Below are positions 1 through 64,000 of a DNA stretch of 64,000 nucleotides, piece by piece. This stretch comes from Eledone cirrhosa (taxonomy: Eukaryota), in the NCBI GenBank assembly GCA_964016885.1, contig OZ024742.1, forward strand, positions 371,876,001-371,940,000, written 5' to 3'. Below the pieces are notes generated by a model, which was given only the letters and a program-made list of their open reading frames with translations, was not told the origin of the DNA and searched no databases. Both the position numbers and the translations under genes were made by a program. The first letter of the stretch is position 1, and each line of letters starts with the position of its first letter.

Positions 1-3000
1 AAGGTTGTGGGTTAAATTTCTAGACCAGACAGCATGGCCCATTGGTTAGTGTGTTGGACTTGACAATTACAAGTTTGTGGATTGAATTTCTAGACCAGAC
101 AGTATGGCCTATTGGTTAGTGTGTTGGACTTGACAATTACAAGGTTATGGGTTCAATTTCTAGACCAGACAGCATGGCCCATTGGTTAGTGTGTTGGACT
201 TGACAATTACAAGGTCGTGAGTTGAATTTCTAGACCAGACAGCATGGCCCATTGGTTAGTGTGTTGGACTTGACAATTACAAGGTTGTGGGTTTAATTTC
301 TAGACCAGACAGCATGGCCCATTGGTTAGTGTGTTGGACTTGACATTTACAAGGTTGTGGGTTCAATTTCTAGACCAGACAGCATGGCCCATTGGATAGT
401 GTGTTGGACTTGACAATTACAAGGTTGTGGGTTCAATTTCTAGACCAGACAGCATGGCCCATTGGTTAGTGTGTTGGACTTGACAATTACAAGGTTGTGG
501 ATTCAATTTCTAGACCAGACAGCATGGCCCATTGGTTAGTGTGTTCGACTTGACAATTACAAGGTTGTGGGTTCAATTTCTAGACCAGACAGCATGGCCC
601 ATTGGTTAGTGTGTTGGACTTGACAATTACAAGGTTGTGGATTCAATTTCTAGACCAGACAGCATGGCCCATTGGTTAGTGTGTTGGACTTGACAATTAC
701 AAGGTTGTGGGTTAAATTTCTAGACCAGACAGCATGGCCCATTGGTTAGTGTGTTGGACTTGACAATTACAAGGTTGTGGGTTCAATTTCTAGACCAGAC
801 AGCATGGCCCATTGGTTAGTGTGTTGGACTTGACAATTACAAGGTTGTGGATTCAATTTCTAGACCAGACAGCATGGCCCAGTGGTTAGTGTGTTGGACT
901 TGACAATTACAAGGTTGTGGGTTCAATTTCTAGACCAGACAGCATGGTCCATTGGTTAGTGTGTTGGACTTGACAATTGCAAGGTTGTGGGTTCAATTTC
1001 TAGACCAGACAGCATGGCCCATTGGTTAGTGTGTTCGACTTGACAATTACAAGGTTGTGGGTTCAATTTCTAGACCAGACAGCATGGCCCATTGGTTAGT
1101 ATGTTGGACTTGACAATTACAGGGTTGTGGGTTCAATTTCTAGACCAGACAGCATGGCCCATTGGTTAGTATGTTGGACTTGACAATTACAAGGTTGTGG
1201 GTTCAATTTCTAGACCAGACAGCATGGTCCATTGGTTAGTGTGTTGGACTTGACAATTACAAGGTTGTGGGTTCAATTTCTAGACCAGACAGCATGGCCC
1301 ATTGGTTAGTGTGTTCGACTTGACAATTACAAGGTTGTGGGTTCAATTTCTAGACCAGACAGCATGGCCCATTGGTTAGTATGTTGGACTTGACAATTAC
1401 AGGGTTGTGGGTTCAATTTCTAGACCAGACAGCATGGCCCATTGGTTAGTATGTTGGACTTGACAATTACAAGGTTGTGGGTTCAATTTCTAGACCAGAC
1501 AGCATGGTCCATTGGTTAGTGTGTTGGACTTGACAATTACAAGGTTGTGGGTTCAATTTCTAGACCAGACAGCATGGCCCATTGGTTAGTGTGTTCGACT
1601 TGACAATTACAAGGTTGTGGGTTCAATTTCTAGACCAGACAGCATGGCCCATTGGTTAGTATGTTGGACTTGACAATTACAGGGTTGTGGGTTCAATTTC
1701 TAGACCAGACAGCATGGCCCATTGGTTAGTATGTTGGACTTGACAATTACAAGGTTGTGGGTTCAATTTCTAGACCAGACAGCATGGTCCATTGGTTAGT
1801 GTGTTGGACTTGACAATTACAAGGTTGTGGGTTCAATTTCTAGACCAGACAGCATGGCCCATTGGTTAGTGTGTTCGACTTGACAATTACAAGGTTGTGG
1901 GTTCAATTTCTAGACCAGACAGCATGGCCCATTGGTTAGTATGTTGGACTTGACAATTACAGGGTTGTGGGTTCAATTTCTAGACCAGACAGCATGGCCC
2001 ATTGGTTAGTATGTTGGACTTGACAATTACAAGGTTGTGGGTTCAATTTCTAGACCAGACAGCATGGTCCATTGGTTAGTGTGTTGGACTTGACAATTAC
2101 AAGGTTGTGGGTTCAATTTCTAGACCAGACAGCATGGCCCATTGGTTAGTGTGTTCGACTTGACAATTACAAGGTTGTGGGTTCAATTTCTAGACCAGAC
2201 AGCATGGCCCATTGGTTAGTATGTTGGACTTGACAATTACAGGGTTGTGGGTTCAATTTCTAGACCAGACAGCATGGCCCATTGGTTAGTATGTTGGACT
2301 TGACAATTACAAGGTTGTGGGTTCAATTTCTAGACCAGACAGCATGGTCCATTGGTTAGTGTGTTGGACTTGACAATTACAAGGTTGTGGGTTCAATTTC
2401 TAGACCAGACAGCATGGCCCATTGGTTAGTGTGTTCGACTTGACAATTACAAGGTTGTGGGTTCAATTTCTAGACCAGACAGCATGGCCCATTGGTTAGT
2501 ATGTTGGACTTGACAATTACAGGGTTGTGGGTTCAATTTCTAGACCAGACAGCTTGGCCCATTGGTTAGTATGTTGGACTTGACAATTACAAGGTTGTGG
2601 GTTCAATTTCTAGACCAGACAGCATGGTCCATTGGTTAGTGTGTTGGACTTGACAATTACAAGGTTGTGGGTTCAATTTCTAGACCAGACAGCATGGCCC
2701 ATTGGTTAGTGTGTTCGACTTGACAATTACAAGGTTGTGGGTTCAATTTCTAGACCAGACAGCATGGCCCATTGGTTAGTATGTTGGACTTGACAATTAC
2801 AGGGTTGTGGGTTCAATTTCTAGACCAGACAGCATGGCCCATTGGTTAGTATGTTGGACTTGACAATTACAAGGTTGTGGGTTCAATTTCTAGACCAGAC
2901 AGCATGGTCCATTGGTTAGTGTGTTGGACTTGACAATTACAAGGTTGTGGGTTCAATTTCTAGACCAGACAGCATGGCCCATTGGTTAGTGTGTTCGACT

Positions 3001-6000
3001 TGACAATTACAAGGTTGTGGGTTCAATTTCTAGACCAGACAGCATGGTCCATTGGTTATTGTGTTGGACTTGACAATTACAAGGTTGTGGGTTCAATTTC
3101 TAAACCAGACAGCATGGCCCATTGGTTAGTGTGTTGGACTTGACAATTACAAGGTTGTGGGTTCAATTTCTAGACCAGACAGCATGGCCCATTGGTTAGT
3201 GTGTTCGACTTGACAATTACAAGGTTGTGGGTTCAATTTCTACACCAGACAGCATGGTCCATTGGTTAGTGTGTTGGACTTGACAATTACAAGGTTGTGG
3301 GTTCAATTTCTAGACCAGACAGCATGGCTCGTTGGTTAGTGTGTTGGACTTAACAATTACAAGGGTGTGGATTCTATTTCTAGACCAGACAGCATGGCCC
3401 ATTGGTTAGTGTGTTGGACTTGACAATTACAAGGTTGTGGGTTAAATTTCTAGACCAGACAGTATGGCCCATTGGTTAGTGTGTTGGACTTGACAATTAC
3501 AAGGTTGTGGGTTCAATTTCTAGACCAGACAGCATGGCCCATTGGTTAGTGTGTTGGACTTGACAATTACAAGGTTGTGGATTCAATTTCTAGACCAGAC
3601 AGTATGGCCCATTGGTTAGTGTGTTGGACTTGACAATTACAAGGTTATGGGTTCAATTTCTAGACCAGACAGCATGGCCCATTGGTTAGTGTGTTGGACT
3701 TGACAATTACAAGGTTGTGGGTTCAATTTCTAGACCAGACAGCATGGCCCATTGGTTAGTGTGTTGGACTTGACAATTACAAGGTCGTGAGTTGAATTTC
3801 TAGACCAGACAGCATGGCCCATTGGTTAGTATGTTGGACTTGACAATTACAGGGTTGTGGGTTCAATTTCTAGACCAGACAGCATGGCCCATTGGTTAGT
3901 GTGTTGGACTTGACAATTACAAGGTTGTGGGTTCAATTTCTAGACCAGACAGCATGGCCCATTGGTTAGTGTGTTCGACTTGACAATTACAAGGTTGTGG
4001 GTTCAATTTCTAGACCAGACAGCATGGCCCATTGGTTAGTGTGTTGGACTTGACAATTACAAGGTTGTGATTTCAATTTCTAGACCAGACAGTATGGCCC
4101 ATTGGTTAGTGTGTTCGACTTGACAATTACAAGGTTATGGGTTCAATTTCTAGACCAGACAGCATGTCCCATTGGTTAGTGTGTTGGACTTGACAATTAC
4201 AAGATCGTGAGTTGAATTTCTAGACCAGACAGCATGGCCCATTGGTTAGTGTGTTGGACTTGACAATTACAAGGTTGTGGGTTCAATTTCTAGACCAGAC
4301 AGTATGGCCCATTGGTTAGTGTGTTGGACTTGACAATTACAAGGTTATGGGTTCAATTTCTAGACCAGACAGCATGGCCCATTGGTTAGTGTGTTGGACT
4401 TGACAATTACAAGGTCGTGAGTTGAATTTCTAGACCAGACAGCATGGCCCATTGTTTAGTGTGTTGGACTTGACAATTACAAGGTTGTGGGTTCAATTTC
4501 TAGACCAGACAGCATGGCCCATTGGTTAGTGTGTTGGACTTGACAATTACAAGGTTGTGGGTTCAATTTCTAGACCAGACAGCATGGCCCATTGGTTAGT
4601 ATGTTGGACTTGACAATTACAAAGTTGTGGGTTCAATTTCTAGACCAGACAGCATGGTCCATTGGTTAGTGTGTTGGACTTGACAATTACAAGGTTGTGG
4701 GTTCAATTTCTAGACCAGACAGCATGGCCCATTGGTTAGTGTGTTGGACTTGACAATTACAAGGTTGTGGATTCAATTTCTAGACCAGACAGCATGGCCC
4801 ATTGGTTAGTGTGTTGGACTTGACAATTACAAGGTTGTGGGTTAAATTTCTAGACCAGACAGCATGGCCCATTGGTTAGTGTGTTGGACTTGACAATTAC
4901 AAGGTTGTGGGTTCAATTTCTAGACCAGACAGCATGGCCCATTGGTTAGTGTGTTGGACTTGACAATTACAAGGTTGTGGATTCAATTTCTAGACCAGAC
5001 AGCATGGCCCAGTGGTTAGTGTGTTGGACTTGACAATTACAAGGTTGTGGGTTCAATTTCTAGACCAGACAGCATGGCCCATTGGTTAGTGTGTTGGACT
5101 TGACAATTACAAGGTTGTGGGTTCAATTTCTAGACCAGACAGCATGGTCCATTGGTTAGTGTGTTGGACTTGACAATTACAAGGTTGTGGGTTCAATTTC
5201 TAGACCAGACAGCATGGCCCATTGGTTAGTGTGTTGGACTTGACATTTACAAGGTTGTGGGTTCAATTTCTAGACCAGACAGCATGGCCCATTGGTTAGT
5301 GTGTTGGACTTGACAATTACAAGATCGTGAGTTGAATTTCTAGACCAGACAGCATGGCCCATTGGTTAGTGTGTTGGACTTGACAATTACAAGGTTGTGG
5401 GTTCAATTTCTAGACCAGACAGTATGGCCCATTGGTTAGTGTGTTGGACTTGACAATTACAAGGTTATGGGTTCAATTTCTAGACCAGACAGCATGGCCC
5501 ATTGGTTAGTGTGTTGGACTTGACAATTACAAGGTCGTGAGTTGAATTTCTAGACCAGACAGCATGGCCCATTGATTAGTGTGTTGGACTTGACAATTAC
5601 AAGGTTGTGGGTTCAATTTCTAGACCAGACAGCATGGCCCATTGGTTAGTGTGTTGGACTTGACATTTACAAGGTTGTGGGTTCAATTTCTAGACCAGAC
5701 AGTATGGCCCATTGGTTAGTGTGTTGGACTTGACAATTACAAGGTTGTGGGTTCAATTTCTAGACCAGACAGCATGGCCCATTGGTTAGTGTGTTGGACT
5801 TGACAATTACAAGGTTGTGGGTTCAATTTCTAGACCAGACAGCATGGTCCATTGGTTAGTGTGTTGGACTTGACAATTACAAGGTTGTGGGTTCAATTTC
5901 TAGACCAGACAGCATGGCCCATTGGTTAGTGTGTTCGACTTGACAATTACAAGGTTGTGGGTTCAATTTCTAGACCAGACAGCATGGCCCATTGGTTAGT

Positions 6001-9000
6001 ATGTTGGACTTGACAATTACAGGGTTGTGGGTTCAATTTCTAGACCAGACAGCATGGCCCATTGGTTAGTATGTTGGACTTGACAATTACAAGGTTGTGG
6101 GTTCAATTTCTAGACCAGACAGCATGGTCCATTGGTTAGTGTGTTGGACTTAACAATTACAAGGTTGTGGGTTCAATTTCTAGACCAGACAGCATGGCCC
6201 ATTGGTTAGTGTGTTCGACTTGACAATTACAAGGTTGTCGGTTCAATTTCTAGACCAGACAGCATGGCCCATTGGTTAGTATGTTGGACTTGACAATTAC
6301 AGGGTTGTGGGTTCAATTTCTAGACCAGACAGCATGGCCCATTGGTTAGTATGTTGGACTTGACAATTACAAGGTTGTGGGTTCAATTTCTAGACCAGAC
6401 AGCATGGTCCATTGGTTAGTGTGTTGGACTTGACAATTACAAGGTTGTGGGTTCAATTTCTAGACCAGACAGCATGGCCCATTGGTTAGTGTGTTCGACT
6501 TGACAATTACAAGGTTGTGGGTTCAATTTCTAGACCAGACAGCATGGTCCATTGGTTATTGTGTTGGACTTGACAATTACAAGGTTGTGGGTTCAATTTC
6601 TAAACCAGACAGCATGGCCCATTGGTTAGTGTGTTGGACTTGACAATTACAAGGTTGTGGGTTCAATTTCTAGACCAGACAGCATGGCCCATTGGTTAGT
6701 GTGTTCGACTTGACAATTATAAGGTTGTGGGTTCAATTTCTACACCAGACAGCATGGTCCATTGGTTAGTGTGTTGGACTTGACAATTACAAGGTTGTGG
6801 GTTCAATTTCTAGACCAGACAGCATGGCCCATTGGTTAGTGTGTTGGACTTAACAATTACAAGGGTGTGGATTCTATTTCTAGACCAGACAGCATGGCCC
6901 ATTGGTTAGTGTGTTGGACTTGACAATTACAAGGTTGTGGGTTAAATTTCTAGACCAGACAGTATGGCCCATTGGTTAGTGTGTTGGACTTGACAATTAC
7001 AAGGTTGTGGGTTCAATTTCTAGACCAGACAGCATGGCCCATTGGTTAGTGTGTTGGACTTGACAATTACAAGGTTGTGGATTCAATTTCTAGACCAGAC
7101 AGTATGGCCCATTGGTTAGTGTGTTGGACTTGACAATTACAAGGTTATGGGTTCAATTTCTAGACCAGACAGCATGGCCCATTGGTTAGTGTGTTGGACT
7201 TGACAATTACAAGGTTGTGGGTTCAATTTCTAGACCAGGCAGCATGGCCCATTGGTTAGTGTGTTGGACTTGACAATTACAAGGTTGTGGGTTAAATTTC
7301 TAGACCAGACAGTGTGGCCCATTGGTTAGTGTGTTGGACTTGACAATTACAAGGTTGTGGGTTCAATTTCTACACCAGACAGCATGGCCCATTGGTTAGT
7401 GTGTTGGACTTGATAATTACAAGGTTGTGGATTCAATTTCTAGACCAGACAGTATGGCCCATTGGTTAGTGTGTTGGACTTGACAATTACAAGGTTATGG
7501 GTTCAATTTCTATACCAGACAGCATGGCTCATTGGTTGGTGTGTTGGACTTGACAATTACAAGGTCGTGAGTTGAATTTCTAGACCAGACAGCATGGCCC
7601 ATTGGTTAGTATGTTGGACTTGACAATTACAGGGTTGTGGGTTCAATTTCTAGACCAGACAGCATGGCCCATTGGTTAGTGTGTTGGACTTGACAATTAC
7701 AAGGTTGTGGGTTCAATTTCTAGACCAGACAGCATGGCCCATTGGTTAGTGTGTTGGACTTGACAATTACAAGGTTGTGGGTTCAATTTCTAGACCAGAC
7801 AGCATGGCCCATTGGTTAGTGTGTTGGACTTGACAATTACAAGGTTGTGATTTCAATTTCTAGACCAGACAGTATGGCCCATTGGTTAGTGTGTTCGACT
7901 TGACAATTACAAGGTTATGGGTTCAATTTCTAGACCAGACAGCATGGCCCATTGGTTAGTGTGTTGGACTTGACAATTACAAGATCGTGAGTTGAATTTC
8001 TAGACCAGACAGCATGGCCCATTGGTTAGTGTGTTGGACTTGACAATTACAAGGTTGTGGGTTCAATTTCTAGACCAGACAGTATGGCCCATTGGTTAGT
8101 GTGTTGGACTTGACAATTACAAGGTTATGGGTTCAATTTCTAGACCAGACAGCATGGCCCATTGGTTAGTGTGTTGGACTTGACAATTACAAGGTCGTGA
8201 GTTGAATTTCTAGACCAGACAGCATGGCCCATTGATTAGTGTGTTGGACTTGACAATTACAAGGTTGTGGGTTCAATTTCTAGACCAGACAGCATGGCCC
8301 ATTGGTTAGTGTGTTGGACTTGACATTTACAAGGTTGTGGGTTCAATTTCTAGACCAGACAGCATGGCCCATTGGTTAGTGTGTTGGACTTGACAATTAC
8401 AAGGTTGTGGGTTCAATTTCTAGACCAGACAGCATGGCCCATTGGTTAGTGTGTTGGACTTGACAATTACAAGGTTGTGGGTTCAATTTCTAGACCAGAC
8501 AGCATGGTCCATTGGTTAGTGTGTTGGACTTGACAATTACAAGGTTGTGGGTTCAATTTCTAGACCAGACAGCATGGCCCATTGGTTAGTGTGTTGGACT
8601 TGACAATTGCAAGGTTGTGGGTTCAATTTCTAGACCAGACAGCATGGCCCATTGGTTAGTGTGTTGGACTTAACAATTACAAGGTTGTGGGTTCAATTTC
8701 TAGACCAGACAGCATGGCCCATTGGTTAGTGTGTTGGACTTGACAATTACAAGGTTGTGGGTTCAATTTCTAGACCAGACAGCATGGCCCATTGGTTAGT
8801 GTGTTCGACTTGACAATTACAAGGTTGTGGGTTCAATTTCTAGACCAGACAGCATGGTCCATTGGTTAGTGTGTTGGACTTGACAATTACAAGGTTGTGG
8901 GTTCAATTTCTAGACCAGACAGCATGGCCCGTTGGTTAGTGTGTTGGACTTAACAATTACAAGGTTGTGGGTTCAATTTCTAGACCAGACAGCATGGCCC

Positions 9001-12000
9001 ATTGGTTAGTGTGTTGGACTTGACAATTACAAGGTTGTGGGTTAAATTTCTAGACCAGACAGTATGGCCCATTGGTTAGTGTGTTGGACTTGACAATTAC
9101 AAGGTTGTGGGTTCAATTTCTAGACCAGACAGCATGGCCCATTGGTTAGTGTGTTGGACTTGACAATTACAAGTTTGTGGATTCAATTTCTAGACCAGAC
9201 AGTATGGCCTATTGGTTAGTGTGTTGGACTTGACAATTACAAGGTTATGGGTTCAATTTCTAGACCAGACAGCATGGCCCATTGGTTAGTGTGTTGGACT
9301 TGACAATTACAAGGTCGTGAGTTGAATTTCTAGACCAGACAGCATGGCCCATTGGTTAGTGTGTTGGACTTGACAATTACAAGGTTGTGGGTTTAATTTC
9401 TAGACCAGACAGCATGGCCCATTGGTTAGTGTGTTGGACTTGACATTTACAAGGTTGTGGGTTCAATTTCTAGACCAGACAGCATGGCCCATTGGTTAGT
9501 GTGTTGGACTTGACAATTACAAGGTTGTGGGTTCAATTTCTAGACCAGACAGCATGGCCCATTGGTTAGTGTGTTGGACTTGACAATTACAAGGTTGTGG
9601 ATTCAATTTCTAGACCAGACAGCATGGCCCATTGGTTAGTGTGTTCGACTTGACAATTACAAGGTTGTGGGTTCAATTTCTAGACCAGACAGCATGGCCC
9701 ATTGGTTAGTGTGTTGGACTTGACAATTACAAGGTTGTGGATTCAATTTCTAGACCAGACAGCATGGCCCATTGGTTAGTGTGTTGGACTTGACAATTAC
9801 AAGGTTGTGGGTTAAATTTCTAGACCAGACAGCATGGCCCATTGGTTAGTGTGTTGGACTTGACAATTACAAGGTTGTGGGTTCAATTTCTAGACCAGAC
9901 AGCATGGCCCATTGGTTAGTGTGTTGGACTTGACAATTACAAGGTTGTGGATTCAATTTCTAGACCAGACAGCATGGCCCAGTGGTTAGTGTGTTGGACT
10001 TGACAATTACAAGGTTGTGGGTTCAATTTCTAGACCAGACAGCATGGCCCATTGGTTAGTGTGTTGGACTTGACAATTACAAGGTTGTGGGTTCAATTTC
10101 TAGACCAGACAGCATGGTCCATTGGTTAGTGTGTTGGACTTGACAATTACAAGGTTGTGGGTTCAATTTCTAGACCAGACAGCATGGTCCATTGGTTAGT
10201 GTGTTGGACTTAACAATTACAAGGTTGTGGGTTCAATTTCTAGACCAGACAGCATGGCCCATTGGTTAGTGTGTTCGACTTGACAATTACAAGGTTGTCG
10301 GTTCAATTTCTAGACCAGACAGCATGGCCCATTGGTTAGTATGTTGGACTTGACAATTACAGGGTTGTGGGTTCAATTTCTAGACCAGACAGCATGGCCC
10401 ATTGGTTAGTATGTTGGACTTGACAATTACAAGGTTGTGGGTTCAATTTCTAGACCAGACAGCATGGTCCATTGGTTAGTGTGTTGGACTTGACAATTAC
10501 AAGGTTGTGGGTTCAATTTCTAGACCAGACAGCATGGCCCATTGGTTAGTGTGTTCGACTTGACAATTACAAGGTTGTGGGTTCAATTTCTAGACCAGAC
10601 AGCATGGTCCATTGGTTATTGTGTTGGACTTGACAATTACAAGGTTGTGGGTTCAATTTCTAAACCAGACAGCATGGCCCATTGGTTAGTGTGTTGGACT
10701 TGACAATTACAAGGTTGTGGGTTCAATTTCTAGACCAGACAGCATGGCCCATTGGTTAGTGTGTTCGACTTGACAATTATAAGGTTGTGGGTTCAATTTC
10801 TACACCAGACAGCATGGTCCATTGGTTAGTGTGTTGGACTTGACAATTACAAGGTTGTGGGTTCAATTTCTAGACCAGACAGCATGGCCCATTGGTTAGT
10901 GTGTTGGACTTAACAATTACAAGGGTGTGGATTCTATTTCTAGACCAGACAGCATGGCCCATTGGTTAGTGTGTTGGACTTGACAATTACAAGGTTGTGG
11001 GTTAAATTTCTAGACCAGACAGTATGGCCCATTGGTTAGTGTGTTGGACTTGACAATTACAAGGTTGTGGGTTCAATTTCTAGACCAGACAGCATGGCCC
11101 ATTGGTTAGTGTGTTGGACTTGACAATTACAAGGTTGTGGATTCAATTTCTAGACCAGACAGTATGGCCCATTGGTTAGTGTGTTGGACTTGACAATTAC
11201 AAGGTTATGGGTTCAATTTCTAGACCAGACAGCATGGCCCATTGGTTAGTGTGTTGGACTTGACAATTACAAGGTTGTGGGTTCAATTTCTAGACCAGAC
11301 AGCATGGCCCATTGGTTAGTGTGTTGGACTTGACAATTACAAGGTTGTGGGTTAAATTTCTAGACCAGACAGTGTGGCCCATTGGTTAGTGTGTTGGACT
11401 TGACAATTACAAGGTTGTGGGTTCAATTTCTACACCAGACAGCATGGCCCATTGGTTAGTGTGTTGGACTTGATAATTACAAGGTTGTGGATTCAATTTC
11501 TAGACCAGACAGTATGGCCCATTGGTTAGTGTGTTGGACTTGACAATTACAAGGTTATGGGTTCAATTTCTATACCAGACAGCATGGCTCATTGGTTGGT
11601 GTGTTGGACTTGACAATTACAAGGTCGTGAGTTGAATTTCTAGACCAGACAGCATGGCCCATTGGTTAGTATGTTGGACTTGACAATTACAGGGTTGTGG
11701 GTTCAATTTCTAGACCAGACAGCATGGCCCATTGGTTAGTGTGTTGGACTTGACAATTACAAGGTTGTGGGTTCAATTTCTAGACCAGACAGCATGGCCC
11801 ATTGGTTAGTGTGTTCGACTTGACAATTACAAGGTTGTGGGTTCAATTTCTAGACCAGACAGCATGGCCCATTGGTTAGTGTGTTGGACTTGACAATTAC
11901 AAGGTTGTGATTTCAATTTCTAGACCAGACAGTATGGCCCATTGGTTAGTGTGTTCGACTTGACAATTACAAGGTTATGGGTTCAATTTCTAGACCAGAC

Positions 12001-15000
12001 AGCATGGCCCATTGGTTAGTGTGTTGGACTTGACAATTACAAGATCGTGAGTTGAATTTCTAGACCAGACAGCATGGCCCATTGGTTAGTGTGTTGGACT
12101 TGACAATTACAAGGTTGTGGGTTCAATTTCTAGACCAGACAGTATGGCCCATTGGTTAGTGTGTTGGACTTGACAATTACAAGGTTATGGGTTCAATTTC
12201 TAGACCAGACAGCATGGCCCATTGGTTAGTGTGTTGGACTTGACAATTACAAGGTCGTGAGTTGAATTTCTAGACCAGACAGCATGGCCCATTGATTAGT
12301 GTGTTGGACTTGACAATTACAAGGTTGTGGGTTCAATTTCTAGACCAGACAGCATGGCCCATTGGTTAGTGTGTTGGACTTGACATTTACAAGGTTGTGG
12401 GTTCAATTTCTAGACCAGACAGCATGGCCCATTGGTTAGTGTGTTGGACTTGACAATTACAAGGTTGTGGGTTCAATTTCTAGACCAGACAGCATGGCCC
12501 ATTGGTTAGTGTGTTGGACTTGACAATTACAAGGTTGTGGGTTCAATTTCTAGACCAGACAGCATGGTCCATTGGTTAGTGTGTTGGACTTGACAATTAC
12601 AAGGTTGTGGGTTCAATTTCTAGACCAGACAGCATGGCCCATTGGTTAGTGTGTTGGACTTGACAATTGCAAGGTTGTGGGTTCAATTTCTAGACCAGAC
12701 AGCATGGCCCATTGGTTAGTGTGTTGGACTTAACAATTACAAGGTTGTAGGTTCAATTTCTAGACCAGACAGCATGGCCCATTGGTTAGTGTGTTGGACT
12801 TGACAATTACAAGGTTGTGGGTTCAATTTCTAGACCAGACAGCATGGCCCATTGGTTAGTGTGTTCGACTTGACAATTACAAGGTTGTGGGTTCAATTTC
12901 TAGACCAGACAGCATGGTCCATTGGTTAGTGTGTTGGACTTGACAATTACAAGGTTGTGGGTTCAATTTCTAGACCAGACAGCATGGCCCGTTGGTTAGT
13001 GTGTTGGACTTAACAATTACAAGGTTGTGGGTTCAATTTCTAGACCAGACAGCATGGCCCATTGGTTAGTGTGTTGGACTTGACAATTACAAGGTTGTGG
13101 GTTAAATTTCTAGACCAGACAGTATGGCCCATTGGTTAGTGTGTTGGACTTGACAATTACAAGGTTGTGGGTTCAATTTCTAGACCAGACAGCATGGCCC
13201 ATTGGTTAGTGTGTTGGACTTGACAATTACAAGTTTGTGGATTTAATTTCTAGACCAGACAGTATGGCCTATTGGTTAGTGTGTTGGACTTGACAATTAC
13301 AAGGTTATGGGTTCAATTTCTAGACCAGACAGCATGGCCCATTGGTTAGTGTGTTGGACTTGACAATTACAAGGTCGTGAGTTGAATTTCTAGACCAGAC
13401 AGCATGGCCCATTGGTTAGTGTGTTGGACTTGACAATTACAAGGTTGTGGGTTTAATTTCTAGACCAGACAGCATGGCCCATTGGTTAGTGTGTTGGACT
13501 TGACATTTACAAGGTTGTGGGTTCAATTTCTAGACCAGACAGCATGGCCCATTGGTTAGTGTGTTGGACTTGACAATTACAAGGTTGTGGGTTCAATTTC
13601 TAGACCAGACAGCATGGCCCATTGGTTAGTGTGTTGGACTTGACAATTACAAGGTTGTGGATTCAATTTCTAGACCAGACAGCATGGCCCATTGGTTAGT
13701 GTGTTCGACTTGACAATTACAAGGTTGTGGGTTCAATTTCTAGACCAGACAGCATGGCCCATTGGTTAGTGTGTTGGACTTGACAATTACAAGGTTGTGG
13801 ATTCAATTTCTAGACCAGACAGCATGGCCCATTGGTTAGTGTGTTGGACTTGACAATTACAAGGTTGTGGGTTAAATTTCTAGACCAGACAGCATGGCCC
13901 ATTGGTTAGTGTGTTGGACTTGACAATTACAAGGTTGTGGGTTCAATTTCTAGACCAGACAGCATGGCCCATTGGTTAGTGTGTTGGACTTGACAATTAC
14001 AAGGTTGTGGATTCAATTTCTAGACCAGACAGCATGGCCCAGTGGTTAGTGTGTTGGACTTGACAATTACAAGGTTGTGGGTTCAATTTCTAGACCAGAC
14101 AGCATGGCCCATTGGTTAGTGTGTTGGACTTGACAATTACAAGGTTGTGGGTTCAATTTCTAGACCAGACAGCATGGTCCATTGGTTAGTGTGTTGGACT
14201 TGACAATTACAAGGTTGTGGGTTCAATTTCTAGACCAGACAGCATGGCCCATTGGTTAGTGTGTTGGACTTGACATTTACAAGGTTGTGGGTTCAATTTC
14301 TAGACCAGACAGTATGGCCCATTGGTTAGTGTGTTGGACTTGACAATTACAAGGTTATGGGTTCAATTTCTAGACCAGACAGCATGGCTCATTGGTTGGT
14401 GTGTTGGACTTGACAATTACAAGGTCGTGAGTTGAATTTCTAGACCAGACAGCATGGCCCATTGGTTAGTGTGTTGGACTTGACAATTACAAGGTTGTGG
14501 GTTCAATTTCTAGACCAGACAGCATGGCCCATTGGTTAGTGTGTTGGACTTGACAATTACAAGGTTGTGATTTCAATTTCTAGACCAGACAGTATGGCCC
14601 ATTGGTTAGTGTGTTCGACTTGACAATTACAAGGTTATGGGTTCAATTTCTAGACCAGACAGCATGGCCCATTGGTTAGTGTGTTGGACTTGACAATTAC
14701 AAGATCGTGAGTTGAATTTCTAGACCAGACAGCATGGCCCATTGTTTAGTGTGTTGGACTTGACAATTACAAGGTTGTGGGTTCAATTTCTAGACCAGAC
14801 AGTATGGCCCATTGGTTAGTGTGTTGGACTTGACAATTACAAGGTTATGGGTTCAATTTCTAGACCAGACAGCATGGCCCATTGGTTAGTGTGTTGGACT
14901 TGACAATTACAAGGTCGTGAGTTGAATTTCTAGACCAGACAGCATGGCCCATTGATTAGTGTGTTGGACTTGACAATTACAAGGTTGTGGGTTCAATTTC

Positions 15001-18000
15001 TAGACCAGACAGCATGGCCCATTGGTTAGTGTGTTGGACTTGACATTTACAAGGTTGTGGGTTCAATTTCTAGACCAGACAGCATGGCCCATTGGTTAGT
15101 GTGTTGGACTTGACAATTACAAGGTTGTGGGTTCAATTTCTAGACCAGACAGCACGGCCCATTGGTTAGTGTGTTGGACTTGACAATTACAAGGTTGTGG
15201 GTTCAATTTCTAGACCAGACAGCATGGTCCATTGGTTAGTGTGTTGGACTTGACAATTATAAGGTTGTGGGTTCAATTTCTAGACCAGACAGCATGGCCC
15301 ATTGGTTAGTGTGTTGGACTTGACAATTGCAAGGTTGTGGGTTCAATTTCTAGACCAGACAGCATGGCCCATTGGTTAGTGTGTTGGACTTAACAATTAC
15401 AAGGTTGTGGGTTCAATTTCTAGACCAGACAGCATGGCCCATTGGTTAGTGTGTTGGACTTGACAATTACAAGGTTGTGGGTTCAATTTCTAGACCAGAC
15501 AGCATGGCCCATTGGTTAGTGTGTTCGACTTGACAATTACAAGGTTGTGGGTTCAATTTCTAGACCAGACAGCATGGTCCATTGGTTAGTGTGTTGGACT
15601 TGACAATTACAAGGTTGTGGGTTCAATTTCTAGACCAGACAGCATGGCCCATTGGTTAGTGTGTTGGACTTAACAATTACAAGGTTGTGGGTTCAATTTC
15701 TAGACCAGACAGCATGGCCCATTGGTTAGTGTGTTGGACTTGACAATTACAAGTTTGTGGATTCAATTTCTAGACCAGACAGTATGGCCTATTGGTTAGT
15801 GTGTTGGACTTGACAATTACAAGGTTATGGGTTCAATTTCTAGACCAGACAGCATGGCCCATTGGTTAGTGTGTTGGACTTGACAATTACAAGGTTGTGA
15901 GTTGAATTTCTAGACCAGACAGCATGGCCCATTGGTTAGTGTGTTGGACTTGACAATTACAAGTTTGTGGATTCAATTTCTAGACCAGACAGTATGGCCT
16001 ATTGGTTAGTGTGTTGGACTTGACAATTACAAGGTTATGGGTTCAATTTCTAGACCAGACAGCATGGCCCATTGGTTAGTGTGTTGGACTTGACAATTAC
16101 AAGGTTGTGAGTTGAATTTCTAGACCAGACAGCATGGCCCATTGGTTAGTGTGTTGGACTTGACAATTACAAGGTTGTGGGTTTAATTTCTAGACCAGAC
16201 AGCATGGCCCATTGGTTAGTGTGTTGGACTTGACATTTACAAGGTTGTGGGTTCAATTTCTAGACCAGACAGCATGGCCCATTGGTTAGTGTGTTGGACT
16301 TGACAATTACAAGGTTGTGGATTCAATTTCTAGACCAGACAGCATGGCCCATTGGTTAGTGTGTTCGACTTGACAATTACAAGGTTGTGGGTTCAATTTC
16401 TAGACCAGACAGCATGGCCCATTGGTTAGTGTGTTGGACTTGACAATTACAAGGTTGTGGATTCAATTTCTAGACCAGACAGCATGGCCCATTGGTTAGT
16501 GTGTTGGACTTGACAATTACAAGGTTGTGGGTTAAATTTCTAGACCAGACAGCATGGCCCATTGGTTAGTGTGTTGGACTTGACAATTACAAGGTTGTGG
16601 GTTCAATTTCTAGACCAGACAGCATGGCCCATTGGTTAGTGTGTTGGACTTGACAATTACAAGGTTGTGGATTCAATTTCTAGACCAGACAGCATGGCCC
16701 AGTTGTTAGTGTGTTGGACTTGACAATTACAAGGTTGTGGGTTCAATTTCTAGACCAGACAGCATGGCCCATTGGTTAGTGTGTTGGACTTGACAATTAC
16801 AAGGTTGTGGGTTCAATTTCTAGACCAGACAGCATGGTCCATTGGTTAGTGTGTTGGACTTGACAATTACAAGGTTGTGGGTTCAATTTCTAGACCAGAC
16901 AGCATGGCCCATTGGTTAGTGTGTTGGACTTGACATTTACAAGGTTGTGGGTTCAATTTCTAGACCAGACAGTATGGCCCATTGGTTAGTGTGTTGGACT
17001 TGACAATTACAAGGTTATGGGTTCAATTTCTAGACCAGACAGCATGGCTCATTGGTTGGTGTGTTGGACTTGACAATTACAAGGTCGTGAGTTGAATTTC
17101 TAGACCAGACAGCATGGCCCATTGGTTAGTATGTTGGACTTGACAATTACAGGGTTGTGGGTTCAATTTCTAGACCAGACAGCATGGCCCATTGGTTAGT
17201 GTGTTGGACATAACAATTACAAGGTTGTGGGTTCAATTTCTAGACCAGACAGCATGGCCCATTGGTTAGTGTGTTCGACTTGACAATTACAAGGTTGTGG
17301 GTTCAATTTCTAGACCAGACAGCATGGCCCATTGGTTAGTGTGTTGGACTTGACAATTACAAGGTTGTGATTTCAATTTCTAGACCAGACAGTATGGCCC
17401 ATTGGTTAGTGTGTTCGACTTGACAATTACAAGGTTATGGGTTCAATTTCTAGACCAGACAGCATGGCCCATTGGTTAGTGTGTTGGACTTGACAATTAC
17501 AAGGTTGTGGGTTCAATTTCTAGACCAGACAGTATGGCCCATTGGTTAGTGTGTTGGACTTGACAATTACAAGGTTATGGGTTCAATTTCTAGACCAGAC
17601 AGCATGGCCCATTGGTTAGTGTGTTGGACTTGACAATTACAAGGTCGTGAGTTGAATTTCTAGACCAGACAGCATGGCCCATTGATTAGTGTGTTGGACT
17701 TGACAATTACAAGGTTGTGGGTTCAATTTCTAGACCAGACAGCATGGCCCATTGGTTAGTGTGTTGGACTTGACATTTACAAGGTTGTGGGTTCAATTTC
17801 TAGACCAGACAGTATGGCCCATTGGTTAGTGTGTTGGACTTGACAATTACAAGGTTGTGGGTTCAATTTCTAGACCAGACAGCATGGCCCATTGGTTAGT
17901 GTGTTGGACTTGACAATTACAAGGTTGTGGGTTCAATTTCTAGACCAGACAGCATGGCCCATTGGTTAGTGTGTTGGACTTGACAATTACAAGGTTGTGG

Positions 18001-21000
18001 GTTCAATTTCTAGACCAGACAGCATGGCCCATTGGTTAGTGTGTTCGACTTGACAATTACAAGGTTGTGGGTTCAATTTCTAGACCAGACAGCATGGTCC
18101 ATTGGTTAGTGTGTTGGACTTGACAATTACAAGGTTGTGGGTTCAATTTCTAGACCAGACAGCATGGCCCATTGGTTAGTGTGTTGGACTTAACAATTAC
18201 AAGGTTGTGGGTTCAATTTCTAGACCAGACAGCATGGCCCATTAGTTAGTGTGTTGGACTTGACAATTACAAGGTTGTGGGTTAAATTTCTAGACCAGAC
18301 AGTATGGCCCATTGGTTAGTGTGTTGGACTTGACAATTACAAGGTTGTGGGTTCAATTTCTAGACCAGACAGCATGGCCCATTGGTTAGTGTGTTGGACT
18401 TGACGATTACAAGTTTGTGGATTCAATTTCTAGACCAGACAGTATGGCCTATTGGTTAGTGTGTTGGACTTGACAATTACAAGGTTATAGGTTCAATTTC
18501 TAGACCAGACAGCATGGCCCATTGGTTAGTGTGTTGGACTTGACAATTACAAGGTTGTGAGTTGAATTTCTAGACCAGACAGCATGGCCCATTGGTTAGT
18601 GTGTTTGGACTTGACAATTACAAGGTTGTGGGTTTAATTTCTAGACCAGACAGCATGGCCCATTGGTTAGTGTGTTGGACTTGACATTTACAAGGTTGTG
18701 GGTTCAATTTCTAGACCAGACAGCATGGCCCATTGGTTAGTGTGTTGGACTTGACAATTACAAGGTTGTGGGTTCAATTTCTAGACCAGACAGCATGGCC
18801 CATTGGTTAGTGTGTTGGACTTGACAATTACAAGGTTGTGGATTCAATTTCTAGACCAGACAGCATGGCCCATTGGTTAGTGTGTTCGACTTGACAATTA
18901 CAAGGTTGTGGGTTCAATTTCTAGACCAGACAGCATGGCCCATTGGTTAGTGTGTTGGACTTGACAATTACAAGGTTGTGGATTCAATTTCTAGACCAGA
19001 CAGCATGGCCCATTGGTTAGTGTGTTGGACTTGACAATTACAAGGTTGTGGGTTAAATTTCTAGACCAGACAGCATGGCCCATTGGTTAGTGTGTTGGAC
19101 TTGACAATTACAAGGTTGTGGGTTCAATTTCTAGACCAGACAGCATGGCCCATTGGTTAGTGTGTTGGACTTGACAATTACAAGGTTGTGGATTCAATTT
19201 CTAGACCAGACAGCATGGCCCATTGGTTAGTGTGTTGGACTTGACAATTACAAGGTTGTGGGTTCAATTTCTAGACCAGACAGCATGGTCCATTGGTTAG
19301 TGTGTTGGACTTGACAATTACAAGGTTGTGGGTTCAATTTCTAGACCAGACAGCATGGCCCATTGGTTAGTGTGTTGGACTTGACATTTACAAGGTTGTG
19401 GGTTCAATTTCTAGACCAGACAGTATGGCCCATTGGTTAGTGTGTTGGACTTGACAATTGCAAGGTTGTGGGTTCAATTTCTAGACCAGACAGCATGGCC
19501 CATTGGTTAGTGTGTTGGACTTGACAATTACAAGGTTGTGGGTTCAATTTCTAGACCAGACATCATGGTCCATTGGTTAGTGTGTTGGACTTGACAATTA
19601 CAAGGTTGTGGGTTCAATTTCTAGACCAGACAGCATGGCCCATTGGTTAGTGTGTTGGACTTGACAATTGCAAGGTTGTGGGTTCAATTTCTAGACCAGA
19701 CAGCATGGCCCATTGGTTAGTGTGTTGGACTTAACAGTTACAAGGTTGTGGGTTCAATTTCTAGACCAGACAGCATGGCCCATTGGTTAGTGTGTTGGAC
19801 TTGACAATTACAAGGTTGTGGGTTAAATTTCTAGACCAGACCGTATGGCCCATTGGTTAGTGTGTTGGACTTGACAATTACAAGGTTGTGGGTTCAATTT
19901 CTAGACCAGACAGCATGGCCCATTGGTTAGTGTGTTGGACTTGACAATTACAAGGTTGTGGATTCAATTTCTAGACCAGACAGTATGGCCCATTGGTTAG
20001 TGTGTTGGACTTGACAATTACAAGGTTATGGGTTCAATTTCTAGACCAGACAGCATGGCCCATTGGTTAGTGTGTTGGACTTGACAATTACAAGGTCGTG
20101 AGGTGAATTTCTAGACCAGACAGCATGGCCCATTGGTTAGTGTGTTGGACTTGACAATTACAAGGTTGTGGATTCAATTTCTAGACCAGACAGCATGGCC
20201 CAGTTGTTAGTGTGTTGGACTTGACAATTACAAGGTTGTGGGTTCAATTTCTAGACCAGACAGCATGGCCCATTGGTTAGTGTGTTGGACTTGACAATTA
20301 CAAGGTTGTGGGTTCAATTTCTAGACCAGACAGCATGGCCCATTGGTTAGTGTGTTCGACTTGACAATTACAAGGTTGTGGGTTCAATTTCTAGACCAGA
20401 CAGCATGGTCCATTGGTTAGTGTGTTGGACTTGACAATTACAAGGTTGTGGGTTCAATTTCTAGACCAGACAGCATGGTCCATTGGTTAGTGTGTTGGAC
20501 TTGACAATTACAAGGTCGTGAGTTGAATTTCTAGACCAGACAGCATGGCCCATTGGTTAGTGTGTTGGACTTGACAATTACAGGGTTGTGGGTTCAATTT
20601 CTAGACCAGACAGCATGGCCCATTGGTTAGTGTGTTGGACTTGACAATTACAAGGTTGTGGGTTCAATTTCTAGACCAGACAGCATGGCCCATTGGTTAG
20701 TGTGTTCGACTTGACAATTACAAGGTTGTGGGTTCAATTTCTAGACCAGACAGCATGGCCCATTGGTTAGTGTGTTCGACTTGACAATTACAAGGTTGTG
20801 GGTTCAATTTCTAGACCAGACAGCATGGTCCATTGGTTAGTGTGTTGGACTTGACAATTACAAGGTTGTGGGTTCAATTTCTAGACCAGACAGCATGGCC
20901 CATTGGTTAGTGTGTTGGACTTAACAATTACAAGGTTGTGGGTTCAATTTCTAGACCAGACAGCATGGCCCATTGGTTAGTGTGTTGGACTTGACAATTA

Positions 21001-24000
21001 CAAGGTTGTGGGTTAAATTTCTAGACCAGACAGTATAGCCCATTGGTTAGTGTGTTGGACTTGACAATTACAAGGTTGTGGGTTCAATTTCTAGACCAGA
21101 CAGCATGGCCCATTGGTTAGTGTGTTGGACTTGACAATTACAAGTTTGTGGATTCAATTTCTAGAGCAGACAGTATGGCCTATTGGTTAGTGTGTTGGAC
21201 TTGACAATTACAAGGTTATGGGTTCAATTTCTAGACCAGACAGCATGGCCCATTGGTTAGTGTGTTGGACTTGACAATTACAAGGTCGTGAGTTGAATTT
21301 CTAGACCAGACAGCATGGCCCATTGGTTAGTGTGTTGGACTTGACAATTACAAGGTTGTGGGTTTAATTTCTAGACCAGACAGCATGGCCCATTGGTTAG
21401 TGTGTTGGACTTGACATTTACAAGGTTGTGGGTTCAATTTCTAGACCAGACAGCATGGCCCATTGGTTAGTGTGTTGGACTTGACAATTACAAGGTTGTG
21501 GGTTCAATTTCTAGACCAGACAGCATGGCCCATTGGTTAGTGTGTTGGACTTGACAATTACAAGGTTGTGGATTCAATTTCTAGACCAGACAGCATGGCC
21601 CATTGGTTAGTGTGTTCGACTTGACAATTACAAGGTTGTGGGTTCAATTTCTAGACCAGACAGCATGGCCCATTGGTTAGTGTGTTGGACTTGACAATTA
21701 CAAGGTTGTGGATTCAATTTCTAGACCAGACAGCATGGCCCATTGGTTAGTGTGTTGGACTTGACAATTACAAGGTTGTGGGTTAAATTTCTAGACCAGA
21801 CAGCATGGCCCATTGGTTAGTGTGTTGGACTTGACAATTACAAGGTTGTGGGTTCAATTTCTAGACCAGACAGCATGGCCCATTGGTTAGTGTGTTGGAC
21901 TTGACAATTACAAGGTTGTGGATTCAATTTCTAGACCAGACAGTATGGCCCATTGGTTAGTGTGTTGGACTTGACAATTACAAGGTCGTGAGTTGAATTT
22001 CTAGACCAGACAGCATGGCCCATTGATTAGTGTGTTGGACTTGACAATTACAAGGTTGTGGGTTCAATTTCTAGACCAGACAGCATGGCCCATTGGTTAG
22101 TGTGTTGGACTTGACATTTACAAGGTTGTGGGTTCAATTTCTAGACCAGACAGTATGGCCCATTGGTTAGTGTGTTGGACTTGACAATTACAAGGTTGTG
22201 GGTTCAATTTCTAGACCAGACAGCATGGCCCATTGGTTAGTGTGTTGGACTTGACAATTACAAGGTTGTGGGTTCAATTTCTAGACCAGACAGCATGGTC
22301 CATTGGTTAGTGTGTTGGACTTGACAATTACAAGGTTGTGGGTTCAATTTCTAGACCAGACAGCATGGCCCATTGGTTAGTGTGTTGGACTTGACAATTG
22401 CAAGGTTGTGGGTTCAATTTCTAGACCAGACAGCATGGCCCATTGGTTAGTGTGTTGGACTTAACAATTACAAGGTTGTGGGTTCAATTTCTAGACCAGA
22501 CAGCATGGCCCATTGGTTAGTGTGTTGGACTTGACAATTACAAGGTTGTGGGTTCAATTTCTAGACCAGACAGCATGGCCCATTGGTTAGTGTGTTCGAC
22601 TTGACAATTACAAGGTTGTGGGTTCAATTTCTAGACCAGACAGCATGGTCCATTGGTTAGTGTGTTGGACTTGACAATTACAAGGTTGTGGGTTCAATTT
22701 CTAGACCAGACAGCATGGCCCATTGGTTAGTGTGTTGGACTTAACAATTACAAGGTTGTGGGTTCAATTTCTAGACCAGACAGCATGGCCCATTAGTTAG
22801 TGTGTTGGACTTGACAATTACAAGGTTGTGGGTTAAATTTCTAGACCAGACAGTATGGCCCATTGGTTAGTGTGTTGGACTTGACAATTACAAGGTTGTG
22901 GGTTCAATTTCTAGACCAGACAGCATGGCCCATTGGTTAGTGTGTTGGACTTGACGATTACAAGTTTGTGGATTCAATTTCTAGACCAGACAGTATGGCC
23001 TATTGGTTAGTGTGTTGGACTTGACAATTACAAGGTTATGGGTTCAATTTCTAGACCAGACAGCATGGCCCATTGGTTAGTGTGTTGGACTTGACAATTA
23101 CAAGGTTGTGAGTTGAATTTCTAGACCAGACAGCATGGCCCATTGGTTAGTGTGTTGGACTTGACAATTACAAGGTTGTGGGTTTAATTTCTAGACCAGA
23201 CAGCATGGCCCATTGGTTAGTGTGTTGGACTTGACATTTACAAGGTTGTGGGTTCAATTTCTAGACCAGACAGCATGGCCCATTGGTTAGTGTGTTGGAC
23301 TTGACAATTACAAGGTTGTGGGTTCAATTTCTAGACCAGACAGCATGGCCCATTGGTTAGTGTGTTGGACTTGACAATTACAAGGTTGTGGATTCAATTT
23401 CTAGACCAGACAGCATGGCCCATTGGTTAGTGTGTTCGACTTGACAATTACAAGGTTGTGGGTTCAATTTCTAGACCAGACAGCATGGCCCATTGGTTAG
23501 TGTGTTGGACTTGACAATTACAAGGTTGTGGATTCAATTTCTAGACCAGACAGCATGGCCCATTGGTTAGTGTGTTGGACTTGACAATTACAAGGTTGTG
23601 GGTTAAATTTCTAGACCAGACAGCATGGCCCATTGGTTAGTGTGTTGGACTTGACAATTACAAGGTTGTGGGTTCAATTTCTAGACCAGACAGCATGGTC
23701 CATTGGTTAGTGTGTTGGACTTGACAATTACAAGGTTGTGGATTCAATTTCTAGACCAGACAGCATGGCCCAGTGGTTAGTGTGTTGGACTTGACAATTA
23801 CAAGGTTGTGGGTTCAATTTCTAGACCAGACAGCATGGCCCATTGGTTAGTGTGTTGGACTTGACAATTACAAGGTTGTGGGTTCAATTTCTAGACCAGA
23901 CAGCATGGTCCATTGGTTAGTGTGTTGGACTTGACAATTACAAGGTTGTGGGTTCAATTTCTAGACCAGACAGCATGGCCCATTGGTTAGTGTGTTGGAC

Positions 24001-27000
24001 TTGACATTTACAAGGTTGTGGGTTCAATTTCTAGACCAGACAGTATGGCCCATTGGTTAGTGTGTTGGACTTGACAATTGCAAGGTTGTGGGTTCAATTT
24101 CTAGACCAGACAGCATGGCCCATTGGTTAGTGTGTTGGACTTGACAATTACAAGGTTGTGGGTTCAATTTCTAGACCAGACATCATGGTCCATTGGTTAG
24201 TGTGTTGGACTTGACAATTGCAAGGTTGTGGGTTCAATTTCTAGACCAGACAGCATGGCCCATTGGTTAGTGTGTTGGACTTAACAGTTACAAGGTTGTG
24301 GGTTCAATTTCTAGACCAGACAGCATGGCCCATTGGTTAGTGTGTTGGACTTGACAATTACAAGGTTGTGGGTTAAATTTCTAGACCAGACAGTATGGCC
24401 CATTGGTTAGTGTGTTGGACTTGACAATTACAAGGTTGTGGGTTCAATTTCTAGACCAGACAGCATGGCCCATTGGTTAGTGTGTTGGACTTGACAATTA
24501 CAAGGTTGTGGATTCAATTTCTAGACCAGACAGTATGGCCCATTGGTTAGTGTGTTGGACTTGACAATTACAAGGTTATGGGTTCAATTTCTAGACCAGA
24601 CAGCATGGCCCATTGGTTAGTGTGTTGGACTTGACAATTACAAGGTCGTGAGGTGAATTTCTAGACCAGACAGCATGGCCCATTGGTTAGTGTGTTGGAC
24701 TTGACAATTACAGGGTTGTGGGTTCAATTTCTAGACCAGACAGCATGGCCCATTGGTTAGTGTGTTGGACTTGACAATTACAAGGTTGTGGGTTCAATTT
24801 CTAGACCAGACAGCATGGCCCATTGGTTAGTGTGTTCGACTTGACAATTACAAGGTTGTGGGTTCAATTTCTAGACCAGACAGCATGGTCCATTGGTTAG
24901 TGTGTTGGACTTGACAATTACAAGGTTGTGGGTTCAATTTCTAGACCAGACAGCATGGTCCATTGGTTAGTGTGTTGGACTTGACAATTACAAGGTCGTG
25001 AGTTGAATTTCTAGACCAGACAGCATGGCCCATTGGTTAGTGTGTTGGACTTGACAATTACAGGGTTGTGGGTTCAATTTCTAGACCAGACAGCATGGCC
25101 CATTGGTTAGTGTGTTGGACTTGACAATTACAAGGTTGTGGGTTCAGTTTCTAGACCAGACAGCATGGCCCATTGGTTAGTGTGTTCGACTTGACAATTA
25201 CAAGGTTGTGGGTTCAATTTCTAGACCAGACAGCATGGTCCATTGGTTAGTGTGTTGGACTTGACAATTACAAGGTTGTGGGTTCAATTTCTAGACCAGA
25301 CAGCATGGCCCGTTGGTTAGTGTGTTGGACTTAACAATTACAAGGTTGTGGGTTCAATTTCTAGACCAGACAGCATGGCCCATTGGTTAGTGTGTTGGAC
25401 TTGACAATTACAAGGTTGTGGGTTAAATTTCTAGACCAGACAGTATGGCCCATTGGTTAGTGTGTTGGACTTGACAATTACAAGGTTGTGGGTTCAATTT
25501 CTAGACCAGACAGCATGGCCCATTGGTTAGTGTGTTGGACTTGACAATTACAAGTTTGTGGATTCAATTTCTAGACCAGACAGTATGGCCTATTGGTTAG
25601 TGTGTTGGACTTGACAATTACAAGGTTATGGGTTCAATTTCTAGACCAGACAGCATGGCCCATTGGTTAGTGTGTTGGACTTGACAATTACAAGGTCGTG
25701 AGTTGAATTTCTAGACCAGACAGCATGGCCCATTGGTTAGTGTGTTGGACTTGACAATTACAAGGTCGTGAGTTGAATTTCTAGACCAGACAGCATGGCC
25801 CATTGGTTAGTGTGTTGGACTTGACAATTACAAGGTTGTGGGTTTAATTTCTAGACCAGACAGCATGGCCCATTGGTTAGTGTGTTGGACTTGACATTTA
25901 CAAGGTTGTGGGTTCAATTTCTAGACCAGACAGCATGGCCCATTGGTTAGTGTGTTGGACTTGACAATTACAAGGTTGTGGATTCAATTTCTAGACCAGA
26001 CAGCATGGCCCATTGGTTAGTGTGTTGGACTTGACAATTACAAGGTTGTGGGTTAAATTTCTAGACCAGACAGCATGGCCCATTGGTTAGTGTGTTCGAC
26101 TTGACAATTACAAGGTTGTGGGTTCAATTTCTAGACCAGACAGCATGGCCCATTGGTTAGTGTGTTGGACTTGACAATTACAAGGTTGTGGATTCAATTT
26201 CTAGACCAGACAGCATGGCCCATTGGTTAGTGTGTTGGACTTGACAATTACAAGGTTGTGGGTTCAATTTCTAGACCAGACAGCATGGCCCATTGGTTAG
26301 TGTGTTGGACTTGACAATTACAAGGTTGTGGGTTCAATTTCTAGACCAGACAGCATGGCCCATTGGTTAGTGTGTTGGACTTGACAATTACAAGGTTGTG
26401 GATTCAATTTCTAGACCAGACAGCATGGCCCAGTGGTTAGTGTGTTGGACTTGACAATTGCAAGGTTGTGGGTTCAATTTCTAGACCAGACAGCATGGCC
26501 CATTGGTTAGTGTGTTGGACTTAACAGTTACAAGGTTGTGGGTTCAATTTCTAGACCAGACAGCATGGCCCATTGGTTAGTGTGTTGGACTTGACAATTA
26601 CAAGGTTGTGGGTTCAATTTCTAGACCAGACAGTATGGCCCATTGGTTAGTGTGTTGGACTTGACAATTACAAGGTTGTGGGTTCAATTTCTAGACCAGA
26701 CAGCATGGCCCATTGGTTCGTGTGTTGGACTTGACAATTACAAGGTTGTGGATTCAATTTCTAGACCAGACAGTATGGCCCATTGGTTAGTGTGTTGGAC
26801 TTGACAATTACAAGGTTATGGGTTCAATTTCTAGACCAGACAGCATGGCCCATTGGTTAGTGTGTTGGACTTGACAATTACAAGGTCGTGAGTTGAATTT
26901 CTAGACCAGACAGCATGGCCCATTGGTTAGTGTGTTGGACTTGACAATTACAGGGTTGTGGGTTCAATTTCTAGACCAGACAGCATGGCCCATTGGTTAG

Positions 27001-30000
27001 TGTGTTGGACTTGACAATTACAAGGTTGTGATTTCAATTTCTAGACCAGACAGTATGGCCCATTGGTTAGTGTGTTCGACTTGACAATTACAAGGTTGTG
27101 GGTTCAATTTCTAGACCAGACAGCATGGTCCATTGGTTAGTGTGTTGGACTTGACAATTACAAGGTTGTGGGTTCAATTTCTAGACCAGACAGCATGGCC
27201 CATTGGTTAGTGTGTTGGACTTAACAATTACAAGGTTGTGGGTTCAATTTCTAGACCAGACAGCATGGCCCATTAGTTAGTGTGTTGGACTTGACAATTA
27301 CAAGGTTGTGGGTTAAATTTCTAGACCAGACAGTATGGCCCATTGGTTAGTGTGTTGGACTTGACAATTACAAGGTTGTGGGTTCAATTTCTAGACCAGA
27401 CAGCATGGCCCATTGGTTAGTGTGTTGGACTTGACGATTACAAGTTTGTGGATTCAATTTCTAGACCAGACAGTATGGCCTATTGGTTAGTGTGTTGGAC
27501 TTGACAATTACAAGGTTATGGGTTCAATTTCTAGACCAGACAGCATGGCCCATTGGTTAGTGTGTTGGACTTGACAATTACAGGGTTGTGGGTTCAATTT
27601 CTAGACCAGACAGCATGGCCCATTGGTTAGTGTGTTGGACTTGACAATTACAAGGTTGTGGGTTCAATTTCTAGACCAGACAGCATGGCCCATTGGTTAG
27701 TGTGTTCGACTTGACAATTACAAGGTTGTGGGTTCAATTTCTAGACCAGACAGCATGGTCCATTGGTTAGTGTGTTGGACTTGACAATTACAAGGTTGTG
27801 GGTTCAATTTCTAGACCAGACAGCATGGTCCATTGGTTAGTGTGTTGGACTTGACAATTACAAGGTCGTGAGTTGAATTTCTAGACCAGACAGCATGGCC
27901 CATTGGTTAGTGTGTTGGACTTGACAATTACAGGGTTGTGGGTTCAATTTCTAGACCAGACAGCATGGCCCATTGGTTAGTGTGTTGGACTTGACAATTA
28001 CAAGGTTGTGGGTTCAATTTCTAGACCAGACAGCATGGCCCATTGGTTAGTGTGTTCGACTTGACAATTACAAGGTTGTGGGTTCAATTTCTAGACCAGA
28101 CAGCATGGCCCATTGGTTAGTGTGTTCGACTTGACAATTACAAGGTTGTGGGTTCAATTTCTAGACCAGACAGCATGGTCCATTGGTTAGTGTGTTGGAC
28201 TTGACAATTACAAGGTTGTGGGTTCAATTTCTAGACCAGACAGCATGGCCCATTGGTTAGTGTGTTGGACTTAACAATTACAAGGTTGTGGGTTCAATTT
28301 CTAGACCAGACAGCATGGCCCATTAATTAGTGTGTTGGACTTGACAATTACAAGGTTGTGGGTTAAATTTCTACACCAGACAGTATGGCCCATTGGTTAG
28401 TGTGTTGGACTTGACAATTACAAGGTTGTGGGTTCAATTTCTAGACCAGACAGCATGGCCCATTGGTTAGTGTGTTGGACTTGACAATTACAAGTTTGTG
28501 GATTCAATTTCTAGACCAGACAGTATGGCCTATTGGTTAGTGTGTTGGACTTGACAATTACAAGGTTATGGGTTCAATTTCTAGACCAGACAGCATGGCC
28601 CATTGGTTAGTGTGTTGGACTTGACAATTACAAGGTCGTGAGTTGAATTTCTAGACCAGACAGCATGGCCCATTGGTTAGTGTGTTGGACTTGACAATTA
28701 CAAGGTTGTGGGTTTAATTTCTAGACCAGACAGCATGGCCCATTGGTTAGTGTGTTGGACTTGACATTTACAAGGTTGTGAGTTCAATTTCTAGACCAGA
28801 CAGCATGGCCCATTGGTTAGTGTGTTGGACTTGACAATTACAAGGTTGTGGGTTCAATTTCTAGACCAGACAGCTTGGCCCATTGGTTAGTGTGTTGGAC
28901 TTGACAATTACAAGGTTGTGGATTCAATTTCTAGACCAGACAGCAGGGCCCATTGGTTAGTGTGTTCGACTTGACAATTACAAGGTTGTGGGTTCAATTT
29001 CTAGACCAGACAGCATGGCCCATTGGTTAGTGTGTTGGACTTGACAATTACAAGGTTGTGGATTCAATTTCTAGACCAGACAGCATGGCCCATTGGTTAG
29101 TGTGTTGGACTTGACAATTACAAGGTTGTGGGTTAAATTTCTAGACCAGACAGCATGGCCCATTGGTTAGTGTGTTGGACTTGACAATTACAAGGTTGTG
29201 GGTTCAATTTCTATACCAGACAGCATGGCCCATTGGTTAGTGTGTTGGACTTGACAATTACAAGGTTGTGGATTCAATTTCTAGACCAGACAGCATGGCC
29301 CAGTGGTTAGTGTGTTGGACTTGACAATTGCAAGGTTGTGGGTTCAATTTCTAGACCAGACAGCATGGCCCATTGGTTAGTGTGTTGGACTTAACAGTTA
29401 CAAGGTTGTGGGTTCAATTTCTAGACCAGACAGCATGGCCCATTGGTTAGTGTGTTGGACTTGACAATTACAAGGTTGTGGGTTCAATTTCTAGACCAGA
29501 CAGTATGGCCCATTGGTTAGTGTGTTGGACTTGACAATTACAAGGTTGTGGGTTCAATTTCTAGACCAGACAGCATGGCCCATTGGTTAGTGTGTTGGAC
29601 TTGACAATTACAAGGTTGTGGATTCAATTTCTAGACCAGACAGTATGGCCCATTGGTTAGTGTGTTGGACTTGACAATTACAAGGTTATGGGTTCAATTT
29701 CTAGACCAGACAGCATGGCCCATTGGTTAGTGTGTTGGACTTGACAATTACAAGGTCGTGAGTTGAATTTCTAGACCAGACAGCATGGCCCATTGGTTAG
29801 TGTGTTGGACTTGCCAATTACAGGGTTGTGGGTTCAATTTCTAGACCAGACAGCATGGCCCATTGGTTAGTGTGTTGGACTTGACAATTACAAGGTTGTG
29901 GGTTCAATTTCTAGACCAGACAGCATGGCCCATTGGTTAGTGTGTTCGACTTGACAATTACAAGGTTGTGGGTTCAATTTCTAGACCAGACAGCATGGTC

Positions 30001-33000
30001 CATTGGTTAGTGTGTTGGACTTGACAATTACAAGGTTGTGGGTTCAATTTCTAGACCAGACAGCATGGCCCATTGGTTAGTGTGTTGGACTTAACAATTA
30101 CAAGGGTGTGGGTTCTATTTCTAGACCAGACAGCATGGCCCATTGGTTAGTGTGTTGGACTTGACAATTACAAGGTTGTGGGTTAAATTTCTAGACCAGA
30201 CAGTATGGCCCATTGGTTAGTGTGTTGGACTTGACAATTACAAGGTTGTGGGTTCAATTTCTAGACCAGACAACATGGTCCATTGGTTAGTGTGTTGGAC
30301 TTGACAATTACAAGGTTGTGGGTTCAATTTCTAGACCAGACAGCATGGCCCATTGGTTAGTGTGTTGGACTTAACAATTACAAGGGTGTGGATTCTATTT
30401 CTAGACCAGACAGCATGGCCCATTGGTTAGTGTGTTGGACTTGACAATTACAAGGTTGTGTGTTAAATTTCTAGACCAGACAGTATGGCCCATTGGTTAG
30501 TGTGTTGGACTTGACAATTACAAGGTTGTGGATTCAATTTCTAGACCAGACAGCATGGCCCATTGGTTAGTGTGTTGGACTTGACAATTACAAGGTTGTG
30601 GATTCAATTTCTAGACCAGACAGTATGGCCCATTGGTTAGTGTGTTGGACTTGACAATTACAAGGTTGTGGGTTAAATTTCTAGACCAGACAGCATGGCC
30701 CATTGGTTAGTGTGTTGGACTTGATAATTACAAGGTTGTGGATTCAATTTCTAGACCAGACAGTATGGCCCATTGGTTAGTGTGTTGGACTTGACAATTA
30801 CAAGGTTGTGGGTTCAATTTCTAGACCAGACAGCATGGTCCATTGGTTAGTGTGTTGGACTTGACAATTACAAGGTTGTGGGTTCAATTTCTAGACCAGA
30901 CAGCATGGCCCATTGGTTAGTGTGTTGGACTTGACATTTACAAGGTTGTGGGTTCAATTTCTAGACCAGACAGTATGGCCCATTGGTTAGTGTGTTGGAC
31001 TTGACAATTGCAAGGTTGTGGGTTCAATTTCTAGACCAGACAGCATGGCCCATTGGTTAGTGTGTTGGACTTGACAATTACAAGGTTGTGGGTTCAATTT
31101 CTAGACCAGACAGCATGGTCCATTGGTTAGTGTGTTGGACTTGACAATTACAAGGTTGTGGGTTCAATTTCTAGACCAGACAGCATGGCCCATTGGTTAG
31201 TGTGTTGGACTTGACAATTGCAAGGTTGTGGGTTCAATTTCTAGACCAGACAGCATGGCCCATTGGTTAGTGTGTTGGACTTAACAATTACAAGGTTGTG
31301 GGTTCAATTTCTAGACCAGACAGCATGGCCCATTGGTTAGTGTGTTGGACTTGACAATTACAAGGTTGTGGGTTAAATTTCTAGACTAGACAGTATGGCC
31401 CATTGGTTAGTGTGTTGGACTTGACAATTACAAGGTTGTGGGTTCAATTTCTAGACCAGACAGCATGGCCCATTGGTTAGTGTGTTGGACTTGACAATTA
31501 CAAGGTTGTGGATTCAATTTCTAGACCAGACAGTATGGCCCATTGGTTAGTGTGTTGGACTTGACAATTACAAGGTTATGGGTTCAATTTCTAGACCAGA
31601 CAGCATGGCCCATTGGTTAGTGTGTTGGACTTGACAATTACAAGGTCGTGAGTTGAATTTCTAGACCAGACAGCATGGCCCATTGGTTAGTGTGTTGGAC
31701 TTGACAATTACAGGGTTGTGGGTTCAATTTCTAGACCAGACAGCATGGCCCATTGGTTAGTGTGTTGGACTTGACAATTACAAGGTTGTGGATTCAATTT
31801 CTAGACCAGACAGTATGGCCCATTGGTTAGTGTGTTGGACTTGACAATTACAAGGTTATGGGTTCAATTTCTAGACCAGACAGCATGGCCCATTGGTTAG
31901 TGTGTTGGACCTGACAATTACAAGGTTGTGGGTTCAATTTCTAGACCAGACAGCATGGCCCATTGGTTAGTGTGTTCGACTTGACAATTACAAGGTTGTG
32001 GGTTCAATTTCTAGACCAGACAGCATGGTCCATTGGTTAGTGTGTTGGACTTGACAATTACAAGGTTGTGGGTTCAATTTCTAGACCAGACAGCATGGCC
32101 CATTGGTTAGTGTGTTGGACTTAACAATTACAAGGTTGTGGGTTCAATTTCTAGACCAGACAGCATGGCCCATTAATTAGTGTGTTGGACTTGACAATTA
32201 CAAGGTTGTGGGTTAAATTTCTAGACCAGACAGTATGGCCCATTGGTTAGTGTGTTGGACTTGACAATTACAAGGTTGTGGGTTCAATTTCTAAACCAGA
32301 CAGCATGGCCCATTGGTTAGTGTGTTGGACTTGACAATTACAAGTTTGTGGATTCAATTTCTAGACCAGACAGTATGGCCTATTGGTTAGTGTGTTGGAC
32401 TTGACAATTACAAGGTTATGGGTTCAATTTCTAGACCAGACAGCATGGCCCATTGGTTAGTGTGTTGGACTTGACAATTACAAGGTCGTGAGTTGAATTT
32501 CTAGACCAGACAGCATGGCCCATTGGTTAGTGTGTTGGACTTGACAATTACAAGGTTGTGGGTTTAATTTCTAGACCAGACAGCATGGCCCATTGGTTAG
32601 TGTGTTGGACTTGACATTTACAAGGTTGTGGGTTCAATTTCTAGACCAGACAGCATGGCCCATTGGTTAGTGTGTTGGACTTGACAATTACAAGGTTGTG
32701 GGTTCAATTTCTAGACCAGACAGCATGGCCCATTGGTTAGTGTGTTGGACTTGACAATTACAAGGTTGTGGATTCAATTTCTAGACCAGACAGTATGGCC
32801 CATTGGTTAGTGTGTTGGACTTGACAATTACAAGGTTATGGGTTCAATTTCTAGACCAGACAGCATGGCCCATTGGTTAGTGTGTTGGACTTGACAATTA
32901 CAAGGTCGTGAGTTGAATTTCTAGACCAGACAGCATGGCCCATTGGTTAGTGTGTTGGACTTGCCAATTACAGGGTTGTGGGTTCAATTTCTAGACCAGA

Positions 33001-36000
33001 CAGCATGGCCCATTGGTTAGTGTGTTGGACTTGACAATTACAAGGTTGTGGGTTCAATTTCTAGACCAGACAGCATGGCCCATTGGTTAGTGTGTTCGAC
33101 TTGACAATTACAAGGTTGTGGGTTCAATTTCTAGACCAGACAGCATGGTCCATTGGTTAGTGTGTTGGACTTGACAATTACAAGGTTGTGGGTTCAATTT
33201 CTAGACCAGACAGCATGGCCCATTGGTTAGTGTGTTGGACTTAACAATTACAAGGGTGTGGGTTCTATTTCTAGACCAGACAGCATGGCCCATTGGTTAG
33301 TGTGTTGGACTTGACAATTACAAGGTTGTGGGTTAAATTTCTAGACCAGACAGTATGGCCCATTGGTTAGTGTGTTGGACTTGACAATTACAAGGTTGTG
33401 GGTTCAATTTCTAGACCAGACAACATGGTCCATTGGTTAGTGTGTTGGACTTGACAATTACAAGGTTGTGGGTTCAATTTCTAGACCAGACAGCATGGCC
33501 CATTGGTTAGTGTGTTGGACTTAACAATTACAAGGGTGTGGATTCTATTTCTAGACCAGACAGCATGGCCCATTGGTTAGTGTGTTGGACTTGACAATTA
33601 CAAGGTTGTGTGTTAAATTTCTAGACCAGACAGTATGGCCCATTGGTTAGTGTGTTGGACTTGACAATTACAAGGTTGTGGATTCAATTTCTAGACCAGA
33701 CAGCATGGCCCATTGGTTAGTGTGTTGGACTTGACAATTACAAGGTTGTGGATTCAATTTCTAGACCAGACAGTATGGCCCATTGGTTAGTGTGTTGGAC
33801 TTGACAATTACAAGGTTGTGGGTTAAATTTCTAGACCAGACAGCATGGCCCATTGGTTAGTGTGTTGGACTTGATAATTACAAGGTTGTGGATTCAATTT
33901 CTAGACCAGACAGTATGGCCCATTGGTTAGTGTGTTGGACTTGACAATTACAAGGTTGTGGATTCAATTTCTAGACCAGACAGCATGGCCCATTGGTTAG
34001 TGTGTTGGACTTGACAATTACAAGGTTGTGGGTTAAATTTCTAGACCAGCCAGTATGGCCCATTGGTTAGTGTGTTGGACTTGACAATTACAAGGTTGTG
34101 GGTTCAATTTCTAGACCAGACAGCATGGCCCATTGGTTAGTGTGTTGGACTTGATAATTACAAGGTTGTGGATTCAATTTCTAGACCAGACAGTATGGCC
34201 CATTGGTTAGTGTGTTGGACTTGACAATTACAAGGTTATGGGTTCAATTTCTAGAGCAGACAGCATGGCTCATTGGTTGGTGTGTTGGACTTGACAATTA
34301 CAAGGTCGTGAGTTGAATTTCTAGACCAGACAGCATGGCCCATTGGTTAGTATGTTGGACTTGACAATTACAGGGTTGTGGGTTTAATTTCTAGACCAGA
34401 CAGCATGGCCCATTGGTTAGTGTGTTGGACTTGACAATTACAAGGTTGTGGGTTCAATTTCTAGACCAGACAGCATGGTCCATTGGTTAGTGTGTTGGAC
34501 TTGACAATTACAAGGTTGTGGGTTCAATTTCTAGACCAGACAGCATGGCCCATTGGTTAGTGTGTTGGACTTAACAATTACAAGGTTGTGGGTTCAATTT
34601 CTAGACCAGACAGCATGGCCCATTGGTTAGTGTGTTGGACTTGACAATTACAAGGTTGTGGGTTAAATTTCTAGACCAGACAGTATGGCCCATTGGTTAG
34701 TGTGTTGGACTTGACAATTACAAGGTCGTGAGTTGAATTTCTAGACCAGACAGCATGGCCCATTGGTTAGTGTGTTGGACTTGACATTTACAAGGTTGTG
34801 GGTTCAATTTCTAGACCAGACAGCATGGCCCATTGGTTAGTGTGTTGGACTTGACAATTACAAGGTTGTGGGTTCAATTTCTAGACCAGACAGCATGGCC
34901 CATTGGTTAGTGTGTTGGACTTGACAATTACAAGGTTGTGGATTCAATTTCTAGACCAGACAGCATGGCCCATTGGTTAGTGTGTTCGACTTGACAATTA
35001 CAAGGTTGTGGGTTCAATTTCTAGACCAGACAGCATGGCCCATTGGTTAGTGTGTTGGACTTGACAATTACAAGGTTGTGGATTCAATTTCTAGACCAGA
35101 CAGCATGGCCCATTGGTTAGTGTGTTGGACTTGACAATTACAAGGTTGTGGGTTAAATTTCTAGACCAGACAGCATGGCCCATTGGTTAGTGTGTTGGAC
35201 TTGACAATTACAGGGTTGTGGGTTCAATTTCTAGACCAGACAGCATGGCCCATTGGTTAGTGTGTTGGACTTGACAATTACAAGGTTGTGGATTCAATTT
35301 CTAGACCAGACAGCATGGCCCATATGTTAGTGTGTTGGACTTGACAATTACAAGGTTGTGGGTTCAATTTCTAGACCAGACAGCATGGCCCATTGGTTAG
35401 TGTGTTGGACTTGACAATTACAAGGTTGTGGGTTCAATTTCTAGACCAGACAGCATGGTCCATTGGTTAGTGTGTTGGACTTGACAATTACAAGGTTGTG
35501 GGTTCAATTTCTAGACCAGACAGCATGGCCCATTGGTTAGTGTGTTGGACTTGACATTTACAAGGTTGTGGGTTCAATTTCTAGACCAGACAGTATGGCC
35601 CATTGGTTAGTGTGTTGGACTTGACAATTGCAAGGTTGTGGGTTCAATTTCTAGACCAGACAGCATGGCCTATTGGTTAGTGTGTTGGACTTGACAATTA
35701 CAAGGTTGTGGGTTCAATTTCTAGACCAGACAGCATGGTCCATTGGTTAGTGTGTTGGACTTGACAATTACAAGGTTGTGGGTTCAATTTCTAGACCAGA
35801 CAGCATGGCCCATTGGTTAGTGTGTTGGACTTGACAATTGCAAGGTTGTGGGTTCAATTTCTAGACCAGACAGCATGGCCCATTGGTTAGTGTGTTGGAC
35901 TTAACAATTACAAGGTTGTGGGTTCAATTTCTAGACCAGACAGCATGGCCCATTGGTTAGTGTGTTGGACTTGACAATTACAAGGTTGTGGGTTAAATTT

Positions 36001-37269
36001 CTAGACCAGACAGTATGGCCCATTGGTTAGTGTGTTGGACTTGACAATTACAAGGTTGTGGGTTCAATTTCTAGACCAGACAGCATGGCCCATTGGTTAG
36101 TGTGTTGGACTTGACAATTACAAGGTTGTGGATTCAATTTCTAGACCAGACTGTATGGCCCATTGGTTAGTGTGTTGGACTTGACAATTACAAGGTTATG
36201 GGTTCAATTTCTAGACCAGACAGCATGGCCCATTGGTTAGTGTGTTGGACTTGACAATTACAAGGTCGTGAGTTGAATTTCTAGACCAGACAGCATGGCC
36301 CATTGGTTAGTGTGTTGGACTTGACAATTACAGGGTTGTGGGTTCAATTTCTAGACCAGACAGCATGGCCCATTGGTTAGTGTGTTGGACTTGACAATTA
36401 CAAGGTTGTGGATTCAATTTCTAGACCAGACAGTATGGCCCATTGGTTAGTGTGTTGGACTTGACAATTACAAGGTTATGGGTTCAATTTCTAGACCAGA
36501 CAGCATGGCCCATTGGTTAGTGTGTTGGACCTGACAATTACAAGGTTGTGGGTTCAATTTCTAGACCAGACAGCAAGGCCCATTGGTTAGTGTGTTGGAC
36601 TTGACAATTACAAGGTTGTGGGTTCTATTTCTAGACCAGACAGCATTGTCCATTGGTTAGTGTGTTGGACTTGACAATTACAAGGTTGTGGGTTCAATTT
36701 CTAGACCAGACAGTATGGCCCATTGGTTAGTGTGTTGGACTTGACAATTACAAGGGTGTGGGTTCAATTTCTAGACCAGACAGCAAGGCCCATTGGTTAG
36801 TGTGTTGGACTTGACAATTACAAGGTTGTGGGTTCTATTTCTAGACCAGACAGTATGGCCCATTGGTTAGTGTGTTGGACTTGACAATTACAAGGTTGTG
36901 GGTTCAATTTCTAGACCAGACAGCAAGGCCCATTGGTTAGTGTGTTGGACTTGACAATTACAAGGTTGTGGGTTCTATTTCTAGACCAGACAGTATGGCC
37001 CAGTGGTTAGTGTGTTGGACTTGACAATTACAAGGTCGTGGGTTCAATTTCTAGACCAGACAGTATGGCCCATTGGTTAGTGTGTTGGACTTGACAATTA
37101 CAAGGTTGTGGGTTCAATTTCTAGACCAGACAGTATGGCCCATTGGTTAGTGTGTTGGACTTGACAATTACAAGGTTGTGGGTTCAATTTCTAGACCAGA
37201 CAGCATGGCCCATTGGTTAGTGTGTTGGACTTGACAATTGCAAGGTTGTGTGTTCAATTTCTAGACCAG
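1..37269 (+). repeat. 70-bp tandem satellite (~530 copies, continues past window start) made of a tRNA-derived SINE head
   Basis: Unit AGCATGGCCCATTGGTTAGTGTGTTGGACTTGACAATTACAAGGTTGTGGGTTCAATTTCTAGACCAGAC, with scattered substitutions and only one indel seen (~18604). Contains A-box-like TGGCCCATTGG and B-box-like GGTTCAATTTC. Homologous to SINE heads at 52631 and 56818. Confidence 0.97.
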
Positions 37270-37828
37270 GCAACATGTTGTGTTCTTGAGCAAAATACTT
37301 CATTTCATTTTTGATAAGACTGGGATCTGTTATGATTAAAACACCCAACAAACCTCTTATGAGACCAGCTAAATCTGCATTATTTTGGTGCTGACTTGGT
37401 CTGTGATGACTTGTCTAACCCAGTACATGCTGTAAAGTAGTTGGTGATAGGAAGAGCACCCAACCTTAGAAAGCTCACCAAACAAAAAGTCAGGATGACC
37501 CTTCAGTCCTGACATGACAGCCTCCCCAGTGTTGGTAATATACACTATAAATTCACCCAGTACATGCTGTAAAGTGATTGGTGATGGCAAGGGCATCCAG
37601 CTATAGACAGCTTTGCAAAACAAAGTGTTGGGAGGACCCTTTAGTTGTGTCAAAGACATTACAATCTCTCCGGAGCACTCAGTAGAACATGAGACCATAC
37701 ATAAGCAATTTTCAGATCCCTGACCTGTCAGGGAGATCAATGGCCTCGTTTCACTACTGATTTGGTCCACATAGACCTGTCTAATGTTTGCTAGGAAAAG
37801 TGGACGTTAAAACGACGATGATGATGAT
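37200..37828 (+). mobile_element. Degraded tRNA-derived SINE (family A) whose head is the last satellite unit
   Basis: The last unit continues into ATGTTGTGTTCTTGAGCAAAATACTTCATTTCA, matching GTGTTGTTTCCTTGAGCAAGACACTTTATTTCA in the SINE at 52631. Further on are AAGGGCATCCAGCT and the tail GGAAAAGTGGACGTTAAAACGACGATGATGATGAT. Confidence 0.7.
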
Positions 37829-38278
37829 ATTTATTCTATTGATTATCATGATAGAATATATCAGTACACTCTGAATAGATGACAGTGGCATAGGTTGGGT
37901 GCTGATGTTATCCAACCATCTTGCTTGGGGTCTAGCTCTGGGTCTCATACCGGTTAGTTTTGCCCATAAAATCTGTCCAGTAATTCTTTCCTAGACATTC
38001 TAACCACATTCCTGTAGTATCATGGCTGTGATCTCTCAATTCTTTGAAATTACATTTAAATTTAAACCTAATTTCGAAGCAAATAAACCGGAATGTTTTT
38101 CTCTGAGAGTTCCCTATCTCTGACGAAGGGAATTTTAAGTCTAGAAATTTTAGGATGTAAAAAACCCAAAGATTACCAGGTAACTAACTTTTCATTGCCT
38201 TTATCTTTCCATCCATTTTGCGTTGTTTAGCCTTCTTACATCACTTTCCACATTATATATTTTATCTATTTTAATCAG

Positions 38279-38705
38279 ACAATTGCGGAAGTGGATCAGT
38301 AACAGAAAACAACAAAACCTTGAGTTGAAAACTGGGATCCTTGGTCCAGTCCCCAATGGTAACTCTGTGGTAACAATTCCAGTCGGTGGTAACTGCCGCC
38401 AGTTGACAGACAAACAGAGGTTGAAACAACAGCAGTTATACAACCAGAAACTGTTCAACGATTTCCAGGAGTATCAGAAAATGAGAGACAACAAAACCAG
38501 TACTGGTCAGGTTTCAGTCACTAACAGTGGTGTTGGTGTTGTTGTTGTTGGCAGTGGTGCTGGTGGTGGTGTTGGTGGCAAGCTGTTGATGTCTGCAGGT
38601 AATGGAGACACCAATCACTTGCTAACTGAGATGTGCAACAGTAAATACCAGAGGAATCGGTACCAGCAAACAGCCTCACCAAAGCAACATTATAAGAAAA
38701 TACTT
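38279..38705 (+). CDS. Probable internal coding exon of an unidentified host gene (Gln/Asn/Gly-rich, low complexity)
   Basis: Open frame QLRKWISNRKQQNLELKTG...PKQHYKKIL, bounded by a T-rich acceptor TTTTAATCAG (AG 38277-38278) and a donor GTAAGC at 38706. Unique, non-repeat sequence. No domain recognised. Confidence 0.55.
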
Positions 38706-38844
38706 GTAAGCTTAATTTCATTATTTATTTTTCTTTTGGTACCCCCCCACCCCACCCACATGATATCAATAATGACCGGAATAGTATTGAACTTAAACCT
38801 CTCCACATTTCACTTATTTCTCTGTCTAGATATTTATATTTAGA

Positions 38845-39334
38845 CATCATCATCATTTCATTTTACGTCCGCTTTTTCCCTGCTTGCAAGGGTGAGATGG
38901 GAACTGATTCTGGCTTGATTTCTACAGCTGGATACCCTTCCTAACACCAACCTCATTTACAGTGAGTGCTGGGTGCTTTTTTGCCGTGGCACCTCCATGT
39001 CCACTTTACAGTGTGGGCTGGGTGCTTTTTTGCTGTGACACCGCCACGACCACTTTACAGTGAGTGCTGGGTACTTTTTTTCCGTGGCACCTCCACATCC
39101 ACTTTGCAATGTGGGCTGGGTGCTTTTTTGCCGGGGAACCTCCACGACCACTTTGCAATGGAATGATAGGGACCCCAGTCTCTATCATCTCATTTCTACA
39201 GCTGAGTAAACTGGAGTATTGTGAAATAAAGTGTCTTGCTCAAGGAAACAACACATCACCCGGTCCGAAAATTGAACTCACAACCCTTTCAATTGCAAGG
39301 CCAATGCTCTAACCACTGAGCCATGGGCCTCCAT
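38845..39334 (-). mobile_element. Full-length family-A SINE with (ATG)n tail and expanded internal repeat
   Basis: The reverse complement aligns end to end with the SINE at 52631-52967: head ATGGAGGC.CATGGCTCAGTGGTTAGAGCATTGG, B-box GAGTTCAATTTTC, tail AAGCGGACGTAAAATGAAATGATGATG. Confidence 0.9.
38956..39160. repeat. ~49-bp internal SINE minisatellite, ~4 copies
   Basis: Repeats of CCACTTTACAGTGWGKGCTGGGTGCTTTTTTGCCGTGGCACCTCCACGA. The SINE at 52631 has about one copy. Confidence 0.85.
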
Positions 39335-41560
39335 CTAACCACTAGGCCATGGCCATGTGCCTCCATCTAACCACTAAGCCATGTGCCTCCATCTAACCAC
39401 TAAGCCATCTGCCTCCATCTAACCACTGAGCCATGTGCCTTCATCTAACCACTAAGCCATGGGCCTCCATCTAACCACTGAGCCATGTGCCTCCATCTAA
39501 CCACTAGGCCATGGCCATGTGCCTCCATCTAACCACTAAGCCATGTGCCTCCATCTAACCACAGAGCCATGTACCTCCATCTAACTACTGAGCCATGTAC
39601 CTCCATCTAACCACTAAGCCATGTGCCTCCATCTAACCACTGAGCCATGTACCTCCATCTAACCACTGAGCCATGTGCCTCCATCTAACCACTGAGCCAT
39701 GGGCCTCCATCTAACCACTGAGCCATGTGCCTCCATCTAACCACTGAGCCATGTACCTCCATCTAACCACTGAGCCATGTGCCTCCATCTAACCACTGAG
39801 CCATGTGCCTCCATCTAACCACTGAGCCATGTGCCTCCATCTAACCACTAAGCCATGTGCCTCCATCTAACCACTGAGCCATGTGCCTCCATCTAACCAC
39901 TGAGCCATGTACCTCCATCTAACCACTGAGCCATGTGCCTCCATCTAACCACTGAGCCATGTGCCTCCATCTAACCACTGAGCCATGTACCTCCATCTAA
40001 CTACTGAGCCATGTACCTCCATCTAACCACTGAGCCATGTGCCTCCATCTAACCACTGAGCCATGTGCCTCCATTTAACCACTGAGCCATGTGCCTCCAT
40101 CTAACCACTAAGCCATGTGCCTCCATCTAACCACTGAGCCATGTGCCTCCATCTAACCACTGAGCCATGTGCCTCCATCTAACCACTAAGCCATGTGCCT
40201 CCATCTAACCACTAAGCCATGTACCTCCATCTAACCACTAAGCCATGTGCCTCCATCTAACCACTGAGCCATGGGCCTCCATCTAACCACTAAGCCATGT
40301 GTCTCCATCAAACCACTGAGCCATGTACCTCCATCTAACCACTAAGCCATCTGCCTCCATCTAACCACTAAGCCATGTGTCTCCATCTAACCACTAAGCC
40401 ATGGGCCTCCATCTAACCACTGAGCCATGGGCCTCCATCTAACCACTAAGCCATGGGCCTCCATCTAACCACTGAGCCATGGGCCTCCATCTAACCACTA
40501 AGCCATGTGTCTCCATCTAACCACTAAGCCATGTGCCTCCATCTAACCACTAAGCCATGTGTCTCCATCTAACCACTAAGCCATGTGCCTCCATCTAACC
40601 ACTAAGCCATGGGCCTCCATCTAACCACTGAGCCATGTGCCTTCATCTAACCACTGAGCCATGTGCCTCCATCTAACCACTAAGCCATCATCATCATCAT
40701 CATCAACCACTGAGCCATGTACCTCCATCTAACCACTAAGCCATGTGCCTCCATCTAACCACTAAGCCATGTGCCTCCATCTAACCACTAAGCCATGTGC
40801 CTCCATCTAACCACTAAGCCATGTGCCTCCATCTAACCACTGAGCCATGTGCCTCCATCTAACCACTGAGCCGTGTACCTCCATCTAACCACTGAGCCAT
40901 GTACCTCCATCTAACCACTGAGCCATGTGCCTCCATCTAACCACTGAGCCATGTGCCTCCATCTAACCACTAAGCCATGTACCTCCATCTAACCACTGAG
41001 CCATGTGCCTCCATCTAACCACTGAGCCATGTGCCTCCATCTAACCACTGAGCCGTGTACCTCCATCTAACCACTGAGCCATGTACCTCCATCTAACCAC
41101 TGAGCCATGTACCTCCATATAACCACTAAGCCATGTACCTCCATCTAACCACTGAGCCATGTACCTCCATCTAACCACTGAGCCATGTGCCTCCATCTAA
41201 CCACTGAGCCATGTACCTCCATATAACCACTGAGCCATGTACCTCCATCTAACCACTGAGCCATGTACCTCCATCTAACCACTGAGCCATGCACCTCCAT
41301 ATAACCATTAAGCCATGTACCTCCATCTAACCACTAAACCATGTACCTCCATCTAACCACTAAACCATGTACCTCCATCTAACCACTGAGCCATGTACCT
41401 CCATCTAACCACTAAGCCATGTACCTCCATCTAACCACTAAGCCATGTACCTCCATCTAACCACTAAACCATGTACCTCCATCTAACCACTGAGCCATGT
41501 ACCTCCATCTAACCACTAAACCATGTACCTCCATCTAACCACTGAGCCATGTGCCTCCAT
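39309..41560 (-). repeat. 26-bp tandem array (~86 copies) of the SINE 5' terminus/A-box
   Basis: Unit CTAACCACTGAGCCATGTGCCTCCAT. Its reverse complement ATGGAGGCACATGGCTCAGTGGTTAG matches the first 26 nt of the SINE at 52631, and the array is contiguous with the SINE at 38845-39334. Confidence 0.95.
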
Positions 41561-41619
41561 TTCTCCATTTCATTCAGAGATACATTTTGTTTCTGGGGAC
41601 TGATATGTCAGTTCAAAGG

Positions 41620-41860
41620 CCTCCTTCCTCTCCCTCCTCTTCCCTCTCCTCTTTCTCTTCTTTCTCTCCTCTTTCTCTTCCCTCTCTCCTCTTTCTCTTC
41701 CCTCTTTCCTCTTTCTCTTCCCTCTCCTCTTTTTCCACTTCCTTCTCTTTCTCCCCTTCCTCTTCTCTCCTCTTTCTCTTCCCTCTTCTCTTTTTCCTCT
41801 TCTTTCTCTTTCTCCTCTTCCCTCTTCCCTCTCCTCCTCTTTCTCACCTTCCTCCTCCTT
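41620..41860. repeat. Polypyrimidine (CT-rich) low-complexity tract
   Basis: About 240 nt of almost pure C/T. Confidence 0.9.
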
Positions 41861-42072
41861 ATTACAGGTGGACTCTTGCCATCAATAATGAATGTATTCA
41901 ATGTTTGATTACCAGGGTTGGTTAACCCTACCAGGATGACAATTGTACAAACTGGGAAATCATAAATTAATGATATACATAAGAGAAACCCTATAGTTTA
42001 TGTTCATAGTTGACATATGGAAGTGATTAAAGATAAGAATGATATTTAAAAAATGTTATCAACCCTAATAAT

Positions 42073-42260
42073 TGTTCCTACTATTGGCACAAGGCCAGCA
42101 ATTACCCAGTACATTACTCGTACTTTATTTTATCGACCCCGTAAGGATGAAAGGCAAAGTTAACCTCGGCGGGATTTGAACTCAGAATGGCAAGGGCCGT
42201 AACTCTATACGTCAAAAGCAAGGCGTCCGGCCCTCTACCGATACTGCCAATTCACCGCCC
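42073..42260 (-). mobile_element. Full-length tRNA-derived SINE (family B) with 17-bp target-site duplication
   Basis: Minus strand reads GGGCGGTGAATTGGCAG...GAGTTCAAATCCCGCCGAGGTTAACTTTGCCTTTCATCCTTACGGGGTCGATAAAATAAAGTAC...AACAATT. TSD TTATCAACCCTAATAAT at 42056-42072 and 42261-42277. Confidence 0.9.
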
Positions 42261-42284
42261 TTATCAACCCTAATAATACAGGTG

Positions 42285-42478
42285 ACATCAGTAGGGTTAG
42301 AGAGGCTCTGAAGGTATGGTAGCTGAAATGGGTTGCAGGAGGTTTAGAGAACTAGTCCCTCTGTTGACAATGTGGGATATCTCTCTGACTGAAGGGTAGG
42401 AGGTTATGTGATGCCTGCATGTGAGACATGGGCCTTGACCTCAGAGGAGCTGGAAGATGACAGCTGTATGAAGAGGTA
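42285..42478 (+). pseudogene. Decayed RTE-clade LINE relic (post-RT region), continued after 54625
   Basis: Fragments read as RRFRELVPLL, LCDAC, CETWALT and LEDDSCMKR. The frame resumes as YREI at 54624. Confidence 0.6.
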
Positions 42479-42647
42479 CTTTCGGGTATTCAATAATCCC
42501 CCCCCCCCTTATTAATTTTCCAGAGCCCCCCCTCTCGGCTTTACCCCTACCCCCACCTATTAATTTTGCTAATCCTTCTCTGACGAAATTTTATTTTACG
42601 TAGTAGCATTCCTGTGACAATTAATTTTATTTATACATGAAAAAACA
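42479..42647. mobile_element. Left half of a TA-flanked MITE split by the Helitron
   Basis: TA|CTTTCGGGTATTCAATAAT is an imperfect inverted repeat of ATTATTTGGGACCCAAGAG|TA at 54605-54625. Confidence 0.6.
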
Positions 42648-43104
42648 CCAGCAGAAGAACCGCCCGAAGGGCGGTTTTCTGCTAGCATGTATAGTGTGCA
42701 TATTGATATACGCAAATATATATGCGCATAGATATGATACGTAAATTGTCAATATGCACATAAACTGAACAAAGACTGTGTTACACTTACTTCTGTAATC
42801 AGTAAAGTAATCCATGATACATTTTAAAAAAAGGCGATAATGGAGATGGAAAAGTGATGAAACTGTTGACGGAATTTTCACTTGAGAATGTCGATGGGAA
42901 GCTTCAAGCAGTGAATTTGAAAATAGATGCTGCTGGTATGAATGAATGAATTACATTTACCAATATGAAGAGTTGACCTTCGCTATATTGTTGTTTTACT
43001 GTATTCACATATAGACTTCTTAAGTTTTTGTAGTGTCCCTTTTCTAGTAGTTAAAAAGAAACTGAAATGCATTTCAACTAAAAGAGAGTGATAGCTGTTT
43101 CACA

Positions 43105-44537
43105 TCACTGTAGAATTTCTTTGTAGACACAGTTGTCAGCAAACAGACCCCTTTCATTTAATATTTTTATATTTTCTTTTTTTGTAACTCGTGATAATGC
43201 AACATACATCTGACCATGTGAGAAGAATTGTGTTGGTAGATATACACCTATCTTTTCAAATGTCTGCCCTTGTGCCTTGTTGCATGTAAGGGCAAAGGCT
43301 GGTTTGACAGGAAATTGCTTGCGAGTAAAGGTGAAAGGGAACTCAAGCTCTTGAGATACATATGGTATCCTTGGTATTAGCAACCTTGTTCCAGCATTGG
43401 GATCCAATGTCACTTCAACTTCAATTACATGATTATGTAAACTGATGATGATGTAGCGTGTACCATTGCAATGCCTGTTTAGAGGATCCAGATTTCTCAG
43501 AAGCATGATGCAACTGCCTTTCTTCAGTTTAAGTATGTGTGTTGGGAAGCCTGATGGGGTAAGTTTGTTGATGAACTCAATTGGATATTGCAGTTCATTA
43601 TCTACTGTATCAGAGCTTCTGTAGATTATTTCATGACCAGGGAACTTGTTGACCATGAACTCATTCACCAATCTTGCTGCATCATTTGTTGGAGTGACAA
43701 TGGCTCTATTTGCAAGCCATAATGGGTTTGTGTAGTTTCTTGGAAGATTTGTATACACAAAATCACACAGTCCAGACACATTACCATATTCCAGACAAAG
43801 TTCATTTGGCAGAAGAATTGTGAATGCACCTACAGTTGGAACAGTTGGAATGTTACCATTTCCCACTTCAAGAAGGTAGTTTGCAAACTGTCTTTCATCA
43901 GAATCCTCTGCATTAATTAACCTTTAATTGGTTGTCATCTCCATGGTTTCCGCATAGTTCCAGAGATAGGATCTCTTGATGGTTGCCTCAACTATTTGTG
44001 TTCTAGCACCATAACGTACAACTGAAAGAATTTGCTTCCAGTCACCAGATAGTAATACTGTTAGACCACCAAATGGCTTTTTGCAATCTCGAACATCTTT
44101 GAAGCTCCTGTCAAGGCATTCAAAGATATGCTTATGTCCCATACCTATCTCATCAATGATTAGCAGGTCAGCTTGCTGCATAAGTTTACCTGTGTCATCC
44201 CTCTTTGTGAAGAAGCAAGTTGATTCAGCAGTCACATTGAGAGGAATCTTACACTTAGAATGAAGAGTTCTACCTCTGTGAAGCAAAGTGGCTGTTATTC
44301 CAGATATGGCAGTGGCAAGTGCAATTTTTGTTTAGATCGGAGGTAATCCAATAGGATGTTTATGACATAGGTCTTTCCTGTACCTACACTTGCATTCAAG
44401 CAGAAAATTCTGCCTTCATTTTCATTTACAGAGGTGATTACTTTGTGAAAAATAACCAGTTGCTCAGGATTCAATGTTGGCAGAAGTTCATTTATGTTTG
44501 CTTGCAGTTGGAGTGTATTGAAATCAGTTTCTACCAT
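43105..44537 (-). pseudogene. Helitron Pif1-family helicase domain, broken by stops and frameshifts
   Basis: SF1/Pif1 motifs VGTGKT, IIDEIGM, GDWKQ, MLLRNL...CNGTR, NKAQGQT and FSHGQMYVALSRV, spread over ORFs 44295-44537, 43924-44286 and 43105-43866. Confidence 0.95.
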
Positions 44538-47500
44538 AAGAACCCTGTTGATGGGAACAGTATGGGAACAATAGTTGGATCTGGCCGAGGAAGTTCATAG
44601 TTGGCATGAATGTCCAAGCCATCATGTTGAAGTCTTTGTTGGATCTTCTGTAGAACAATCTGCACGGTTTACATGGACATGACTTGCTCATGACGTTCAT
44701 GCATGATATCCTCTGCAACACAATTCTTCCATTTCTCCCAGAACTGCAGAGGGTCATTTGGCATGCAGTACAATAGAATGGTGCAGAAGATCTCTCGCAG
44801 CTGAGGACCAAGCGTAATGGATGAGGCCTCTTCCATAGCTTTGTCTTTTTCTCCATCTTCATCTAACAGACCAAGATTCCTGCATGCTTCTTGGAATGTT
44901 GGAAATTCAACTCCTTCAATTGTCCTCAAATCTTTGTATGAAGTTGACCCAGCCTTGTGATGTAGGATCATTCTGAGGTAATATAATTCAGATTGATGTC
45001 TACTGAGAGATACTGTTGGAATGCGTCCAAGGTATTCACTCATAAGTTGTTGATCACCATCCAGATGTCCCTTTTTTCTTCTTTGCCACTTTTTGTTTGT
45101 CCAAGTGAAATATTTAGGAATATCAATATACAATATGTTTTGTGCCAGTGGCTCTCTAATATTCAGTTGAAAATATTCCGTCAACTTAGTCATTGGCTGT
45201 CCCCTAGAAACAACACTTTCTTCCTGCCCTCGCTCATACACGACGATTTGTTCCCCAGGTAAATGGCATGGCAACTTTTCAACTGGCGGTTTTCGATGAT
45301 GTAATGGAAATTTACAGATTCTCCAGAATGCTTCACTGGCTGAGATGTACCGTGCATTGATATAGGGCTCAATCTCATCTTGGGCATGGACACAATTTCC
45401 TTGATCATCCTTAATAGTGAAAGTGATCTTGTCTGATCCTTTTGTGATGTACTTATATAAGTACTTAACAGCCTTGACACTGGACAACCTCACAATTGAT
45501 GTGGCACTGATATCTCAATGAGAGGAAAGGGTTGTATGGAACAATCCAACAATTATCAACAGTAAATTCTTGACCTTTAAGTTGGATTGTATGGGTGTGA
45601 CTACCATGCTGTCTATCCCTTCTAAGTTGGACTGTATGGGTGTGACCACCATGCTGTCTATCCCTTCTAAGTTGGACTGTATGGGTGTGACCACCATGCT
45701 GTCTATCCCTTCTAAGTTGGACTGTATGGGTGTGACCACCATGCTGTCTATCCCTTCTAAGTTGGACTGTATGGGTGTGACCGCCATGCTGTCTATCCCT
45801 TCTAAGTTGGACTGTATGGGTGTGACCACCATGCTGTCTATCCCTTCTAAGTTGGATTGTATGGGTGTGACCACCATGCTGTCTATCCCTTCTAAGTTGG
45901 ATTGTATGGGTGTGACCACCATGCTGTCTATCCCTTCTAAGTTGGATTGTATGGGTGTGACCACCATGCTGTCTATCCCTTCTAAGTTGGATTGTATGGG
46001 TGTGACCACCATGCTGTCTATCCCTTCTAAGTTGGATTGTATGGGTGTGACCACCATGCTGTCTATCCCTTCTAAGTTGGACTGTATGGGTGTGACCACC
46101 ATGCTGTCTATCCCTTCTAAGTTGGACTGTATGGGTGTGACCACCATGCTGTCTATCCCTTCTAAGTTGGACTGTATGGGTGTGACCACCATGCTGTCTA
46201 TCTCTTCTAAGTTGGACTGTATGGGTGTGACCACCATGCTGTCTATCCCTTCTAAGTTGGACTGTATGGGTGTGACCACCATGCTGTCTATCCCTTCTAA
46301 GTTGGATTGTATGGGTGTGACCACCATGCTGTCGATCCCTTCTAAGTTGGACTGTATGGGTGTGACCACCATGCTGTCTATCCCTTCTAAGTTGGATTGT
46401 ATGGGTGTGACCACCATGCTGTCTATCCCTTCTAAGTTGGACTGTATGGGTGTGACCACCATGCTGTCTATCCCTTCTAAGTTGGACTGTATGGGTGTGA
46501 CCACCATGCTGTCTATCCCTTCTAAGTTGGATTGTGTGGGTGTGACCACCATGCTGTCTATCCCTTCTAAGTTGGACTGTATGGGTGTAACCACCATGCT
46601 GTCTATCCCTTCTAAGTTGGACTGTATGGGTGTGACCACCATGCTGTCTATCCCTTCTAAGTTGGACTGTATGGGTGTGACCACCATGCTGTCTATCCCT
46701 TCTAAGTTGGATTGTGTGGGTGTGACCACCATGCTGTCTATCCCTTCTAAGTTGGACTGTATGGGTGTGACCACCATGCTGTCTATCCCTTCTAAGTTGG
46801 ACTGTATGGGTGTGACCACCATGCTGTCTATCCCTTCTAAGTTGGATTGTGTGGGTGTGACCACCATGCTGTCTATCCCTTCTAAGTTGGACTGTATGGG
46901 TGTGACCACCATGCTGTCTATCCCTTCTAAGTTGGACTGTATGGGTGTGACCACCATGCTGTCTATCCCTTCTAAGTTGGCTTGTGTAGGTGTGACCACC
47001 ATGCTGTCTATCCCTTCTAAGTTGGACTGTATGGGTGTGACCACCATGCTGTCTATCCCTTCTAAGTTGGATTGTGTGGGTGTGACCACCATGCTGTCTA
47101 TCCCTTCTAAGTTGGACTGTATGGGTGTGACCACCATGCTGTCTATCCCTTCTAAGTTGGACTGTATGGGTGTGACCACCATGCTGTCTATCCCTTCTAA
47201 GTTGGATTGTGTGGGTGTGACCACCATGCTGTCTATCCCTTCTAAGTTGGACTGTATGGGTGTGACCACCATGCTGTCTATCCCTTCTAAGTTGGACTGT
47301 ATGGGTGTGACCACCATGCTGTCTATCCCTTCTAAGTTGGACTGTATGGGTGTGACCACCATGCTGTCTATCCCTTCTAAGTTGGATTGTATGGGTGTGA
47401 CCACCATGCTGTCTATCCCTTCTAAGTTGGATTGTATGGGTGTGACCACCATGCTGTCTATCCCTTCTAAGTTGGATTGTATGGGTGTGACCACCATGCT

Positions 47501-50500
47501 GTCTATCCCTTCTAAGTTGGATTGTATGGGTGTGACCACCATGCTGTCTATCCCTTCTAAGTTGGATTGTATGGGTGTGACCACCATGCTGTCTATCCCT
47601 TCTAAGTTGGACTGTATGGGTGTGACCACCATGCTGTCTATCCCTTCTAAGTTGGACTGTATGGGTGTGACCACCATGCTGTCTATCCCTTCTAAGTTGG
47701 ACTGTATGGGTGTGACCACCATGCTGTCTATCTCTTCTAAGTTGGACTGTATGGGTGTGACCACCATGCTGTCTATCCCTTCTAAGTTGGACTGTATGGG
47801 TGTGACCACCATGCTGTCTATCCCTTCTAAGTTGGATTGTATGGGTGTGACCACCATGCTGTCTATCCCTTCTAAGTTGGACTGTATGGGTGTGACCACC
47901 ATGCTGTCTATCCCTTCTAAGTTGGATTGTATGGGTGTGACCACCATGCTGTCTATCCCTTCTAAGTTGGACTGTATGGGTGTGACCACCATGCTGTCTA
48001 TCCCTTCTAAGTTGGACTGTATGGGTGTGACCACCATGCTGTCTATCCCTTCTAAGTTGGATTGTGTGGGTGTGACCACCATGCTGTCTATCCCTTCTAA
48101 GTTGGACTGTATGGGTGTGACCACCATGCTGTCTATCCCTTCTAAGTTGGACTGTATGGGTGTGACCACCATGCTGTCTATCCCTTCTAAGTTGGACTGT
48201 ATGGGTGTGACCACCATGCTGTCTATCCCTTCTAAGTTGGATTGTGTGGGTGTGACCACCATGCTGTCTATCCCTTCTAAGTTGGACTGTATGGGTGTGA
48301 CCACCATGCTGTCTATCCCTTCTAAGTTGGACTGTATGGGTGTGACCACCATGCTGTCTATCCCTTCTAAGTTGGATTGTGTGGGTGTGACCACCATGCT
48401 GTCTATCCCTTCTAAGTTGGACTGTATGGGTGTGACCACCATGCTGTCTATCCCTTCTAAGTTGGCTTGTGTAGGTGTGACCACCATGCTGTCTATCCCT
48501 TCTAAGTAGGACTGTATGGGTGTGACCACCATGCTGTCTATCCCTTCTAAGTTGGATTGTGTGGGTGTGACCACCATGCTGTCTATCCCTTCTAAGTTGG
48601 ACTGTATGGGTGTGACCACCATGCTGTCTATCCCTTCTAAGTTGGACTGTATGGGTGTGACCACCATGCTGTCTATCCCTTCTAAGTTGGATTGTGTGGG
48701 TGTGACCACCATGCTGTCTATCCCTTCTAAGTTGGACTGTATGGGTGTGACCACCATGCTGTCTATCCCTTCTAAGTTGGACTGTATGGGTGTGACCACC
48801 ATGCTGTCTATCCCTTCTAAGTTGGATTGTGTGGGTGTGACCACCATGCTGTCTATCCCTTCTAAGTTGGACTGTATGGGTGTGACCACCATGCTGTCTA
48901 TCCCTTCTAAGTTGGACTGTATGGGTGTGACCACCATGCTGTCTATCCCTTCTAAGTTGGACTGTATGGGTGTGACCACCATGCTGCCTATCCCTTCTAA
49001 GTTGGATTGTGTGGGTGTGACCACCATGCTGTCTATCCCTTCTAAGTTGGACTGTATGGGTGTGACCACCATGCTGTCTATCCCTTCTAAGTTGGACTGT
49101 ATGGGTGTGACCACCATGCTGTCTATCCCTTCTAAGTTGGACTGTATGGGTGTGACCACCATGCTGTCTATCCCTTCTAAGTTGGACTGTATGGGTGTGA
49201 CCACCATGCTGTCTATCCCTTCTAAGTTGGATTGTATGGGTGTGACCACCATGCTGTCTATCCCTTCTAAGTTGGATTGTATGGGTGTGACCACCATGCT
49301 GTCTATCCCTTCTAAGTTGGATTGTATGGGTGTGACCACCATGCTGTCTATCCCTTCTAAGTTGGACTGTATGGGTGTGACCACCATGCTGTCTATCCCT
49401 TCTAAGTTGGACTGTATGGGTGTGACCACCATGCTGTCTATCCCTTCTAAGTTGGACTGTATGGGTGTGACCACCATGCTGTCTATCCCTTCTAAGTTGG
49501 ATTGTATGGGTGTGACCACCATGCTGTCTATCCCTTCTATGGGTGTGACCACCATGCTGTCTATCCCTTCTAAGTTGGATTGTATGGGTGTGACCACCAT
49601 GCTGTCTATCCCTTCTAAGTTGGATTGTATGGGTGTGACCACCATGCTGTCTATCCCTTCTAAGTTGGATTGTATGGGTGTGACCACCATGCTGTCTATC
49701 CCTTCTAAGTTGGACTGTATGGGTGTGACCACCATGCTGTCTATCCCTTCTAAGTTGGATTGTATGGGTGTGACCACCATGCTGTCTATCCCTTCTATGG
49801 GTGTGACCACCATGCTGTCTATCCCTTCTAAGTTGGACTGTATGGGTGTGACCACCATGCTGTCTATCCCTTCTAAGTTGGACTGTATGGGTGTGACCAC
49901 CATGCTGTCTATCCCTTCTAAGTTGGATTGTATGGGTGTGACCACCATGCTGTCTATCCCTTCTAAGTTGGACTGTATGGGTGTGACCACCATGCTGTCT
50001 ATCCCTTCTAAGTTGGATTGTATGGGTGTGACCACCATGCTGTCTATCCCTTCTATGGGTGTGACCACCATGCTGTCTATCCCTTCTAAGTTGGACTGTA
50101 TGGGTGTGACCACCATGCTGTCTATCCCTTCTAAGTTGGACTGTATGGGTGTGACCACCATGCTGTCTATCCCTTCTATGGGTGTGACCCCCATGCTGTC
50201 TATCCCTTATTCTATACCCCGGAAATGTGGTTTGTCTGAATGCCTTGAGATAACTTTTTGAGCAATGGAGTTGTTGTCCTAGCCCTTCCATACATGGGCA
50301 CATCATATTAGCTTGTCCACATGGGCCATGAATGTTGCAGGATGCGATGATCTTATGCAGAATTGGATTGGTCACTTTATCAGGAATCTCACAGTACACT
50401 ACCTGATCAATGGCATCAGCAGTTTTGGGCTTGCTATCTTCAGCCTCTCTATTCTAGCAGAATGAGCCACAACATTTGCTAGGATATTTTTTTCAGTATG

Positions 50501-51680
50501 TCATCCATGAGGCTGTCATACTTGATCTTGAAGACTCTTGCACAAATATCAGGACGGTCTCTAGGTTCTTCACTAGGGTGCAAACTATTTTTTATTTCAT
50601 CCCAGTTAGGGTTAGTTGTTACTGTGATGAAATAAGATGGCTTTCCCATGTGTCGAACCACAGTCATCGAATTCTGAAAGCACTCACTGTAGAAGCGAGG
50701 TGAACCATAGATTGAAGGAGGAAGAACAATTTTCCGGCCTGCATTTACTGAATCTCCTTCAGCCACAGCATCATACAAACCCGCATACTTTTCAGCTCGT
50801 ATCATGGTTTGATTGTTGTGGGCCCATTTGAGGTGACAATGTTCTATTTTTGCCTGGACATCTACAGCATATTGCTGCATCAGCCGCCTGCTCTTCATGA
50901 TAATGTTACAGTCACCTTGTCTAACCTGAAACCGATAACAGTAGAAATCAGTGGGTGTGAGTGTGTGGTTGTTGTCAATCCTTTTCAAACCAACCTGAAA
51001 CCCACCATTCCCCCAAGGAAACAGCATCACGTAATGCAGAGGATCATAAGAACGGTGCAACTGGTGAATCCTCTGAAGACCACCATCTCGTTTATGAATG
51101 ATCACATCCAAAAGACCTAATGCTGTATCAGGGAAGATTATATGTGCGACAATGAAAATCAGTGGGTTTTACTTTATCAGCATGTAGGACAATATTCACA
51201 TTTTCAGAGACTGGCATTTCAATGACTGACTTGAAGCTTCTTATATCGGTGTTGCAGTAGTGCAAGTCTTCCTGCAGGTCCTGCAGGACAGCAGCATTTA
51301 AATTAGCATGATGCAAGCGATTCTGAAGCTCATGATCTGTATCATAGAAGTAAAGCTGCGCAAACTTGGGTGAAGCATCACTTGGAAGTAGTGATCCAAT
51401 AATATGACAAAACTTACCTTGGATCTTAAATGTAGGACTAAATCCTGGTGCTTTAATCTCTTTGCAACCAATTGAAGCTAAGGCAAGCACGTTGTTATAT
51501 GTCCGTATCTTATGGAGAAAAGAATTTCCTGCTTGATTGATATCGAAATATTTTAGTATATTTGGTGGAGGAGGAGGAGGAAGTTGAGGGAGTTGCACTT
51601 TTCCCTGGATGCAGCACAGAGATTTGGGTTCATGTGGCCAGCGATAAGCTTTGCAGTGCGGACAAACAGATGCAAAGAGA
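44524..51680 (-). pseudogene. Helitron Rep region and N-terminal zinc finger, fragmented and interrupted by a 45-bp array
   Basis: CPHCKA..LCCIQGKVQLP (~51590-51670), PKFAQLYFYD, SYDPLHYVMLFP, GKPSYFITVTTNPNWDEI, HGPCG, DNCWIVPYNP..HINCEV, YLYKYITKG, YYLRMIL and TFQEAC. Confidence 0.93.
45578..50208 (-). repeat. 45-bp coding-derived minisatellite (~100 copies, four 30-bp variants) inside Helitron Rep
   Basis: Plus-strand unit TAAGTTGGAYTGTATGGGTGTGACCACCATGCTGTCTATCCCTTC encodes RRDRQHGGHTHT(V/I)QL in the Rep frame, between FPGYR and KGQEFTVDNCWIVPYNP. Confidence 0.96.
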
Positions 51681-51681
51681 C

Positions 51682-52350
51682 TCCCATTCTTACCCTAGTT
51701 CTTGTACTTTCTGAACACCCACCTCCGCTGCTAATTCGGTCACCTAGGTAGCAAAAGCTGTCTACTGTTTCTACAGAGCCCTCCCAGAGATTGGTAGTAC
51801 TTGTTTCCTGTGGCTGTTTGCTGCTTGCTGTCCCAGCACAGCTGCTGCATGTAAAGCCTACATTCTTAATTAAGCTTCCTGAGATCCCGCTACATCTCTT
51901 GTGTACCCATTGTTTGCATTTGGGGCAGAGAATGGAGTTCCTACCTACACCTTTCCTACATACTGAGCAAGGCCATTTCCCTGAGGGGATCTGGGTTCTG
52001 TTTTCTCGTCTACTTACAAGTCTTTGTCATGTTGACTTTGAGACCCTTTCTTTCTAGTCCCTGCTTCTAAGTTTGGAATTTCTTCTCTAGTTCTACCATA
52101 GATTCACCTATAAGTGCGAGGTCATCAACATACAGGAGTTCCCATGGGCATCCGGTCTTAAACTCCTCCGTTATTGCCTGCAGGACTATGATGAACAGGA
52201 GAGGGCTAAGAACAGAGCCCTGGTGGACACCAAAATGTACACTAAATTCCTCGCTATACTCATTGCTAGTCCTAACTTTGCTGACTGCTCCCCTATACAT
52301 GGCTTGTACAGCTTTCACAAGCCATTCATCTACTCCTAGTTTTCTAAGAG
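51682..52350 (-). pseudogene. RTE-clade LINE reverse-transcriptase fragment nested in the Helitron
   Basis: GVHQGSVLSPLLF and LLYVDDLAL (RT motifs; YADD variant), followed by a Cys-rich CPKCKQWVHKRCSG segment and VDSFCYLGDRISSGGGCSES. Stops are present. Confidence 0.9.
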
Positions 52351-52358
52351 CCCCTCAC

Positions 52359-52398
<40 letters not shown>

Positions 52399-52481
52399 AT
52401 AATAATAAATTTGAAGACTAAAATCCAACGAGGGCTTGATAAGGATAAATATATATCAAATATATAAGAAGCGTAGAGCAA

Positions 52482-52618
52482 ATATTTATTAAAATAACAG
52501 ATTAAAGTTTAAGCAAAGAATCGGTACTTTCACCCTTAACGGGATCTTCAGAAGATCCCGTTAAGGGTGAAAGCAGCGATTCTTTGCTTAAACTTTAATC
52601 TGTTATTTTAATAAATAT
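52482..52618. repeat. Near-perfect palindrome (68-bp arms, 1-nt centre at 52550), possibly a Penelope-like element end
   Basis: Arms are reverse complements except for 2 mismatches. Flanked by (TA)n. The minus strand has CTGAAGA-TCCC-GTTAA-GGGT-GAAA and a downstream AATAAA. Confidence 0.8.
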
Positions 52619-52630
52619 ATATATATATAT

Positions 52631-52967
52631 ATGGAGGCACATGGCTTAGTGGTTAGAGCATTGGGCTTGCAATCGAAACGTTGTGAGTTCAATTCTCAGA
52701 CCGGGTGATGTGTTGTTTCCTTGAGCAAGACACTTTATTTCACATTGTTCCAGTTTACTCAGCTGTAGAAATGAGATGATAGGACTGGGGTCCCTATCAT
52801 TCCACTGCAAAGTGATCGTGGAGGTGCCACGGCAAAAAAGCACCCACCACTCACTGTAAATGAGGTTGGTGTTAGGAAGGGCATCCAGCTGTAGAAATCA
52901 AGCCAGCATCAGTTCCCGTCCCACCCTTGCAAGCAGGGAAAAAGCGGACGTAAAATGAAATGATGAT
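52631..52967 (+). mobile_element. Intact-looking family-A tRNA-derived SINE (reference copy)
   Basis: A-box TGGCTTAGTGG, B-box GAGTTCAATTC, body TTCCTTGAGCAAGACACTTT, tail AAAAGCGGACGTAAAATGAAATGATGA. Sits in a (TA)n tract. Confidence 0.92.
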
Positions 52968-52980
52968 ATATATATATATA

Positions 52981-53871
52981 CAGGGTGTGGACGATATTTG
53001 TTCGCAAGATTACTGTCTAGGAAAAAATAACACAGTAGTTTTATTTTTAAAGATTTATTTATCAAACTTGGGTCAGTTTGTCTTCATGACTTGTTCTTTT
53101 GATCTCACTCGATAAACCCGCCATTGGCATTGATGACGACCTCGGAACTGGTTACAGGCCTTCATCACTGTCCCCAACTTAGGCCCCTAAAGGCACTTGT
53201 GATCCTGGCCTTCAGATCGTCTTTCGTATTGCAGCTAGATCTGTTGGTGTCTCGTTCCACTGCGCCCCACACAAAGAAGTCGAGGGGGTTGCAGTCAGGC
53301 GAGCTGGGAGGCCAGATGGCAGGTGAAGTGTGGTCAACGAAGTTCTCTGGCAGCCAGGCTTGGGTCTTTCGGCTGGTATGGCAGGGCGGTGAGTCTTGCT
53401 GCCACACGTACGGCCTACCTGCAGCTACCTGGTCGATCCAGGGCTTTACTACCTCGCTCAGAACGTGGATGTAGCCATCAGTGTTCAGCTTGATACCCTC
53501 AGGGAAGAAGTGAGGTGGCATGACGTCACCTTGACTGCTGACAACACCTAAGACCAATGTTGTCGCTGGAAACTTTGTCTGCATGACTCTGGGTACGTCT
53601 TTGGATGAGACAGCGAGCCACCTGTTGTTCTGGGAGTTGATCTTCTGGTCTTGGCAGAAGTTTTTTTGTCCTCCCGGCGCAGATTCCAAGAAGAACTCCG
53701 TGTCTCTTCCACAAATTTGGAGGTTCAAAATTATTCATAATCAATTATTCTGAAAATAAATAATGGAAATATACTCACTGCTTTTATGAAGACAAGTGTG
53801 ACAACGGAAGTAAATAAAATTTGCATAAAATTAGCAGTTGAAAATTGCGAACAAATATCGTCCACACCTTG
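52981..53871 (-). mobile_element. Internally deleted Tc1/mariner DD37D (maT-like) DNA transposon
   Basis: TIRs CAGGGTGTGGACGATATTTGTTCGCAA and TTGCGAACAAATATCGTCCACACCTTG, each flanked by TA. Confidence 0.92.
53165..53737 (-). pseudogene. DD37D transposase remnant lacking the DNA-binding region and first catalytic Asp
   Basis: VWQQDSPPCH...WPPSSPDCNPLDFFVWG has 37 residues between the two Asp. The N-terminal ~25 codons jump directly to KNFCQDQKINSQNNRW. Confidence 0.88.
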
Positions 53872-54275
53872 TATATGTATATATATAGCTGACATGGAGA
53901 AAATAAATCTTTGAAATATGTATTATTGTCTGTTATTCGAACACCAGAGAGAGTAGCATGAGGTAGTCATAACAACAACAGTGGTAGCAGCAAAACAATA
54001 TATATATGAAAACAATATATATATATATATGTCACAGTCGCTCCTCTCTTTATAGACTCACACATACAATCTCTCTTCCTCACTCTAGCAATTTTATAAC
54101 CTGAAAAAAATTCAAATCGTTTCATCTTTTTCTTTCACTCTCTCTCTCTATAGTATAGATATACCGGAAGTATTGAAATTTGAATCTTTTAAAAGAAGTG
54201 AATCTTGAATAATATTTTTAATATATGTTTAATCATGTGTTACAAAATCTAGTAGATAAATTATGTAATATTCAT

Positions 54276-54351
54276 ACGGGGTCGATAAAATAAAGTACCA
54301 GTAATGCACTGGGTAATTGCTGGCCTTGTGCCTAAAGTAGAAACAATTATT
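54276..54351 (+). mobile_element. Family-B SINE 3' fragment inside the Helitron 5' region
   Basis: GGGGTCGATAAAATAAAGTACCAGTAATGCACTGGGTAATTGCTGGCCTTGTGCCTAAAGTAGAAACAATTATT matches the 3' half of the SINE at 42073-42260. Confidence 0.85.
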
Positions 54352-54441
54352 TATTCAAAGTAATCCAACTTATTTTACAAATGGGATAAACAGTTATATT
54401 CTGGACGCAGTCCCGCGCTCCTTGCTTTATTATAGTTTAGA

Positions 54442-54623
54442 TTATACATGGCAAAAAAAGTACATTACTAGAAAACCCATATGTTATAAAATAAATAGAA
54501 TGGGTTGGGGTCTCAATATGTAAACTAAACAACTAATTCTGGATTTAAAAAATAACTAGAAAAATTACCGATTTTCCAACTTCTCTGCTTATTGCAACCT
54601 CCCTATTATTTGGGACCCAAGAG
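54442..54623. mobile_element. Right half of the TA-flanked MITE
   Basis: Ends with CCCTATTATTTGGGACCCAAGAG|TA, inverted partner of 42479-42497. Confidence 0.6.
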
Positions 54624-55052
54624 TACAGAGAAATCTCTGGGTGGGACTTGGGTTGTCATTTCTCCATCACATCTAGTCACCTCACCCGTTATACATACAT
54701 TACGTAATATGTTATACATACATTACATAATATTGGTCATATACTCAAGACATGCAGTTTTATGTTTGTCCCCCGCCCCATGCACACATGTATTGCCACA
54801 TACCCATGACATCATACTTATCTTTCCCATCTCGCCCCCCCCCCCCCCCCCCAAAAAAAAAGGGGCTGAGAGGACCCTTCAATCATGACACAACAACTTC
54901 TTAAGTGTTGGTGCCACAAAAGTACTGTTTTGTATTTGTCAAAAGGTTTTACTAATGCCGTATAGAATGTTAAGAATTAATTCAGGTTTCTTTGATCTTC
55001 ACTGGCCTGCAGCTAAAACAACTATAATTTGTTGACAATACTTAAACCCTTT

Positions 55053-55361
55053 GGTCGGATGCCATGCTTTGACATATAGAGTTACGGCCCTTGCCTTTCT
55101 GAGTTCAAATCCCGCCAAGGTTAACTTTGCCTTTCATCCTTATGGAGTCGATAAAATAAAGTACCAGTAATGTACTGGATAATTGCTGGCCTTGTGCCAA
55201 AAGTAGAAACCATTATTTCTGAGTTCAATTCCCGCTGAGGTTAACTTTGCCTTTCATCCTTATGGGGTTGATAAAATAAAGCACCAGTAATGTACTGGGT
55301 CGATTTAATTGACTTTCCCCTTCCCTAAAATTATTGGCATTGTGCCTAAAGTAGAAACAAT
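55053..55361 (+). mobile_element. Two tandem 5'-truncated family-B SINE copies
   Basis: Two successive TCTGAGTTCAA(A/T)TCCCGC..AGGTTAACTTTGCCTTTCATCCTTATGG..AAAGTAGAAAC blocks (~55053-55216 and ~55217-55361). Confidence 0.85.
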
Positions 55362-55363
55362 AA

Positions 55364-56096
55364 TCTAAACTATAATAAAGTAAGTAGATCGGGACTGCGT
55401 CCAGAATATATTTTTTTATCACATTTGTAAAATAAGTTGGATTACTTTGTATAAATAATTGTTTCTACTTTTGGCACAAGGCCAGCAATTATCCAGTACA
55501 TTACTGGTACTTTATTTTATCGACCCCATAAGGATGAAAGGCAAAGTTAACCTCGGCGGGATTAACTTTGCCTTTCATCCTTATGGGGTCGATAAAATAA
55601 AGTACCAGTAATGTACTGGATAATTGCTGGCCTTGTGCCAAAAGTAGAAACAATTATTTATACAAAGTAATCCAACTTATTTTACAAATGTGATAGTATA
55701 AATAATGAATGAATATTACATAATTTATCTACTAAATGTTGTTATTCTTGATTAAATATAAATAATTTGGTTCTTATTTTAAGATTCACTTCTTTAAAAT
55801 TTTCAAATGTGAGCACTTCCGTTTAGCGATTGCTTAAATAAACATTCATATATTTCCGTCAGTAATTTTCTCCTAATGCAGTTTATATCTAATATCGTCT
55901 TTTTTTAATGTATCATGGATTACGTTACTGATTACATAAGACAGTGTAACACAGTCTTCGTTCAATTTCTGTGTATATTGTCAATTACGATTTATTTGAT
56001 GTATCATATCTACATGTATATATACTTGCGTATAATATCAATATACACACTACACATACTAGTAGAAAACCACCCGAAGGGTAGTTTTTCTTCTAG
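55364..56096 (+). mobile_element. Non-autonomous Helitron (733 bp), related to the large element
   Basis: A|TCTAAACTATAATAAAG start, subterminal hairpin AACCACCC-GAA-GGGTAGTT and CTAG|T end. The 5' part is homologous to 54165-54441 and the 3' part to 42648-42880, both inverted. Confidence 0.88.
55417..55695. repeat. Perfect palindrome, 134-bp arms with 11-nt spacer
   Basis: 55417-55550 is the exact reverse complement of 55562-55695. Spacer CCTCGGCGGGA. Confidence 0.95.
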
Positions 56097-56179
56097 TATT
56101 TATAATAAAGTAAGAAAATATCCTGCCTATAATTTTCAAATTATTTTGAAAGAAATCAAGAAGTTGGGGAGATTTAGTA

Positions 56180-56752
56180 ATCATCATCATCACCGTTTAA
56201 CATCCATTTCTCCATGTAGAATGGGTTAGATGAGTTGTCTCGTTGTGAGACAAGCCAGGTCAGATGACAGTGTCTTGCTTATACAGAATTTATTTTTGGC
56301 TTGGTTTCTATAGCTGGATGCTCTTCTTAATGCCAACTACATTTACTGTGTGTACGGGGTGCTTTTTGTCGTGACACCTCCACAACCACTTTACAGTGTG
56401 TACTGGGTGTCTTTTGTCATGACACCTCCCCGACCACTTTACAGTGTGTACTGAGTGTCTTTTGTCATGACACCTCCACGACCACTTTACAGTGTGTACT
56501 GGGTGTCTTTTGTCGTGATACCTACACAACCACTTTACAGTGTGTACTGGGTGTCTTTTGTCATGACACCTCCACAACCACTTTACAGTTTGGGCTGGGT
56601 GTCTTTTGTCATGATACCTCCCCGACCACTTTACAGTGTGTACTGGGTGTCTTTTGTCATGACACCTCCACGACCACTTTAGAGTGTGTACTGGGTGTCT
56701 TTTGTCATGACACCTCCACAACCACTTTACAGTTTGGGCTGGGCACTTTTTT
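56180..56752 (-). mobile_element. 5'-truncated family-A-related SINE 3' part with 48-bp minisatellite (~8 copies, 56343-56745)
   Basis: (CAT)n tail with CGTTTAACATCCATTT and GCTGGATGCTCTTC. Repeats of CCACTTTACAGTGTGTACTGGGTGTCTTTTGTCATGACACCTCCACRA with a 48-bp period. Confidence 0.85.
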
Positions 56753-56817
56753 CTCGTGTAATATAACTAACTTTCTCATTATTTGTCTGGTATTTAGAAC
56801 ATGATTTAACCCAGTGA

Positions 56818-56910
56818 AGGTGCATGGCCTAGTGGTTAGGGTGTTTGTGTTGTGATTATAAGGTCGTAAGTTTGATTCCTGGACAGTGTGGAACGTTGTA
56901 TTTCAATTTG
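56818..56910 (+). mobile_element. Single degraded SINE tRNA-like head, monomer homolog of the 70-bp satellite unit
   Basis: GCATGGCCTAGTGGTTAGGGTGTTTG...ATTATAAGGTCGTAAGTTTGATTCCTGGAC aligns with GCATGGCCCATTGGTTAGTGTGTTGG...ATTACAAGGTTGTGGGTTCAATTTCTAGAC. Confidence 0.75.
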
Positions 56911-57035
56911 CTTCTTTTGCCAGTCAGATAGTATCAACAATGGAATGACTAATACCTTCATTCACTTCTTTAAGGTTCTTAAATGAAATTAAGATGACAG
57001 TTTTTTAAAATAAATACATAGATGTTAAAATACAC

Positions 57036-60000
57036 TTTTGTATCAGAACCAGGGGTGGTATCTAGCAGTTTTGTGTCAGAACCAGAGGTGGTATCCAGTT
57101 TTGTGTCAGAACCAGGGGTTGTATCTAAAAGTTTTGTGTCAGAACCAGGGGTGGTATCAAGCAGTTTTGTATCAGAACCAGGGGTGGTATCTAGAAGTTT
57201 TGTATCAGAACCAGGGGTGGTATACAGTTTTGTGTCAGAACCAGGGGTAGTATATAGTAGTTTTGTGTCAGAACCAGTAGTGGTATACAGTTTTGTGTCA
57301 GAACCAAGGGTGGTATCAAGCAGTTTTGTATCAGAACCAGGGGTGGTATCTAGAAGTTTTGTATCAGAACAAGGGGTGGTATACAGTTTTGTGTCAGAAC
57401 TAGGGGTGGTATCAAGCAGTTTTGTATCAGAACCAGGGGTGGTATCTAGCAGTTTTGTATCAGAACCAGGGATGGTATCTAGCAGTTTTGTATCAGAACC
57501 AGGGGTGGTATCTAGCAGTTTTGTATCAGAACCAGGGCTGGTATCAAGCAGTTTTGTGTCAGAACCAGGGGTGGTATACAGTTTTGTGTCAGAACCAGGG
57601 GTGGTATCTAGCAGTTTTGTGTCAGAACCAGGGGTGGTATCTAGCAGTTTCGTATCAGAACCAGGGGTGGTATCTAGCAGTTTTGTGTCAGATCCAGGTG
57701 TGTTATCAAGCAGTTTTGTGTCAGGACCAAGGGTGGTATCTAGAGGTTTTGTGTCAGAACCAGGGGTGGTATCTAGAGGTTTTGTGTCAGAACCAGGGAT
57801 GGTATCTAGAGGTTTTGTGTCAGAACCAGGGGTGGTATCCAGATTTGTATCAGAAGCAGGGGTGGTGTCTAGCAGTTTTGCATCAGAACCAGGGGTGGTA
57901 TCTAGCAGTTTTGCATCAGAACCAGGGGTGGTATGAAGCAGTTTTGTGTCAGAACCAGGAGTGGTATCTAGCAGTTTTGTGTCAGAACCAGGGGTGGTAT
58001 CCAGTTTTGAGTCAGAACCAGGGGTGGTATCTGAGAGTTTTGTGTCAGAGCCAGGGGTGGTATCTAGCAGTTTTGTGTCAACCAGGGGTGGTATCTAGCA
58101 GTTTTGTGTCAGAACCAAGGGTGTTGTCAAGCTGTTTTTTGTCAGAACCAGGGGTGGTGTCTAGCAGTTTTGTGTCAGAACCAGGGGTGGTATCTAGCAG
58201 TTTTGTATCAGAACCAGGGGTGGTGTCAAGCAGTTTTGTATCAGAACCAGGGGTGGTATATAGCAGTTTTGTATCAGAACCAGGGGTGGTATCTAGCAGT
58301 TTTGTATCAGAACCAGGGGTGGTTTCTAGCAGTTTTGTATCAGAACCAGGGGTGGTATCTAGCAGTTTTGTGTCAGAACCAAGGGTGTTATCAAGCTGTT
58401 TTTTGTCAGAACCAAGGGTGTTATCAAGCTGTTTTTTGTCAGAACCAGGGTTGGTATCTAGCAGTTTTGTGTCAGAACCAGGGGTGGTATCTAGCAGTTT
58501 TGTATCAGAACCAGGGGTGGTGTCAAGCAGTTTTGTATCAGAACCAGGGGTGGTATATAGCAGTTTTGTATCAGAACCAGGGGTGGTATCTAGCAGTTTT
58601 GTATCAGAACCAGGGGTGGTATCTAGCAGTTTTGTATCAGAACCAGGGGTGGTATCTAGCAGTTTTGTGTCAGAACCAGGGGTGGTATCTAGCAGTTTTG
58701 TGTCAGAACCAGGGGTGGTATCTAGCAGTTTTGTGTCAGAACCAGGGGTGGTATCTAGCAGTTTTGTATCAGAAAAAGGGGTGGTATCTAGCAGTTTTGC
58801 ATCAGAACCAGGGGTGGTATCCAGTTTTGTGTCAGAACCATGGGTGGTATTTAGCAGTTTTGTGTCAGAACCATGGGTGGTATCTAGCAGTTGTGTGTCA
58901 GAACCTGGGGTGGTATCTAGCAGTTTTGTGTCAGAACCTGGGGTGGTATCCAGTTTTGTGTCAGAACCAGGGCTGGTATCTGAAAGTTTTGTGTCAGAAC
59001 CAGGGGCGGTATCCAGTTTTGTGTCAGAACCAGGGGTGGTATCTTAAAGTTTTGTCAGAACCAGGGGTCGTATCAAGCAGTTTTGTATCAGAACCAGGGG
59101 TGGTATCCAGTTTTGTGTCAGAACCAGGGGTGGTATCTAGCGGTTTTGTATCAGAACCAGGGGTGGTATCCAGTTTTGTGTCAGAACCAGGGGTGGTATC
59201 CAGTTTTGTGTCAGAACCAGGGGTGGTATCTAGCAGTTTTGTATCAGAACCAGGGGTGGTATCTAGCAGTTTAGTGTCAGAACCAGGGGTGGTATGTAGC
59301 AGTTTTGTGTCAGAACAAGTGGTGGTATCAAGCAGTTTTGTGTCAGAACCAGGAGTAGTATCAAGCAGTTTTGTGTCAGAACCAGGGGTGGTATCTAACA
59401 GTTTTGTGTCAGAACCAGGGGTGGTATCTAGCAGTTTTATATCAGAACCAGGGGTGGTATGTAGCAGTTTTGCATTAGAACCAGGGGTGGTATCAAGCCG
59501 TTTTGTGCCAGAACCAGGGGTGGTATCTAGCAGTTTTGTGTCAGAACCAGGGGTGGTATCAAGTAGTTTTGTCTCAGAACCAGGGGTGGTATCCAGTTTT
59601 GTGTCAGAACCAGGGGTGGTATCTGAGAGTTTTGTGTCAGAACCAAGGGTGGTATCTAGCGTTTTGTGTCAGAACCAGGGGTGGTAACTAGAAGTTTTGT
59701 ATCAGAACCAGGGGTGGTATCTGAGAGTTTTGTGTCAGAACCAGGGGTGGTATCTAGCAGTTTTGTGTCAGAACCAGGGGTGGTATCTGAAAGTTTTGTC
59801 AGAACCACAGGTGGTATATAGTTTTGTATCAGAACCAGGGGTGGTATCTAGCAATTTCGTATCAGAACCAGAGGTGGTGTCAAGCAGTTTTGTATCACAG
59901 ACCATGGGTGGTATCTAACAGTTTTGTGTCAGAACCAGGGGTAGTATCAAGCAGTTTTGTGTCAGAACCAGGAGTGCTATCTAGCAGTTTTGTATCAGAA

Positions 60001-63000
60001 CCAGTGCTGGTATCCAGGAGTTTTATATCAGGACCAGGGGTGGGATGTAGCAGTTTTGTGTCAGAACCAGGGGTGGTATCAAGCAGTTTTGCATCAGAAA
60101 CAGGGGTGGTATCTAGCAGTTTTGTGTCAGAACCAGGGGTGGTATCAAGCAGTTTTGTGTCAGAACCAGGGGTGGTATCTGAGAGTTTTGTGTCAGAACC
60201 AGGGGTGGTATCTAGCAGTTTTGTATCAGAACCAGGGCTGGTATCTAGCGTTTTGTGTCAGAACCAGGGGTGGTAACTAGAAGTTTTGTATCAGAACCAG
60301 GGGTGGTATCTAGCAGTTTTGTTTCAGAACCAGGGTTGGTATCTGAAAGTTTTGTCAAAACCAGGGGTGGTATACAGTTTTGTGTCAGAACCAGGGGTGG
60401 TATCTAGCAGTTTCGTATCAGAACCAGGGGTGGTGTCAAGCAGTTTTGTATCACAGACCAGGGGTGGTATCTAACAGTTTTGTGTCAGAACCAGGGGTGG
60501 TATCTAGCAGTTTTGTATCAGAACCAGGGGTGGTATACAGTTTTGTGTCAGAACCAGGAGTGGTATCAAGCTGTTTTGTGTTAGAACCAGGGGTGGTATC
60601 TCGTAGTTTTGTATCAGAACCAGTGCTGGTCTCTAGCAGTTTTATATCAGAACCAGGGGTGTTATGTAGCAGTTTTGCATTAGAACCAGGGGTGGTATCA
60701 AGCTGTTTTGTGTCAGAAGCAGGGATGCTATCTAGCAGTTTTGTGTCAGAACCAGGGGTGGTATCTAGAAGTTTTATATCAGAACCAGGGGTGGTATCTA
60801 GCAGTTCTGCATTAGAACCAGGGGTGGTATCAAGCAGTTTTGTGTCAGAACCAGGGGTGGTATCAAGCAGTTTTCCATCAGAAACAGAGGTGGTATCTAG
60901 CAGTTTTGTGTCAGAACCAGGGGTGGTATCTACCAGTTTTGTATCAACCAGGTCTGGTATCTAGCAGTTTTGTATCAGAACCAGGGGTGGTTTCCAGTTT
61001 TGTGTCAGAAGCAGGAGTGGTGTCTAACAGTTTTGCATCAGAACCAGGGGTTGTATCTAGCAGTTTTGCATCAGAACCAGGGGTGGTATCTAGCAGTTTT
61101 GTGTTAGAACCAGGCGTGGTATCTAGCAGATTTGTGCCAGAACCAGGGGTGCTATCTAGCAGTTTTGTGTCAGAACCAGGGGTGGTATCAAGCAGTTTTG
61201 TGTCAGAACCAGGGGTCGTATCCAGTTTTGTGTCAGAACCAGGGGTGGTATCTGAGAGTTTTGTGTCAAAACCAGGGGTGGTATCTAGCAGTTTTGTATC
61301 AGAACCAGGGCTGGTATCTAGCAATTTTGTGTGTCAGAACCAGGGGTGGTATATGAAAGTTTTGTCAGAACCAGGGGTGGTATACAGTTTTGTGTCAGAA
61401 CCAGGGGTGGTATCTAGCAGTTTCGTATCAGAACCAGGGGTGGTGTAAAGCAGTTTTGTATCACAGACCAGGGGTGGTATCTAACAGTTTTGTGTCAGAA
61501 CCAGTGATGGTATCAAGCAGTTTTGTGTCAGAACCAGGGGTGATATACAGTTTTGTGTCAGAACCAGGGATGGTATCTAGCAGTTTTGTATCAGAACCAG
61601 GCATGGTATACAGTTTTGAGTCAGAACCAGGGGTGGTATCTAGCAGTTTTGTGTCAGAACAAGTGGTGGTATCAAGCAGTTTTGTGTCAGAACCAGGAGT
61701 AGTATCAAGCAGTTTTGTGTCAGAACCAGGGGTGGTATCTAGCAGTTTTGTGTCAGAACCAGGGGTGGTATCAAGTAGTTTTGTCTCAGAACCAGGGGTG
61801 GTATCCAGTTTTGTGTCAGAACCAGGGGTGGTATCTGAGAGTTTTGTGTCAGAACCAGGGGTGGTATCTAGCGTTTTGTGTCAGAACCAGGGGTGGTAAC
61901 TAGAAGTTTTGTATCAGAACCAGGGGTGGTATCTGAGAGTTTTGTGTCAGAACCAGGGGTGGTATCTAGCAGTTTTGTGTCAGAACCATGGGTGGTATCT
62001 GAAAGTTTTGTCAGAACCACAGGTGGTATATAGTTTTGTATCAGAACCAGGGGTGGTATCTAGCAATTTCGTATCAGAACCAGAGGTGGTGTCAAGCAGT
62101 TTTGTATCACAGACCATGGGTGGTATCTAACAGTTTTGTGTCAGAACCAGGGGTAGTATCAAGCAGTTTTGTGTCAGAACCAGGGGTGCTATCTAGCAGT
62201 TTTGTATCAGAACCAGTGCTGGTATCCAGGAGTTTTATATCAGGACCAGGGGTGGGATGTAGCAGTTTTGTGTCAGAACCAGGGGTGGTATCAAGCAGTT
62301 TTGCATCAGAAACAGGGGTGGTATCTAGCAGTTTTGTGTCAGAACCAGGGGTGGTATCAAGCAGTTTTGTGTCAGAACCAGGGGTGGTATCTGAGAGTTT
62401 TGTGTCAGAACCAGGGGTGGTATCTAGCGTTTTGTGTCAGAACCAGGGGTGGTAACTAGAAGTTTTGTATCAGAACCAGGGGTGGTATCTGAGAGTTTTG
62501 TGTCAGAACCAGGGGTGGTATCTAGCAGTTTTGTGTCAGAACCAGGGGTGGTATCTGAAAGTTTTGTCAGAACCACAGGTGGTATATAGTTTTGTATCAG
62601 AACCAGGGGTGGTATCTAGCAATTTTGTATCAGAACCAGAGGTGGTGTCAAGCAGTTTTGTATCACAGACCATGGGTGGTATCTAACAGTTTTGTGTCAG
62701 AACCAGGGGTAGTATCAAGCAGTTTTGTGTCAGAACCAGGGGTGCTATCTAGCAGTTTTGTATCAGAACCAGTGCTGGTATCCAGGAGTTTTATATCAGG
62801 ACCAGGGGTGGGATGTAGCAGTTTTGTGTCAGAACCAGGGGTGGTATCAAGCAGTTTTGCATCAGAAACAGGGGTGGTATCTAGCAGTTTTGTGTCAGAA
62901 CCAGGGGTGGTATCAAGCAGTTTTGTGTCAGAACCAGGGGTGGTATCTGAGAGTTTTGTGTCAGAACCAGGGGTGGTATCTAGCAGTTTTGTATCAGAAC

Positions 63001-64000
63001 CAGGGCTGTTATCTAGCGTTTTGTGTCAGAACCAGGGGTGGTAACTAGAAGTTTTGTATCAGAACCAGGGGTGGTATCTAGCAGTTTTGTTTCAGAACCA
63101 GGGTTGGTATCTGAAAGTTTTGTCAAAACCAAGGGTGGTATACAGTTTTGTGTCAGAACCAGGGGTGGTATCTAGCAGTTTTGTATCAGAACCAGGGGTG
63201 GTGTCAAGCAGTTTTGTATCACAGACCAGGGGTGGTATCTAACAGTTTTGTGTCAGAACCAGGGGTGGTATCTAGCAGTTTTGTATCAGAACCAGGGGTG
63301 GTATACAGTTTTGTGTCAGAACCAGGAGTGGTATCAAGCTGTTTTGTGTCAGAACCAGGCGTGGTATCTAGCAGTTTTGTATCAGAACCAGTGCTGGTCT
63401 CTAGCAGTTTTATATCAGAACCAGGGGTGTTATGTAGCAGTTTTGCATTAGAACCAGGGGTGGTATCAAGCTGTTTTGTGTCAGAAGCAGGGATGCTATC
63501 TAGCAGTTTTGTGTCAGAACCAGGGGTGGTATCTAGAAGTTTTATATCAGAACCAGGGGTGGTATCTAGCAGTTCTGCATTAGAACCAGGGGTGGTATCA
63601 AGCAGTTTTGTGTCAGAACCAGGGGTGGTGTCAAGCAGTTTTGCATCAGAAACAGAGGTGGTATCTAGCAGTTTTGTGTCAGAACCAGGGGTGGTATCTA
63701 CCAGTTTTGTATCAACCAGGTCTGGTATCTAGCAGTTTTGTATCAGAACCAGGGGTGGTTTCCAGTTTTGTGTCAGAAGCAGGGGTGGTGTCTAACAGTT
63801 TTGCATCAGAACCAGGGGTTGTATCTAGCAGTTTTGCATCAGAACCAGGGGTGGTATCTAGCAGTTTTGTGTTAGAACCAGGCGTGGTATCTAGCAGATT
63901 TGTGCCAGAACCAGGGGTGCTATCTAGCAGTTTTGTGTCAGAACCAGGGGTGGTATCAAGCAGTTTTGTGTCAGAACCAGGGGTCGTATCCAGTTTTGTG
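57036..64000. repeat. 33-bp (with 30-bp variants) satellite, ~210 units, continues past window end
   Basis: Unit TTTTGTGTCAGAACCAGGGGTGGTATCTAGCAG. More diverged than the other arrays, with frame-breaking indels and higher-order duplications. Confidence 0.96.

Follow-up and report, generated by a model that had tools for sequence, protein, structure and literature searches.

A 70-bp satellite array probably derived from the decayed head of a CORE-type SINE and likely inert as a Pol III promoter

Tandem arrays cover 81% of the window, by which we mean the whole 64-kb stretch of Eledone cirrhosa DNA that was analysed. Its left part is taken up by an array of 70-bp units, and copies of the related short interspersed element (SINE) as well as further arrays lie to the right of it:

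1..37271, + strand: 70-bp satellite array of about 532 units, running off the left edge of the window; each unit is a decayed tRNA-like SINE head with an A-box at unit positions 5-15 and a B-box at 50-60
37202..37271, + strand: last full unit, with variants A39G and G50T and an end that departs from the consensus
37272..37307, + strand: terminal extension into the SINE body, ~36 bp, beginning with microhomology to the SINE 5' end and aligned by BLASTN to 52711-52742 and 39253-39222
37308..37312, + strand: first T5 on this strand, where SINE homology breaks off
37418..37645, + strand: two patches, 78% alike (37418-37507 and 37555-37645), with partial similarity to later SINE parts
38851..39334, - strand: dispersed parent-SINE copy that contains a 49-bp tandem (38956-39154; 4.1 copies)
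39308..41560, - strand: 26-bp array from the first 26 bp of the parent SINE; 86 copies, 82 strict A-boxes, no B-box
45574..50208, - strand: 45-bp array of 103 copies, an in-frame amplification of 15 codons within a broken Helitron Rep/helicase ORF
52631..52965, + strand: the least broken of the dispersed parent-SINE copies, comprising a tRNA-like head (52642-52699), a strict B-box (52687) and a CORE-type stretch (52745-52769)
56812..56884, + strand: third, older SINE head, 47/63 identical to the array unit

An earlier note on this DNA had described a tandem array of at least 37 kb with some 530 units of 70 bp, and this description stands: TRF calls a period of 70 over positions 1-37277, with 532.5 copies and 95% matches. 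Mean pairwise identity between units is 96.2%, with ~92 distinct unit variants and a mean of 1.5 differences from the consensus. As the same note expected, an XbaI site (TCTAGA) recurs about once per unit; the array holds 520 of them, spaced by exactly 70 bp in 505 cases, by 140 bp in 13 and by 71 bp in one. The single 71-bp spacing reflects a 1-bp insertion near 18581, the sole indel of the array, and the unit bearing it was left out before counting, so that the unit counts given below use 531 of the 532 units. Motif counts across the array were 418 for TGGCCCATTGGTTAG, 8 for CAGTGGTTAG and 357 for GGTTCAATTTC.

The unit variants follow one another in a strongly non-random order. When the array is compared with itself at different lags, up to 18 successive units are identical, whereas 100 shuffles of unit order gave maxima of 3-5, and blocks of units repeat at lags of 4, 45 and 58 (runs of 15, 14 and 12 at lag 58, and of 17 at lag 45), which is the pattern that would be expected of unequal crossing-over or block slippage. 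Array alleles match the state of the dispersed copies in 12 of 65 cases versus 6.7 expected, a figure without correction for transition bias. A protein-coding reading of the array was rejected, the longest stop-free stretch in six frames being 59 aa, and doubled TTAGGG is absent from the 64-kb window.

Judged by alignment, the array unit is a homologue of the dispersed SINE heads, in accordance with the earlier claim that the units form the head of one SINE. The consensus unit shares 49/65, 52/65 and 47/63 positions with the three dispersed heads in the window, and the last unit together with its tail aligns over ~104 bp, at 76-78% identity, with the copies at 52640-52742 (+) and 39325-39222 (-). 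The tRNA covariance models that had been proposed as a check gave a divided answer: the dispersed head at 52642-52699 matches positions 8-63 of the Rfam tRNA model RF00005 (27.8 bits against a gathering score of 29, E 4e-4), while three array units, one of them with a restored A-box, produced no Rfam tRNA match up to E 10 when a similarly sized stretch was scanned. The folds of three array units were no better than those of shuffles (z -0.79, -0.46 and +0.03), Rfam scans of 36800-39600 and 36920-37130 returned only chance-level snoRNA and miRNA matches, and ARAGORN found 0 tRNA genes in the window. By the tRNA models, the array units lack the cloverleaf with acceptor stem that would characterize a tandem array of tRNA genes.

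Behind the tRNA-like head of the least broken copy, bases 52745-52769 agree with a published BivaCORE-SINE2 primer at 24 of 25 positions (0 matches in 100 shuffles), a comparison that involves this one 25-nt primer out of a central CORE domain of ~60 bp. The 3' part of the BivaCORE-SINE2 CORE domain is described, in the available text of the source, as resembling those of mammals, coelacanth and octopus (PMC4824008). Taken together, the tRNA-model match, the primer match and this likeness make the parent element likely a CORE-SINE.

The claim that the last unit runs into a SINE body holds in that an extension is present, but it covers only ~36 bp (37272-37307). The first T5 on the + strand does lie at 37308-37312, just as reported earlier, and a count confirmed that no T4 occurs within the array. 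We compared this region with public sequencing runs, covering X1, X4, X6 and X7 of the 9 listed, in whose reads the dispersed SINE family is abundant. The listing for this sequence contained no RNA run, which has no bearing on expression. Beyond 37307/37308, 1,846 X7 reads and 77 X1 contigs matching the extension continue with different, SINE-body sequence, and for that reason the T5 marks the end of a broken copy, not the terminator of the SINE itself. Later SINE portions are matched again by the patches at 37418-37472 and 37554-37607. Upstream of 37276, reads of the dispersed family, loose ends from X4 and X7 among them, show a canonical GGTTCGATTCC B-box, which indicates that the dispersed family has a good promoter and that the founder of the array was a decayed copy. 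Further into the flank, a 50-bp piece (37993-38042) is single here and tandem elsewhere in the genome, with X7 reads going back 47-50 bp and a depth of 237,080 in X1 versus 119 in X4.

The promoter boxes of the array were scored unit by unit, with TRGnnnARnGG as the A-box pattern. The consensus A-box occurs in 8/531 units, the A-box purine having been lost in nearly all. Neither the strict B-box GTTCRANNC nor the looser GWTCRANNC is found in any unit (0/531 for both), the strict form is absent from both strands of the array, and the C61-equivalent position is T in 531/531 units, a defect that the earlier note had already raised as a caveat. The B-box core from G53 to A58 is kept in 359/531 units and carries a further change in the other 172. 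All 8 units with a consensus A-box also retain G53-A58, and all 8 still have T61. At the same time, 357 units (those with GGTTCAATTTC) are one mismatch away from an 11-bp B-box at normal A-B spacing. The unit boundaries leave both boxes whole, and the gap between them measures 34 nt, which agrees with the tRNA spacing noted before and falls within the reported A-B range of 31-93 bp (PMC11724288). Published work gives the B-box motif as GTTCRANNC with C56G as a null (PMC5391098), while the template-strand G61 is a DMS-protected contact of tauB, the equivalent base being bound by R366/K370 of WH4 (PMC11724288).

Of all G and C positions in the unit, G53 and C56 vary most, with changes in 78 and 90 units. 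G52, G53 and C56 (unit positions 50, 51 and 54) are among the most variable positions overall, C56 having three alleles in 42, 37 and 11 units, and the share of units with an intact B-core, 0.76 at 1-5 kb, is down to 0.52 at 30-35 kb. In base-matched permutations the variant load of the B-core was 171 versus 52 expected (P 0.010 by units, 0.015 by haplotypes), and by allele number it was 7 versus 4.3 (P 0.10); these P values are uncorrected, stem from 12 tests and concern non-independent units, so that the excess is a lead only. The variants give no sign of purifying selection on the boxes. Absence of T4 was likewise considered as a sign of selection and rejected, since T4 is lacking on the + strand in 64% of shuffled units and on both strands in 55%. 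The earlier note had pointed out the missing T4 on the + strand; the - strand of the 70-bp array lacks it too, and the 26-bp and 45-bp arrays are T4-free on both strands.

The neighbouring repeats show what else has been amplified in this region. The 26-bp array, which holds the A-box without a B-box, runs into an otherwise whole SINE (at 39334) and faces the 70-bp array 2 kb off. Two shorter tandems, of 49 bp (4 copies, 38956-39154) and 48 bp (8 copies, 56334-56733), come from the same region of the SINE body in two separate copies. The 45-bp array, flanked by the Pfam domains Helitron_like_N and Pif1_2B, serves as a control for promoter-free amplification; it gives stop-free frames of 1563 and 1662 aa, and its units are organized near 49280-50208 into a 258-bp higher-order repeat that includes a variant with 33 bp deleted. 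Since A-box-only, SINE-body and Helitron pieces were all amplified nearby, amplification here needs no promoter. A 33-bp array (57036-64000, 214 copies, 85% matches) runs off the right edge of the window and has stops in all six frames, and is therefore not one long coding exon. Among the remaining features are a fragment of a Tc1-like DDE transposase (53165-53734, -; best match 81% identical), a LINE-like fragment with a PHD finger by Pfam and a reverse-transcriptase-like part recognized by eye (51553-52320, -), and pieces of a second SINE family at 42080-42260 and 54270-55640, some inverted, with strict B-boxes at 42181, 55103 and 55223. This second family may be of the Nin/Deu-domain type.

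We consider it probable that the array is a satellite that arose from the decayed head of a CORE-type SINE, likely through a local 70-bp duplication followed by unequal recombination, and that it is likely inert as a Pol III promoter. About 10 bases are common to the stretch beyond the T-arm of the last unit and the 5' ends of the dispersed SINEs, and the two sequences are combined at the unit junction. These bases are a candidate microhomology: the first duplication could have joined the 5' end of the SINE to bases immediately behind its T-arm, 70 bp away. Growth then proceeded by duplication of multi-unit blocks, presumably through unequal crossing-over or replication slippage. The loss of C61 in all units and of the A-box purine in nearly all would have abolished high-affinity TFIIIC binding, going by the yeast TFIIIC structure. 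The array appears to sit in a repeat-amplifying, probably heterochromatic region in which any short piece may amplify.

The earlier note had proposed a dense TFIIIC/Pol III platform or a source of multimeric RNA, ideas that the sequence does not support: there is no strict B-box, the core is not conserved, the lack of T4 is at chance level and promoter-free pieces were amplified nearby. TFIIIC/Pol III function of the array is unlikely on this evidence, while weak multivalent binding of TFIIIC would still be compatible with the boxes as they stand. In one such reading, which we regard as distinctly unlikely, hundreds to thousands of one-mismatch B-boxes at 70-bp spacing might together form a boundary at a block of heterochromatin or a multivalent sink for TFIIIC. 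In a variant of this reading, promoter strength itself might be under selection, such that only heads without C61 could amplify and hits to G53 and C56 are still spreading, a variant that leans on the 171 versus 52 excess (P about 0.01, uncorrected). Either of the two would turn the array into a natural case of satellite DNA titrating a Pol III factor.

A landing platform for TFIIIC of the same SINE-head origin, working as an insulator or chromatin organiser like extra TFIIIC (ETC) sites, is improbable as well. The 357 one-mismatch B-boxes and the 34-nt spacing speak for it, as does the fact that TFIIIC binds mainly via the B-box and that ETC sites exist without Pol III (PMC11724288, PMC5391098), but every unit has lost C61, no strict B-box lies on either strand, the variability of the unit is greatest among its G and C positions at G53 and C56, and, judged by contig depth, the array is not amplified in the relative X4. 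Were TFIIIC to bind despite the loss of C61, many weak B-boxes could sum to a chromatin-organising site, and the copy number of a satellite could titrate Pol III factors. We give very little credence to the idea, drawn by analogy with amphibian tRNA-derived repeats, that Pol III, starting from a few better units, or Pol II reading through the array produces long multimeric RNA or small RNAs that would play a part in heterochromatin. Here the 8 units with both a consensus A-box and G53-A58, 37 kb without T4 and the in vitro transcription of the newt PolIII/TAN repeat (PMC10702118) stand against the T61 of those same 8 units, a T4 lack no greater than chance, and three units that neither fold better than shuffles nor match tRNA.

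The public runs also bear on the extent of the array and its distribution. The head-to-tail joint at which sequence 'goes back 70' was found in contigs of X1, X4 (1 contig) and X6 (2 contigs), that is, in three studies. In X1, which may be the sample of the assembly itself, the unit reaches a summed depth of 26,786, compared with 7.3 for a flank contig carrying a single difference. Such depths do not equal copy numbers, but this one points to thousands of unit copies. The joint contigs of X4 and X6 have depths of 5.7-7.6, the X4 unit contig 7.55, and the 19 X6 records mostly lie below 70. The X6 records and the X4 unit contig may represent traces of DNA from organism A or else a short tandem of ancestral origin, and they provide no evidence of conservation. 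X4 carries another organism label and belongs to a relative rich in the parent SINE: the depth of the SINE body is 110,425 in X4 versus 162,723 in X1, whereas that of the unit is 9 versus 37,044, a comparison in which a satellite less than 88% alike would be missed. Since X4 is rich in the SINE and yet has the unit only at trace depth, amplification of the array looks lineage-restricted. X7 consists of raw RAD reads from another sample under the species label of X1, with a unit depth of ~130 and 0 reads across a 70-bp joint; its reads start at CATG and stop at AATT, and as both sites lie inside the unit, such a library would likely cut the array apart. It is hardly credible that assembly error created the array or most of its length: none of the listed contigs reaches from the units across the array end into unique flank, the length is taken from the assembly and raw X7 reads lack the joint (as such cutting would predict), but the joint recurs in contigs of three studies, the X1 depth far exceeds that of unique flank, and a collapsed or looped assembly would not look like ~92 unit variants arranged in ordered blocks.

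As a satellite derived from a SINE head, the array can be set beside several known systems (for background, see also PMC4758252 and PMC4233971). Like ETC sites and tRNA-gene insulators, it holds B-box-like sequence without a tRNA product; unlike ETC sites, which are defined by TFIIIC occupancy at B-boxes, it has GTTCRANNC in 0/531 units. The closest match to the functional idea of the earlier note is found in the tRNA-related tandem repeats of amphibians, namely PolIII/TAN of newt, OAX/satellite 1 of Xenopus, Rana/polIII and Hy/polIII (PMC10702118, PMC12054243, PMC9659126). Compared by their descriptions, these are likewise tandem and contain a tRNA-like region, but they have units of ~200-360 nt or more, in vitro transcription is reported for PolIII/TAN and the available texts give their parent SINEs as unconfirmed, whereas the array has a 70-bp unit, a parent SINE in the same window and a defective B-box. 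The CORE-SINE superfamily includes MIR, AFC, BivaCORE-SINE2 and octopus OR1 (PMC4824008); the parent element resembles its members in having a tRNA-like head followed by the stretch that matches the BivaCORE-SINE2 primer at 24/25, while the array keeps only the head.

Among molluscs, the tandem SINEs described in bivalves are whole elements in 2-15 copies (PMC11481361). In the repeat annotation of O. vulgaris, SINEs make up 11.6% of the genome and 80 satellite families 3.12%; its available text makes no mention of the origin of satellite families, and two motifs of the window are absent from the supplement of that paper (PMC13282606). Going by title and start of abstract, none of the matches listed in our literature search reports a cephalopod SINE-derived satellite or a TFIIIC-bound satellite, though supplements and subscription papers may hold one.

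The system that the array fits is that of the SINE-derived satellites (sSats) of squamate reptiles, described from 56 genomes with units of ~70-290 nt that come from part of a SINE (PMC10702118). As far as the available text goes, membership there calls for at least four middle monomers head-to-tail, a longer terminal unit being typical and minor variants lacking it; sSat1-3 include a 67-nt snake unit with a box B and loci of up to 320, about 950 and over 1200 monomers, the monomers of the 320-mer locus are 94% similar, subvariants alternate, the longer terminal unit extends into the SINE and the position is typically subtelomeric or heterochromatic (PMC10702118). All four sSat features examined in the sequence are found in the array: 532.5 head-to-tail copies against a minimum of four middle monomers; a unit shorter than the dispersed SINE and homologous to part of it; a longer terminal unit (~36 bp), here not unbroken to the SINE end, the 5' end of the array lying beyond the window; and high homogeneity (96.2%) with subvariant blocks of 4, 45 and 58 units. 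The array differs in that its 70-bp unit is the head alone with both boxes, sSat3Ppi2, from the tRNA portion, being exceedingly rare in long loci according to the same source (PMC10702118), and in that its parent is a CORE-type SINE in an invertebrate host and its extension stops after ~36 bp. By its sequence, then, the array adds another SINE-derived satellite to a kind already described in squamates and extends this kind beyond them, a point left open in the available text of PMC10702118 and of modest interest to repeat specialists. It is a clean case of how a SINE head can give rise to a satellite, one window containing the parent, the extension behind the last unit and a candidate microhomology.
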